The notes under the pieces were generated by a model. That model had not been told where the DNA came from, did not search any database, and saw only the letters and a program-made list of their open reading frames with translations. A stretch of DNA of 64,000 bases from Eutreptiella sp. 'Long Island Sound 2002' (lineage: Eukaryota; Protista; Euglenida), in assembly GCA_964036045.1 (NCBI GenBank), contig OZ038378.1:170500001-170564000 (forward strand). The letters are read 5' to 3'. Positions 1 through 64,000 of the stretch are shown one piece after another. Positions within the stretch are counted from its first letter, which is position 1. Every line of letters starts with the position of its first letter. Made by a program: the position numbers and the translations under genes.

Positions 1-413
1 CTTACCAGCAACATATATTTGGCAAAAGTGCCCTACCTTCTTTAGCTGTCTAGCTTCATGTGCAGCTGCCTAGAGGAGTGTAAAGTGAGCCCCCCCCCCC
101 CCGCCTCCCGGTCAAGCACATCCTTGAGGCCCTGTGCAACACATGCATGTTGCAGACCCTGTTTGTTGTATATGGTCTAAGGTGCAGCATGCTGTACCGA
201 ATGCGTTGGCTGGCCAATCCACCAATTTGGCAGGTTTGGAGCCTGGATCACTTGCACGGCCAAGCTGAGACTGCCAGCAAGCCCCACTGCTGCACGGAGT
301 TAATCAGCTGCCCCTTCACCCCGACTTGTTCTCGTCTCAAAAGCACTGCACCATGTGCCCCTTTGTCCCCTCAATTCAGGTTAACCTCCATTTCCTTCCC
401 CTGCATTTTGCAG

Positions 414-644
414 GAGTACCGCCTGGATAAGTCCGGTCAGCTCTTGCCGCCGCCTCTGAAAAGAGAGCCCAGGCCCTCCAGCCCTTCACATCCCTCAAGT
501 CCTTCAAGTCCCCGCCAGACTACCCTCGACTCATTCCTTGACCTTTCACCAGAGAAAGCCGTCAAACGGGAGCGTGGCAAGGCAAAGGGAAGGACAGGCA
601 GACTGCAGGGGGCTTTCGGGGGGTCAAAGCCAAGAGCACAGTAA
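414..644 (+). CDS. Probable terminal exon of an upstream gene; Ser/Pro-rich with PIP-box-like motif and basic tail
   Basis: Pyrimidine tract plus CAG acceptor ending at 413. The frame reads EYRLDKSGQLL...RQTTLDSFL...KRERGKAKGR to TAA. QxxLxxFL resembles the PCNA-binding PIP box. Confidence 0.4.
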   Translation, partial: EYRLDKSGQLLPPPLKREPRPSSPSHPSSPSSPRQTTLDSFLDLSPEKAVKRERGKAKGRTGRLQGAFGGSKPRAQ

Positions 645-3600
645 CTTTTGTCATGTGCCATGCCAAAGCACACACCTACACTTGTGTATATGTCTCAGGG
701 ACATCCATCATGTGCCAACTCAACAACTCAGAGCAAAATGCTGTTTTCCTGAATTGGGGCTTTTCACACCATTTTGTGAACAGTTTGTCAAGCAGAGGGG
801 CACATGTGTATACTTCTTCAAACATGCATGAAAAGGGCTTTTGCAAGAGCCTTTGGGCAGCTGTGGGAGTGAGAAGGTCATGTTTCAATCGCCGCGGGCA
901 AGGGAACACTATCTGCAGGCATGACAACAGATAGCACACGACGTTCCAAGCTTGCGGGGGTCATACCTCAAAATTATCGTTGAGCGAGGGTAAATTGATG
1001 CATTTCGATGTGCAGAAATCCAAGGCAGATCCCACCCTGCAACCTAACAACATTCTTGGAAGGTGCAGGCACTGCTTTTCGGAAACAGGCAGATTTCAGA
1101 GACTGAAAAGTCCTGGAGACCAGGGGATCAAATGTTGAAATTGTCTCGGACACGTTGGGGAGCTGAGAGAGGGGACATGAATTTTTCGATTCTGCCTGTG
1201 AAACTACCTCCGCTAGACTACTTTGCTCTCGACTCAACATACTGACACGTTGAAGCAGTTGGCGGTGCAAGTTCCAAGTGCTGCGAGCGCAGGCAAAACC
1301 TGGGCAGCAGAAAAACCTGTGACTGTTCAACATGTGTCCTCGATTTCTCAAACACCCTGTCTCCCTAGCAACGATTTGTACCTGCCCGAAACGCCCAATT
1401 CTTGCAGGTTTCAAAAAGGGAAAGGGGCAGGCAAATGCATAGATACACGTATATGTATTCGTGCATATGTGTAGGTGTATGCATACGTACCTGTATTTGC
1501 AGACGTATCTGTGTCTGCGTATGTTTGTATATGTATGTCTCTCAGGGACCCAGAAACGCGCCAACACAGAGCGTTTTTCAGGGTTGGGAACAATGTGCCC
1601 TGCTGGGTGGCTACATACCCCGTTCACAGTTTCCTTGTCAACTAAATTTCGACAAAACAAATGACCATTTTCGATGAGTACCGGTTTGCTGGGGCTGTAC
1701 GGTAAGAAGGGGTGGGACCTGCTGGTGGGAGGGCTCGCGGTTGCAAGGACCATGCCCAAAAGGCAGTGGATCTTCTTTGAGGATTCGCTGTGTTCCATGG
1801 CCCCGAGCAGCGGGGATAATCCAATCGCGTTCAGGTCTGCGCAAGCACTGCGGACCCAGGCTCCGGCTGACTGCCATGCAAAATGGAGTCCGATCGGGTG
1901 AAGATAGCATTTCTGCAGGTCCTCAGGGCGGCCTTCGAGGACTCAGTTCGTTCTGTCTTGTTCTTTGTATCCGCAGCCACAGTTGGTTACCCGCCACCCT
2001 GGTTGCTTGGTTTGAGCGCCTGCGGTGAATGGCGGGATCCAACAGTAGGCAGGGCTCAACGACTGCACTGGCGCCGAAAGTAAAGCCGAAGAGCCGCCAA
2101 GCGTTCCAACACGAGGTTTGACACCGATGGTTGGAAACAACGGGTGTCGTGCGCTGGCGTGTCGACTGGTCCGCGAAATGGGACTCGTGCTTCTGAATAT
2201 CCTCTACCCACAGTCGGCCACCCTTCTCGCGCCCGGCTCCGTGTAATCGAGACAAGGACAACTTTTTTTCATTCCTTCAAAGACCTCCGCAACCCTGAAT
2301 TGTCATTGCTGGATCTTTGAGTTTGACCAGTTGCAGGGGCTCGTGGACCACACGATCTCTTCCTTCTTCTGGTTTCCGCCAGACAGCCCCCATAAAGAGC
2401 GCATGCTTTTCTTCTTACTGCCGTCGGTGACCCTTCAAGCGCCATCTGTCACCCTCCCACTGTAGGTTCCAACCGCTAGCCTGAGTGTATCAGACACCGG
2501 AGTACTCTTTGTGTGGTGAGGAGGTGAGCGGGGGGGGGAATACAGAGGGGCAGGGACGGATGTGGATGGAAAGGGGGATGCACAGGGATGTAGGGGGGGG
2601 GGTATGGAGAGGTTTGCGCGGTCCCGGACTGGGGGCCCGTGCGTTTTGAGCCCCCTCTGCATCCTTGCTTGCCCCCCCCCCTTCCTTGCCGCCCCTCACA
2701 CCTCGGCGCGCCCGCTCCCGTTTGGGGGTAGCAGATCAAAAGAGGAGGAGGCAACTCCTGGTCACTCAGGCGTGTTAAGCAGAACGCAGGGCTCCCCCTC
2801 TTCCAGAGCAGCTGTACTACCATTTCCTGAGATCTGTTTGTAAGTGGGCGATGATCAGTTCGACGGGACCCGTACCAGATCGAGTGCCGCGTTCGGGCAC
2901 AGATGTGGTCCCTCTCGAGCGCTGCGACTCATTTCAATGCTTTTCGGAGCACACGATTCTTTGGATCCCTTGCCTTCGACTCCCGACGTTGCAGGCAACA
3001 ATTTAGGGATTCGGCCACGCGACTATGCCCACCCACTACATCTCGTTCCGTTCCTATGTCGTCCTTTGATTCGGTTTTGTGCGAAGACGTGATTCTGAGA
3101 TGCTGCGGCGAGCGTTGCCTGTGTGCTTTGCATGAATTGGTGCCTGTGGCAACACGACGCCTACCTCTTCTGCTGCAAATCAAGAGACTGTGGTCCTGTT
3201 CCCTTGGCTTAGACTGGGCTCACACAAAAGTCCCAAGGCGCAGGGAAAGTCAATGGGGGAGTGCGGGCGGGGCGGGAGCCCTCACAGTGGGGGGCGGGGG
3301 CAGGCATTACAGAAAAGCCCTTCGTCGTTGCTCCTGGGCCTTACTTCCAGAAGTCCTCATTTTACCCTGAAACTGCCTCCGAACATTTGCCCGAGCATTC
3401 AAGCCGGGGCTCCACGGCGGATGACCAGTGGACGCACGATGGTTGGCAGCGGCCCCTCCGGCATTGCAAGGGGTGGGTTGGCAGGGCTTGTGTGCATGTG
3501 GGAGCGGGATGCAACGTTTGCTGAAAATGGTCGACGAAATCTGTCGCGAATTGCAGATGGATGTGACTACAATGCAATCAAGGTGCCCCTCCCGTGGGTG

Positions 3601-3789
3601 ACAATGAAAGTGACAAATTGGACCTTGAAAGTGCCAATGGAAATTTGAACCGCGTCAAATGGTGCCCCATGCAGTCATTGCATCACCTCAACCTAAACTG
3701 GCAACTGTGTGTCGATTTGAAAGGGTGTGTGTCAGGCACGATACCCCACCCCCCGCAGTGTCGGCTGCCCAAGATACGGAGGGTACCCC

Positions 3790-4097
3790 TGCAAGGACCG
3801 CATTATTTGGGACCTGATTTAATTCGGAACCATTTTTGCTGCAACCACATAAGACAAGGGTGTGCAGTCAGAATCTCAGGGTGTTGGGCTGAGGGACAGT
3901 TGAGGTGTTCTTGTTTGCCCAAGGGTCCCCACAATTTTCATTTGACAGGCCCTGCGCATTACCCTGACCCTTTGCTTGCACCAGCGCCACAGTTCCCATT
4001 TCCATTTTCTGCCTGCAAGCCACGGCCTTGTCTAAGCTGCAGCAGGCGTAGGGACCGTATTGACTTGGGATTTTTCCGTAGCTTGGACAAAGGTTGG
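3790..4097 (+). mobile_element. Degenerate copy of mini-element subfamily A (right end recognisable)
   Basis: cttgtctaagctgcagcaggcgtagggaccgtattgactt followed by inverted cgtagcttggacaaagg matches the right end of 10520-11133. ggaccgcattatttgggacctgatttaattcgg near 3796 matches the left internal segment. Confidence 0.45.
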
Positions 4098-5014
4098 TGG
4101 GTGGGTTAAGATACGGCTTGTCCAACACACGGAGCCTGGGTCACTGTGTTAATTTTGGGGCCTAAATTATTTCTGTCCCGATTTGAGGATGTGGGTCATG
4201 ATGCTCAGTGTTTGTGCACTTTCGGGTTTTGCTGAGTCACAGTCGCTTTTTTGTGGTTGAGCGGTACTTCACCCGTTTTCACTCGGTTGTGAGCGGTTGG
4301 CGATGGCATACAAGTGGCAGTGGTGCCGGTTGCGTCGCGGTGCCTCGATGGTCCAGTTCTAATCGCCGCGCACAAGATACGGCGTGTCTAAGATATGGGG
4401 GTGTGTATGCCGTCTTGATCTCGGACATGGCCGTATCTGAGACAACGGGGGGGGCAGGGGGCTACAGGGTTTCCATTTGTTTTGTAAAACGCTTTTTCAT
4501 AAGTTGTTCGTAAGTGACGGTGGGCGTAGACATGCCGCAGCACAGTGCAGCAGCCCGCCGCTGCAGCAGCAGCCCAAGACAGCCCCACAGGAGTGGAAAG
4601 AGCACAGCGGAAACAGTGACAAGTATCCGGCCATTCCCGGGATGACCCCCTCAAAAGGTGCGCGTGGCACGCGGGCGGTGCAAGTACCTCCCCAAAGCGA
4701 GCGTCTGAATACTTGCATCCGAGCGGGGCCTTTACTTTGCCCACATGGTCTTCATTGGTGTTGCCCGGTCCGCAGTCGTCTTCGATGGCCATCAATAGCC
4801 TGACGTAGTCGCAGCATTGCTCTGCGTGTGTTGTGGCCCAGTGCATGACTGTATTGGAAGGAAGGGACCAGATGTGGCCCCCCGGGCCTGTGTGCACGGC
4901 AAGGCCCCATTGGGGTCGGCTTTCCCCACTGCTGTAGCCAGACCCCCCCTGCTTCTCGGCGTACGTCCCATTCAAAGGTGAAATGTCCCTGCAGCGAAAT
5001 CGGTGCCGGGCCGG

Positions 5015-6058
5015 ATGAGATGTTCTGCATCGTGTCCGCAGTGGCTGACCCGCGCGCGAGCTGCGGTTTGGCACTGCGCACCGCTGCTGCTGCGATGCAC
5101 AATCTTGGTCTTCATCATAGGGGCATTGGCAGTGCTGAGGGGTCAGCATAAGCACCGCCACCGCCAGGATCTCTCGCTGTGCGGGCCCAATGGGACACTC
5201 TTCGTCGTTCCTGGGGCCGGGAATCTGTCCTCCGATATCCTCCGCATGGGGAGCTGGGCCCGCGTCTTTCGTGTTGTGTACGTTGCGACCAACTGCAGCG
5301 CGCCGTTTCCGCGGGACGTGCGTTGCGTCCCCGCCCGGCGCCTCACGCGGCACCCCCACAACATGTTCAGCTTCGCTGAGACCGCCTGTCCGAACCGCCT
5401 CGTGGCGCTCACTCATGCAGACGTCGCGCTGCGGGACCCGGAACCGCTCCAGGCCATTGTGCGGGTGCTGCGCGAGCACCAGGCGCAGCAGGAGGCAAGG
5501 AACCCGGCGTACAGGGGATGGGCGGTGAGTTCCTCGAGGCGCGCGGGCACCGAGGGGAACCTCACGTGGCAGAGCCTCTGGATGTGGCACAGCGAGCGGT
5601 CGCTTGTGCCCGCGCTGCTGCCCATGTCCTGCTTCGCGCGCACACCCCTGTTCAAGAGGCTGCTTGCGGTGGGGGTGGACCCGGACCAGCGGGAGCTCAT
5701 CGAACTGGACGGGGACTCGGTGCTTGCCCAGAGGCAGCCCGATGACCCGGACCCCTGGTACCACTCCTGTTTGAACCCGAGGGACCTGTTCAGGCCCCAC
5801 AAGGGCGACGCGGACCGCCACGGGCCTTCCGCGGCGGGGGGGGCGTTCGGGGCGGCCCCGCCGCCCTCCCTCGCAATCGGAAGCTGTGGACATGAGCCGT
5901 GCCTTCGGCCCCACCCGCTGCGCAGGGACGCGGTACGGTTTGCTGACCCTGGTCTCATCAGGAGGGAGGTCGAGGACCGAGCTGGAGTGCGGGCTGGGAT
6001 CAGGGGGTTGCTTAGTGGCCGGTCGATACTACACCCCCATCCCCCCCAGCACCACTAA
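5015..6058 (+). CDS. Putative type II membrane protein, possibly a GT-A-fold glycosyltransferase
   Basis: Open frame of ~347 aa with strong GC3 bias and an N-terminal hydrophobic anchor (ILVFIIGALAVL) followed by basic residues. LVALTHADV is a DxD-like strand-end motif. No intron is needed. Confidence 0.6.
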   Translation: MRCSASCPQWLTRARAAVWHCAPLLLRCTILVFIIGALAVLRGQHKHRHRQDLSLCGPNGTLFVVPGAGNLSSDILRMGSWARVFRVVYVATNCSAPFPRDVRCVPARRLTRHPHNMFSFAETACPNRLVALTHADVALRDPEPLQAIVRVLREHQAQQEARNPAYRGWAVSSSRRAGTEGNLTWQSLWMWHSERSLVPALLPMSCFARTPLFKRLLAVGVDPDQRELIELDGDSVLAQRQPDDPDPWYHSCLNPRDLFRPHKGDADRHGPSAAGGAFGAAPPPSLAIGSCGHEPCLRPHPLRRDAVRFADPGLIRREVEDRAGVRAGIRGLLSGRSILHPHPPQHH

Positions 6059-7509
6059 GCAATCCCTGGCCGGGGTACGTGTTGGTCTTTGTGTTTTTTG
6101 GTGCTGGGATGGCTCTCGATGAGCTGCCCGGCTATCTTTGCGCTGTTACAGCCCCCGATCGCCGGCGAAAGGTTGCCCCCCTCGCTCCCCCCAAAGACCC
6201 AACTCTGAGAGGTGCGGAGTGCGGGAAACAGCCCTGGGACCTGCAAACAGTGCAGCTCCCCTGACCGAGAGCCCCCCCCCCCCCCCCCCCCAAAAAAAGA
6301 AACAAATTTTGCCGGGGATCCGCGGCTTATGGCACTGGGAGCGCACTCCACCAGCTCTACTTCATGGCAAAATGCCTGGCAATAGAGCGCACCGCTGATG
6401 TGTAACACCTGGCGCTTGGAGTTGGGAGCTGATGTAGGGAGCACCTTCCAAACTTCACGGTCTGAGTGTGAAGTCTGTCAGCGCTGGCAGGGGAGTGGGC
6501 GCCATGGAGGCAGTGATGCTGCAATTCTGTAGCGTGTGTGGGATCAGGGCATCCCACCAGCCATTCGGTCATGGCGGGCGGGGGGGCGGGGGGGGCTTCC
6601 CATCTCACCCAGCTTTTTTGGGGGGGGGGATCTGAACGGAGGTGGGAGGGTGGGCATGAGATGGGAGCGCCCCCTCCCCCCAAAAGCGTTTGGCTGCTGG
6701 CCTCCCTGTGACTGTGCCCCGCGTACAGCCCAGTATTGAATGTCCTCCAAAAGGTTTCATTGGTCATCAAGCCGAAGGTAGTGGAGGCGCCCTGTGGTGG
6801 TCACACGGATGCTGTGCAGCGCAACACACGAGATACGGGCCATGTTGGACTGCGTCTGGGTGGCAAGGGGGCTCTTAGGAGCCTGAAATTAGGGCCCCAA
6901 GTACTACAGATCATGGCATGGCGACACCAAAGCTGGGGCAGCCCCAATTTTTTTCCGGTTGCCATTACTTCAGGCGTTGGCCGCCCGCAGAGCACCGCAG
7001 ACAGCCAAACCTGCCAAAAGGTAACACTTTGGGGCTATTTCTGGCCGCCTCTGCCACCCGGCCTCCGAAGGTGGTGCGATCACCGATGGAGCAGAAACAG
7101 AAATTTTTCAAATCCACAAAATCGAATCTGTGATGCCATCCATCAAAGGACTGGAGGTGGATAGAATCAGCAAAAGTCCGCCGGTGAGACAACAGAAAGA
7201 AGGAGCTTTTCCGTCTGCACTGGACAGTCCCCTTCAACTGTTCCCTCGTGTGCAGTAGTTGTGAGGGTCAGAGTCAACGAGACATTTTCGAGTCTAATTG
7301 GGCACACGATTTTGGTGGAATTCGGGTCTGCCTGCTGCCGGTCTGGTGGTGCCGCCTGCCACAGCTCACGAAAATGTGGCGCCGGGAAAGCGCCAAGCCC
7401 CGAATTCCGGATTTGGAAGTCTGTCGCAGACAACTTTGGGAAAACGTCCCAGGGACGTTGCCCTCGATTTTCCCGGCCAAAGTGCCGTCTGTGGAGGGTG
7501 CATGTCATC

Positions 7510-8579
7510 ATGGCACTCTGCACGTCCGGTGGCCTTGGGACAGCGCACTCCAGCTCGGTGACCGCCAGCCCCGAGTCTAATGTGGGTCTCAACCCGAACC
7601 AATCCTCACCCTCGACCCCGCGGCATCCCCCAGCGCTGTTCCGCTGGCCGTTCACCATCGACCAGCAGCTGCAGCTGCGCGCCACCTCCGACAACCGGGT
7701 GCTCCTGACCTGCGTCAATTTCGGGTTTGTCCCTTTCCTCTGGAACTTCGTCTGCAATCTTGCGAGGCTCCCCCTTCCCCATTTCGTCATCGCCGCGCTC
7801 GACGCCCCCACGTACTCGTGGTGCATGGCACGGGGCCTCCCCGTTTTCTTCTTCCCTGTTCCGGGCACCAACATCACGACGGAGCCCGTGTCGTTCCACC
7901 ACCCGGACTACATCGCCCTCACGCGGGCCAAGCCACTGGTCACCGCCGCGCTCCTGGGCCGCGGCTACGACGTCTTTTTCTTCGACGTGGACGTGGTCGT
8001 GTTCCAAGACCCGTTTCCTCTCATCCGCAGGAAAGACGTCATGTACTTCTCCACCGACCGCCAGTTCTCCGGCCTCCGATCCCCGCGGACCACTTCCAAA
8101 TCCCCAACAAGAACACGTTCGGCTCGCTCCTCAACTCGGGGGTCTACTACGCCCCGGCCACTGCGTCTGTCCGCGCGGCGTTTGACCAGATCAATGCCCT
8201 GCTCGCGCTGGGCTGGGGCGACAGCGACCAGCCCGCGTTCAACGAGTTCTTGTGCACCCCGCCTCGGGGGCGGCGCGAGGGCGACCGTTACTGCTTCTGG
8301 CCGGGCGGTGACGGCGCTGGACGCCCCCCGACGGCCCGTGTTCCCCTGCAAATCCACGTATGGCACCCTTTGACAGCCGCCAATGGGAAGACCCTTCTCA
8401 GTGAAAAGGAGGACCTGTGGCAGCCCAAACACATGCATTCCTATGAGGCCCTCATCCCTGTGGTAAAGGGCATGTATACCCTGCACAACAATTGGATCAA
8501 GGGGATGTGGGATAAGGTGCACCGGCAGCTGCATTGCGGGTTGTGGTTCTTGGATGCACACGGGGTCTGTCCCGTCTAG
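7510..8579 (+). CDS. Nucleotide-diphospho-sugar transferase (PF03407/GT77-like), interrupted by a 1-bp frameshift near 8076
   Basis: Frame 1 has RVLLTCVNFGF..FLWNF..NL, HFVIAALD, KP..TAALLGRGYDVFFFDVDVV.FQDPF (DxD motif). Frame 2 has LNSGVYY, DQPAFN and HNNW..G..DK. Adding one C at ctccgat restores a single ORF. The true start is uncertain because the frame is open from 7261. Confidence 0.8.
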
Positions 8580-9379
8580 GCCTCAGCGGGGCTGTGTGCG
8601 TGTGTGTGTGTATCGGGGGGAGGGGCTCACTCCAGCAGGCGTACCCTGCTGGGCCCTTCTGAAGCACGTGGTGATCATCACTGTCCTTGTGGGTCCGAAA
8701 TACTGATTGAGTGTCGCTGATGACCCACGTTGTAATGCCCACATTTTTTTCTCTTGGACCAATATTCAACGGGAAATTTCTTCATGGTGGACTGTCATGC
8801 CTGTGCCAGAAGGATGCCGACAATTTTGAGGTGTTTGTGGGCCTCCTGATTGCCGGATGTTTCCATGATGCCTTCATGGAATAGATAGACTCACAAAGTG
8901 GGGACGCGGTTTTGGAACCCAGTTCAGACGGGTCTGTGCAGGCATCACAACATGACACCTCTGCGTGCATATGATGCTTGATGTCTTTCTGTGGTGGTCC
9001 CTGCCGAGGGCTGACTGAAAATTTCATCATCAACAAGATCTTTGAAGGAACGATAAACCATTAGCTCTGGAATGATTCTTCGGTACAACAACCTCACCGC
9101 CATTGTTCACCTGTCCCTCATGTCAAATCAATATCAGACCCAAAGTGGCACTCAGTTTTCAACACCAACAAATCTCTACTTCGTTTTTGACTGTCTGTTG
9201 CCGATTGTGTAAGTGATGGACGCGTGTGGAGGCTCTAGACAGGTTGCATGCAGCTCAACACAGATAAACACCCCACCCGGGTCGCCATTGAAGGCTTGCA
9301 GTTGCTACAGTTTTGTTGGTGACTGTCCTGCTTTGCTTGCCCCCGCGGTGTTGGTCACAGCCGGTACTCACATGCACTG

Positions 9380-10470
9380 CTGCTGGGTTGGTGGTCATGG
9401 CTGCTGCCCATCTGATAGCACCTTGGCAAGGTTGAGACCCACGTTTGTGGCGTTGGAACCGTCACTGACACTGGACTGTGTTCAGCACGACACAAAAAAC
9501 CTTCTCATTAACCCTGTTCTCCATGTCATGAACCCTGTCACTGGTGTCATGAAATGTGTCAATTGTGTTACAGACCTTGTTAGTAACATTGCGGACCCTG
9601 TCAACCGATATATGAGCCATGTCAGCCATGTCACAAACCTGCCAGCTGTATCACTAGCGGTGTCAACCATGTCATGAACTGTGCCAACTGTAACAGACAT
9701 GATCTGCAATATTTGTGAGAGTGGGGTGCAAGACCTCTGAATAGATTGCCAGCAGGAAAGCAATGCCTCTGCTACAAATTGTCTGTTACAAGGTTAAAAT
9801 GTGGATGCACTCCTTTTATAGAGTAAAATGATACAGTTGTTGCAATAGATGTGCCGCTTCCCTCTCTTTGTTTAGGTGGTTTCTCCTGCCAAGGCACTCT
9901 TAGGGAGACCTGTCCGGGCGGCAGAGTGGTCTTTTCACGGTGGTAGGGTGCGGCACAGCTTGAAAGCGAGCTTGCTACACAGCGTCAATGCCTGCTGCAC
10001 GGCATGACAGAGTGCCTACTGCATAGCGTCACCGGGTGCCAACTGTGTGGCGTCACGGAGTGCCTGTGGCATGGCGTCACAATGGCCTGTTGCATGACAT
10101 CGCGGATGACCTGCTGCACGAAGGGTCTGACGAGGACCTGGGGGGCGCATCATATGGCATGACTAGCCAGGGTAGGTGTTAGCGCAGGAGTAGGCAGGTG
10201 GAGACGTAGGGGCAGGGGCAGGGGTAGGGGCTGGGTTGAGGGCAGGAGAAGATTTGGGGGCAAAGGCAAGACGAATGGTTGGGGTAGAGGCAGGGGTGAG
10301 GGACAACATGCTGGAGGGGACAGCCACGAGCTTGGAGTGCCTTGACGGCAGTATGGGGCAGTATGGGGCATGTCCAGGCGCAGCCACCCAGCCCAAAGAC
10401 GTAGAGGGCGTATCGGGGACCAAGGCGTACCAAGAAGCCGGAGAGAGCATCATCACATCTTGCATATAGG
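9380..10470 (-). pseudogene. Decayed coding remnant with heptad and 8-aa repeats (retroelement ORF1/gag-like?)
   Basis: The minus strand of 9500-9640 reads VDRVRNVTNKVCNTIDTFHDTSDRVHDMENRVNEK (21-bp periodicity). 9980-10120 has a ~24-bp periodicity encoding DAMQQALR-like repeats with stops and frameshifts. A Pro-rich stretch lies at 10150-10465. Confidence 0.35.
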
Positions 10471-10519
10471 TCAGCCCACAATATATTCATACCACACGAT
10501 ACGCCGATGTTTTTTCCTA

Positions 10520-11133
10520 CCCCCCCCCCCTTTGTAATAGCTACGCCCTTGTAATAGCTACAGTAGGCGTAGGGACCATATTAATTTGGTACCTAATTTT
10601 AATTCGGTACAAATGTAGTGCAGCCGCATAACACATGGGTTTGGTGACAAATTTGCCAGCTACATAGGGTCATGGACACATTTGTTGTGAGTGTTTGCCC
10701 ACTTGAACCCACATAGCTCTGATTTGGGGGATATTTGTGTACTATATCCCCCTTTCTTGCACCAGCTCACCATGCAATCTTCTCTTTTTCAACCTGGGCG
10801 TCCAATGATTTTCACACGTTCCACCGGTGAGCGTGTGGATGCCACAATGAAGGGGCCATCAAAGACTGGGGACCCGTTTGTGGTGTTGGAGTACATGAAG
10901 GGTGGGCGGGTGGTCACACACCCCTGTGCCGCCCTTTCAAAAACCGAGTTCTCCATCCGATCACCGTCCCCATCCCCGGAGCCGGAGGTGCACTCATACC
11001 ATGCATTCTCTCACGTGTATGTCGGTAGTTGTATGTGTCGTGCGCAAGCCACGCCCTTGTAATAGCTACAGTAGGCGTAGGGACCGTATTAATTCCGTAC
11101 TTTGGCGTAGCTATTACAAGGGGGGGGGGGGGG
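10520..11133 (+). mobile_element. Mini-element A1 (614 bp): poly-C/poly-G TIRs, TA flanks, internal direct repeats, small ORF
   Basis: TA|C11-tttgtaatagctacgcc ... ggcgtagctattacaa-G14|TA. A ~40-bp direct repeat (cttgtaatagctacagtaggcgtagggacc.tattaatt) lies at ~10548 and ~11057. A near-identical copy at 24520 has different flanks. Confidence 0.85.
10772..11062 (+). CDS. 96-aa small ORF of mini-element A1 (SH3/Tudor-like beta domain suspected)
   Basis: Reads MQSSLFQPGRPMIFTRSTGERVDATMKGPSKTGDPFVVLEY. The ATG is in caccATG context, 6 nt after a pyrimidine tract + CAG. Homologous starts occur at 56483, 57572 and 58381. Confidence 0.55.
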   Translation: MQSSLFQPGRPMIFTRSTGERVDATMKGPSKTGDPFVVLEYMKGGRVVTHPCAALSKTEFSIRSPSPSPEPEVHSYHAFSHVYVGSCMCRAQATPL

Positions 11134-12250
11134 TACAGATGTTTCTTGTTTTGGTAGATTTGGCTGCCACGTAGCATGCCACAATGAGGGTGGAAATATT
11201 TTAGCACGGTCCCATGCAGCCCGGAAAATTTTGGCTGAATCACCTCGCAGAGGTTGTTAGATCAAAGCCAGGCAGGCGTATATATGGGGAAAACGCCACA
11301 TACCCCCCCATTTTGGCCATTTTGGGGCTATTCGCGTACCCTACCCCAAGGGGTTGAATTGTTAGTTTAACCCCTTGTAAAATCATTATTTTGTCCAATA
11401 ATCGCATCCCCCAATGAGTTTTTGGTCCGGACCCCCCCCAGACCCCCCCCACTTGAAACCCACTTTTTTCAGGTTTTGAGGGAGGGGGGGGGGTGGGGGG
11501 GGGGGTCAAAAAATGACCCCCCCTTTTTTTGGGTCGAAAATCATGAATCTTTTGGTTTTTTTCGATTTTGAGCCGAAAAAGTTTTTCCGGGTCCCGACTC
11601 TATGGGGTTTGTATGGGGCGGAGTGGGACGAGCGCTGATGCAGTTTATGCACTTTTCAGCCATTTATGCTATGTTGGCGGTTTTGGCAACCTCGGTGACC
11701 CCGTGGTACCCACTCTGAGGTGTGCGAGTGGGGATGTTGTGACAGTATATGCCTACTAGGATACGAAAGGACGTTTTTTGCAGTGTCTAGCCTTGCTTAT
11801 GGCCGTTCACAACCCGTGCAAAGACGCGAAATGACTGTTTCCACCAATAATGGCCTAGTGAATGGGGAGGTACACAACCTGCTGATGCAGTTGTTCACCC
11901 TGGGCAGCTCAAAAATCGAAGTTTTCGAAACTTGTTTTTTTGATATTGTGACCACCCAAAATGACATTTCAAGCTATGCAAAGCATGTTTTAGGCCGTAT
12001 TTACGTGTTTTTCACCTCATTTGGGTGTTAGGTCCGGGGGGGGGGGGGTCTCCCAAGGGATTGGTACACAACCTGTTTATGCAGTTTTTCAACCCGGACA
12101 GCTCAAAAATCGAAGTTTTCGAAACTTGTTTTTTTGATATTGTGACCACCCAAAATGACCATCCAAGCTATGCAAAGCATGTTTTAGGCCGTATTTACGT
12201 GTTTTTCACCTTATTTGGGTGTTAGGTCCGGGGGGGGGGGGGGGGTCTCC

Positions 12251-13894
12251 AGTGGGTATGCCTGTCGCCAGTGGGTATGGGACCAGACCATTGCGTTTTT
12301 GGAAAAGGAAAAGTACAGTGCACAGTCCCTGGACAACGCAGACCAGATACTGTCTTCCCTGCACCGCATTATCCGCCAAAACAAATGGCCTGCCAACCCC
12401 TCACGCTGTGTCCCCCTCTTGTACTTACTCGGTAAGGCCAAATCGCTCCTTAAAGGGATAATCCTATGGAGGCCCATCGCTGCGATAGTCCAGCCACAAA
12501 TCCAGCGTTTCTATCTACGCAATGCAGCGCGTGCTTTCACACTCTTTTTGCGCCTGCTAGTGGAAGAAATTACTGCCTCTTTTTTAGTCCTCAGGATATG
12601 CGACCTCCAGCCCTGGGTACACGGCCTCAGTGACTGGGGATGCACGCAGATTGCAGAGTGCGACTGCTCAGGCCAGTTTAACAATGTTACCCCCCTGTCC
12701 GTCATGCAGGACATGTCGGCAGCTATTAAATGGCTCGCTGCTAAGCGCCGTTGGAATGCCAAAGAGGTGGTATGGAGCATACACCGCGATAACAAACAGC
12801 TGGACCGTGCAGGCGTAGGCACTACGTCTCGTTTTTTCCACATGACTCACGCAGACCTGGAGAATCTCGTGTATTTTTCCCTATTAACTGACACTTACAC
12901 CCAGGCATCAGGCAGATTATGGTCCAGGACAGGTGCCATCCCAATGGGAGGACCTTTTAGCGCCCAAAGTGCGGATTTGCGCTCAGTGTGGGGAGCCAAA
13001 ACGCGAGTGGACCTGATGAGGCGGCTAGGACAGCTCACTTTTTCACCCCGTGGACACCCACTGTGGTCTACCCCACGAGGTAACACGATATCCCTGGCTC
13101 AATTCCGGGACAACGTTCTCCTTGGCGCCCGTGGGCCGACAGCTTCTACAGAAATGCAACATGTCTGTGACGTGCTGTCGGAAACGTGGTCCCTCCCCGT
13201 CCTCTGTGATTGCATGACCGACGATAATCGGGTATGTGCAGGGACGTGCATGCAGCCATCCATCACAGCAATGGGTTTCACAGTGCACATTCACGGTGAC
13301 CATCCCCCATTGGTTTATTCTCAGCCCTCTGGCCTCACCAGCGCATGGCACCTCAAGTACACTGTTACCTTGCAGTCACCGCCAGCGCACGCACACAAGC
13401 ATATATCAAACATCATCGTTAGTGCTGTCCTCAACATACACCCGTTTCTGCACACCTGGGCGGGCTGCCTCCTGAGTGTTGCTTCCTGGGCGCAATTAGC
13501 CTGCTTGTCCGGGTACCCGCGGTCAACAGTTTTGCGCGCGCTGCACTCGGCGGTTCCGCGAATAATCAGCAGGACACCCTGGGACGTCGACAGCACCCTC
13601 GGTTGGTGCTGCCACGTCGTATATTTTTTGCCAGCTACGCGGGACACTGTTTTCTTCCGCCTTCGCCGTTGGCTCCAGGCACATGCAGTGTGGTCTCCTG
13701 CGGCGTATGCCTCTTGGCACATGCCACACCCGGGACCATGCAGTGCCATATGTGCAGACTGGTGCCACGATTTTCCTGTCCTCTCTGTTTTCTCTCCTCT
13801 CCTGGATCCCTGTGAACTCATCCGAACGGGGCTCTGCCCCCGGGGGGAGGGGGGATCACGGTTTCCCACTATATGTGAAGTCGATTGTAGTTAA
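12251..13894 (+). CDS. Penelope-like reverse transcriptase, 5'-truncated, copy 1 (element 12251-14113)
   Basis: PLE-type motifs: PLLYLLGK...WRPIAA (cf. PxFYGLPKIHK..RPIVS), ECDCSGQFNNV (cf. xDVxSLFTNV), GAIPMGGPFSAQSADL (cf. GxPMGSPLSPxLANL), QFRDNV (cf. RYVDD) and thumb LSGYPR (cf. NGYP). No endonuclease domain and no start codon near the 5' end. Confidence 0.8.
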   Translation, partial: SGYACRQWVWDQTIAFLEKEKYSAQSLDNADQILSSLHRIIRQNKWPANPSRCVPLLYLLGKAKSLLKGIILWRPIAAIVQPQIQRFYLRNAARAFTLFLRLLVEEITASFLVLRICDLQPWVHGLSDWGCTQIAECDCSGQFNNVTPLSVMQDMSAAIKWLAAKRRWNAKEVVWSIHRDNKQLDRAGVGTTSRFFHMTHADLENLVYFSLLTDTYTQASGRLWSRTGAIPMGGPFSAQSADLRSVWGAKTRVDLMRRLGQLTFSPRGHPLWSTPRGNTISLAQFRDNVLLGARGPTASTEMQHVCDVLSETWSLPVLCDCMTDDNRVCAGTCMQPSITAMGFTVHIHGDHPPLVYSQPSGLTSAWHLKYTVTLQSPPAHAHKHISNIIVSAVLNIHPFLHTWAGCLLSVASWAQLACLSGYPRSTVLRALHSAVPRIISRTPWDVDSTLGWCCHVVYFLPATRDTVFFRLRRWLQAHAVWSPAAYASWHMPHPGPCSAICADWCHDFPVLSVFSPLLDPCELIRTGLCPRGEGGSRFPTICEVDCS

Positions 13895-14510
13895 CAACTC
13901 AGGTCCGATGGTACCAGCTTGGCGGTGGTTCTCAACGTACCGCTGCGACCCATTGCTTCGCGTGTTGGTGGCCTGCCCACTGGCACCTCTGTGTCTCGCT
14001 CTTGTGACAGAAAGGTACCTATGGTCTGTTAGGCCACTGACGAGCCGATTTTCTTTCTGCGTTTTTGTGCTGGCCGCGTCTTGTGCCCACGTGCATTAAC
14101 TCAGCATTCCTTCGGGGTCTCCCAAGGGACGGGTGCACAACCTGCTTATGCAGTTTTTCACCCCGGACAGCTCAAAAATCGAAGTTTTCGAAACTTGTTT
14201 TTTTGATATTGTGACCACCTAAAATGACCATCTAAGCTATGGAAAGCATGTTTTAGGCCGTATTTACGTGTTTTTCACCCTATTTGGGTATCAGGTCGGG
14301 GGGGGGGGGGGTCTCCCAAGGGACGGGTGCACAACCTGCTTATGCAGTTTTTCACCCCGGACAGCTCAAAAATCGAAGTTTTCGAAACTTTTTTTTTGAT
14401 ATTGTGACCACCCAAAATGACCATCCAAGCTATGCAAAGCATGTTTTAGGCCGTATTTACGTGTTTTTCACCTTATTTGGGTGTTAGGTCCGGGGGGGGG
14501 GGGGGTCTCC

Positions 14511-16154
14511 AGTGGGTATGCCTGTCGCCAGTGGGTATGGGACCAGACCATTGCGTTTTTGGAAAAGGAAAAGTACAGTGCACAGTCCCTGGACAACGCA
14601 GACCAGATACTGTCTTCCCTGCACCGCATTATCCGCCAAAACAAATGGCCTGCCAACCCCTCACGCTGTGTCCCCCTCTTGTACTTACTCGGTAAGGCCA
14701 AATCGCTCCTTAAAGGGATAATCCTATGGAGGCCCATCGCTGCGATAGTCCAGCCACAAATCCAGCGTTTCTATCTACGCAATGCAGCGCGTGCTTTCAC
14801 ACTCTTTTTGCGCCTGCTAGTGGAAGAAATTACTGCCTCTTTTTTAGTCCTCAGGATATGCGACCTCCAGCCCTGGGTACACGGCCTCAGTGACTGGGGA
14901 TGCACGCAGATTGCAGAGTGCGACTGCTCAGGCCAGTTTAACAATGTTACCCCCCTGTCCGTCATGCAGGACATGTCGGCAGCTATTAAATGGCTCGCTG
15001 CTAAGCGCCGTTGGAATGCCAAAGAGGTGGTATGGAGCATACACCGCGATAACAAACAGCTGGACCGTGCAGGCGTAGGCACTACGTCTCGTTTTTTCCA
15101 CATGACTCACGCAGACCTGGAGAATCTCGTGTATTTTTCCCTATTAACTGACACTTACACCCAGGCATCAGGCAGATTATGGTCCAGGACAGGTGCCATC
15201 CCAATGGGAGGACCTTTTAGCGCCCAAAGTGCGGATTTGCGCTCAGTGTGGGGAGCCAAAACGCGAGTGGACCTGATGAGGCGGCTAGGACAGCTCACTT
15301 TTTCACCCCGTGGACACCCACTGTGGTCTACCCCACGAGGTAACACGATATCCCTGGCTCAATTCCGGGACAACGTTCTCCTTGGCGCCCGTGGGCCGAC
15401 AGCTTCTACAGAAATGCAACATGTCTGTGACGTGCTGTCGGAAACGTGGTCCCTCCCCGTCCTCTGTGATTGCATGACCGACGATAATCGGGTATGTGCA
15501 GGGACGTGCATGCAGCCATCCATCACAGCAATGGGTTTCACAGTGCACATTCACGGTGACCATCCCCCATTGGTTTATTCTCAGCCCTCTGGCCTCACCA
15601 GCGCATGGCACCTCAAGTACACTGTTACCTTGCAGTCACCGCCAGCGCACGCACACAAGCATATATCAAACATCATCGTTAGTGCTGTCCTCAACATACA
15701 CCCGTTTCTGCACACCTGGGCGGGCTGCCTCCTGAGTGTTGCTTCCTGGGCGCAATTAGCCTGCTTGTCCGGGTACCCGCGGTCAACAGTTTTGCGCGCG
15801 CTGCACTCGGCGGTTCCGCGAATAATCAGCAGGACACCCTGGGACGTCGACAGCACCCTCGGTTGGTGCTGCCACGTCGTATATTTTTTGCCAGCTACGC
15901 GGGACACTGTTTTCTTCCGCCTTCGCCGTTGGCTCCAGGCACATGCAGTGTGGTCTCCTGCGGCGTATGCCTCTTGGCACATGCCACACCCGGGACCATG
16001 CAGTGCCATATGTGCAGACTGGTGCCACGATTTTCCTGTCCTCTCTGTTTTCTCTCCTCTCCTGGATCCCTGTGAACTCATCCGAACGGGGCTCTGCCCC
16101 CGGGGGGAGGGGGGATCACGGTTTCCCACTATATGTGAAGTCGATTGTAGTTAA
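14511..16154 (+). CDS. Penelope-like reverse transcriptase, copy 2 (element 14511-16373)
   Basis: Protein identical to copy 1, with the same 5' junction and the same GGGGTCTCC flanks. Confidence 0.8.
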   Translation, partial: SGYACRQWVWDQTIAFLEKEKYSAQSLDNADQILSSLHRIIRQNKWPANPSRCVPLLYLLGKAKSLLKGIILWRPIAAIVQPQIQRFYLRNAARAFTLFLRLLVEEITASFLVLRICDLQPWVHGLSDWGCTQIAECDCSGQFNNVTPLSVMQDMSAAIKWLAAKRRWNAKEVVWSIHRDNKQLDRAGVGTTSRFFHMTHADLENLVYFSLLTDTYTQASGRLWSRTGAIPMGGPFSAQSADLRSVWGAKTRVDLMRRLGQLTFSPRGHPLWSTPRGNTISLAQFRDNVLLGARGPTASTEMQHVCDVLSETWSLPVLCDCMTDDNRVCAGTCMQPSITAMGFTVHIHGDHPPLVYSQPSGLTSAWHLKYTVTLQSPPAHAHKHISNIIVSAVLNIHPFLHTWAGCLLSVASWAQLACLSGYPRSTVLRALHSAVPRIISRTPWDVDSTLGWCCHVVYFLPATRDTVFFRLRRWLQAHAVWSPAAYASWHMPHPGPCSAICADWCHDFPVLSVFSPLLDPCELIRTGLCPRGEGGSRFPTICEVDCS

Positions 16155-16770
16155 CAACTCAGGTCCGATGGTACCAGCTTGGCGGTGGTTCTCAACGTAC
16201 CGCTGCGACCCATTGCTTCGCGTGTTGGTGGCCTGCCCACTGGCACCTCTGTGTCTCGCTCTTGTGACAGAAAGGTACCTATGGTCTGTTAGGCCACTGC
16301 CGAGCCGATTTTCTTTCTGCGTTTTTGTGCTGGCCGCGTCTTATGCCCACGTGCATTAACTCAGCATTCCTTCGGGGTCTCCCAAGGGACGGGTGCACAA
16401 CCTGCTTATGCAGTTTTTCACCCCGGACAGCTCAAAAATCGAAGTTTTCGAAACTTGTTTTTTTGATATTGTGACCACCTAAAATGACCATCTAAGCTAT
16501 GGAAAGCATGTTTTAGGCCGTATTTACGTGTTTTTCACCCTATTTGGGTATCAGGTCGGGGGGGGGGGGTCTCCCAAGGGACGGGTGCACAACCTGCTTA
16601 TGCAGTTTTTCACCCCGGACAGCTCAAAAATCGAAGTTTTCGAAACTTTTTTTTTGATATTGTGACCACCCAAAATGACCATCCAAGCTATGCAAAGCAT
16701 GTTTTAGGCCGTATTTACGTGTTTTTCACCTTATTTGGGTGTTAGGTCCGGGGGGGGGGGGGGGGTCTCC

Positions 16771-18414
16771 AGTGGGTATGCCTGTCGCCAGTGGGTATGG
16801 GACCAGACCATTGCGTTTTTGGAAAAGGAAAAGTACAGTGCACAGTCCCTGGACAACGCAGACCAGATACTGTCTTCCCTGCACCGCATTATCCGCCAAA
16901 ACAAATGGCCTGCCAACCCCTCACGCTGTGTCCCCCTCTTGTACTTACTCGGTAAGGCCAAATCGCTCCTTAAAGGGATAATCCTATGGAGGCCCATCGC
17001 TGCGATAGTCCAGCCACAAATCCAGCGTTTCTATCTACGCAATGCAGCGCGTGCTTTCACACTCTTTTTGCGCCTGCTAGTGGAAGAAATTACTGCCTCT
17101 TTTTTAGTCCTCAGGATATGCGACCTCCAGCCCTGGGTACACGGCCTCAGTGACTGGGGATGCACGCAGATTGCAGAGTGCGACTGCTCAGGCCAGTTTA
17201 ACAATGTTACCCCCCTGTCCGTCATGCAGGACATGTCGGCAGCTATTAAATGGCTCGCTGCTAAGCGCCGTTGGAATGCCAAAGAGGTGGTATGGAGCAT
17301 ACACCGCGATAACAAACAGCTGGACCGTGCAGGCGTAGGCACTACGTCTCGTTTTTTCCACATGACTCACGCAGACCTGGAGAATCTCGTGTATTTTTCC
17401 CTATTAACTGACACTTACACCCAGGCATCAGGCAGATTATGGTCCAGGACAGGTGCCATCCCAATGGGAGGACCTTTTAGCGCCCAAAGTGCGGATTTGC
17501 GCTCAGTGTGGGGAGCCAAAACGCGAGTGGACCTGATGAGGCGGCTAGGACAGCTCACTTTTTCACCCCGTGGACACCCACTGTGGTCTACCCCACGAGG
17601 TAACACGATATCCCTGGCTCAATTCCGGGACAACGTTCTCCTTGGCGCCCGTGGGCCGACAGCTTCTACAGAAATGCAACATGTCTGTGACGTGCTGTCG
17701 GAAACGTGGTCCCTCCCCGTCCTCTGTGATTGCATGACCGACGATAATCGGGTATGTGCAGGGACGTGCATGCAGCCATCCATCACAGCAATGGGTTTCA
17801 CAGTGCACATTCACGGTGACCATCCCCCATTGGTTTATTCTCAGCCCTCTGGCCTCACCAGCGCATGGCACCTCAAGTACACTGTTACCTTGCAGTCACC
17901 GCCAGCGCACGCACACAAGCATATATCAAACATCATCGTTAGTGCTGTCCTCAACATACACCCGTTTCTGCACACCTGGGCGGGCTGCCTCCTGAGTGTT
18001 GCTTCCTGGGCGCAATTAGCCTGCTTGTCCGGGTACCCGCGGTCAACAGTTTTGCGCGCGCTGCACTCGGCGGTTCCGCGAATAATCAGCAGGACACCCT
18101 GGGACGTCGACAGCACCCTCGGTTGGTGCTGCCACGTCGTATATTTTTTGCCAGCTACGCGGGACACTGTTTTCTTCCGCCTTCGCCGTTGGCTCCAGGC
18201 ACATGCAGTGTGGTCTCCTGCGGCGTATGCCTCTTGGCACATGCCACACCCGGGACCATGCAGTGCCATATGTGCAGACTGGTGCCACGATTTTCCTGTC
18301 CTCTCTGTTTTCTCTCCTCTCCTGGATCCCTGTGAACTCATCCGAACGGGACTCTGCCCCCGGGGGGAGGGGGGATCACGGTTTCCCACTATATGTGAAG
18401 TCGATTGTAGTTAA
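16771..18414 (+). CDS. Penelope-like reverse transcriptase, copy 3 (element 16771-18633)
   Basis: Protein identical to copy 1, with a synonymous SNP near 18351. Confidence 0.8.
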   Translation, partial: SGYACRQWVWDQTIAFLEKEKYSAQSLDNADQILSSLHRIIRQNKWPANPSRCVPLLYLLGKAKSLLKGIILWRPIAAIVQPQIQRFYLRNAARAFTLFLRLLVEEITASFLVLRICDLQPWVHGLSDWGCTQIAECDCSGQFNNVTPLSVMQDMSAAIKWLAAKRRWNAKEVVWSIHRDNKQLDRAGVGTTSRFFHMTHADLENLVYFSLLTDTYTQASGRLWSRTGAIPMGGPFSAQSADLRSVWGAKTRVDLMRRLGQLTFSPRGHPLWSTPRGNTISLAQFRDNVLLGARGPTASTEMQHVCDVLSETWSLPVLCDCMTDDNRVCAGTCMQPSITAMGFTVHIHGDHPPLVYSQPSGLTSAWHLKYTVTLQSPPAHAHKHISNIIVSAVLNIHPFLHTWAGCLLSVASWAQLACLSGYPRSTVLRALHSAVPRIISRTPWDVDSTLGWCCHVVYFLPATRDTVFFRLRRWLQAHAVWSPAAYASWHMPHPGPCSAICADWCHDFPVLSVFSPLLDPCELIRTGLCPRGEGGSRFPTICEVDCS

Positions 18415-19220
18415 CAACTCAGGTCCGATGGTACCAGCTTGGCGGTGGTTCTCAACGTACCGCTGCGACCCATTGCTTCGCGTGTTGGTGGCCTGCCCAC
18501 TGGCACCTCTGTGTCTCGCTCTTGTGACAGAAAGGTACCTATGGTCTGTTAGGCCACTGCCGAGCCGATTTTCTTTCTGCGTTTTTGTGCTGGCCGCGTC
18601 TTGTGCCCACGTGCATTAACTCAGCATTCCTTCGGGGTCTCCCAAGGGACGGGTGCACAACCTGCTTATGCAGTTTTTCACCCCGGACAGCTCAAAAATC
18701 GAAGTTTTCGAAACTTGTTTTTTTGATATTGTGACCACCTAAAATGACCATCTAAGCTATGGAAAGCATGTTTTAGGCCGTATTTACGTGTTTTTCACCC
18801 TATTTGGGTATCAGGTCGGGGGGGGGGGTCTCCCAAGGGACGGGTGCACAACCTGCTTATGCAGTTTTTCACCCCGGACAGCTCAAAAATCGAAGTTTTC
18901 GAAACTTGTTTTTGTGATATTGTGATCACCTAAAATGACCATCCAAGCTATGGAAAGCATGTTTTAGGCCGTATTTACGTGTTTTTCACCCTATTTGGGT
19001 ATCAGGTCGGGGGGGGGGGGGTCTCCCAAGGGACGGGTGCACAACCTGCTTATGCAGTTTTTCACCCCGGACAGCTCAAAAATCGAAGTTTTCGAAACTT
19101 TTTTTTTGATATTGTGACCACCCAAAATGACCATCCAAGCTATGCAAAGCATGTTTTAGGCCGTATTTACGTGTTTTTCACCTTATTTGGGTGTTAGGTC
19201 CGGGGGGGGGGGGGGTCTCC

Positions 19221-20864
19221 AGTGGGTATGCCTGTCGCCAGTGGGTATGGGACCAGACCATTGCGTTTTTGGAAAAGGAAAAGTACAGTGCACAGTCCCT
19301 GGACAACGCAGACCAGATACTGTCTTCCCTGCACCGCATTATCCGCCAAAACAAATGGCCTGCCAACCCCTCACGCTGTGTCCCCCTCTTGTACTTACTC
19401 GGTAAGGCCAAATCGCTCCTTAAAGGGATAATCCTATGGAGGCCCATCGCTGCGATAGTCCAGCCACAAATCCAGCGTTTCTATCTACGCAATGCAGCGC
19501 GTGCTTTCACACTCTTTTTGCGCCTGCTAGTGGAAGAAATTACTGCCTCTTTTTTAGTCCTCAGGATATGCAACCTCCAGCCCTGGGTACACGGCCTCAG
19601 TGACTGGGGATGCACGCAGATTGCAGAGTGCGACTGCTCAGGCCAGTTTAACAATGTTACCCCCCTGTCCGTCATGCAGGACATGTCGGCAGCTATTAAA
19701 TGGCTCGCTGCTAAGCGCCGTTGGAATGCCAAAGAGGTGGTATGGAGCATACACCGCGATAACAAACAGCTGGACCGTGCAGGCGTAGGCACTACGTCTC
19801 GTTTTTTCCACATGACTCACGCAGACCTGGAGAATCTCGTGTATTTTTCCCTATTAACTGACACTTACACCCAGGCATCAGGCAGATTATGGTCCAGGAC
19901 AGGTGCCATCCCAATGGGAGGACCTTTTAGCGCCCAAAGTGCGGATTTGCGCTCAGTGTGGGGAGCCAAAACGCGAGTGGACCTGATGAGGCGGCTAGGA
20001 CAGCTCACTTTTTCACCCCGTGGACACCCACTGTGGTCTACCCCACGAGGTAACACGATATCCCTGGCTCAATTCCGGGACAACGTTCTCCTTGGCGCCC
20101 GTGGGCCGACAGCTTCTACAGAAATGCAACATGTCTGTGACGTGCTGTCGGAAACGTGGTCCCTCCCCGTCCTCTGTGATTGCATGACCGACGATAATCG
20201 GGTATGTGCAGGGACGTGCATGCAGCCATCCATCACAGCAATGGGTTTCACAGTGCACATTCACGGTGACCATCCCCCATTGGTTTATTCTCAGCCCTCT
20301 GGCCTCACCAGCGCATGGCACCTCAAGTACACTGTTACCTTGCAGTCACCGCCAGCGCACGCACACAAGCATATATCAAACATCATCGTTAGTGCTGTCC
20401 TCAACATACACCCGTTTCTGCACACCTGGGCGGGCTGCCTCCTGAGTGTTGCTTCCTGGGCGCAATTAGCCTGCTTGTCCGGGTACCCGCGGTCAACAGT
20501 TTTGCGCGCGCTGCACTCGGCGGTTCCGCGAATAATCAGCAGGACACCCTGGGACGTCGACAGCACCCTCGGTTGGTGCTGCCACGTCGTATATTTTTTG
20601 CCAGCTACGCGGGACACTGTTTTCTTCCGCCTTCGCCGTTGGCTCCAGGCACATGCAGTGTGGTCTCCTGCGGCGTATGCCTCTTGGCACATGCCACACC
20701 CGGGACCATGCAGTGCCATATGTGCAGACTGGTGCCACGATTTTCCTGTCCTCTCTGTTTTCTCTCCTCTCCTGGATCCCTGTGAACTCATCCGAACGGG
20801 GCTCTGCCCCCGGGGGGAGGGGGGATCACGGTTTCCCACTATATGTGAAGTCGATTGTAGTTAA
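19221..20864 (+). CDS. Penelope-like reverse transcriptase, copy 4 (element 19221-21083)
   Basis: As copy 1 except ICDLQ changed to ICNLQ, a change shared with copy 5. Confidence 0.8.
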   Translation, partial: SGYACRQWVWDQTIAFLEKEKYSAQSLDNADQILSSLHRIIRQNKWPANPSRCVPLLYLLGKAKSLLKGIILWRPIAAIVQPQIQRFYLRNAARAFTLFLRLLVEEITASFLVLRICNLQPWVHGLSDWGCTQIAECDCSGQFNNVTPLSVMQDMSAAIKWLAAKRRWNAKEVVWSIHRDNKQLDRAGVGTTSRFFHMTHADLENLVYFSLLTDTYTQASGRLWSRTGAIPMGGPFSAQSADLRSVWGAKTRVDLMRRLGQLTFSPRGHPLWSTPRGNTISLAQFRDNVLLGARGPTASTEMQHVCDVLSETWSLPVLCDCMTDDNRVCAGTCMQPSITAMGFTVHIHGDHPPLVYSQPSGLTSAWHLKYTVTLQSPPAHAHKHISNIIVSAVLNIHPFLHTWAGCLLSVASWAQLACLSGYPRSTVLRALHSAVPRIISRTPWDVDSTLGWCCHVVYFLPATRDTVFFRLRRWLQAHAVWSPAAYASWHMPHPGPCSAICADWCHDFPVLSVFSPLLDPCELIRTGLCPRGEGGSRFPTICEVDCS

Positions 20865-21479
20865 CAACTCAGGTCCGATGGTACCAGCTTGGCGGTGGTT
20901 CTCAACGTACCGCTGCGACCCATTGCTTCGCGTGTTGGTGGCCTGCCCACTGGCACCTCTGTGTCTCGCTCTTGTGACAGAAAGGTACCTATGGTCTGTT
21001 AGGCCACTGCCGAGCCGATTTTCTTTGTGCGTTTTTGTGCTGGCCGCGTCTTGTGCCCACGTGCATTAACTCAGCATTCCTTCGGGGTCTCCCAAGGGAC
21101 GGGTGCACAACCTGCTTATGCAGTTTTTCACCCCGGACAGCTCAAAAATCGAAGTTTTCGAAACTTGTTTTTTTGATATTGTGACCACCTAAAATGACCA
21201 TCTAAGCTATGGAAAGCATGTTTTAGGCCGTATTTACGTGTTTTTCACCCTATTTGGGTATCAGGTCGGGGGGGGGGGGGTCTCCCAAGGGACGGGTGCA
21301 CAACCTGCTTATGCAGTTTTTCACCCCGGACAGCTCAAAAATCGAAGTTTTCGAAACTTTTTTTTTGATATTGTGACCACCCAAAATGACCATCCAAGCT
21401 ATGCAAAGCATGTTTTAGGCCGTATTTACGTGTTTTTCACCTTATTTGGGTGTTAGGTCCGGGGGGGGGGGGGGTCTCC

Positions 21480-23123
21480 AGTGGGTATGCCTGTCGCCAG
21501 TGGGTATGGGACCAGACCATTGCGTTTTTGGAAAAGGAAAAGTACAGTGCACAGTCCCTGGACAACGCAGACCAGATACTGTCTTCCCTGCACCGCATTA
21601 TCCGCCAAAACAAATGGCCTGCCAACCCCTCACGCTGTGTCCCCCTCTTGTACTTACTCGGTAAGGCCAAATCGCTCCTTAAAGGGATAATCCTATGGAG
21701 GCCCATCGCTGCGATAGTCCAGCCACAAATCCAGCGTTTCTATCTACGCAATGCAGCGCGTGCTTTCACACTCTTTTTGCGCCTGCTAGTGGAAGAAATT
21801 ACTGCCTCTTTTTTAGTCCTCAGGATATGCAACCTCCAGCCCTGGGTACACGGCCTCAGTGACTGGGGATGCACGCAGATTGCAGAGTGCGACTGCTCAG
21901 GCCAGTTTAACAATGTTACCCCCCTGTCCGTCATGCAGGACATGTCGGCAGCTATTAAATGGCTCGCTGCTAAGCGCCGTTGGAATGCCAAAGAGGTGGT
22001 ATGGAGCATACACCGCGATAACAAACAGCTGGACCGTGCAGGCGTAGGCACTACGTCTCGTTTTTTCCACATGACTCACGCAGACCTGGAGAATCTCGTG
22101 TATTTTTCCCTATTAACTGACACTTACACCCAGGCATCAGGCAGATTATGGTCCAGGACAGGTGCCATCCCAATGGGAGGACCTTTTAGCGCCCAAAGTG
22201 CGGATTTGCGCTCAGTGTGGGGAGCCAAAACGCGAGTGGACCTGATGAGGCGGCTAGGACAGCTCACTTTTTCACCCCGTGGACACCCACTGTGGTCTAC
22301 CCCACGAGGTAACACGATATCCCTGGCTCAATTCCGGGACAACGTTCTCCTTGGCGCCCGTGGGCCGACAGCTTCTACAGAAATGCAACATGTCTGTGAC
22401 GTGCTGTCGGAAACGTGGTCCCTCCCCGTCCTCTGTGATTGCATGACCGACGATAATCGGGTATGTGCAGGGACGTGCATGCAGCCATCCATCACAGCAA
22501 TGGGTTTCACAGTGCACATTCACGGTGACCATCCCCCATTGGTTTATTCTCAGCCCTCCGGCCTCACCAGCGCATGGCACCTCAAGTACACTGTTACCTT
22601 GCAGTCACCGCCAGCGCACGCACACAAGCATATATCAAACATCATCGTTAGTGCTGTCCTCAACATACACCCGTTTCTGCACACCTGGGCGGGCTGCCTC
22701 CTGAGTGTTGCTTCCTGGGCGCAATTAGCCTGCTTGTCCGGGTACCCGCGGTCAACAGTTTTGCGCGCGCTGCACTCGGCGGTTCCGCGAATAATCAGCA
22801 GGACACCCTGGGACGTCGACAGCACCCTCGGTTGGTGCTGCCACGTCGTATATTTTTTGCCAGCTACGCGGGACACTGTTTTCTTCCGCCTTCGCCGTTG
22901 GCTCCAGGCACATGCAGTGTGGTCTCCTGCGGCGTATGCCTCTTGGCACATGCCACACCCGGGACCATGCAGTGCCATATGTGCAGACTGGTGCCACGAT
23001 TTTCCTGTCCTCTCTGTTTTCTCTCCTCTCCTGGATCCCTGTGAACTCATCCGAACGGGGCTCTGCCCCCGGGGGGAGGGGGGATCACGGTTTCCCACTA
23101 TATGTGAAGTCGATTGTAGTTAA
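21480..23123 (+). CDS. Penelope-like reverse transcriptase, copy 5 (element 21480-23342)
   Basis: As copy 4, with a private synonymous SNP near 22559. Confidence 0.8.
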   Translation, partial: SGYACRQWVWDQTIAFLEKEKYSAQSLDNADQILSSLHRIIRQNKWPANPSRCVPLLYLLGKAKSLLKGIILWRPIAAIVQPQIQRFYLRNAARAFTLFLRLLVEEITASFLVLRICNLQPWVHGLSDWGCTQIAECDCSGQFNNVTPLSVMQDMSAAIKWLAAKRRWNAKEVVWSIHRDNKQLDRAGVGTTSRFFHMTHADLENLVYFSLLTDTYTQASGRLWSRTGAIPMGGPFSAQSADLRSVWGAKTRVDLMRRLGQLTFSPRGHPLWSTPRGNTISLAQFRDNVLLGARGPTASTEMQHVCDVLSETWSLPVLCDCMTDDNRVCAGTCMQPSITAMGFTVHIHGDHPPLVYSQPSGLTSAWHLKYTVTLQSPPAHAHKHISNIIVSAVLNIHPFLHTWAGCLLSVASWAQLACLSGYPRSTVLRALHSAVPRIISRTPWDVDSTLGWCCHVVYFLPATRDTVFFRLRRWLQAHAVWSPAAYASWHMPHPGPCSAICADWCHDFPVLSVFSPLLDPCELIRTGLCPRGEGGSRFPTICEVDCS

Positions 23124-24519
23124 CAACTCAGGTCCGATGGTACCAGCTTGGCGGTGGTTCTCAACGTACCGCTGCGACCCATTGCTTCGCGTGTTGGTGG
23201 CCTGCCCACTGGCACCTCTGTGTCTCGCTCTTGTGACAGAAAGGTACCTATGGTCTGTTAGGCCACTGCCGAGCCGATTTTCTTTCTGCGTTTTTGTGCT
23301 GGCCGCGTCTTGTGCCCACGTGCATTAACTCAGCATTCCTTCGGGGTCTCCCAAGGGACGGGTGCACAACCTGCTTATGCAGTTTTTCACCCCGGACAGC
23401 TCAAAAATCGAAGTTTTCGAAACTTGTTTTTTTGATATTGTGACCACCTAAAATGACCATCTAAGCTATGGAAAGCATGTTTTAGGCCGTATTTACGTGT
23501 TTTTCACCCTATTTGGGTATCAGGTCGGGGGGGGGGGTCTCCCAAGGGACGGGTGCACAACCTGCTTATGCAGTTTTTCACCCCGGACAGCTCAAAAATG
23601 GAAGTTTTTGAAACTTGTTTTTGTGATATTGTGATCACCTAAAATGACCATCCAAGCTATGGAAAGCATGTTTTAGGCCGTATTTACGTGTTTTTCACCC
23701 GATTTGGGTATTAGGTCCAAGGGGGGGGGGGTCTCCCAAGGGATTGGTACACAACCTGCTTATGCAGTTTGTCACCCTGGGCAGCTCAAAAATCGAAGTT
23801 TTCGAAACTTGTTTTTTTGATATTGTGATCACCTAAAATGATCATCCAAGGTATGTAAAGCATGTTTTAGCCGGTATTTATGTAGTTTCCACCCTATTTT
23901 GGGTGTGTGTTGCTGGCGGTAGATTCTCTGCGAGGTGGACTTGCCGAAGGCAATAGAATTTCTTCCTCCAAGATGTCTGTGATGTCAGGTCTACAACTCC
24001 TCGGCCAATTAGGATGGCACATAGGGCCTGGAAAAAGCTGCTTGGTGCACCCAGTGTGCGATTTTGTTTTTTTGTGTGCCCATCGGGACCTGCTATATGG
24101 GACATCTAGAGGCACACTGCAAACAACTCAGAGAATGCAGATGAAGTCACGAAAGGGGAAAGAATAGTGGGCAACATTTTGAAAAAAGCCGTTTGGTTAA
24201 TTAATTTTCTTTGAAAAAGCGACTCATCCCAAGGGTTAGTCGTGCCGCCGGGACTCAGGATTCAATTTTTAAGGGTAGGTGGGGGTGGGGCGGTGACCTG
24301 CCAAAACACGTAAAGAGAAAGCAGAGGACCCTACTTGTTACGCCACCACCTTTGTCGGTTGGGGGGAGGAGATTGTCATTGGTGTATCCATGAATTGTTT
24401 CACAACCTAGGCAAGAGAGAGAAACACTCATGCGTGAGCCGTGGTGACACAATCAGTTTTGAAAATGGGGCATGCCAATCAGAAACGACAACCTCCGCAT
24501 ATTTGGTCAACTAGTCATA

Positions 24520-25131
24520 CCCCCCCCCCCCTTTGTAATAGCTACGCCCTTGTAATAGCTACAGTAGGCGTAGGGACCGTATTAATTTGGTACCTAATTT
24601 TAATTCGGTACAAATGTAGTGCAGCCGCATAACACATGGGTTTGGTGACAAATTTGCCAGCTACATAGGGTCATGGACACATTTGTTGTGAGTGTTTGCC
24701 CACTTGAACCCACATAGCTCTGATTTGGGGAAATTTGTGTACTATATCCCCCTTTCTTGCACCAGCTCACCATGCAATCTTCTCTTTTTCAACCTGGGCG
24801 TCCAATGATTTTCACACGTTCCACCGGTGAGCGTGTGGATGCCACAATGAAGGGGCCATCAAAGAATGGGGACCCGTTTGTGGTGTTGGAGTACATGAAG
24901 GGTGGGCGGGTGGTCACACACCCCTGTGCCGCCCTTTCAAAAACCGAGTTCTTCATCCGATCACCGTCCCCATCCCCGGAGCCGGAGGTGCACTCATACC
25001 ATGCATTCTCTCACGTGTATGTCGGTAGTTGTATGTGTCGTGCGCAAGCCACGCCCTTGTAATAGCTACAGTAGGCGTAGGGACCGTATTAATTCCGTAC
25101 TTTGGCGTAGCTATTACAAGGGGGGGGGGGG
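24520..25131 (+). mobile_element. Mini-element A2 (612 bp), near-identical to A1; ORF at 24772-25062
   Basis: TA|C12-tttgtaatagctacgcc ... ggcgtagctattacaa-G12|TA. It differs from A1 at only a handful of positions, and its flanks are unrelated to those of A1. Confidence 0.85.
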
Positions 25132-28100
25132 TAAAAACACGCCGCAGGAGGTCAAGTTCGAGTATACGGGATTCGGGCCCTGCGAATCCCCCGAGTACAT
25201 GGGAACGGGCCCTACCGACCCTGCAGCAAGTGTGCGAAACCACCGGCGCGTGTCGTGTTGCCGCCTGCGGCGGTAGCAAATGGTTGAAGGTTGGCCGCTC
25301 CTTACGCCGGTTTTCCTCATGCACCCACACTTTTTGCAGTCCTATCATGGCATGGGTGTTTGACATTGTTCTTGATGATTGGCTGTCAAGGTGGGAGGTT
25401 TCCGAGTTGCAGCTCCTAGGAGATGCCCCCCCCTCCCCTTGGGATAGCAACGCTGAAAACCCCCTCTCACATTGGGTTCCCCATAACTACCCATTTTGAC
25501 ACCCCTGCCAACACCTCCATCGCCACTAGCACCAACACTGAAGAGGACCCCCCCCACCCTGCTACGCAAACCCCTCACCCCCAATTCCACTCCCAGCACC
25601 GCCCTACTGAACCCCCACCACCACCAAAATTCGTAGCGACCCCATCACCCCATGGATGGAGTAGTGGCAGGCTCGAGCAACTAGAATCCCCAAATGGCCA
25701 CTTCAACATCAGATGGGCGCGCCATTAGTTTGTGATGCGCTGGCATGGGCAAGTACAAATCTCGCAAGGGGACATCGCATGTCTCGCTCCCAAAAGCCTC
25801 GAGAGGGTGCGGTTGACAATAGTGGCCACTATTCTCCGGCAAGCCCCTGCTCCCGTGCCAATCCTCCAACGTTGGCCCCACCATCGGGTTAGACAACATT
25901 GCCAGGTTTGCTAAAACACAAGCCAACCTCTTTGCGGCTGCTTCGCCCTCCAACCAAACAACAAATTTCCCTGCAGCTAGGGCACCCACACCAACCACCC
26001 CCCACCTCCCCCACCCCCTGGTCAATCCACCTATGCGGCGGGGCCTTCATCTGAGCCCGGATGTGTGCACGCTTACTCAGATGGCTCGTGGTGAGCCAAA
26101 GCCCAAACCCAAAGCCAACCCAAAGCATGCCGCTAGCAGCCACCTCACACATAGGCCACATTATCACCTTTGTTGTTACCCCACCCCCATCCCGGACCTA
26201 TGCCACAAGGCGGGTGCCCGGCGGTGCGGCGCACCTATGCCCGTCACGTCTGGCTTTGTTTGGGCATGCTTGATGGAGCTAGCACTAGCATATCTTGCGG
26301 TAGCCGGGGAGGTTTATAACCTAGAAAATGTGGATGCCGATGCACCACCCAAAGACCCCCCCCCCCCTACACATCACGTAGCCGGAGTCCGACATGTCCT
26401 AGCAGCCTTGTGTTTTTGCGATCGCCTCTGTCTGACTTTGAGCAAGCACACCCCCCCCCCTCACCCCCCATCCGAAGCAGAAGGCAAGTGACACCACTGT
26501 GGCCACGGAAATGTGTTGCCGCCTGCATCTTAGAGACAAAATAACACATGAATCACTGAAAGGCTTGACCGGAGGGTATGGTATCTGCCACAACTTTTCC
26601 TCCTTTGTATCATTGATTACACGGTCATTTGTGTATTCGCTTGGATGGGGGGGGGTGGGTAGGCTCACACATGACAGCTCACACATCACCATACCGGGGT
26701 TGGATTTCAATGTGCTGGTGCCGAATCCCAAAAGAGTGTTCGTGTTTTGAAGGGTCGGTGTTTCCAGCCACCCCGAGTAGTTAGTCAGGGAAATGAACCG
26801 GGATCGGATGATGGTCTAGGGGTGGTTTACGGAGGCATACGTCAAGAAGTGTAGCAAAAAAGTTGCCTTGTGCAACATCGTCTTCCACGCGCTATTATTT
26901 TTAACGATTAAGCATGTGGCTTACCGCGTCATTATAATTAACGCCCTTGCGGACAAGGTAGTGGGTCGAGTGCCGGACCCCTGGCATGTGCTAATTACTA
27001 CTGCCGTGTTGTGGAGTTGTGGCCCACTGGTGGGAGTGGACAACAAGGGGGGTGAGTGGGAGGTGTGGGATGAGGCACTGGACAGGCAGCTCTCTTCTAG
27101 GGCTGTGGTGTTGCCGCTAGGTCAACATTTCCGCACCGATGTGTAGCCTACATGCTATGAGCATAAGTGTTTTTGGGCTATGGAGTTTGCTTGTTTGGAG
27201 CGTGAGAACTCACGTACGCTCCCAATCGCCGCCACAAGGATTTTTAAACCACTGCTGGAATGTGGCGACAAGCCGAGGCAGATGACGTTCCGCAGGAGCC
27301 ACCCCACTCTAACCCGCCACCATGAGTCACTGTGCGGAATTTTGGCTACACCAGGACCACAACCATGTGTGCCGCGAACATAGTTGAACTAGCGATTGGG
27401 CCTACGGCCCTCCCCCACAACGCACGTACCGTATTGCTTGGAGCATTGAGCTCCCCTCGCATAGCGAGTTACTGCCTCTCCCCCCCAACACTCCCGGACC
27501 ACACAGAGGCGGATGCCACCCCTCACAGTACAAGCAACACTATAGGTTGGCCACTACAGAGCTGGCCCCCTTGGGGGCGCCACGATGAAGAGCGGTACTT
27601 TCCTTCCAACCCTGGTGTATAGTAGCATGCAGTAGACACATTTTGTGTCCGCGACAAGACATCCGGATGATGAGGACCTTTGGACCACTTGAGGCACTGA
27701 TCCCAGCTTTGAGGGGCTGCAGGGAGCCACGGAAAACCTCGTGATATGGCCACGAGTCAATTAATGGTAGTCACGGACGTGTTGGTGCTATTTTCTTGGC
27801 CCGTGTCACAATGTCCTACATTGGGAAGTACGCGCCAAAGCAGCACAGGCAGGTTCCCCTATCACCACTGTAGCAATGTCAGCAACAGCAACAACAAGGA
27901 AGTGGCCAAGCGCCAATTGGCCAAGTCGAGCGGGGTGCAGCAGGAGTAGATGCAATTTAAAGCAAGGCTAGAAGAGGGATTGAGGAAAGAGCATACCCAA
28001 GTCAGGGTAATGGAGATGGAGATGGACCTAGTGACCAACTTGAAGGCAAGGAGCAAGAGTCTGGGCTGGGAGGCAATGGCACTGGAGGCGGAAATGGTGA

Positions 28101-30433
28101 TGACAGCAATGACGGCAATGACGGCAATGGTGGAGCTGATGATGGAGGTGAAGAGAGTGAGGAAGCCCCCGAAGACCAGTGTCGGTGGGAAGTGGGAAGT
28201 GCATCGATGCGGAGTCGGTGTACTAGACCCTTGTGCCTACACTGTGCAGTTGGTTGCCGGTTATGGTCAAGTTCGTGGACCCTAGACCGGAGAAGGGTTG
28301 GAGTGGATTGAAGAGTTGGATGAGTGCGCCGAGGACGGCTGGTGGAGTGCGGGATGTCGAGTCATGGAGGCACTCTAGAGGTAGGAATAAGTGGCTTTGT
28401 GCGGCATATTTGTCAAGAGTTTGTGGATTTCTTTGGTCCTCCCTTATTGGAAGTAGGTTGTTCGGCCGAAGCATACGAAGCCTTTCTCGCCGCCTAGAAC
28501 AAAGGTATCATTAGGTGCAAATCCAAAACAACAAGGGCAAGGTGGGTTGACAAGCTACACCCCATGGCGCTTCAACCCTGCAAAGAGGAATGATTTATGA
28601 CGATCATGCTCATGCGGGTTAGAGAGCGGCTTATGCAAATTATGTCTCATCCTCATGTGGGTCGTAACGAACTCCGCCACATGCAAATGTGCAAAACGTA
28701 CAAGGTTACGGCCCTCCTCATGTTTCTTGGAAATTGTTTTGCTCCATGGCGAGGAATATGTGGAATCGTCACAGCACGCGTGAATGTAGGAGTGGTTGTT
28801 TTGTGGTTGCATAGGAGTGTGCGACCTTTGGCCAAGAATATGGAGAGACTATTGGAGAGGCTGGAGTGGGCATTGCACCCAAGTGCAAACCTTGGCCCCC
28901 TTCTTGGGGGCCGATTTTTATCTAAGTTGGAAAGGAGAAGTTGCCTTTGGACTAACAGTATTATGATCCCGGCCTCCAACAAAATTGTTATATTTCTCCC
29001 GCAGTGCTCCTCCTTTCCTCCCCGCCATGCTATCAAAAAAGATGCAGCACCCAGGCCAAACCAGAAGCAGGGCCCATTTGGTGTGTATTTGCCTCCTAGT
29101 GGTGTTCAATCTAGAAGTGCCCAAATTGGGTCACGACCCTGTAGTAGGCCGAGTTGCTGGTAGTGTTGACAAAATACCAGTTGGTGTGTTGCACGGTCTG
29201 GAACAAAGCCCGTGTGGGACATAGAAAAATGGGTGAAAATTTGGTCCATATCCATCGGACATAAAGAGCTGTTTTACCTGATGGCTGTGAGGGGGTGAAC
29301 AAAAGTTCATAATGAACGACTGCGTCCTGCATGCCTTTATGGGCAGTGTTGAGATGCACAGTGCTTGCAGTTGTGCGTGGTTGACATGCAAAGAGAGATA
29401 GGTTTCCATGGTGGCTCATACATACTGTTGATCCCCTCCTCCCAGGGGGGGGGGGGGCTCATGGATACGACACGATGATAGTTTGGTCAAACTACCCCCC
29501 TTTTTCTACACATCCCGAAAAAGTAGTGTTAGAGGCCATTTACACGCTTTGCGCACATTTTTTCCTTTTTTCGTCCCATTCTGCATGCACATCACATCAC
29601 AACAAAGCAGTACGCAACACTGCAGTGCATTGCACCGCACTTCACTACATAGTTCTATCTGCTTGCATGTATCCTTGCCCAAATTCACACCCCAAACAGA
29701 TGAGGCTGAGCTGCCAACGTGGCAGTGCAGTGCCTCATTTGTTCTTGAGGGCTGACGACCAGTGTTTGTGGGATTTGGTCGCTTTGCGAGATCACCGTGT
29801 GCATCCAATCTGATTGTTGCGCAGCATTTTTTAATGGCTAAACAGCACTAAGATGAATTGCTGCCCATCCAAGTGGGGGATTTTATTTGCAATGGTCTTC
29901 TTTGCAACCTTGCCATTGGGGACCTTGAGGTTGTTGGGGCACGTTGTGCCTATATTACGGCGACAATACTACTTGGAGCCGTAATGCAATGTGGTACGGT
30001 GCGCCTGACCAACTAGGACATCACTCGCGCTATTTGCATTGCCAGTGCATGCCACGCCATCGCCGTCCCTGATAATGGCACCGCTGCTGGTGATATTCTG
30101 CGCTCTCTATAGGTTGTTTCCTTGCCTGCTTGCCTCCGGTGTTTTTGCCAATTTCCTGTGTCTGCAATGGCATGTGATTGGCACACGACATTTTTGTGTT
30201 GGTGCGCTCTGATCGGACCACGTCCCCACCCCGCCTGCCAAATTACTGTCTCTCAATCAATCTGAGCTCTCCTGCATCCACATCTCGAGCACTCAATATT
30301 CAACAAAGAACCTGCTTCTACTTGTATGGGTGTCCATGCTGGTGGTCTCCCCCCAGAAACAGTGCCGGTCAGAGCTGGTTCCCGGTCAGGCAACACGATT
30401 TCGGCATCCACACCTCGTCACTGTTGTGTTATA

Positions 30434-30650
30434 CCACAACGCTGCACGCTGGTCCAGTATTTGCTGGCTTACCACTGTGCGGTGCACAGGTATCCGAAGT
30501 TTACTTGTGGTTAGGTTGCAACAACTTGTGGGGTCCAACATCCACAACGCTGCACGCTGGTCCAGTATTTGCTGGCTTACCACTGTGCGGTGCACAGGTA
30601 TCCGAAGTTTACTTGTGGTTGGGTTGCAACAACCTGTGGGGTCCAACATC
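30434..30650. repeat. 108-bp tandem duplication (2 copies, near-identical)
   Basis: ccacaacgctgcacgctggtccagtatttgc...ggggtccaacat occurs at 30434 and 30542. The period of 108 equals 36 codons. Confidence 0.9.
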
Positions 30651-31900
30651 CTCAATGCAGTGGCTGTACTAAGAATGGTGATCCCTACGCAGTGTGTGGG
30701 GGACTAGCAACTCATGGGCCGCTTCTGCAGCTTTTGGCACATGGTGCGTCACCCCCAAAGACCATGCACCTCACCCGCCTGGGATTTGGTGCTGTGGCAG
30801 ACCGATGCCGCACATTATCCTGGTCCCCCAACATGAGAAGTATTGTTATGGCCTACCTATCATGATGTTTGGGACCTGCAACCACTTCACAGCAACATTT
30901 TTGGCAAGTGTGCTGTGTAATGTCTGCATGGTTGGCTGCATGGTTTGGAGCAGCAGTCGCTATCTCTATTATCGCGGTCAAATCATTGGTGTGGGATCTG
31001 ATGGAGACTCATGCTTTGGCGCATGCCCTGGCTGTTACCCAGGAACACCAAGTGCCTGTTATCCTTGGTGGACTTGACGTTGAGTTAGCAGTGGTGCCAT
31101 CAATTTTGATCCGCCCCACTTGGTGAAACGCGGCCGATCCAATCTGTTGAACAACGGCATGGAACTATTCACTGGAAAGAAGATTAATGGGGCCCTAGTT
31201 CGAGTCGTAGCGCGCACCGTGAATATGGAGCTGAGGGATGCCGCTTGCAAGGCGGCACAGAAGCAGCATGTGCCATTTGCGTTGGAAGTGCTGAAGGACA
31301 TCAACTGCATCGTGGATGGCATGGACACAAACTCCAGTGTGCTAGGTACCATGGGGGACGTCCTGCCAGATCTCCGGGTATTGGGCCGCATCTTCAATGG
31401 CATCATCAATGGCTACTTCTCGTGGGACCTACCCCTTGCAAGCATGGTGCATCGCCTCGTCATATCCCATGCACTCCTGTTGTACTGCCGCAACCCGTTG
31501 GGACAACCATTCATGAATGCAGGATTGTACACACACTTGCAACGAACCTTCCAGAGCTTTGTGGACAGCATACCCTGGATGCAGCAAAACACACCAAACA
31601 GCAAGCCGAGGAGGCATGTGGATTCGGTGAGTCAACGATAGGGCAGTGCCAGACCAGAATCGTGGACAAAACTATCACCAGTACGTGCAAGTTCGATGCA
31701 CCGTTGCAGTACAAAGCGGCACTGAAATGGCACCGTCCCAGGATGCAAAAAGCCCCTTCACTTTGAATGTGCGGCACCATTTTGACCGAGACCACCCTTC
31801 TGCTGACATTGATACGTATGATCTCAGCGACTGGGTGGTGAAGGAACAAACGCGTCAAGAAATGGCAAGAAATGGCAGAACACAAAAAACTACCCCCTTT
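30650..31900 (+). pseudogene. Decayed P-element-like DNA transposase
   Basis: NFDPPHLVKRGRSNLL at 31102-31150 matches the P-element D-x-P-H-(L/I)-x-K-x-x-R-N signature. GSDGD lies upstream and a Cys-rich segment lies at ~30655. The region has several stops and frameshifts. Confidence 0.55.
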
Positions 31901-33984
31901 TTTCAACTGCGCCAAAAAATGTGCATAACTCATGGTCTCCCACTTTCGAGGGTCGCCCCCCCCCCCCTTGCCTCCCCCCCGTGCCCATTGCGAGAAGAAC
32001 GCCGCTTGCACAATTTTTGGAACTATGGAATTCGGCAGTTGCCGTTGCTGGTTGTCATGAAGACCAAGTTTTTTCTGTGATTTGGGGCTGATGATGGTAT
32101 TTTTGGGGTGCCGATTCCTATCCTGCCACTGGTTGCCACATGTCTAGTTGCCTGCGCATGCAAATCATCATACAAGGACTTTGCACTAATGTAGTGTGAA
32201 TCCTCCTATCTTCTGTGGATGCACGTAAACAACGCCCATGTCAGTAAACAACGCCCATGTGGGAACAACACGAAGCATGGTTTCCGTCATTTTTAGTGTT
32301 TTATTGTTGTTCTCGCAAAGGGGGCAGAGGGTGATATGTGAAGGCTCGGCAGTTCGGCGGATGGCAAGCAAGCAGGGGCTCTTTGGGTGAAGCACTCAAG
32401 CAATGGCAACTGGTGAAGGGCCGCAGTTGACTTTGGGGGGCGGAGGCACACGTTGAAGCATAGCAGCCGTGATGACAGAAGTCCTGGCTGCAAGCACATG
32501 CATTGTCGTGCAGGAAGGGAAGGCTTAGGGCAGTGAAAGGGACATGGGGAGGGGACAGTGGGATGCACGAGCCCTGCAATGCGCACCGCCACCAACCTTC
32601 GTTGCGCAATGACCGCCTTGTGCAACACCCACCCTCTGTTCAAATGGCATTTTTTCACCCTATGCCGAAGGACAACCTTGTGGTTAAACGGCAAAACACT
32701 TATCGTCTTGTGCAAGGTGGGGTACCCCCCCCCCCTTGCGCAAGCATGGCCTTGTCCATGCGCGGTGACCCCGTGCCACTGTCACTTTTGTGCCCACATT
32801 TTTTGTGGTCCAAAATATAAAGTCACAAGAATGTGACCGCATTGTGTGTGGGAAGATGAGGGATCGGGGGCTAGGGTATGCAGTGCTGGGGTTAGGGGGT
32901 TGGCACAAGGCCTCGGTATCTGGTTGTATGCCTTTGGCGGTGCCTATTGGCCTCTCGCCACTGCTCATTCTGACCCTCTGCGGGCCTCAACGTGTCTTGG
33001 TCGTGTCAATGAAGCCCCTCGATGACTTGTCCAATTTGACTACTCCAGGGTCGGCTGTCCCGGAGATGGGTGGTTGCCCGTGCCGTTGATCACGTGCATC
33101 CGGATGCACACTCGGAGTCCATGCTGGATTTGCCGACTCCATCACTGACTTGTGCGCGCTAGGGTGTGCGTTTGCAGGATAATTTTCCTGATAGGGGCTT
33201 CTAACAACCACAATGATTCTTTCCCGTTTTCCTTGTCCTTCTTCTCTCTCTGCGCTGTGCACCGTTTTTGGCGAGCGTAGTCTAACCCGTCCTATTCCCC
33301 CCCTTTGTTCGTCCCTTTCCCCCTGCCCAGTTTCTTCCCCACCGACTCCATTCTTTTTGCCCTTGGCAGCTTTGGGTGGCGGGGGAGCATGTTGCTGTAA
33401 GGAGGGGGTAGAGCAGGGGCGGGGGAGGGGGAGTGGGAGAGGGTTCATCGCACTCTGCCCCCTGCTTCCCCTTGAGGAGGGAGATCTTGGCTCAAGGGGG
33501 CTCCTTGTTGGTGTTGGTGTGCTTGGTGTGGGTGGTTTTGGCCACTTGCTTCTGTTGGCCCACATATCCTGGTCTCTCCTAGGCCTAGTTGCATGTTGTT
33601 TGCTGGCATGATGGCCATACCTGGCGTGGCGGTGGTAGACCATGCACGTAGCGCCCGCCGTTAATCTAAGGGTTCCGGACCGGGGCTAGTTCCCCTTCGT
33701 ACGTGTCCCCGCAGTTGGGGAGACGGAGGAGTCCGAGGCCTCCCCCCCTCCCCTGTAAAAAGTCTGTTGGCTCATCACCCAAGGTCTCGGTACCCGGGTG
33801 TCTTTTCTGGGCTGTCCTTTGCTGTCCTAGGCTGCCCTCTATTGTTGTTGCATGGGTGAGCGCGTTCCGCCATTGTTGGTGTCGGTGTTGGCGGAGCTGC
33901 AGGGATAGTTGCTGGGGTGTGGTGCGTGGGGGGGGGGGGTCCATTGTGAGTGGTGCCAGTGTTGCTGCCGGTGATGTGGTTTCT

Positions 33985-34370
33985 TGTGGCACTGGCAACC
34001 AAATCAGTCCCAATCTTCGAGTCCTGACGGGGCTGCGTCCGCCATTGGTGACCTCTCCCTCAGTTGCTGGTTCACTTGTGGTTCGTTCGCCGCCAAGATC
34101 AGTGCCCTCCCACTCTTTGGCTTTCCCCACGTCTCCTTGCCCCTTGTTGTTGTTGTTGTGGTGTGTAGTTCGGCGTTGGCAACCAAATTGGTCTCAATCT
34201 CCGAGACCTGACGGGGCTGCGTCCGCCATCGGTGACCCATAACCCTCAGTTGCCGGATCACCCATGGTTCAATCGCCCCAACATTAGTGCCCTACCACTC
34301 TCTCGTCTCCCCCACATCTCCGTGCCCTTGTGTGTTTCTTGTGGTGTGCAGTCTTCTGTGTTGTTGTGTG
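33985..34370. repeat. Diverged ~190-bp tandem duplication
   Basis: ggcaaccaaat...cctgacggggctgcgtccgccat.ggtgacc...cctcagttgc...agtgccct.ccactct occurs twice, about 190 bp apart. Confidence 0.7.
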
Positions 34371-36485
34371 AGTTGGTGTTCACTCGTTCTCATCCACAGT
34401 TTTGGTGCTATGATGTTTGCGTAGTTTAGTTGGGCCATGAGTCTCACTAAGTCGTCCATTGTGAAGTGTAACCGTTTTCCCTTGATAAACACTTCGGGTG
34501 CCCATATCCTTTCCTCTGGTACCCACGCATAGCCTGCACTACTTGCACCAAGTAGACGCTATCTGGTCCTAGGATGTACATTCGTGTTCCTCCATTCGGG
34601 TAGTCTCCTGTCCACCCCCGTCTCCTCTTTTCCCTCAAATTGCGGTCCCTATGTAGGCTGAGTAGGTCTGGTGTGTACCACCTGAATTTCTCTCCAAAAA
34701 GCAGTGGTCTAGTCGTATTTGTGTTGTATCCTTGTGGTGGTGGTGCACCTGTCGGTTGCGGCTCCGCCCGTCGACTTTTTCTTGCTCCCCACAGCCACAA
34801 GCTCCACGTGTGTTTTGCCCCCTGGTCCCCTCTATCTTCTTCTCGACTCTGTTGCTGGGCCCGCTGTGGGGTCTTCCCATGCGGTTCATTTTGTCCGCAG
34901 AAATTCCATCCGAAGCATATCGGGTTCAACTGAAAGTTTGTGTAGTGTGGTTGTGGGGCTGGTTGGTTATTCCCTCCTTGGGGTGGGGGGATTACGTGGT
35001 CCACATATTTGCGCATATTTGCACGTATTGACCACATGTTTCTCGATGGCCCCCTAGGTAGAGAGGAATGATGGGTACCGTTGTGCCCGTGAGCAGTGTT
35101 GTGGTACTTGCTGTTTGTTACTGTTTGCTTGTTACGTCACATGGTCCATGTCATGTGTCACAGTAGACATATTCTTGTTGAGACTACAGACCGTTTGTTG
35201 AAACGATTGCGTGCACGCACAGCCCAGGAGGCAAAACAAGTGGCCTTTTTCACACGACTACGCATTTTCAACCCCCGCCATTGGTGATTTGTCTCATAAT
35301 ATCCGTGATTACCCGGAGCTGCAGTTAGACAGACTCCCGGGAGTGCAGGATGAGTGGGCTGCCTATGTCACCACTTTTCACAACATCACAAGCAACACAC
35401 CCCAACACACCTTGTTGAATGGTGGGACTCTTGCCCATCGTCTGCCCTAAAGGATTATGTATTGTTCCTCATCACCATGGTGATGGGGACTGGCAGTGTC
35501 GAGCTCTTTTTTTCATTTGCCAAGTACAAGATGTGTTGTGGTTTGCTTGTGTCCATGGAACACCAGAGATTCATAGCATGCATGGGACCCCCCAGAAATT
35601 AACGGCATCCATCCAAACAACACCAAGAAATACAACAATACAACTGGCCATCCAAGGGCATGTGTTTGGAAAACTTTTGATGGCCAGAAGTCCACATATT
35701 TTACCATATGTTACCACATTTTCCCACATAATACCACATTTTTACCACATTTTATCCTATTGTTACTTACCACATAATCCCCCCCCACAGCATGCAGGTA
35801 GGACTTGCAGCTACCCATCACTGTGCTTTGGTGCGAGCCTTTCCATGGCGTGTGATGTGACTCGCAGCCATACCTAATATTGCCAGACCCAACATGCACC
35901 CCGTCATGTCCATGCGCAAGCACAACCTTGTCTCAGCATGGTGACCCCGCGTTAGTGTCGTTTCCTTGGCCCGGGCCATGCTTGCGCAAAGGCGCAAGGG
36001 GGAGAGGGCTGCATTGGCACTTTTCGATGTTGAGTGTTGTTGCTAGAGTGTGGACTCCAACCGCTCAGCAGTGGCACTTTGAGCATGCTTTGAGCATGCC
36101 CTGGTCAGTCCTGCTCTGAGTGTTGACTTCGCTGTGTCACAGGGGGGAGGGGGGTTCCGCGGGTCTTAGGATGCCAACTACCCCCCCCCTCCAAGAGGGA
36201 ACCACAGAGCAAAAGGCCAGAGAGAAAGAGAGACCCGCAGAGCGAGAGTTAGAGACTAACCGGCACTGTGGGAGGGTGGTGGGTGCGAGCTGACCCAGAT
36301 GTACAGATAGCCAAAGCACAATCAAAAGCCACCTGGAGTGGTACTGAATTGGTCTACGCTGCAGTGCAGCAAGGCAAAACATTGAACTGAGTGGGGATGA
36401 CCATGCGCTTGTGACACGGGGGCGTATGCGAGCCCAGTATCTGTTGCCTCATGGCCAAGAGGGAACCGCGGTGCGAAGGGGGCAT

Positions 36486-36945
36486 TATCTGCTTTACACG
36501 GACGGTTTGTGGAAAAGGACAGGTTCAGCGCGTGTACTAAGGGGGGGGGGTGTGGGATTTATGCCCCCCCCCCCCCTCAGAGATTTGGACCAGAATTGAG
36601 AATTTCCGAATCTTTAAGTGAGGAGGAGAGACAAACCAACAACGCAGCAGACGTGGTGGCCGTAATTGCTGCATTAAGACGTTTTGAGACTACAGATTGT
36701 AAGATATGTGTGTTCACAAATTCGGAGTATGTGGTGTTGGGGGGGGGGGGGGTAGCACGCAAATGGCAACAAAATGGTTGGGTGGGCTCCAGGGGGCCTT
36801 TGACAAACGTAAGATTGTGGGTCGAGCTGCTAGACGTCCTGTCTTACATGGGTGACAGAGTGCAATGGGTTCAAGTCCCATCACACGTGGGACTTGAAGG
36901 CAATGAAGTTGCCAATGACTTGGCAATTGTTGGCATGTGCCGCAG
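36486..36945 (+). pseudogene. Ribonuclease HI domain relic, probably from a retroelement
   Basis: YLLYTDG, then after a frameshift QTNNAADVVAVIAAL, VFTNSEYV, W..NGW, LW and WVQVPSHVGLEGNEVANDLA. This is the RNase HI motif order, with three of the four acidic catalytic positions altered (E>D, D>N, D>N). Confidence 0.8.
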
Positions 36946-38051
36946 CCTTTGTGGGGGGTGGTACACGGGAGACCGGCCCCAACCCCGGTTGTGGGAGCGG
37001 TGACGGAGCCGGAAGTCCGGTCCCCTTTAGAGTCATCGTTTGAGGGCAGTGACGACGAGTCGCTGTGTGAGTTTGCGGTAGATCTTGCGGAACGGAGTTC
37101 AAACGGTTCGGGGCACAGTTCAGGATCGAAAGGATCCAGCGGGGCATCTGACTTCGCTCCGGCATGGGATCATGGTTTGTATGTGGGACTTGTGGGTGGC
37201 TATTCTAAGGACACGGAGTCGGCTGCTAGCTCGGAGGTAAGGGACTGGGAGGGACACTTGAGAAGAAAGTGTGCCACACTTCTAAAGAAGTGAGTTCAGG
37301 CAGCGCATGCAGTACCCCTTACCTTTTGGTGCAAGCAGTAGAGAGGATGCTGCAGTGGCATCATGCACGAGGCCAATCTTCCGGAGCGTGGGGTCGAACC
37401 CCGCACTTCTCTTTGAATATGAACCGGCATTTGCCGAAAGCCCAGAACCCGGGTCCTGGGGATAAATGGGAAGCACCGACTGTCCCGAACTCCCCAGTTT
37501 TTCAACCTGAACTTGAGAATGGGACAGGTCGAATTCACGCAGCCCATCGCACATAAGATAATCGCCTCGGCGAGTGAAGACGAAACCGCACACTGTGTGA
37601 GGAAGGGATGACATGAGGGTCTCTCGGAATGGGGAGACATATAACAGGTATGGCCATCATACTATAGCGGTACCATCCACGACCCGTGCGCCGTCCAGGG
37701 GGGGTTCGAACCCCGGGGGGGGGAGGGGGGGCACGTAGACACGTGTCACGGGGGTGTATGCAAGTCGTGTATCCGTTGCTCATGGCCTCGGGTGAATCTT
37801 CCGCTCCCAACCGGCAGAGAGGTGGTTTTTTTTCAAGCTCTCACTTTAGGGTAGCAGGGAATGGGTGGATGGTGGTTTCCCTAGACAGCAAGGTAGAACC
37901 GAGGCGAGACCTGTGATAGTGCGAGACACCATCAACAGACAGCGAAATATGCGTGCGCCCGTGTGAGCTGATGCCCAAGCCTGCTGGTATTTGTTTGAAC
38001 GGCGTTTTTGAGATGAGGCGAGACCTCTGTCAGTGCTAGTCACTATCAAAG

Positions 38052-38311
38052 GGCAGCGAAGCTTTCATGCGCCCTCGTGAGTTGAAGAAGCTTGAACATG
38101 AGGCACGGTGCACACTCCTTGACGCGGAACGTTCTGAGTTTGTTGCCCTGGTGGGACTTATCGTCGGCCTCGTGCCACTGACACTGGAAGCACAAGCAGC
38201 AAACTATGTGCGGATCAGGTTGAGGCAACCGGAAACCGAACAGAGGTTACATCGGCTACTGGCGTTGGTTTCTAGAGTTCTGATAGTGCATTTCCCTGAT
38301 TGGCCCTGCAG
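38052..38311 (+). CDS. Candidate upstream exon of the hybrid histidine kinase gene
   Basis: The open frame GSEAFMRPRELKKLEHEAR...HFPDWPC ends at CAG|GTGGAA (phase 2). This is compatible with an acceptor at 39468, which would join it in frame to RRSDEAERL. Speculative. Confidence 0.25.
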
Positions 38312-39457
38312 GTGGAACACAAAGAGAACACTCATGCTTGCTACAGTATTTGGTCGGGCCAGGTGCCTACCCGTGCAGGCGTCAAAATGGTGAAAGCGAG
38401 TGGCACACAAAGCGAAGTCAGTGGGGACATGTGGCTATGGGCGCAGGGATGGGGCCCTGCAATTGATTGTATCCACCATGCCCTGATAGGGTCGGCTACT
38501 GGTGGCGGCGTTGTGTTTTGGCATCTGCATGAAGATGCGAGATATATATTGTAGGCTTAACGGGACAGATCCGGATATGCCACAGGTCGTTCAGGCTGCA
38601 GGCTGCAGATGGGATGTGCATGACTAACCGGCGCCTGTGAGAGGGGTGAGAGCTGACCCAGATGGCCAAAGGAAAATTTGTGCAGTGGTACCGAGGAAAA
38701 CTCAATGTAGAACTGGATCGTGGTGTAGTGCGACAAATTGACACAATGAACTGAGAGTTGTGACTGTGACCATATACCTGTGACACGGGGGTGTATGCAA
38801 GTCGTGTATCTGTTGCTCATGGCCCAAGGAACCGCCCTCCCCGGCAGCCCCCCCAGCACCCCTCCCGGAACCCCCCTTCCAGCCCCCCCCCCCCCCCCCC
38901 AAGGGGCCTCCGACCAACATTTAGTTGGGGGGGGGGGGGGGGTAGTTGGCGTCCAGAAACGAGGGCTCCCCCCCCCCCCCCGGTGCGCTGTGCGGTCCCA
39001 TCTCAACGCGAACCACTATGTGCAGTCGTCAGCACCGAATGCCGCACTATGTGTGGTATTCATGTCAAGATGGTTTATGGGCGACAGCAGAAAATAGATG
39101 GTTGATAATGACAATTTGGCACTGATCGGCAAGATGAAAACTGTGTGCCTGAAAACACCGGGTGATTCTAGATGACACACCGTCTACTGTCATGGCAGAC
39201 AGGGGTGGTTTTATCACCAAAAAAAGGGGGTTGTAGCCCCACAAAGGCCCTCTAAAACTCAAATCGGTGCGTACACCTGTATGCCAACTTCCCACTTCGC
39301 CCACTGCCCTGCCTGCCATTTCCCTGCTGCAAAAGTTGTATGCGGAGATACGCAAAGACGGAGCTTCAGGGTACTTGCACTGCATTGCAGTCCTCAGCTA
39401 ATTGCTGGTTGACTCGCCCATGCGCAGTCCTCCGTGCGCACATCAGAGTTTTGTGCC

Positions 39458-40122
39458 ATGCCCGCCAGAAGGCGATCTGACGAGGCTGAGCGTTTGGAAT
39501 GGCTCCGAAAGGCGGCCATTCTTGACACGCCTCAGGAGAAGGAGTACGACGACATCATACAGACGTTGTATTGGGTCTCGGGCTTTCCCATGGCTCATAT
39601 TTCGCTGGTTGACGACAGCCGGCAGTGGTTCAAGGCCAGAACTGGCTTGAACGTGCCTGAGACAAGCCGCACGGTATCGTTCTGTGACCATGTCGTCGAA
39701 AACAGAGAGCCACTTATTGTCCTCGATGCCAAAGCCCACCCCTCTTTCTGCGACAATCCCCTTGTGACTGGGGAGCCAGGAATTCGGTGCTACGTTGGGT
39801 ATCCCATTATTCCTTCAAGCACGACGCATTGCTTTGGGGCGCTGAGTTGCCTTGACACAATCCAGCATGAGTCCATCGCTCAGGCCCTCCGGAATATCCT
39901 AGCTTCCCTTGCCAATATCGTGGGTGCTTTGATTGACCGGAACCTGAAAGCCAGCCTCTTTGTTGCCAAGATCAGCCATGAATTACGTACCCCACTGCAT
40001 GGTATCATGGGCTCTGCTGCCATGTTGAAGGAGTCGCTCACTAGCAACGACGCCATCAACGCGCAGTCTCAGGAAATGCATCACGTTGGCAACATTGCTG
40101 CCTGTGCAGAGGGAAATCTAAG
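39458..40122 (+). CDS. Hybrid sensor histidine kinase, exon with GAF domain and HisKA H-box
   Basis: ERL..L....ILDTP, ISLVDDSRQWFKA, SFCDH, NPLVTGEPGIRCY and SHELRTPLHG. The donor GTAATT at 40123 joins in frame to 41332 (LRVVNDIVDLVKME). Confidence 0.9.
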
Positions 40123-41331
40123 GTAATTTCACCCCATCTGCAGCCTTTTTCGATTCCCAACCTTCTTCCATCCTCCTAATCCCTTTGCAGTCCTCTTTGC
40201 CAGTGAGAGCTGTCCAGGGAACGATTATCTTGATGGCAGTCAAGTGTGTAGCCCTGACCCCTTGTCCATGGGGATTCCCCCCAAGTGCACTTGTATGTGG
40301 ACAGTCCTAAATCTGCTCTCATTACGTCTGGAATTCCACTTTGCTATGGGATAAGAAAGAGGATGGGGATTTGCAGCCGGTGGTGGTCATTGCGCAGTGT
40401 GAACTGGACTGCATTGGTCTGTGGAGTCAAGGCACGGTGTTGTGGGGCTGTTCACAAGGGGCCCTGTACCCAAGAAAGAGAGGCCTGTGAGTGGTCACCG
40501 GATTTCTTTTCAACATTGCAGGTGACACGTGCGCCCTCGCCGTTCGTCTTCAGTGTACTACAATTTGCAGGAACTACGAGGGACTATCCGCCTCGCGCGC
40601 ACACTGTGCAGGGCCTTGGACCAAAACCGGGCCCATAGGGCTGCCCTCGCCCCCCCCCCCCCTTTGCGCAAGCAATGCCTTGTGCAGTCACCACTACCCA
40701 GTGAAACCGTCAATTTTGATGCCCCGGGCGGTGGCACAATGGGGGATTAGGTCCTCAAAATATTGTCCCTTGGAAGCCTCCGGAGTGCCCTGTAACTGTT
40801 CCAGAAAACTGGGTGTGTGGACTCTCCACCCCAATACAATGTGTGGGCCGTCCGTGCCACTCCCCCTGTGAGTACTGTCATCCATGCAGATGAGCAGTCC
40901 CCATGCACATGTTTGAACATTAAAGACTCCATCTGCCTTACACCCCTTCTGGGCGGGTGTCTGTGATTGACCTAGGTGCATGGCATGCATGGGGCGTGGA
41001 ACCAAAAGACAACATTGCTTTGAGAATGAATACCACGGGTTTTGTTTCTTTTCATTTTCACAGCAACCGCTCAGTGATTAAAAGCCCCCAGCAAGGCACA
41101 GCACACTCCGGGAAATTGGAGCAAGCATCCAGAAATTAACATCCATCACAGCAATCTTCAAGAAATGAAGAATGCCCCAAAGATCAGTATTGCAACTGTG
41201 AAGTGCAGGTCTTTTTTTGGACTGAAGTTTACACAACCTGGGGTCTGGGGTACGAAATTGACCTGTTTTGTCTGTCGAGCTTTCACTCACCATTCCATCA
41301 TTCTGTGCACGCCCTCTCCTGCCCTGTGCAG

Positions 41332-41950
41332 GGTTGTAAACGACATTGTGGATCTCGTGAAAATGGAGCACCACCAATTAGAATTGGTCATCGCCGATTT
41401 CGATTTGAGGACGTGCATTGAGTCCGCTCTCGCCACAGTTGAAGCGATGCCGAAGAGTGCCAAGTTGCACCTCGGGTATCTACTGCCTCATGACGTCACC
41501 CTCAAGGGGGACAGCAAACGGGTGCAGCATATCCTGCTCAACTTGTTTTCCAATGCCGTTCAATCTACAGAGAAGGGCTTGGTAACACTGAGGTGTCAGG
41601 TGATGGACACCGAAGACGCAATTGAGGTGCAGTTCATTGTGGACATCAGCCCGCAGGCTTCCCATACCCTGATGCAGGCCTTCGGCAAGGTTACCAGTTC
41701 TATTTCCCAACTACAAGACTGCATGAGCCCAGGGCTTCTAATCTGCCAGCACCTGCTGAACGCGATGGACTCGCAGCTGGAGCTCAGCAGTGTTCCCGGC
41801 AAAGGATCCAAGTTCTCCTTCACACTCTCCAGCCAGGGGACAGTTCACTTACCGCCACCGGAAGCAAAGGGGAAGAGCGCGTTGATAATTGCGTCCTGTC
41901 CTGGCGAAAGCGAACTTTTGCGGGGACACTGTGAATCCCTGGCGATGAAG
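41332..41950 (+). CDS. Hybrid sensor histidine kinase, exon with degenerate HATPase_c domain and start of a pseudo-receiver
   Basis: CAG acceptor at 41331. Reads LKGDSKRVQHILLNLFSNA and SVPGKGSKFSFTL. Phase-0 donor GTGTGC at 41951. Confidence 0.85.
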
Positions 41951-43495
41951 GTGTGCGAAGAAAAAATGACAGATTCAACCGTGGAGCAGTGGGGTCCTTC
42001 ACAAGCCCTTTCTGTTGTTTTCTTTCTTTTGTTGTTGTTAAGGATCCTGAACCCCCCGTCCCCATTCCACGCCTCGCAACTTGTGTGACCCACCAACCGT
42101 GATCAGTCAAAAGGTAAAATTTTGATTTTCGTAAATCAGTTGGCGGTTGTTTTTACTCGGTTGCCCTTCTCTCTTTGTGATGTATTGCGTTGTACCGTGT
42201 GTTTTGTGCTGTATTGGTGGTGAGACGAGCATTGCGTTGGTATTGGCATTGGCAAAGGAATGGGCATAGGCATGTCATTCGCAAGCGGCGTGCCGCAGGG
42301 GGCGGTGCTGCATACCGACCGAATCCAGGCAGAGGGTGTTGTTGTCCGCCAAAAAAAAAAAATACAACGCAAAAAAATATTAATTTTTGGTGTCATGCCT
42401 TATGCAAAAATGGGTTCCGCAAAAAAAAATCTTAAAAATGAAATATTTTTTGCCCCTGCCTCCCTTTTTGCAGGAATGCCAGAATCGCGGGTGGGATGCT
42501 GTGTTTGCCTGACTGCTTGTTGCCCCCCCCCGCCCCCCCCTCTGTGTCTCATGCCCCATTTTGCACCTTGCTTTGCTTTCACAGAATGATGATCAGGGAC
42601 CATGTATCAGGGCATCCAGGATTGTCACAATATTCGATATTTCAATCCGGATGCTGATGTGCCCCAAAGCAGATAAAGGGGCTAGTTCGGGACATTTGAT
42701 TGCCAGTCCATTTGTGATTCGAATTTTGTGGTTGGTTGTTGGTAAAAAGGAGTAAGAGGGTGCTGACCCGCAGGCCGAGGGTTTCTCCTGGGTTTTCATG
42801 CACTATTATTGAGACGAAATTCCAAGGCAGCATTTCACGTGCCATGGGCACTATCATGGACGAGTTTGGAACTGGTTTGTTGAAAAACTGGTAGACCTGA
42901 ATCATGCTTGTTGGTGCTTATCTGTGCTATGGATTGCAATCCCAGAGTCCAAGGTACGCATGGTCTCTTGCAGTAGCAACAAAATGAATCAACCCCAATC
43001 CCCAAAACGCAAAAAAAAACGCAAAAAACTAATAATTTTTGGTGCAGCGTCCCACACAAAACTGGGTTCTGCAAAAAAAAAAAGCGCAAAAATAAAATAT
43101 TTTGTGCCCATTTTGGATGCTGTCGCAAAAATTTTGCTGATTAATTAATTAATTCAAAACGCCCAACGCAAAAATTAGGATTCCGCGAATCTTTAGAATT
43201 CGGTCGGTACCAGGAGCGGCACTTGCCCGCTGCATACCCCAGGGCGTGGCAATGGCCTCCTGCATGCCCAATAATGCAAAAACAAAGACACATGGTATCA
43301 CGTCGGTGAAATGTTACCCGCCTGGCCCTGCAGACACCGATGCATCATGCGCTGCCAAAACCGCGCCAAGACCCACTGCATTTTCAGAAGGGCAGTGTAG
43401 ACCTGGTAGCTTCTCGCTACAGGTGTGTACAGACCACACAACACAACTCAACATAGCATGACATCGCCGCAGTGCCTTGTCCCCGTCTGGTGTAG

Positions 43496-44002
43496 GTTGT
43501 ATCAATTTGTTCAATTGAGGTGGCCCAGCTTCTTCTGACATCAAGATGCGAAGGCACGCTTCACAAGCCCAAATACAAGTTTGACGTGGTCCTTTGCGCG
43601 TCCAAGCTTACCAATAGCATTGATATTGATTTGCATGAGCTGAATATCAATGCAGGTCTTCCATGGGTTTTGGTTGGAAATGCGTCCGACGCTATGGTCG
43701 GGACAACGAATGTCTATCATGTAACATCCTCACTGCTGCAAAAAAATCTGAAGGACACGTTGCTGACGTTGTTCAAGCAAAGTGGTACTGATGTCAGCGT
43801 TCTTGCAGACAAGGCTGACCCAAGTCGCGACGAAAGCAGGTCTTGCCACGTCAAGCCGAACAACACTCATCCGGGCGACGCCCCGCAGTCTGCAGAAATG
43901 ATGGTTCTAAGTGTCGATGATGTACCCATGAATCAACGCATCGCCCAGGCGTTTCTTGCGCGCCTTGGTGCGCATGTGGACCTGGCTGCAAACGGGAGAG
44001 AG
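43496..44002 (+). CDS. Hybrid sensor histidine kinase, exon with linker and start of receiver domain
   Basis: TAG acceptor at 43495 (phase 0). Reads VLSVDDVPMNQRIAQAFLARLGAHVDLAANGRE. Donor GTGTGC at 44003. Confidence 0.85.
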
Positions 44003-44394
44003 GTGTGCATCCTCTCGCCCCCTTGCACAACTGGGTGTCCATCCTGACAGCTGGTACCCATGGTTTTTGTCAGTGTCAGGACCTTTTCATACAACCGCAC
44101 AAACAGGCAGACGTTGCCAGCAGGCTGACATAAGATCAGAGGGCAGAATAACGCTGAGTAGACCCTTAAGCGGCCTCGGCTGAGACTGCCCTTAATCACC
44201 GTCATGTGGTGCACATTCACACTCAATCGCCATTGTGTTGCGTGCGGCGCATTACATGGAATTTTTTTGTACTTATTTGGAGCGATTAGTTGGCAAGTCT
44301 GCTTGAACATGCAGTCCTCTTCAAATGTACAGTGCGGTCCTGGGCCCGGCGCTCATAGACAGAAATTTTGATGTCACCTCATGACCACTGCGTG

Positions 44395-45350
44395 GTACAC
44401 AATCACCCTCAGAAGCGCGTATCTTGTGCACCACCACCCTGAATCTGCATTGAACGATACACAACCGCTTCAATCTCCATAATCCGGGACACGAACCCCC
44501 CGCAATCACCATTGTATGGCACACAATCACCATGAACCACCATAATCTGGTACACAATCGCCCTCAGTAACCAGACGTGGTATGTAACCTTATGGTATTG
44601 ATTGGCGAGATAAATGTCCCTCAGGTTGATTGGGTTCCAGACAATGGGGTTTGAGAATGGTTGTGTTCCCAATACTGGTGACGCTGATTGCTGGTGATCG
44701 TACCATACAACGGTGCCCTTATCCACAATTTGTATGGTTGCATTTGATTACCCTCAATCACCCCAAAATTGTACCCCCTCAATCACCGATACTTGGTGCC
44801 CAATATCCCTCAATCACCACTGTGACACACAATCACTTTCAACCTTAATTGCATGGTACGCTCTACAATCACCCCCAAACCAGTACATTGTCCACAATCC
44901 CCTCAATCACTATCATGATACAATTCACCCTCCTCATTGTATGGTACGGAAATCATCCCCAATTACCATTGCCTGGTTCCCAATCACCCTCATTCACCAC
45001 ATCTGGTGCACAACAAGTACCTTGGATCACCTGATATGGAAGACAATTTGCCTCAGCCACCATAATATTGGACAGAAACGGTAGTACAGATATCCAACAA
45101 CCCTGAATCACCACACTATGGCACCCGTTGACCCTGTATTCCCACTACAGGATACAGAATCATCGTCAGCCAGCGCTGTGTGGAGCGGGACCATCCGCAA
45201 TTACCACCACATGTTGCAGAAGCACAATCGTTGACCAATGTATAATGCTTTAGCAATCTTGATTGTCATGATGCCGCAAGCAACCTCACTAAATCATCAC
45301 AAACACAACACTAAAGAAAAATGATGGTACAAAATCACCCTCAATCACCA
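44395..45350. repeat. Cryptic low-complexity repeat (GGTACACAATCACCCTC-like) in kinase intron
   Basis: About ten degenerate copies of aatcaccctc(aatcacc) or ggtac..aatc, e.g. at 44395, 44517, 44550, 44750, 44805, 44980 and 45325. Confidence 0.6.
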
Positions 45351-45524
45351 CTACATTGCACTCACACCCAAGCACCACTATGTCAATCCCCGCTGCATGA
45401 TGGGCAAACCCCCGTCAATTGCCGCTGTCTGATACCCAGTTAACCTCATCTGTTTTGTGATGCTCTCATCACTCCCTGAGTCAGCCCCAACCATCGTGTG
45501 CGAAACCACTCTGCCTTTTTTTAG

Positions 45525-45769
45525 GCCATCGATGCCGCTCGCGAAAAGCGGTATGATTTGATCCTTATGGACGTGGAAATGCCGGTGATGGGGGGCGTGG
45601 AGGCAACTGAAATCTTGAAGCAAGAGCAACCCTTGACACCTGTCGTGATTGTGACTGCCAGCTCGGATGCCATCATTTTGGATAAGTGCCGCACAGCTGG
45701 AGCCAATGTTGTGATGCACAAACCATTCACCTTTGAAACATTGGCAGCGCAGCTAAAGCAGCTGACAAA
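45525..45769 (+). CDS. Hybrid sensor histidine kinase, exon completing the receiver domain
   Basis: TAG acceptor at 45524 (phase 0). YDLILMDVEMPVMGG.EAT, VIVTAS and HKPF retain the phosphoacceptor Asp, Thr and Lys. A probable donor GTATGT lies at 45770; the final exon was not located. Confidence 0.9.
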
Positions 45770-48700
45770 GTATGTTCTTTCTGACTTGAAGTCCATCCAG
45801 CCTTTTTGTCCCGCACGCATACAGCCATGGCAAAACCAGGGCCCAAAGCTCGCCGGAATGGGGCGTTTACGGGTATTCTATTCACGAAATTGGGCAGTTG
45901 AGGTAAAAGGTGGGGGAGGCAAATGGAAGACAATCCAACTTTTGTCAAATGATGAGGAATGCCTCAAAAACCAACTGTCGGAGGTGACTCTGGCCGGGTG
46001 TGTGTATGTTTAGCATCTTTGGTGAGCGGAATGGGGTGAAATGTAAGAGAAAAGGGGTAATATTGGGGGGTCATGGGATATGGGAGGGATTCTGAGCTGT
46101 TTGTGTACAGTGCAGTGTAGTGCAATGCAGTACAGTGCAGTGCAGCGCAGGTGTCTTTCACTGGTGCCTTTCTGTTTTTTCTCCCCTTACCACCTTCCTC
46201 TCCCGTCAATGGAGCACATGCACGCTTTCAGAATTGCGGGCTACGTCTCCGGGACGATCGGCAGGGAGCCTGCTCACCAGCGGGTATCTGTTGGCGGGTT
46301 ATCCAAGCAGATGCCCCATTTCAATTTTACGACGGAGATGCCATTTGCCGTCTGCTGTGCTGATTACCTATATTCTCTCATTTGGCTGTGTGTCTGCTTT
46401 TCGTGGAGCTTTGAGTAACCAGCACAAAAGCTCTGCCTACTCAAATAAGGGGGGTTAAAGAAAAGAAGAACTACTGTCTGAAATTGTTATATCTCCACAA
46501 CCCATACTGGGCAGTACAAGCGCCAAACATGACCCAAACTGATTGAATTGCAACAGTCACCTGCTTACAACTGCTGTTCAGCGGTGTATTGCCTCCGGGG
46601 CCCTCACAATGAACGGGAATGAAAAGGAATGTTGCCATGCTTCTGATACGGCACATACCCCCTTTAACTTGCGAGGATAGGGTGACGCTTAGTCACATAG
46701 TGGTTGAGTGTAGGTCGAAGAAAACCTTTTTTTGTCAAAGTGAAAAGGATCCAACCACCTTGCCGACCGTGACCACCCTTTGCTGGCGCCTTTGTGTCTT
46801 TGAAGATTTTCCGAAAAATAGGTGGTGTGTTTGGACCACACAGACCCAATTGTGGTGCCATTTGTCGCTAAAGCCCTCCAAAGTGGTTCAAATGCTGACA
46901 GTGCCTAGTCACATTGTTTGGACCCAGAATAGTCATTGTAGGGCACCAAGAATGACCCAAGATGGCACATGGTTCATCATTTGATTGCTGTTGATTGCGT
47001 TGACTGCAGGATAGGTGGTCAGTTGGGCTCCGTTCAACTAAGGACAAAACACCAAGCAAAAACACATGAAAGGCAACTGGAAGGAAGTGCAAAAGGGAGG
47101 GAACATGACAGAAGATGCAGAAACCTCCGGGGTAAACAGGGAGAAAGGAAGGAAATGGAACGTGCAGTCAAGAGCTGTCAACAGAGATGAGGACACAGGC
47201 CATGGGGACAAAAGGGGTAGCCAAACCCTAATTAAACTGTTTTTTGGGTCCAACCTAGTGAGGCAAATCCGCAAATTACACCATGCACCACGATAATCCA
47301 AGCCGCAGAATATGCAAAATGCATGATTGCACGGTCATGGTCATTTGCAGACTGATTGTTGGCTTTCGTTTGGCCCTGCGTGGCATGCCAAGAAAATAGA
47401 CAACAGAAACAGCAAGCACAAGTTAATGCCCATGGCACATATCCCACACCACCACCACCACATCACCTTTGCTCCTACTCATGCCCCATTGCACAGGTGG
47501 AGGAACTGGGTCATTCTGTAAGTGGGGTGGGGTAAGTGAGTTTTTACCATCGATCGTACCAACTGACCACCTGACATGCAGAGGCAACCGACTTGTAGTG
47601 GCCTTACCCGCACGCACTACTGATATCGCCCTTGCGCAACCGCCTTGCACAGTCGAACCGAGGGGTTCCAAAGTGGTTGGGTGGTCCAAACCCAGTCCCC
47701 CTGATATTGGAAGAAAGGTGCACACACCCCAACGGTGCTTTCGACTTCTTTGCATGGGCGGGTTGACAGGTTGGGCCAATAGCCAACTTTCTTTCTCGGC
47801 TGTGGTGGACTGTGAGAAATTTGGTCGAGCCATCCCTTGTCGCCAGAATGCGAATGCGGGATGAATACTGCACAGACTCCCAGTGCAGTTCGGGAGCACA
47901 CAATGCACAGGAGGCATCGCATTCTCTTTCAACGGAAGAAGAAGGGCAGGGCGCTGTGAACCTCCCCATGGGCAGGTCAATGGGTGGGTGGGTTGGTGGG
48001 TGAGCCAAACCCATGGGAAAGCCAACATAGAGAACGCTGCTCCTGCGGCGCGCTGTAAGAGACTTTGCAAAGGAAACGGGACATTGTAGTGTCTTACCTG
48101 AAATGCATCCTTTTTGCGTAGCAATCACAATTGTATCACGCGGACATGTCTTGTGTTGGTGCAGACCTCAGCCCGCAAGAACCCCGTCCCCCGTTTCTTT
48201 TCTGTTCTGGAAGGATGTTGCTGAGCATTTCATTGTTACGCAGGGCTTGGCGGAGGGGGATGTTGACTGCCAATCTCGTTTGTTTCCATTTCTTTGACGG
48301 GAAACGATGTGGTAATCTAGTGAAAAACAGTGAAACCCACATCCTGTGGCGCACCTTGAAGCGGTCAACCCCCCCTCCAATTGCAGTTACGCAAAGGCCC
48401 TGTGGAACCGTAAATTGGTGGTCTTCCTGCTATCTTCAGGGCGTCAAGCCTGACAGTCGACAACAACCCGGAAAGAAATTCATTACCCCGTGGCACTGAT
48501 ACTATTCCAGTCGCCAGCAGCTCCAACACTGCACCCTTCCAGCCCAGCCTCCGGTCCATTGGAGACAAGACAACGTATACACGCTCTGTGGTCCACGGCC
48601 TTTTGTCATCCGGCGAACCTCTTGCCAACCTCAGCTTCGGCGCCAGCATGCTCAACTCGCCGGCGCGGCCAAACCGAAACTCACGGTTGTTTTTTGGGAC

Positions 48701-49217
48701 AGACTCGTGAGCGCATCCAATCAAAGGAACGCGCATTATGTACGTGCGCCTGCACCACCCCACCCTCCACCCCGGGCCGGGACATCTGCGGATATGTATA
48801 CGCCGTGGGGCTCATTTCTGATGCAGATGGACCTTGTCATTGTCCACCGGCTGCATGACTGGGAACCCTCCACACAGAGCACCACATCCCAGAAACCCAT
48901 CCGGGCTTTCCTCTATAACATGATGTTTCCCCCTGTGCATACATGGAGACATACACACACCGAGGCTCTGGCCTGCCTAGGCGAGGGCTGGATGCAGGGT
49001 GGTGCCTTGGTTTCCTACCACCCTGTGCAGCGACAAAGACACGGGCACCCCCCATACAGACAGCCGGCCCGCAGACCCACGCAGGCCTTCCTCTATAATA
49101 TCCCCCCCCCCGGCCCGCCATCCGTTTGCATTTGTCTGTTTTTTAATTAGGTCACACCCCATCCGTTGGCACACCTAACATTCATTCATTCGGACCCACA
49201 GAGGGTCAGAATGAGCC

Positions 49218-49787
49218 GATCCAGTCCGGGGGCTTGGGCCGTGCTCCACTCCGCCCCGGATGCTCCAATCCGGGGCGTCTTTTTGTCGTATTCTCTCCGT
49301 TGCCTCGGACGCTCCAGTCCGTGGCACCGGGTTCACCCCCGGACGATCCAGTCCGGGGGCTAGTGCCGTGCTTCATTCCGCCCCGGATGCTCCAATCCGG
49401 GGCGTCTTTTTATCGTATTCTCTCCGTTGCCTCGGATGCTCCAGTCCGTGGCACCTGGTTCACCCCGGGACGATCCAGTCCGGGGGCTAGTGCCGTGCTT
49501 CATTCCGCCCCGGATGCTCCAATCCGGGGCGTCTTTTTATCGTATTCTCTCAGTTGCCTCGGATGCTCCAGTCCGTGGCACCGGGTTCTCCCCCGGACGA
49601 TCCAGTCCGGGGGCTTGGGCCGTGCTCCACTCCGCCCCGGATGCTCCAATCCGGGGCGTCTTTTTGTCGTATTCTCTCCGTTGCCTCGGACGCTCCAGTC
49701 CGTGGCACCGGGTTCACCCCCGGACGATCCAGTCCGGGGGCTCGGGCCGAGCTCCACTCCGCCCCGGATGCTCCAATCCGGGGCGTC
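49218..49787. repeat. 127-bp tandem repeat, ~4.5 copies, three hairpins per unit
   Basis: gatccagtccggggg starts at 49218, 49345, 49472, 49599 and 49726, an exact period of 127. Confidence 0.95.
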
Positions 49788-52662
49788 ATGTATCTTACTC
49801 TCTTTGCTGTCTTTGGCGTTTGCGTGTGTGGTGCATTGGTGCTTTTTTTTTTTCGCGCGCCCATCGTCGTTGCTCCTCCCCCGCTCCCCCCGCTCCGCTT
49901 TGCTTTCCCTCCCGCCCTTTCCTCTCCCTCTCTGCCCCCGTCTCCCTCGGTCCCGTTTCTCTCTTCCCCTGCTCCCTCCCGCTCCCTTTGTGGTGGCTTT
50001 GCTGGGGCACGCACTCATGCACCTAGTTTCTACGCGCGCATGTTGCTATGTTTTGGGGCGGGCACACAGTGGCGAGAGGCCAATAGGCACCGCCAAAGGC
50101 AAACAACCTAATACTGAGGCCTTGTGGACAGCTCTGAACCTTGATCCTGAGGGGTTACCTCGAGTACTGTGACGCGAGCAGGCTACGCCAGCTCATCTTG
50201 GTCTGAGCCAAAAAAAAAACTTATACCGAGGCCTTGTGCCAAACCCCCCCATACATTGGAGACATAAATACACGCAGGCATACATGTATACATATCTCTC
50301 GGGGGCTGTCCATAATGTGCCAACTCGGTGGGTGTTTCGGTCCGATGCGCCAAAATATTGTTCCCTCGGCCGGGGGGGGGGGGGGACTATGTGTATACTT
50401 TTTGAAATCTGTGAGAAAAGGCCATTCCAGAAATGTATGGGTTGGAGGGGTGGGGGGTAGGTGGTCACATTTTTGAGCACAGAGCTGGAAATTGGACAAC
50501 ACACTGGACGGAGCACTACACAGGGGACGATTCATTATTCCAAAGCCGAATCGTCGCCCTTGTTGTCCCTCTGCACAAGGGCTGGGACCCCGTAGGGGCA
50601 TGCATCGCCCTGCTTGTGAATGGGAATATGTTTCTTCACTTTCCCTCAGTCCTGCAGCCTATGTGCCTTCACTTTCAAGGGTTTTCCGAACATAACCCAC
50701 ATGCCCCCCCCTCCGGAACCCTCAGTCGGCAGAAATCGGCACCAATATTTGCTTTTGTACCACTTCTTGTCAATGTGTGGGAACTGTGGGAACGGAGAGG
50801 GTGCGCATACCCCAGCGCAACATGCCGGAATTTTTTTTTCCCGCGGTTCGGGGCTGCTCACGGTCATGCGTAAGAACCAACCCGTGGTTCCGCGGTCGAA
50901 TTTCGGGGAAAAGGGGAGCATCCACACTGCGCGTGCACCGCGTCAGGTATTTGAACAACTTCCCTAGGATATGGTCTACTGAGAGAGGAGTTGTAAATGG
51001 TACCTGGTGGGCTCTTGAGGCATTACCACTCCCCCTGATTGGCTCTGGATGATTGCTGTTATTTCCTGGTGGGCCAAACCCAGTACCCGCACCGCGCGCG
51101 CACCGCGTGTGATACTCCCCCAAAGCGTGCGCAGGAACCAACCCCTGGTTCCGCGGTCGATCATTGCCGGTTCCTGGCCACGGGTGGGGGAGGTTATGTG
51201 ATTGGCTCCACAAGCGTTTTCCCTGCAGGTAATCAGTTCATGTGAAAATAAACATGGGACTGAGTGTCAGCATCTTGCAGTCCACCGACATGCTGACCTT
51301 GGGTGTGGCCACCGGACTTTTGCCAACAAAAAAAAAATCTGCCCCCCCCCAAGCCCTGCTGGAACGCTAAGGCACCAGGTTGGGAAGGGAGGGGGTCCTG
51401 GTCACCGGAGTCACTGTGGAGAAATCACTAAAACACAACACATACAACGATCCTTCCCACCAAGGTGCTCCATTGATAGGTCAGGCTGTCGTGCTGCAAA
51501 TAGGGGCTTGCTCAGGTAGAACCAACCTCTGTAACTTCCGTCAACTCTGACCCCTTGCGATGACAAACAGCACACCTGCAGGCAGATTTGGGGCGGAGCT
51601 GAGGAAAGGTCACAAGAACAATACAGATGACTGATGTGGGATTCTTATACCGTTGGGACACGGCTGGGGATCCTGTCAATGCTGTGGTCAAGTGGTTGTG
51701 GCGGCTGCGCCCCTTATGTGGACCTGCCTCATTGTGCGCAACCCTACTTTCTGTATCGGGTGAGCTTCCGTACCCCCCCACCCCCACCCCCTGGAGCAAT
51801 TGTCGTCCAACGCGTTTACACCCAAAATGCTCTCATTGCAATGGTGAGTTCAACTATTTCATTACCCCACCACCACTTTGGCCGGTGGGGGTCATGGGGA
51901 CATGTTGATTTCCCCCCATTCTTCCAGCATCTTTGGGCCACAACGGTCACAGGGAGAATTTTACGGTGCCGAAGGTGCTGGAGCCTGTGGTTCTGGGAAC
52001 GAAATGTCACGACAAATTGTCTCAGCTCATCAGACTCAGCTAATCCTCACCAGGCGTCAGATGCGCTACCACAGTCATTTGTGGGATCATTGCCCCCCCC
52101 CCCCCCCTTTGTATAAGCTACGCCCTTGTCCAAGCTACAGCGGGTGTAGGGACCGTATTAATTTGGCACCTAATTTGAGGGGGGGGGGGTACGCCGACAG
52201 TGTCAGATTCGGAGTGCATGCATGCCACAGTGTGGCGTCCATGCATGAGACACTGCTCAGGTTGCTGTGTGTTTGCCCGCACGCAGCAGAGCGCGCGTGG
52301 TTGGGTGTTCTGTATTATCTGCAGGCGAGGGGGGGGCTCATGTGTGGTAGTTCATTGTCCTGGTGTCAGCCCCGCCTCATGGTATCATGCAAAATGCCTT
52401 ATTGAAGTTGCGTGTCGACGGCTTTGCATTCAAAAGTTCAGAGATGATGTTTGTATGGGCTCCTCTTGGTGGGTCACCCTCAACAACTTCAAGGATTGGC
52501 TCCTCTCGTTGAACTGTCTGATCCACGAGGTGGAGACCGATAGTATGACATTGCGCAACGCAGTCCACATCACCCTTCCTGTTTTGGATGCCTTGCTTCT
52601 GTGTGCAGGGCTCACGTAAGACAGACACACATACGGGACCACATAAGACATGGGTTTGGTGA

Positions 52663-52870
52663 CAAATTTGCCAGTCACGTAGGGTCATGGACATGTTTCT
52701 TGTGAGTGTTTGCCCACTTGAACCCACATAGCCCTGATTTTGGGGATATTTGTGCATTCTATTATATTCTATAGAATGCACAAATATCCCCAAAATCAGG
52801 GCTATGTGGGTTCAAGTGGGCAAACACTCACAAGAAACATGTCCATGACCCTACGTGACTGGCAAATTTG
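52663..52870. repeat. Perfect inverted repeat, 100-bp arms with an 8-nt loop, made of mini-element A-related sequence
   Basis: 52663-52762 is the exact reverse complement of 52771-52870 (loop tatattct). The arm is homologous to ~10648-10745 inside A1. Confidence 0.95.
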
Positions 52871-55800
52871 CCGCAGAAGGGGAGGGGGGGGGTGAACCAG
52901 GACACCCCAACATGTATTTGTCAAATGGGCCCCACGATGCACTGATTATGAAAGGTGTGGGGTCTAGAGAATTTCGCGGCCCGATGCCGCCAAGGCAACA
53001 CCGGTGCTGTGGGGCTCACGCAATCCGCCATTCCATATCTGAGGGTCCGTGACCGTTGTTTTTCTGACCTTGGCCGTGCTTGCGCAAGGGGGAGGGGGGG
53101 TACGGGACCACATAAGACATGGGTTTGGTGACAAATTTGCCATTTTCATTACAGTGGCAGCCCATTGAGCACGCGCATGATTTTCATAAAGTTGCATTAC
53201 CTCCTGTGACTCCCCCCCTTTTTTCTCTTTTTTCCCCCACAGGTGTGGAATGCCACTCCCCAGCGCGCTGTACCCCTGCTTGTGGTCCTGCTCCCTCCTT
53301 GGTCCCCCCCTGTGCGTCGCCGACCACTCTCCCTAAACTAGAATAGGGACAGCAGTGTTCTCTGCCCCTATGCGAATAGCGACCAGCTGCGCCTGAATGT
53401 CATCCCCCTCTCCTTTCCTGTCGGTGATAGTGTATGAAATGCAACCCGCTGATTACCTGGTCCTGGTCACCCTGGTCACCCTTCAATCTTCACACCGCTG
53501 TCCTTTTCAGCCTACAGTCATTGTGCCTCATGCACACTGGGAAGCCTACGGGCGTGGCAGCCTGCCACTGCATTACCTGGTTTCAGACTCAGCTAATCCT
53601 CAGTACGTGTCAGATCCGCTACCACAGCCAATGTGGGATCATCGTAGCACTGGACAGCTCTGAACCTTGATTCCTAGAGGTCAGGTTAGGACCTCTCGAG
53701 TACTGTGAAGTGAGCAGGCTACGCCAGCTCATCTTGGTCAGCACAAAAAAAAATTGTTGCATTACTTGCTTTCATTTGTCACCATGACAAGCTCTGCACA
53801 CCAACGTTTTTTATGCTGTGTTATTTCGTCTTCTGCCGCAATTTCTGTGCCCCACAGTGTGTGTGTACGGCGGTACTACGGTCCCCCGGGGGGTGGTGGG
53901 GGACTGTGACTCAGTGACCGTCGCCCAGAGGGTGGCGGGGGACCGTCTTCCCTGGGGTGGGGAAGGACAAGGGGGGGGGGGGTACGTTTGTCAACGCCTC
54001 ATCACATGAGTGGGACAATATGGGGCTGCGGTTGGTGGTAGGGCAAGTTGGCGCACGATCATGGAACACACGGCTCTGCATTTTGACAATTCATACAACA
54101 CAGTGGTGACCACATTTCAATAGCAGGGCTTGAGGGGCCCCTGAGGCCCTTTAAATATGTGCATGGGAAGGCACAATTTTGGTTTATGAAGAATCATTTT
54201 TCCATGCGTATTTCATCGGACTGCTTTTCTGTAATACTGTCGTCAATGCATTAATGAATTTCATCGTCCAAACTCACTGCTTGGAACCCTTGTCTAGCAT
54301 TCCAACTTTCTCTTCCTCGAAGTTAGAAAACCTCCCATGAATGTAGGGGTGAAAAGATCCAAAATGAAATGTGTGCCCAACACCTCCGAATAGTGGATAT
54401 CACATCTTGCAAAATTCCCTCGTGCACATACGGCCGTCTAAGCCAAAAGAAAGGCAAAAGTGCACAGTGAGGTCCCGTAGCGGCAAAAACCAAGTCAAGG
54501 CTGTGAGTGCCCTATTTTGCATTTGGAAGGTGAACCAATAAGGGTGCACAAGATGCAAATATTGATATTTGCGATTGAGAGTCCTTGATTTGGGAGGTAT
54601 TGGCAGGGACCTTGAATGCAAAACCCATACAACAAATGGACACAGTGGAATTTGCAATTGAGAGCACTTCATTTTCAAGCTTTAGGCAAGGCCCTCACAT
54701 GCAAAACACCTAAAATGAATGGACACAATGGAACGCCGGAGGAGGCGCCATGGAAGCAAAACCTCTTGAGATGTGTGGCTCCTTGGGGAACTGGAGACAG
54801 GTGGTAGAGAACAGCAAGAGTGAGGCAAAAAGTGCACAGCGAGATCCCTTAGTGAGGACAAATGAGGTCAACGTTGTGGGTGCCGTAACATGCTTACAAA
54901 ACGTAGAGCAATAAGGGTGCTGAGAAATCCGGTAGCAGGCACAACCAAAAGCGCGGCAACTGGTTCTGTAAAGTGCATGCAAAAGCTATGGCACTGGGGT
55001 ACCTCCAAAATGCATTGGAGAGAGCACTAGCAAAGGGGGAACAACGCCACTGAGGGTCACACAACCTTGACAACAACAATTACCCCTTACTGTTGGTGGT
55101 TGAGCTGTTCGGTGATGCCTTCGGCCCTTGCTCTGCCCCTTATTCTCCCACTGCACTGTCTTGACCTCCATGCACCACCATGGCACCCATGGCTCCGACC
55201 AATGCACCCAAACTGTAGTTCCGAAGTAAGGGAAGTTCTGTGTGTAGCTCTTTATTCACCACAGCTGTACATACTCACCTACTGACAGCCCTCTTTGTAT
55301 CTTGCAAAACTCTTGTGCAAGGAGCCACCAAAAATTGCCATGGAGTTTTGCACTGTCCCTCTTCAGCAGTAGGGATAGGCAGATAACTGATGAATGGATG
55401 CAGTGCATTATGAATTTTGCTTATTTGCATCATGTGCATGGCACCATCAGCATCTATGCATGTCAGCGTGTGTCCCAAAGCCTTGGGCGAACTGGCCATG
55501 ATTTCTACATAGTATGCGGTAAGTGGTTGGTCGGCAGGGGCGTCACTTGGCAACAGTCCCCCCAGGGTGGGGGGGAACCGTCGTCCCTGCCGGGGGGATG
55601 GACATGGGGGGGGAAGGGATGATACGATGGTGGACTCCACGTTTCCGTATTGCAGAGATGTGGTTCTCTTCGGCATGATATTGTCATGGGGACTTGAGGT
55701 GCAGGCGTTTGATCTCACACCAGAGCAGTCGCCCGCTTCATTCACACGGGCAAAAAAGCTCGCAACAGCAATGGGGGTCAGACACGGCCTCACGCACATG

Positions 55801-56274
55801 GGCAAGCACTTCAACCAAAACCAGACGGAGCCGGTAGAGGCCCAATGACACCCCGGGTAATCGCCGTCTCTTCCCAGCAGTGTCTTACCCGGGGCCCAAT
55901 GACATAATGTGGAGGAGACGGCAATTTCGCCATCTCTTACCCAGCGGGCCAAATGACACCCCGAGTAAAAGATCACAGTTTTGTACCCAAGAATGCCATT
56001 CCCAAACCCATTTCAAAACCTGACGCCAAGGCCCCTCCAAAGCCTGCCCCGCAAGGCAAGCATGTAAAATTTCAGATGATGCACAAACATGGTCCCCACG
56101 CTTAGACAAAGCTATATTTGCGCACGACGCACAGTACCAAAGCTGCCCATACCTCACCAAACCAGAGTTGTCACAACAGGGCACCGAAACACAATGTGCA
56201 GGCCAAATTCAGCATATCCTTGATGCTCTCACTGCGAATCAGGGGCATGAGGAGCTGTGTAATGGAAGCTCTTA

Positions 56275-56975
56275 CCCTCCTCCCCCCGTGTCGTTCCCAC
56301 CCCTTGTTGTTCCCCAAGGGGGGGGTGGGGGACCGTCACTTGGTCAACCCAAAATTTTTTATTGCAGCTCGTTGTGTTGTTGTGTGGGTGGTTGTGTTGT
56401 GGGGCACTACCACTTGCATCCCTTGCACTCATGGCAGGACATTTTGCTCACTTTCGCTGAAATGGAACTTGACAACACAACCATGTTTCCCCCTGGGACA
56501 AGTGTGATGTTCATCCGAAGAGTGCCCGTGGTGTGTGGGGCATGGGACACAGTTTTGGGAACAAGTTGTATTTTACAAGGGACATTCCCGAAGGGAAATG
56601 GGTTCCCAAAAATCTGCTTGCGCCTGCCAAGCCACCGATCAAGAAGGCAAAACCACCACCCAAGAGTGCTGCCCAAAGCATTCCAGTGGAAAGTGGTGAG
56701 CATGTGCAAGAGTTCAAGGTGAAGTGGAGCAGGACCAAGAAATTTTACACCGAGCCGGTCAAGGAGTAGGTCTCCGTACATTGGCAGCCCTTTGAACGCA
56801 TCCTGTGCTGAGTGCTTTCGTTTTATGCTGCAATTTCTGTGCCTGCAAACGTGCGTGTACGGTTGGGGTGTGGTCCCCCAGGGGGGGGTGGGGGACCGTC
56901 ACTTGGTGATCATCCCCCAGGGGGTGGTGGGGGACCGTCTTCCCTGGGGTGGGGAACGACACGGGGGGGCGAGGG
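56275..56975 (+). mobile_element. Mini-element subfamily B (~700 bp)
   Basis: TA|C-rich-gtgtcgttccc ... gggaacgacac-G-rich|TA. Direct repeat gggggggtgggggaccgtcacttggt at ~56319 and ~56882. Frameshifted ORF from 56483 (MFPPGTSVMFIR) to 56769 (GEHVQEFKVKWSRTKKFYTEPVKE). Confidence 0.75.
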
Positions 56976-57332
56976 TACCAACATTGACCATCGTTTTCCT
57001 GATTTTCAGCGTGCTTGCGCAAATGGGGGGGGGGGGGGTTACCCCCCCCCCATGGCCTTGTGTGATATTCACGTTGCTGGTTGTGGTGAGCACCTCCCAG
57101 CCTGGGGTCTTCGTGATGACCGCATACCGGGCACTGATCAGGCCATCAGGGGAGGACGCCATGGGCAGAAGTTGCATTCTGGATTCCCACCCAGGAAGGT
57201 GGATGCCCAGGGCAGTGCAGATGCCCGCAGTAGTACGGATGCCTGCTTGTCATAACAGAAGGTTCAAAGGCGAGAGGCCAATAGGTGCTGCCACAGGCCA
57301 ACAGAGCCAACCACCAAGGCCTTGTGCCAACA

Positions 57333-57901
57333 CCCCCCCCCCCCTGCGCAAGCACCGCCTTGTCTAAGCACCAGGACCCGGTCTGACCGTTACTTTTCCC
57401 GAATTTTCTGACCACAGCTTTTGCGGTCAGAAAGTAGGCAAAGCGTGATTGTGTGCCAATTGTAGAGGGAAAGAGGGGCTGTTTCATGCTTGTGATGAGT
57501 CCTCCTGCTCATAACAACATTGTGCTTGTTACTGCACCCCACTGTTCTTTGTTTTGGTGTGATTTTCAGCCATGACTAATGTCGTTACCCCTGGCTTGGC
57601 TGTCACGTACATCCGGTCCACCGGTGAGCATGCGCCTGCCACTGTCATCGGTCGTTCTACTCGTGGGGAAGATTCCACAACTGAGGAATTACAAGCCCAG
57701 AGATGCCCCCATACCCCACAGCCCCACCAAAACCGCCCTGTTGCGACTTGTGCTTAGGGTGAGGTATGGGCAGGTGTTCGGGACATGCTTTCTTTTGGTA
57801 CCACGCGTTGCGCGGTTGCACCACCTTGTCTGAGCACCAGGACCCGGTCTGACCGTCACTGCCCTGACCCGGCTGGTGCTTGCACAAGGGGGGGGGGGGG
57901 G
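57333..57901 (+). mobile_element. Mini-element subfamily C (569 bp)
   Basis: C12-tgcgcaagcacc ... ggtgcttgcacaa-G14|TA. Direct repeat ccttgtct.agcaccaggacccggtctgaccgt at ~57358 and ~57823. ORF at 57572 (MTNVVTPGLAVTYIRSTGEHAPATVIGRSTRG) follows ttttcag|ccATG. Confidence 0.75.
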
Positions 57902-58142
57902 TACTTTCTAGTAGTTTTTTGGACCTGGGTCCACTTGCAGCACTCGTCCGGAGCCACTACTGCTGATTTTCTTGCTCAAACTTTGTGGGATTGTTTTTTT
58001 TTTCCACAAACCATGGTATCATCAACCAAAATTTGGAGGGCATCCGAAGCACCATGACAGAGTCCTCATGCTGTGCCATTTCACGCATGCTGCTGCTGCT
58101 GTTCTTGCTTGCTAAAAGGGGTAGCCCCAACCTGCATCCTAG

Positions 58143-58745
58143 CCCCCCCCCCCCCCCCCCCGTGTCCACCGAATGCCGTGTCCAACGAACACTTCCGTTC
58201 GGACCGTATTTTTTAGGACATAATTGATGACGTACTTAGTTTTGTACCGGGCTTTAGAATCAAGATTTCAGGCTAAAGAACTGGGGAAATGAGGGGTTGT
58301 AATGAGTAATTGTGGGTAAATTTGTAAAGCAGGATGTGAGGGAATTGTGTCCCTCAACTACAGGACCTCCATTGCCCACCATGACTGATTCTCTGCTTGC
58401 ACCTGGCTCGGAGGTGCTGTACAAGCGGTGTCCGTCCCAAAGGTCCCTAAGCCAGATCAGGCTGCCATTTCTGCCTGTACCAAGAACAAGGAGGGCCCCA
58501 AGCCCGGGGAGCATGTTCAGCGTTTCCGCATGGAGCGGGACCGCAACAAGGGCTTCTACTCTGAAAGCGCCAATCGGAGGCCTCCATCGCTTTGTACTTT
58601 GAATGGGCTGGGTGTCTTGTGCCTAGGGATGTGTTACCGCCGTTTTGCAATATTGTCGTGCGCACCGAACAGCGTGTCCAACGAACACACCCGTTCGTAT
58701 TTTTTGAGGACAAAATTGTTCGTTGGACACGGGGGGGGGGGGGGG
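58143..58745 (+). mobile_element. Mini-element subfamily D (603 bp)
   Basis: C19-gtgtccaccgaa ... ttcgttggacac-G15. Direct repeat gtgtccaacgaacac...ccgttcg at ~58178 and ~58674. Frameshifted ORF from 58381 (MTDSLLAPGSEVLYKR ... GEHVQRFRMERDRNKGFYSE). Confidence 0.75.
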
Positions 58746-58809
58746 AACGGTTTATAAAACCTTATTGGTTCCAGCAGCTGACTCTCACCCGTATCCTAAC
58801 TTTGGTTAT

Positions 58810-59360
58810 CTCCAATCCACCTCCAGTATCACCCCGAGTCCACATGCTACGGCCAACCTCAGTCCACCTGCAGTCCACTGCAGTTAGTGGACGAGCTATT
58901 TTTCTTTTTTTTTTCTGCAGTGCAGTGACCTCCAATGACCGCCTCTCACCTTGTCCACCTCCAGTCCACCTGCAGTTGAACTGGAGTCCACCTCCAGTGA
59001 CACGTCCTGTCCACCGCAAATTCACCTCTAGTCACACCTCCAGTCCACCTTGCATTCTTGTCAAGTGCACTTGTAGTCCCCTCCTGGCCACGTCTCGTCC
59101 ACCTCCTGTGCACCTCCACAGTCCACCTCCAGTCCACCTCCGCTGCACCTCTAATGCGCCCCCAGTCCACCCAAGGTCAACTCCAGTCAGCCTCCAGTCC
59201 ACCCGCAGTCCACTTCCAGTCCATTGTCCACCGCCTAACCACCTGTCCACCCCCCGTCCACTCCTTTTCGCCTCCAGTCACACCTCCTGCCCGCTGCAAA
59301 TCCACCTCCATTCACACCTCCAGTCCACCCGCAGTCCTCCTTCGGTTCACCTCGAGTCCA
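58810..59360. repeat. C-rich cryptic minisatellite (CTCCAGTCCAC-like unit)
   Basis: More than a dozen degenerate copies of cacctccagtccacc, strongly strand-asymmetric. Confidence 0.75.
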
Positions 59361-59447
59361 CACCCAGCCTCTTAGGAACTGTGTTTTCTAATGGTACTTC
59401 ATGAGCCCGGAGTATGTGCCGATCATAAATCTCTGCGGATTCACAGA

Positions 59448-59909
59448 ATGAGCATGTCCTCCATGTCCTCGATTCCCACACTGTGTCTGCCAAGCCACGA
59501 GGGCGTTCCGAGTGGTGAATGCAGACCCCGCGGCCCCATCGGGCCCCAGTGCACCCAGAGCAAGTCCTCTGGCGATTCGTATGTAGACCGATTCGGCACC
59601 ATCGACGAGTGGAAAGCCCTGTACGAGAACGATGACTGGAGTCCACGAGAACTGACCCCCACCGAAATGCAGCGCCACCATTTCAACGCCATGTTCGCGA
59701 CGCTCCACCGCATCCGCAGCCACTTGCCGCACGGGGAGAACATGGTCGTACTCGCAGACACCGTCCGCAGGGCCCTTCAGTGGTTTGCATCGCTCTGGAC
59801 CAAAGCCTACAGGCGGGTTAAGGTCATCCGCTATGCCAAGAGGCGGCTGGAACAGTTCTACCGGGAAAGCAAGGCCAGGCGAACCGTGCAATTAGATGCT
59901 ATGCTGCAG
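59448..59909 (+). CDS. Uncharacterised gene, probable first coding exon
   Basis: CAG immediately before the ATG at 59448. Helical, protein-like sequence (RFGTIDEWKALYENDDW...KRRLEQFYRE) with GC3 bias. The phase-0 donor at 59910 joins 61244. Confidence 0.6.
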
Positions 59910-60966
59910 GTCAAGCCGGGAATAGGGCAGGGTGCTGCTTTACCTTGGGGGGCGCCTCAAACAACCACTCAACTGCAGTTGGTTACCCCTTAGCTGCTGT
60001 CGGTCATTGTCAAACCGCCTTCGGTTACCCTCAAACAGACATTGGCCACCACCCAACAGCCGTCAATTACTGCCCAAATATGATTGATTGTCTGGTCATC
60101 CTCCTTCTGTTTTCTGTTTTAAAACCTCGGTGCGTGGAACGGGGACGTCCATTTGCCTAATGTTGTTGAAGGGGGCAAGGGCACCCCTTCCTTCGTCTTT
60201 CTGCTCTTCCTCTTCTTTGGAGTACCGAACATTCAAACAAGAGGACGAAAGAAGCAGTAATGTCAGCTATTAGCCTCCGAACAAACCGGCTTCAGAGGCT
60301 CCGGTTTGATGCCTCTGCTAACCAAGGTCGGCCTTCTGGGGATCTGTCGATGCCAAGTACATATTTTTCAGGCGTGTGGATACACACATGCATGTCTGTA
60401 CATCAACACTGGCTGCATGTCTTTCAGTCACGTGTGCATACATATCTGTTCTGGAAGCCAAAATGGGGAATCTTTGCACAGCGCACTGCTTTTGGACTGT
60501 ATTCCACCGGAAAAGACCCCAGACCAAAATCCTCAAAACAAGGCCACCCCACAAGCCCTGCTCTGTGCAGATGCCCCCTTACCATAAGACAACATGCCAA
60601 ACAGAAGACAGTTGCATCAACCGGGCTCGGGGCTTGAACCAAGGACAACATGTTGGGGCCCAGCTCTGGATGGATTCCGCAGGCGAATCATTTGAAGCGT
60701 TACCAAGATACCCCCAAGTCGAGGTTGGGGGATGGCGTTGGGGGTTATTTGCAGCCGTGGTTTGCACCAACCTGTTCAGTTGCCCACATTGCCCCACCCA
60801 TGACGCAGATCGGAAGGTAGAGGTAGGGGTAGAACACTGCACAATCCCCAGGCACCATCGAACCATTGTTCGTCCCTTCTAGCTCGCGGGCTGACGGTGA
60901 GACACCGCAGTGCCCAGGACGGATTTGCACCCTCACCTATGCCCCGAGTAGGGTTTCATCTCGGAA

Positions 60967-61186
60967 CCCCCCCCTCCCCTTTTGTAATCCCCCACCCCTT
61001 GCAATCCCCCCCCCCCCCATGGGGGGGACCGTTACTTGGCCCAAAAAGCATAGGAAACACCAGGCGCCGAAGAAATTTTTTCTTGAGGTTACACCGGGAC
61101 TGGGGTTGGGGGGACCGTCACTTGGTGACCCCCCCCCCCCCCCCTGGGGGGGACCGGCCTGACAATAGGGGGGGGATTACAAGGGG
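60967..61186 (+). mobile_element. Short non-coding mini-element derivative (~220 bp) in intron
   Basis: cccctttgtaatccccc ... gggggattacaagggg|TA, with the direct repeat gggggaccgt(t/c)acttgg at ~61022 and ~61108. Confidence 0.6.
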
Positions 61187-61243
61187 TACCACGTTGGGCA
61201 TCGCGTGCGATGGCAGCTGAACCACATACCCTCCTCGCCGCAG

Positions 61244-61522
61244 GCCTGGACCGCCTATGAGACCAAGAGGCACGATAAGCTGCGCAAGGCAATGCAGGGC
61301 ATGTTCGTGCACAAGCCTGACAAGGCCCATACCATGGCCGTGTCGTACGCCCACTCCCTCGTGCCCCGCCGCATCAAGCAGAGCGTCATTTGGGAGGTGT
61401 ACTGGACCCTCAGGACCGAGGCGTCCAACGCGATCCGACGCCACACCCTCCAGATGCGGAGGCTACTGGACCTTCGCCGGAAGGTCAATGACTTTGCGCG
61501 CCTACGCGTTGGCAATTTCGAA
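61244..61522 (+). CDS. Uncharacterised gene, internal exon (3' boundary uncertain: 61522 or 61573)
   Basis: CGCAG acceptor at 61243 (phase 0). Reads AWTAYETKRHDKLRKAMQ...LRRKVNDFARLR with high GC3. Confidence 0.6.
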
Positions 61523-61939
61523 GTCAGCGGCCAGACGAAGTTGGACTGCGAGATCTTTATCTTGGCTTTGCAGGTCCTCGCTTGCCGCCGATGATTGCTT
61601 TCGCTGTGCGCACGCGTCCATCCGCCCACTTCTTCTCTGTGAAGAATCTGACACCGCGACGAAGGGCTGGGTAGGTTAGCGTTGCGGCTCCTTACGTACC
61701 CGAGATTTTGGATACCACGCACATTCTGTCCTCCCCCCCAATTATTCAACGGAGATTTGGATACTCCCCAGCAGAGGAGAGACTCCGGCCGGTCACGGGC
61801 TGAGAGCACATGGCTACAACACCCAAGGTGCCCGGTACAAATGCATCGTTCGACGGTTCATGGGGTTACTAAGCACAAGCCTGACAGGTGCGCCGGATCC
61901 GACTGAGTGGGGCCCCCGTTTCTCCCTCTTCGTCCGCAG

Positions 61940-63913
61940 GAGCCGAAGTTCGAGTTTGCTTTCGGCGGCAACGTCCATTACAAGGAGTTGGTCCAGCGCG
62001 CCGAGGCCATCATGAGGCACGACCCCCACGACTGCAGTGACGCCCATCCCGTCGACAGCCCCTGCCCACCCAAACAAATGCTCTGGCCTTTGGTCCCCCC
62101 CATCACTTGGCAGCCCGAAGGCGCTGCGGATGCAGCGTCCCTCGACACACCGCCCGACGTGAGCCCCCGCGGCGGTGCGAGCCCCCCTATTGTCGGTGCA
62201 CACCACTGCCGCACCTCCGCGCTCCTGCAGCGCCTCTCCCTGGGGTCCCCCCGCAGCCGCGCCGGGGCCCCTCCCGCCTGCACCGCCGAGCCCCACGCCT
62301 CCGCCCCAGACTCGCCCCGCAAGCCCCAGACGGCCGCGTCGTTCCGCAAGCCCCGCGACTCCCCCCGCGGCCACGCCCACGCGCCCCCCGCCGAGTCGCA
62401 CGCGCAGTCGCGGCCCCGCGACGCCCCCTGCGAGTCCCCCTCCTCCGACCCCCAGCCCTCGGCCTCGTTCCGCAAGAGGCCCTGCCGCTCCCCCTCCGGC
62501 TCCCCCGGCGGCCACGTCCACGTGCCCGCCCTCCACAGCGCCCTCGAGCCCCACGCCTCGCCCTCCGCCTCGTTCCGCAGGCCCCCCCCCCGGGGCCCCG
62601 CGGGGTGCCACATCCCCGCCCTCGTCGGCCCGTCCCCCTCCGACGACGCCGCCCTGACGCGCCACCAGTCCCGGCCCCGCATGTCGGCCCTGCCCTCCCA
62701 AGTCAGCCCCCGCGGCCGCTACGCCCTCTCCTCCCTCCAGCGCTCCGAGCCCACCGCCTCCTTCCTGAGCTCCCTCCACAGCCACGCCAAGGGGCACGCC
62801 CCCGCGCCGCTGCGGCCCCACGGGGGGGCCCTCCCGGGGGGGCCCGCCGAGCCCCCCCACGCCCACCCCGACGCCCTCCCCCCCGGCCCCGCCCACTCCT
62901 TCCGCACACGCCCCCGCTCCCCCCCGTCCGCCTCGACCCCGCCGCCAGACGGCCCCGAGCCCTCCGCGTCGCCGCAGGGCTCCGAGTCCGGTCCGCCCCC
63001 CTCCCCCCGCGGCCTCCTCGTGCCCCAGTCCTCCGCCTGGCGCTTCACCCGCGAGGCGACCGACCCCGACCGCCTCAGCCGCCACGCCCGTCCCCGCCCC
63101 AGCGGCACGCCCTCGTCCTCCCTCGCCCCGGACTCGGACCTGCTCGATCCCGCCCACAAACGGAGCCGGTCCCCCGACAGCCCCTGGTCCGGGGCCGACT
63201 CGCCGCCCCTGCCCCGGCTCGACGCTGCCTCGGCGTCCCCGAAACGCGACCGCGCGCGCGACCGGCCCGACTCGCGGAACGCGGTCCCGACCGCCAAGTG
63301 CGTCCCCCACGGCTCCGGGAAGGACCTGCCGCAGAGCCGCAGGGCCGTCCCGCGCAAGCGCAGCCCCGCGTCGCCGCCCCGCTGCAGCACGATGTCCGGC
63401 CGCGAGTACCAGCGGCTGCTGCACGCCGAGCCCCCGGAGGCCGAGGCGTCGCTGGTGCGCGCCTCGACGATGGTCCTGCCGGGGAAGCCGAAGCGCATGG
63501 GGCTGGAGGCCCTCGGCGACGGCGCCTCCCTCAACGTCCACGGGGACACCACCGCGGGGCTGAACGTCCTCGGGGCCAACGTTGGCAGCCTCCGGGGCTC
63601 CGGCGGGCGCCCCCCGAGCCTCTCGCTGGCGAGCGACGTCCTCGGGGGCGCGACGGCGCCCGGGCCCGGCACGCAGCTGGAGCAGCTGCTGGCGCCCATC
63701 CCCAGCCCGAGTCCGGGGGCGCGCCACCGGGCCCTGACCCCCCAACTCGTGGGCTCCCCGGGCCTGGGCGACGCCCCGGCGTCGCCGGTGCTGGCGAGCC
63801 TCAGCTACCCCCAGGGCAAGGCCCCCCTCCGGGCCTTGCGCGCGCTGACGCCCCAGGGCGACCCCGCACGACGGGTGCTGCCGCAGCCGAATCCGGACTT
63901 CGGCCTCGGCTAA
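61940..63913 (+). CDS. Uncharacterised gene, long Pro/Ser/Arg-rich (disordered) terminal exon
   Basis: Pyrimidine tract + CGCAG acceptor at 61939 (phase 0). The frame is open for ~657 codons to TAA with extreme GC3 bias. Confidence 0.7.
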   Translation, partial: EPKFEFAFGGNVHYKELVQRAEAIMRHDPHDCSDAHPVDSPCPPKQMLWPLVPPITWQPEGAADAASLDTPPDVSPRGGASPPIVGAHHCRTSALLQRLSLGSPRSRAGAPPACTAEPHASAPDSPRKPQTAASFRKPRDSPRGHAHAPPAESHAQSRPRDAPCESPSSDPQPSASFRKRPCRSPSGSPGGHVHVPALHSALEPHASPSASFRRPPPRGPAGCHIPALVGPSPSDDAALTRHQSRPRMSALPSQVSPRGRYALSSLQRSEPTASFLSSLHSHAKGHAPAPLRPHGGALPGGPAEPPHAHPDALPPGPAHSFRTRPRSPPSASTPPPDGPEPSASPQGSESGPPPSPRGLLVPQSSAWRFTREATDPDRLSRHARPRPSGTPSSSLAPDSDLLDPAHKRSRSPDSPWSGADSPPLPRLDAASASPKRDRARDRPDSRNAVPTAKCVPHGSGKDLPQSRRAVPRKRSPASPPRCSTMSGREYQRLLHAEPPEAEASLVRASTMVLPGKPKRMGLEALGDGASLNVHGDTTAGLNVLGANVGSLRGSGGRPPSLSLASDVLGGATAPGPGTQLEQLLAPIPSPSPGARHRALTPQLVGSPGLGDAPASPVLASLSYPQGKAPLRALRALTPQGDPARRVLPQPNPDFGLG

Positions 63914-64000
63914 GCTTTGCCCTCTCCCCCCCGACCACCGGGGGCGCAGGGGCCGGCCGCGGCGGCTCTGGGCCCCTGGACGGAGCCGACGGGATGGGGC

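Follow-up and report, generated by a model that had tools for sequence, protein, structure and literature searches.

The five mini-elements carried by the window, a 64,000-nucleotide stretch of the genome of the euglenid Eutreptiella sp. 'Long Island Sound 2002' (contig OZ038378.1, positions 170,500,001 to 170,564,000), are most probably (probability about 0.9) non-autonomous, MITE-size internal-deletion derivatives of pogo-type (IS630-Tc1-mariner) cut-and-paste DNA transposons. Judged by its sequence, the family is a new variant inside the pogo superfamily and represents neither a new class nor a gene capture; it is unusual in its ends capped by C/G runs, in the subterminal direct repeat (DR) present in every subfamily, in the extra reader-like domains of its transposase and in its very high abundance. 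The initial annotation had described a non-autonomous mobile family, and this description holds, as do the TA duplication and the recent independent insertion of A1 and A2. It had also regarded the family as gene-carrying and as matching no described class, but the ORF proves to be a fused remnant of both ends of the family's own transposase gene, and a full-length partner encodes a pogo-type DDE_1 transposase. The elements thus appear to derive by simple internal deletion from a longer element that belongs to a described superfamily, an outcome that the initial annotation had itself named as refuting its view, and what looked like a gene-carrying MITE of unknown class is now explained.

Mini-elements of the window and their ends

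All five elements lie on the + strand and belong to four types. A1 (A-type, 10520-11133) has terminal inverted repeats (TIRs) of 28 nt that are 96% complementary (left 10520-10547, right 11104-11133), a DR of 54 bp (10539-10592 and 11047-11100; 93%) and TA on both sides (10518-10519 and 11134-11135), and harbors a transposase N-terminal remnant ORF (10772-11062, +) that consists of the domain D1 plus read-through. A2 (A-type, 24520-25131) has the same TIR and DR and is likewise flanked by TA on both sides, as is the B-type element (56275-56975; TIR 31 nt, 87%; DR 37 bp). In the C-type element (57333-57901; TIR 24 nt, 92%; DR 43 bp) TA is found on the right side only, and in the D-type element (58143-58745; TIR 27 nt, 96%; DR 41 bp) on neither side. 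The homopolymer is included within the TIRs of each element. The terminal motif is present as two tandem copies at the left end and as one direct and one inverted copy at the right end, which is therefore capable of forming a hairpin; the folding z-score of the right-end DNA is -4.2 for A and -3.2 for D. The common plan, the little nucleotide identity between subfamilies and the TA on both sides of A1, A2 and B had been recognized in the initial annotation, and all of these hold: coordinates and architecture agree in five of five elements, and blastn between subfamilies A, B, C and D gave no cross-matches except for homopolymers. The DR was likewise correctly noted, although its length, 37-54 bp, is somewhat greater than the 25-45 bp given there. 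It is unusual that this asymmetric direct-repeat layout persists across subfamilies stripped of all nucleotide similarity. Over 612 bp, A1 and A2 share 99.2% identity, and no similarity is seen between their flanks; they are recent insertions that arose independently, as the initial annotation had concluded.

A TA duplication of the IS630-Tc1-mariner kind, previously only suspected, is seen at two nested insertions whose uninterrupted homologues contain a single TA. The filled site in L007 reads GGTAGTTG-TA[C14…G15]TA-TGTGTCG and the corresponding A1 sequence GGTAGTTG-TA-TGTGTCG, and the filled site in L002 reads GAACATTTG-TA[C13…G10]TA-GGCTTC and that of L001 GAACATTTG-TA-GGCTTC. Because the duplicated TA lies outside the runs at these two insertions, the homopolymers are part of the inverted repeats. 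TA adjoins 24 of the 39 ends read. Searches with the flanks of the five window elements yielded no uninterrupted homologue. Long C/G runs are nevertheless a genome-wide trait, since only 17 of the 51 runs of at least 10 nt in the window are located at element ends; C10/G10 words occur 199 times against 0.98 expected. The caps may have been lengthened by a general tendency of the genome to expand C/G runs.

Further pieces of the family are scattered over the window, on the + strand unless noted. In a truncated copy (52093-52189), the 80 bp of an A-like left end run straight into a G-run and TA. Its left flank has a paralogue at 53583-53642, which was considered as an empty site and rejected, because the homology ends at the junction and hence marks a repeat boundary. 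Nearby are an inverted duplication of A-type internal sequence (52639-52870, strand not assigned), a C-like right end (53040-53100; …GTGCTTGCGCAA plus G-run, with TA next) and a B-like right end that is 80% identical to B 532-695 and ends in a G-run and then TA (53814-53982). C-like left ends are found at 32725-32790, preceded by TA and with no matching right end nearby, and at 40650-40717, between a GAF/HisKA ORF and a HATPase_c ORF. An older C-like copy is represented by a transposase C-terminal remnant (55953-56093; D2 and tail, 60% identity) and a right end (56976-57038), and B is located between the two pieces; this insertion is unusable as a test of the duplication, because the site is rearranged with its left flank inverted. 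At 56976-57051 two element ends adjoin, the C-like right end with G14 being followed by TTA and then by C10 and a left-end-like stretch. A probable fifth member of approximately 220 bp (60967-61186; CCCC-TTTTGTAAT…ATTACAA-GGGG, then TA), recognized by reading the sequence, has B-like GGGGACCGTCACTTGG repeats and internal C-runs, and is weakly matched by the direct repeat of B in blastn.

The full-length partner and its deletion series

A long element with the same ends and a DDE transposase, the partner that the initial annotation had proposed to look for, is present in L005 (6448-9562; 3115 bp, ~3.1 kb). It has C-type ends, the plan of which is TA, C-run and 12-17-bp motif at the left and the reverse order, inverted, at the right, and it has the layout of the mini-elements, in which a subterminal DR of 40-55 bp lies immediately within the left end and recurs ~5-35 bp short of the right end. 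This copy is 71% identical to window C, and a full-length copy was found for the C-type lineage only. Its ends are eroded (C6 and GGAGGG) and lack a clean TA, and it resides inside an A-type element, in which CTACTGT[…]CTTGG is read where CTACTGTAGCTTGG is expected. A Harbinger-type DDE_Tnp_4 ORF beside an A-type copy in L001 was also considered as a partner and rejected, because it is not enclosed by the poly-C ends and is part of a different repeat, which is also present beside the L002 copy.

The single gene of the full-length element, with one GT-AG intron and a spliced coding sequence of 2286 nt free of internal stops, is apparently intact. The predicted product of 761 aa comprises, in order, a Tudor-like barrel (D1), an S/P-rich linker, a WW domain, putative helix-turn-helix DNA-binding modules, the DDE_1 core, an acidic DSDSD stretch, the small beta-rich D2, a KP-rich basic tail and a GKHVQLFKM..KGFY motif; the catalytic triad is D383, D514 and D550 (DD35D). 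The related protein P0332 matches Pfam DDE_1 barely above the cut-off (23.1 bits against 22; E = 6.3e-5). Exon 1 of L005 scores 36.1 bits against Pfam WW; its match to HTH_Tnp_Tc5 (18.2 bits) stays below the cut-off of 22.2 and covers just profile positions 2-35 of 66, this domain being split by the intron. In the ESM-Atlas, the top named clusters for residues 20-325 are all DDE_1, some with HTH_Tnp_Tc5 (scores 0.96-0.93). The AlphaFold model of the catalytic half is unusable (mean pLDDT 44), and a PDB sequence search with P0332 gave chance matches only.

The small ORFs of the mini-elements are homologous to one another, all degraded, and colinear with the N-terminus (D1) and the C-terminus (D2, basic tail and GKHVQLF) of this transposase. 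The A ORF reads from D1 into the 3′ region; that of A1 has 42 homologues, and its D1 can be aligned to the N-terminal part of the complete transposase. The B ORF starts at 56462 and encodes the first ~15 residues of D1, after which a frameshift leads into D2, the basic tail and the C-terminal motif up to a stop at 56769, and tblastn with the transposase C-terminus matches B at 56518-56760. C and D have internal deletions: the C ORF (57572-57757) is a truncated D1, and D keeps only the first ~11 codons plus the basic tail and C-terminal motif in another frame (GEHVQRFRMERDRNKGFY). Longer relatives bridge the gap, with D2 and tail extending back into the DDE core in P0168, P0170 and P0332, and D1 extending forward into the WW domain and putative helix-turn-helix region in P0329 and in L005 exon 1. 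These longer proteins were obtained from cluster members, whereas a search of the representative library with P0129 returned 326 relatives, of which the best 150 are all 290 aa or shorter. The start of the gene is ~235 bp away from the left end and its stop ~200 bp away from the right end. Any deletion that spares the ends therefore retains D1 and its start codon, the C-terminal portion, or the two together, which explains why a homologous small ORF appears in unlike subfamilies. Pfam searches with the small ORFs gave no match, and an Rfam search of the window found nothing. D1 is, according to its predicted fold, a Tudor-like barrel: the model (pLDDT ~97 for residues 1-60) is a five-stranded Tudor/SH3-like beta-barrel, and Foldseek returns Tudor domains of TDRD3 (TM 0.71), PHF20 (TM 0.79), SMN and SGF29, with target TM of 0.63-0.79 and E-values of just 0.006-0.03. 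A resemblance of D2 to PWWP seen by eye (VWAK..G.WG…F) was supported neither by Pfam at E up to 10 (19 members) nor by the Atlas.

Sizes graded from 0.5 to 1.7 kb lead from the mini-elements to the 3.1-kb element, and on alignment the copies of 1.6-1.7 kb connect the two by nested internal deletions. L004 (1643 bp) is without positions 443-1966 of the full element and L006 (1733 bp) without 732-2176; L008 contains an A-type intermediate of 1.7 kb with D1, a putative helix-turn-helix module and D2; a C-type copy of 705 bp in L001 keeps 2648-3104 plus rearranged left-end pieces; and positions 6-337 of window C (569 bp) align with 1-332, its right part being too diverged to align. Contigs assembled from public runs, which break at the repeat edge, contain many more internal skips, and several joints carry short filler such as is left by abortive gap repair; no empty allele of A1 was seen among these contigs. 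The summed contig depth of A-type ends is ~4 orders of magnitude above that of unique flank, which is a rough guide and not a copy number. Small size, high abundance, and TIRs and target duplication in common with the full-length L005 element are features of MITEs, but ORF remnants of 60-120 aa are kept, so that the term internal-deletion derivatives fits better than classical MITEs. By analogy with Tc1/mariner and pogo elements, transposase from full-length copies would act in trans, bind the repeated terminal motif, cut where the C/G run borders on the flanking DNA, and insert the element at TA, which would be duplicated; the deletions may stem from abortive gap repair after excision.

Alternative explanations and possible roles

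That the elements form a new class of non-autonomous elements with a cargo gene for a Tudor-like protein, unrelated to transposases, would account for small ORFs that have no Pfam family and are kept as homologues in four subfamilies, and for the lack of an internal transposase in five of five elements. It is nevertheless highly improbable, because the ORF pieces are the termini of the 761-aa DDE_1 transposase, which is encoded between ends of the same kind, copies of intermediate length (1.6-1.7 kb) are present and the window copies are frameshifted or truncated; nor do the ORFs correspond to host genes, as in Pack-type gene capture. Equally improbable is the proposal that the inverted repeat itself ends in TA, or that the homopolymers are artefacts of the flanks or of the assembly. 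Because TACCCC…GGGGTA forms a palindrome, flanks alone cannot separate a TA within the repeat from a duplicated target, but the uninterrupted homologues with a single TA do so, and the runs are found again at the ends of copies in the window, in seven contigs from a second assembly and in contigs built from independent runs.

An origin of the mini-elements as deletion derivatives leaves room for a function of what they encode. In-frame mini-proteins, in which D1 is joined to D2 and the tail, might act in trans as KP-like dominant-negative regulators of transposition or as chromatin readers. D1 and the tail share one frame in many independent derivatives (P0091, P0104, P0122, P0125, P0137 and P0146), transcripts of family ORFs occur in the Eutreptiella culture transcriptome MMETSP0811 (P0028, P0129 and P0327), A-type pieces occur in estuary metatranscriptome contigs from a run that may contain DNA, and D1 is predicted to fold with high confidence. 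Such a role is nonetheless unlikely: a protein search favors copies that have stayed in frame, which biases the in-frame set, and in the window B, C and D either carry a frameshift or retain no more than a few dozen residues.

The presence of a Tudor-like and a WW module in a pogo transposase that looks active suggests tethering to chromatin or to a proline-rich partner. As a speculation to which we assign a low likelihood, D1-D2 mini-ORFs could modulate transposition of the family as small chromatin- or partner-binding proteins, and strong pairing of the C-run and G-run ends, together with the TA repeats at the two junctions, could let genic copies leave pre-mRNA in the manner of euglenid nonconventional introns. 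A MITE origin of these introns has long been proposed (PMC3935182; PMC12501133), and as late as 2013 a paper on euglenid introns stated that the genomes of euglenids had yielded no transposable elements (PMC3935182). If the speculation were true, the family would be a concrete candidate for that origin, and its copies are concrete material for asking whether such introns are seeded by MITE insertions. It also offers a usable system, namely a very abundant and recently active euglenid DNA transposon family with an apparently intact transposase gene, its ends and a deletion series.

Comparison with known transposons

The pogo superfamily comprises the Fot, Passer, Tigger, pogoR, Lemi and Mover families (Gao et al. 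2020, PMC7386202), with elements of 1.2-5.2 kb, transposases of 300-977 aa and TIRs of 40 bp or less (PMC7386202). Its catalytic hallmark is a D-D-D triad with 29-56 residues between the last two, and the DDE_1 core of the present family, with DD35D, conforms to this; the DD35D spacing is typical of Passer and Fot (PMC7386202). The 3.1-kb element and its 761-aa transposase fall inside the reported ranges, TA duplication and short TIRs (24-31 nt including the run) agree, and the putative HTH_Tnp_Tc5-like region, matched below cut-off, may be a further likeness. In the pogo survey, added domains were described for domesticated genes only (CENPB, POGK and POGZ; PMC7386202), whereas the transposase here bears a WW domain and additional domains at both termini, the N-terminal one being a Tudor-like barrel. 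The family also differs in its euglenid host, in the 37-54-bp subterminal direct-repeat layout conserved in every subfamily and in TIRs capped by C/G homopolymers of 6-19 nt; a literature search for poly-C-ended transposons or for this family found no description.

MITEs derived from Tc1/mariner elements, such as Stowaway in plants and submariner in Pandoravirus and Acanthamoeba, are short and very abundant, have a TA duplication and TIRs in common with an autonomous partner, and have no working transposase. The present mini-elements are alike in all these respects, but they still hold recognizable pieces of the start and end of the transposase ORF and form a graded series of 0.5 to 1.7 kb. 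In KP-type repressors of the P element, internal deletions leave the N-terminal part of the transposase in frame, as in the derivatives described here; the putative DNA-binding helix-turn-helix region is deleted in the latter, so that a KP-like competition for binding sites would not apply as such. A parallel to the ends is offered by the ciliate transposons TBE1 and Tec, which are related to Tc1/mariner and have C-rich tracts at the tips of their inverted repeats (C4A4 in TBE1). The ends of TBE1 and Tec copy the telomere repeat of the host, whereas those of the Eutreptiella family are pure homopolymers in a genome that is rich in such runs everywhere.

Architecture and target sites of the mini-elements

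The five mini-elements of about 600 bp in the window, A1 (10520-11133), A2 (24520-25131), B (56275-56975), C (57333-57901) and D (58143-58745), are very probably (about 0.9) non-autonomous internal-deletion derivatives of a pogo-type transposon family, as judged from their sequences. The common plan proposed for them in the initial annotation was borne out by sequence reading and a repeat search: each begins with a C-run and a 12-17-bp terminal motif, which then recurs as the start of a direct repeat; a small ORF comes next, and beyond it lie the other copy of the direct repeat, a spacer, the motif in inverted orientation and a closing G-run. Direct-repeat length differs between subfamilies (A, 54 bp; B, 37 bp; C, 43 bp; D, 41 bp). 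Counted with their homopolymers, the inverted repeats span 24-31 nt and are 87-96% complementary, and at the right end the motif is present in both orientations as a palindrome capable of folding into a hairpin. No cross-matches between the four subfamilies were obtained with blastn. A1 and A2, described earlier as near-identical, are 99.2% identical and lie in flanks without mutual similarity, and this near-identity points to recent movement. Both have the same orientation and flank, about 0.6-0.7 kb beyond either end, a tandem array (11866-23905) of units of ~2.26 kb, each with an ORF of ~557 aa and two to three copies of a ~192-bp satellite that has a G-run at its end (GGTCC-G11-16-TCTCC).

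A1, A2 and B are each bordered directly by TA on either side, and the duplication of this dinucleotide, hitherto suspected only, is demonstrated by two nested insertions at loci outside the window. In L007, a C-type copy lies inside an A-type element as GGTAGTTG-TA[C14…G15]TA-TGTGTCG…, with a right flank that matches A-type sequence through to the A-type end, and the uninterrupted site in A1 and A2 reads GGTAGTTG-TA-TGTGTCG. Similarly, in L002 an older A-type copy is interrupted by another A-type copy, giving GAACATTTG-TA[C13…G10]TA-GGCTTC, and the uninterrupted homologue in an L001 copy is GAACATTTG-TA-GGCTTC. Because the uninterrupted homologues contain a single TA, TA is duplicated at the target and the C/G runs are part of the element. 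TA adjoins 24 of the 39 ends read in the window and eight loci; the ends without it belong to copies that are old or rearranged: the L005 full-length element, the copies in L001, and C and D of the window.

Besides the five elements, the window contains no fewer than nine other stretches that belong to the family: solo ends (32725, 40650, 52093-52189, 53040-53100, 53814-53982 and 56976-57051), an inverted duplication of internal element sequence (52639-52870), a transposase remnant (55953-56093) and a probable fifth member of ~220 bp (60967-61186). The C-like end at 40650 lies in the gap of ~1 kb between two pieces of a histidine-kinase gene, GAF plus HisKA at 39434-40126 and HATPase_c at 41165-42088. 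A 42-bp stretch (TACGGGACCACATAAG…TTTGCC) at 52632-52673 has an exact copy at 53101-53142, and the segment of ~430 bp between the copies terminates in a C-like right end. Elsewhere in the window, a 127-bp tandem repeat occupies 49217-49787 (4.5 copies, 95% matches), and at 62001-64000 the G+C content jumps to 78.6% and ORFs of 640-670 codons, without any Pfam match, are open on both strands.

The full-length element and its transposase

The small ORFs lead to the transposase through a chain of relatives. The A-type ORF has 42 relatives, the fuller of which also contain a P/S/K-rich linker and the motif GKHVQLF..YDRKK, which is found in shifted frames in window B and D as well; a C-type ORF taken from a locus outside the window yielded 150 more. 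Two modules are conserved among them, D1 (PG..V.Y.RSTGE..PATI.G…) and D2 (EVQIVWAKA.RG.WGLGHVFEGKLYFTKDIVDDSFVP, with a KP-rich tail next). In two relatives of 267-270 aa, P0168 and P0170, D2 is preceded by an acidic DSDSD stretch and, N-terminal to that, by …CLYCVDGAPSHMH…PPNSTMWAQACDKHE…, which is the latter half of a DDE core. Proteins from the 90% clusters of these two complete the picture: P0332 (454 aa) contains the entire DDE core, and P0329 (384 aa) has the end of D1, then a WW domain, then the C-terminal half of the core. P0332 scored 23.1 bits against Pfam DDE_1 (cut-off 22), and its language-model neighbours were DDE_1 clusters without exception, some with HTH_Tnp_Tc5 in addition.

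A full-length C-type element of 3115 bp is located at L005 6448-9562, with C-type ends and the direct-repeat layout of the mini-elements. Exon 1 (6682-7654) encodes D1 and an S/P-rich linker, then a WW domain (36.1 bits in Pfam) and a basic stretch, and lastly the opening half of a domain resembling HTH_Tnp_Tc5 (18.2 bits, under the Pfam cut-off); exon 2 (8053-9365) encodes the remainder. The sole intron (7655-8052; 398 nt, GT-AG) consists largely of four ~68-bp units in tandem, all of which open with a T-run. Splicing in silico gave a 2286-nt coding sequence with no internal stops, the product of which has the catalytic triad D383, D514 and D550, that is, DD35D, a spacing typical for the Passer and Fot families of pogo (Gao et al., PMC7386202). 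In the AlphaFold model of exon 1, D1 (residues 1-60) is a five-stranded barrel with pLDDT ~97; Foldseek matched it to the Tudor domains of TDRD3, PHF20, SMN and SGF29, and its matches also included KOW and the C-terminal barrel of retroviral integrase. The WW domain is 45-50% identical to those of Nedd4, Itch and YAP. A proline-tyrosine motif, LPAY / LPPY, immediately follows it (residues ~126-135 of the exon 1 product; P0329) and could be its own ligand. D2 resembles a PWWP domain by eye, an assignment that neither Pfam (19 members, E up to 10) nor the ESM Atlas supported. From its sequence, the transposase looks active.

Family ORFs were numerous in one ENA assembly, and a few environmental contigs from JGI had them as well; the MMETSP0811 transcripts, from an Eutreptiella culture, also included family ORFs, in one case with an identical protein, and an estuary metatranscriptome run contained contigs with pieces of the A-type element. 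A transposase ORF of another kind, of Harbinger/PIF type (DDE_Tnp_4, 31.1 bits) with a cysteine-rich C-terminus, lies at L001 10884-11768, and the repeat flanking it recurs beside an A-type copy in L002 (~10300-10380).

Internal deletions and abundance

Alignment of copies to the full-length element by blastn gave a graded deletion series. The L006 copy (1733 bp) lacks full-element positions 732-2176, the L004 copy (1643 bp) lacks 443-1966, the L001 C-type copy (705 bp) retains 2648-3104 with rearranged pieces of the left end, and window C (569 bp) retains 1-332, its right part being too diverged for alignment. In the A lineage, a 1.7-kb intermediate in L008 has D1, a helix-turn-helix module, the DDE end, D2 and the tail. 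Public-run contigs aligned to A1 revealed many more internal skips (515, 345, 261, 249 and 221 bp), several with short filler sequence where the two sides join; the variant in which 10773 is joined to 11023 is the same A-type host that took the C-type insertion in L007. Because coding sequence starts ~235 bp inside the left end and stops ~200 bp before the right end, internal deletions that leave both ends intact also leave parts of the ORF, and subfamilies without shared nucleotide similarity thus retain a homologous ORF.

The abundance of the family was gauged in two source-organism runs as depth summed over contigs, which does not equal copy number. Summed depth was 23-28 over the unique flank, 2-5 x 10^4 over the D1-coding part and 3-9 x 10^5 over most of the left 300 bp and over the right direct repeat of A1. 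The family is very abundant, and ends greatly outnumber centres.

Homopolymer caps and relation to pogo elements

Long C/G runs are widespread in this genome and not peculiar to element ends. In the window, runs of at least 10 number 51 for C/G and 7 for A/T, and those of at least 12 number 35 and 1, respectively. Of the 51 C/G runs, element ends account for 17 and a Penelope-like array for 13, the other 21 being outside both. Since most are located away from element ends, the caps are read as C-starting TIR termini lengthened by a genome-wide bias, and their presence at both ends in each subfamily leaves room for a functional role. At 38883-38981, C18, 26 bp, G16 and TA are followed 25 bp further on by C14, either a 60-bp run-capped unit without the terminal motif or a coincidence. 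At 36564-36752, C13 and G14 (TA next) enclose 162 bp that pass into a reading frame of RNase H-like type (…TNSEYVV…NGW); neither run is part of the pogo family.

The initial annotation could not match the elements to a described class. Such a match now exists: a full-length partner with C-type ends encodes a pogo-type DDE_1 transposase, and the deletion series identified what that annotation had named as contrary to its reading, simple internal deletion of a described family. The family shares with pogo the DDE_1 catalytic domain and triad spacing, the TA duplication, short TIRs and the sizes of element and transposase. Unlike described pogo elements, it has homopolymer-capped ends, a conserved asymmetric direct-repeat layout, and Tudor-like, WW and D2 modules on its transposase. 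Judged by these sequence features, the poly-C-ended family is most readily classified as a variant of the pogo superfamily that differs in its ends, repeat layout and extra modules.

Follow-up and report, generated by a model that had tools for sequence, protein, structure and literature searches.

An internal array of inserts and satellite

The window (the whole stretch of DNA analysed, 64,000 nucleotides of contig OZ038378.1 from the euglenid Eutreptiella sp.) contains, at 11869-23904, five 1863-bp inserts that alternate with two to three monomers of a repeat of ~194 bp. The array occupies an internal position between host genes, and Tandem Repeats Finder resolves six blocks of a 191-194-bp repeat in the window. 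The components of the array are the following.

11869-12242: satellite block 1, 1.9 copies (Tandem Repeats Finder)
14114-14510: satellite block 2, 2.0 copies (Tandem Repeats Finder)
16374-16761: satellite block 3, 2.0 copies (Tandem Repeats Finder)
18634-19220: satellite block 4, 3.0 copies (Tandem Repeats Finder)
21084-21479: satellite block 5, 2.0 copies (Tandem Repeats Finder)
23343-23904: satellite block 6, 2.9 copies (Tandem Repeats Finder)
11869-12250, + strand: left satellite block (b0), two monomers, the first degenerate and beginning near monomer position 30
12036-12229, + strand: b0m2, the original monomer upstream of the insertion
12251-14113, + strand: copy c1, a 5'-truncated Penelope-like element with the 3' end ...CATTCCTTC
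14511-16373, + strand: copy c2, private A at alignment column 1834
16771-18633, + strand: copy c3, private A at column 1582
19221-21083, + strand: copy c4, private G at column 1808; derived A at column 353 in common with c5
21480-23342, + strand: copy c5, private C at column 1081; derived A at column 353 in common with c4
14114-14297, 16374-16557, 18634-18817, 21084-21267 and 23343-23526, + strand: m1-type monomer, directly 3' of every copy
14298-14510, 16558-16770, 19009-19220 and 21268-21479, + strand: m2-type chimeric monomer, directly 5' of copies 2-5
18818-19008, + strand: extra middle monomer of the three-monomer block, resembling the middle monomer of the right cap (23527-23720)
23343-23904, + strand: right satellite cap, three monomers (m1 type, middle type and a diverged edge monomer)

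The units recur along the array with periods of 2260, 2260, 2450 and 2259 bp, the longer period being due to the extra middle monomer held by block 4. Every monomer closes with a variable run of 11-16 G, and b0 terminates in G16 (12230-12245) followed by TCTCC. The pattern described in the initial annotation, in which five 1863-bp near-identical inserts are separated and capped by satellite, is confirmed, the copies differing pairwise by 2-3 nt over an alignment of 1864 columns, six of which are variable. It could be objected that this regularity is an assembly artefact, one or two real copies having been expanded or a longer array collapsed. The region is indeed hard to assemble, since two contigs of the ENA assembly break inside the array (L001 ends 67 nt after copy 5, and L002 starts before copy 2). 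However, every copy has its own SNP haplotype, and errors would not give ordered, reproducible private sites; moreover, the copy order in these contigs (c1-c5 in L001, c2-c5 in L002) agrees with that of the window, single three-monomer block included. The copy number rests on assembly contigs that possibly share reads with the window. We consider an artefact very unlikely, and a somewhat larger true number of units would leave the mechanism proposed below unchanged.

An incomplete Penelope-like gene and its full-length relatives

The open frames listed for the copies comprise 557-559 codons each, counted with bacterial start codons, and the claim that the frame is open in all five holds, 547 element-encoded codons being free of stops in 5/5 copies. 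The frame of the second copy serves as the reference.

14481-16154, + strand: open frame of c2, 557 codons as listed, covering RT motifs 1 to thumb

To call the inserts RT genes was nevertheless an overstatement: the first in-frame ATG lies at element codon 152, after RT motif A, and the inserts are not intact genes. The frame corresponds to residues 402-941 of a 947-aa relative, P0002. A Pfam search of the window ORF and ten relatives gave no RT match, RVT_1 included, and neither phmmer nor a 20-sequence profile against PDB sequences gave anything useful for the ORF; the RT call therefore rests on fold, language-model features and motifs. With the AF2 model of the ORF (pLDDT 84.9), telomerase RTs take the first 13 places among the Foldseek matches in the PDB (E 8e-9 to 6e-6), with group II intron RTs next, and the Atlas shape matches at TM ~0.6 are GIY-YIG+RVT_1 and HTH_animal+RVT_1+DUF8422 clusters. 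The assignment to Penelope-like RTs made initially is borne out by this predicted fold, closest to that of telomerase RTs and also matching the GIY-YIG+RVT_1 and HTH_animal+RVT_1 clusters; as modelled, the ORF is a Penelope-like RT with a telomerase-like fold, encoded by an incomplete gene. Its motif C reads FRDN instead of the usual two aspartates, as it does in nearly all family members. A protein from the Eutreptiella gymnastica transcriptome is 99% identical to the ORF, which indicates that the element family is transcribed; the window copies themselves presumably make no active RT.

The five open frames are uninformative on selection, because with six substitutions over 9.3 kb neutrality predicts the same outcome. 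Half of the six substitutions lie in the 219-nt 3' untranslated part; of the three located in the ORF, two are synonymous, and the derived A at column 353 gives Asp118Asn. This distribution is a faint hint of constraint or mutational bias, based on events too few to weigh.

An exhaustive profile search returned 1386 relatives, the best 150 of the 1386 being close and fragmentary. Full-length relatives, of ~947 aa, have an N-terminal GIY-YIG nuclease, CxC, DK and RT in that order. Matches to PF01541 lie at residues 64-145 of P0002, 12-91 of P0004 and 128-208 of P0026, and at 7359-7850 of L006, with E-values of 0.004-0.04 that are under the standard of the Pfam cut-off, yet consistent across the four proteins. 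The CxC and DK motifs can be read directly (CRC then DKG in P0002, CFC then DK in P0026), DK is also present in the family consensus, and both lie upstream of the window truncation point. The window copies are without ORF1, the nuclease, the CxC and DK motifs, a start codon and the N-terminal RT region, and they are without the nuclease only because they are 5'-truncated. Relatives also carry pseudo-LTRs: in L006 the last 276 nt of the element occur a second time at 4764-5039, and in L003, which holds a sister family, 3537-3811 equals 8783-9057.

13842-14117, + strand: last 276 nt of the element, repeated upstream as a pseudo-LTR in full-length L006 (4764-5039)

By domain order and motifs, the element would be a Penelope-like element (PLE) of the Naiad/Chlamys type; Chlamys, Naiad or a new branch are all possible. 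It resembles the Chlamys/Naiad clade in the order of GIY-YIG, CxC, DK and RT in its relatives, in pseudo-LTRs derived from partial tandems, in frequent 5' truncation, in insertion at (C)n/(G)n, in an upstream ORF1 in some members and in that no hammerhead ribozyme was found; Rfam gave no match at the gathering score in the window, nor at E up to 5 in 11600-16800, the latter search including the 276-nt pseudo-LTR equivalent. It differs from that clade in motif C, FRDN in place of two aspartates, and in its host, a euglenid (Discoba), a lineage not listed in PMC8557442. A literature search found no report of Penelope-like elements in euglenids, and a search on the Eutreptiella genome found nothing relevant. 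The comparison with the endonuclease-lacking Athena/Coprina elements, suggested initially, fails. These elements likewise have a telomerase-related RT, and the window copies too encode no nuclease, but Athena/Coprina are devoid of it in their full-length members, whereas here the full-length relatives have the N-terminal GIY-YIG and the loss is by truncation only. Furthermore, Athena/Coprina reside at chromosome ends with telomeric repeats, whereas the locus here is internal, between host genes, and no (TTAGGG)n telomeric repeats were found in the window.

A single insertion at a G-run and a chimeric joint

All five copies begin at the coordinate of the full-length copy L006 numbered 8468, while the other copies of the family are truncated at 8101, 8327, 8490, 8634 and 9209, which gives six distinct truncation points among seven insertions. 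The five also have in common an 11-nt filler (12251-12261 in c1) that duplicates element sequence located 8 nt downstream, the element homology of c1 starting after it at 12262, and a target-site duplication.

12242-12250 (left) and 14114-14122 (right), + strand: target-site duplication GGGGTCTCC, the same pair flanking every copy

As the truncation point, the filler and the GGGGTCTCC duplication are all shared, the five copies come from a single insertion. The copy c1 is the founder, since it retains the ancestral base at column 1791, which is lost in c2-c5. That the same element inserted five times independently, into every second or third monomer, has in its favour that each monomer does offer the G-run that the element targets. 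However, independent events yield differing truncation points, whereas the copies here agree in truncation, filler and duplication, their flanking monomers are in register and identical, and the chimeric monomer recurs four times; five independent insertions are refuted by the shared junctions, and we regard this possibility as negligible.

The element ends at its 3' side in CTTCGGGG. Eight independent insertions, located in the window, in L005-L010 and in the sister family of L003, abut runs of 7-17 G in 8/8 cases, against a background of only 2.6%, the share of window positions that have a run of at least 10 within 12 nt. Targeting of (C)n has been reported for Chlamys (Craig, Yushenova, Rodriguez and Arkhipova 2021, PMC8557442). 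The association of element and satellite follows from this, because insertions target G-runs and every monomer ends in one. The full-length copy L006 is inserted at the same point of the monomer in a variant repeat of 78% identity, which is what a G-run in each monomer would lead one to expect. When the array flanks of the window and of L006 were compared by a sensitive search, no homology was seen outside the monomers. It could be proposed that the repeat is a part of the element, as a 3' tandem-repeat tail or pseudo-LTR, and that the array is a tandem of whole elements: internal tandem repeats exist in some Chlamys families, and the L006 copy is likewise flanked by the repeat. This is highly improbable, given that the copies in L005, L007, L008, L009 and L010 all stop at the same ...CTTCGGGG, with unrelated DNA after it, that a sensitive search found the monomer without similarity to the 5.5-kb element, and that in the genome's runs k-mers of the repeat are about a thousand times deeper than those of the RT body.

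The mode of amplification can be read from the monomers. The m1-type monomers that follow the copies are identical outside the G-run in 5/5 cases, and the four monomers that precede copies 2-5 are mutually identical. The latter, of m2 type, have the 5' half of m1 and the 3' half of b0m2, plus one private 1-nt deletion: they carry the m1 allele at 5/5 diagnostic sites (columns 27-58) and the b0m2 allele at 7/7 (columns 117-195), so that 12/12 sites are consistent with one switch point inside the monomer. Since the monomer before copies 2-5 is a clean single-switch chimera of the original flanking monomers, unequal homologous recombination and not reverse transcription is indicated. SNP sharing among the copies is nested, c2-c5 having lost the ancestral base and c4 and c5 sharing a derived base, and each copy having a private site. 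The array thus shows the features of a higher-order repeat formed by unequal crossover: its monomer variants are in register, its joint monomer is chimeric and its derived sites are nested.

The initial annotation had left open two explanations, and it is the passive amplification of one insertion that is supported, by the shared junctions, the chimeric joint and the nested SNPs. For the other, a coupled system that extends the array through reverse transcription, by the RT, of read-through RNA containing RT plus satellite, we found no evidence, and we hold it to be very improbable. Penelope-like elements are known to form tandems by template jumping (PMC8557442), the family is transcribed, as the E. 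gymnastica protein attests, and satellite-like pieces were found in libraries guessed to be RNA. Nevertheless, the unit boundary is a seamless mid-monomer switch, with neither a G-run junction nor a new target duplication, the copies have no nuclease, N-terminal RT region or usable start codon, and six other copies of the window element family lie in non-satellite DNA. The true head-to-tail joints of the family (L006 5035, L003 3808) place the 3' end directly on the 5' end with no satellite between, and the RNA contigs listed are ~2% divergent from the window copies and, where they pass out of the element at 12262 and 14117, run into sequence that does not resemble the array locus.

Proposed history and significance

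We propose, with a probability of roughly 85%, that the array arose by passive amplification, one truncated insertion having been multiplied by unequal recombination between flanking satellite units. A euglenid PLE of the Naiad/Chlamys type would insert into G/C homopolymer runs by target-primed reverse transcription, and one such event would have put a 1.86-kb 5'-truncated, dead-on-arrival copy into a short array of an abundant 194-bp repeat, about five monomers long, at the G-run where two monomers meet. The insert, thereby flanked by direct repeats, would have been duplicated together with two monomers by unequal homologous recombination of a downstream with an upstream monomer, and later out-of-register exchanges between 2.26-kb units would have led to five copies, one unit having three monomers. 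The exchange was probably an unequal crossover, between sister chromatids or alleles, and not a product of replication slippage or break-induced replication; sequence alone cannot formally separate cDNA-mediated recombination from DNA-DNA exchange. Composite higher-order repeats form when a transposon inserted in a tandem array is amplified with its neighbouring monomers by unequal crossover. The array described here shares with them in-register variants, a chimeric joint, nested SNPs and a unit with an extra monomer, but it is small (five units, 12 kb), its insert is a Penelope-like fragment and it lies in a gene-bearing chromosome arm, not in a centromere.

The origin of the 194-bp repeat is a distinct matter. 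It might be a G-tailed non-autonomous passenger of the G-run-targeting PLE family, each monomer being retro-copied into the previous G-tail; we judge this unlikely, with a small chance of being correct, and if true, RT and satellite would be functionally linked genome-wide, though the five-unit array grew by recombination. The monomers end in 11-16 G and the element in GGGG, and the repeat occurs in short dispersed arrays at two or more loci with an enormous k-mer depth. Against the idea, the monomer has no similarity to the 3' end of the element, no ribozyme and no significant fold: folding of both strands was no better than that of shuffles (z 0.25 and -0.69), and sensitive comparison with the element and the pseudo-LTR found no similarity. 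Non-LTR retrozymes, hammerhead-bearing tandem repeats, have been proposed as non-autonomous PLE partners (bioRxiv 10.64898/2026.07.22.740005). The present case is alike in its short tandem monomers beside a Penelope-like element, but the monomers bear no hammerhead, have no Rfam match and resemble neither the element nor the pseudo-LTR. The satellite core had 0 exact matches in JGI metagenome contigs. A 156-bp tandem repeat located 380 nt downstream of the L003 element shares the 13-nt motif GAAGTTTTCGAAA with the monomer; it was rejected as a conserved link of RT and repeat, the L003 tandem repeat not being adjacent to the element.

The regular pattern thus has a mundane cause and is not a lead to a new RT-satellite replication system. 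It is a clean case of a targeted retroelement insertion seeding a higher-order repeat, and a datable one, because the sequence shows which copy was the founder, where recombination made the joint and in which order the duplications took place. Homopolymer targeting explains the association of PLEs with G-run-bearing repeats, and the locus adds to the evidence that euglenids, which are not among the lineages published to date, have young and active permuted PLEs, those with an N-terminal nuclease.

Array structure and genomic setting

The interval 11869-23904 is resolved by Tandem Repeats Finder into six tandem-repeat blocks (191-194-bp unit), separated by five inserts of 1863 bp. Any two of the inserts differ by 2-3 nt, six sites vary among all five, and each carries an open frame (557-559 codons as listed). 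The alternation of near-identical inserts with a ~194-bp satellite described in the initial annotation is thereby confirmed.

Features of the array and its surroundings (window coordinates)
7261-8373: host gene piece, glycosyltransferase-like exon (nucleotide-diphospho-sugar transferase domain)
10520-11131 and 24521-25131: 612-bp MITE-like element, two copies bracketing the array, 14,001 bp apart, 99.2% identical
11869-23904: satellite blocks, in order 1.9, 2.0, 2.0, 3.0, 2.0 and 2.9 copies per block (Tandem Repeats Finder)
12251-14113: 1863-bp insert, copy 1
14511-16373: 1863-bp insert, copy 2
16771-18633: 1863-bp insert, copy 3
19221-21083: 1863-bp insert, copy 4
21480-23342: 1863-bp insert, copy 5
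15363-15374: FRDN motif C in copy 2 (ORF residues 295-298), Asp-Asn in place of Asp-Asp
39434-42088: host gene piece, histidine-kinase exons (GAF-HisKA and HATPase_c domains)

Two ENA contigs terminate within the array yet are collinear with the window, with the private haplotypes in the same order (copies 1-5 and copies 2-5) and the same single three-monomer block. Both contigs could have been built from reads that also underlie the window, and the agreement is one of consistency rather than independent proof; the structure is real and neat. The locus is internal, as had been supposed: there are no telomeric repeats in the window, and host exons are present at both intervals listed. The 612-bp element is MITE-like in the Stowaway style, with ~28-nt terminal inverted repeats, a C-run at one end and a G-run at the other; TA is duplicated around every copy, and the flanks differ between copies. 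Because each has its own TA duplication, the two look like separate recent insertions, outside the array mechanism. A third, diverged copy of this type lies around 52096-52870. In the genome's runs, k-mer depth over the left flank of the array (11200-11868) is very high and matches that of the monomers, and contigs elsewhere connect ~11852-11866 to monomer position ~30; the 194-bp satellite may therefore belong, as its tandemly repeated portion, to a larger repeat unit that is dispersed. The array of L006, a contig bearing a related element, likewise begins at monomer position ~30. Further along, 62000-64000 has ~80% G+C; both strands contain long open frames that overlap (643 and 668 codons), with a proline/alanine-rich translation and no Pfam match.

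Nature of the open frame

Sequence searches of Pfam and PDB returned nothing for the window ORF. Its AlphaFold2 model, built with 20 homologues as input, is confident (mean pLDDT 84.9); telomerase catalytic subunits (E 8e-9 to 6e-6) are its top PDB matches in Foldseek, with group II intron RTs ranking next. Among ESM Atlas clusters, those annotated GIY-YIG+RVT_1 and HTH_animal+RVT_1+DUF8422, from rotifers and arthropods, match the model at TM ~0.6. In homologues of 887-952 aa (40-75% identity), the RT is preceded by CxC and DK(G) motifs and, at the N-terminus, by a GIY-YIG match that is weak but recurs from one to another; this architecture is of the permuted Naiad/Chlamys type (Craig et al, 2021; PMC8557442). 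The window frame is alignable only to residues 402-941 of P0002, a 947-aa relative, and is devoid of the nuclease, CxC and DK motifs; its first in-frame ATG is element codon 152, just past RT motif A. Motif C, FRDN, is nearly invariant across the family (nearly all 20 members of the alignment), P0002 being an exception with FRNN. A single aspartate presumably suffices for activity of the family enzyme, since the FRDN members include members of a young family showing fresh insertions. The in-frame substitutions number three, two synonymous and one Asp-to-Asn common to copies 4 and 5; with so few, chance alone would be expected to leave all five frames open.

Probable amplification of a single insertion

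We propose, with a probability of roughly 85%, that the array is a dead Penelope-like fragment passively amplified along with its flanking monomers. Identical in all five copies are the truncation point (L006 coordinate 8468), an 11-nt filler that duplicates element sequence 8 nt downstream, a GGGGTCTCC duplication and, 3' of the insert, a stretch of just four G. The downstream monomer (m1) is identical in 5/5 blocks and the upstream monomer of copies 2-5 in 4/4. The latter is a chimera of m1 and the original monomer upstream of the insertion (b0m2, 12036-12229): at the 12 sites where these differ, it holds the m1 allele at 5/5 in columns 27-58 and the b0m2 allele at 7/7 in columns 117-195, with one private 1-nt deletion. 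Unequal homologous exchange between insert-flanking monomers yields a seamless mid-monomer switch of this kind; target-primed reverse transcription would put joints at G-runs with new duplications, unlike the array. The substitution pattern, with an ancestral base kept in copy 1 and lost in copies 2-5, a derived base common to copies 4 and 5 and a private site in each copy, fits one insertion followed by recombination. A monomer resembling the middle one in the right cap occurs in the three-monomer block and suggests an additional exchange out of register.

Passive amplification of one insertion, the first of two readings in the initial annotation, is thus supported by the common truncation, filler and duplication, the chimeric monomer and the substitution pattern. 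The second, a coupled system in which the RT copies an RT-plus-satellite transcript and so extends the array, is highly improbable. The family's own head-to-tail joints (L006 5035; L003 3808) run from 3' end directly to 5' end with no repeat between, and the monomer has no similarity to the element, no Rfam match and no fold better than shuffles. The RNA-library contigs listed match the RT at ~98% and exit at 12262 and 14117 into sequence unlike the array locus, and therefore derive from other copies; none of the RNA-library pieces listed, a minority of them all, crosses the insert-satellite joint. The mid-monomer switch likewise argues against coupling. Logan contigs from the genome's own runs give a summed k-mer depth (not a copy number) of ~1e6 for the repeat and 11200-12200 versus 1e2-1e3 for the RT body, an indication of a much higher abundance for the repeat than for the element.

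For the passive amplification, it can be hypothesised that a truncated Penelope-like element would have inserted once into a monomer G-run, that unequal homologous exchange between flanking monomers would have copied the insert with its monomers, and that further out-of-register exchange would have given the three-monomer block.

G-run targeting and the family in Eutreptiella

A G-run adjoins 8/8 independent insertions (the window insert, L005-L010 and L003), whereas outside the array only 2.6% of window positions have a G or C run of at least 10 no farther than 12 nt away. This is similar to the (C)n targeting of Chlamys, a published property of the clade (Craig et al, PMC8557442). Every monomer of the satellite terminates in a run of 11-16 G, and the repeat is therefore a natural landing site. 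The L006 copy is consistent with this: it occupies the corresponding monomer position in a version of the repeat that is 78% identical. Sought elsewhere, the pairing of RT and satellite thus recurs in L006 and is absent from the other six of the eight insertions, which lie in unrelated DNA; the association of element and repeat is attributable to G-run targeting. G or C runs of at least 10 are very frequent in the window (38 in ~52 kb outside the array), some being termini of the MITE-like element.

L006 carries a near-full-length copy of ~5.57 kb, 97% identical to the window body, with its last 276 nt repeated upstream as a pseudo-LTR, an upstream ORF1 and an interrupted nuclease-RT frame; downstream of this copy comes a partial monomer and, immediately after it, a long (GGGGACCTAT)n-like minisatellite (10490-10800). 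The copies in L005, L007, L008, L009 and L010 (93-98% identity) are truncated at 8101, 8327, 8490, 8634 and 9209 in L006 coordinates. That of L009 lies inside a ~10.9-kb tandem segmental duplication without satellite (~6500-11400 and 17400-21191), both duplicates having one common truncation point. L003 represents a sister family, 66% identical with the same layout. A 156-bp tandem repeat occurs 380 nt downstream of its element (9434-9772), recurs 4.4 kb further on (13952-14133) and has the 13-nt motif GAAGTTTTCGAAA in common with the window monomer, without wider similarity. All copies end 3' in ...CCTTCGGGG. A UniRef protein from an Eutreptiella gymnastica transcriptome is identical to the ORF at 312/316 positions and falls in the same 90% cluster; the genome is therefore of that euglenid or a near relative, and some family copy is transcribed. 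A literature search found no earlier record of this element class from a euglenid, which makes the host a new one as far as that search reaches.
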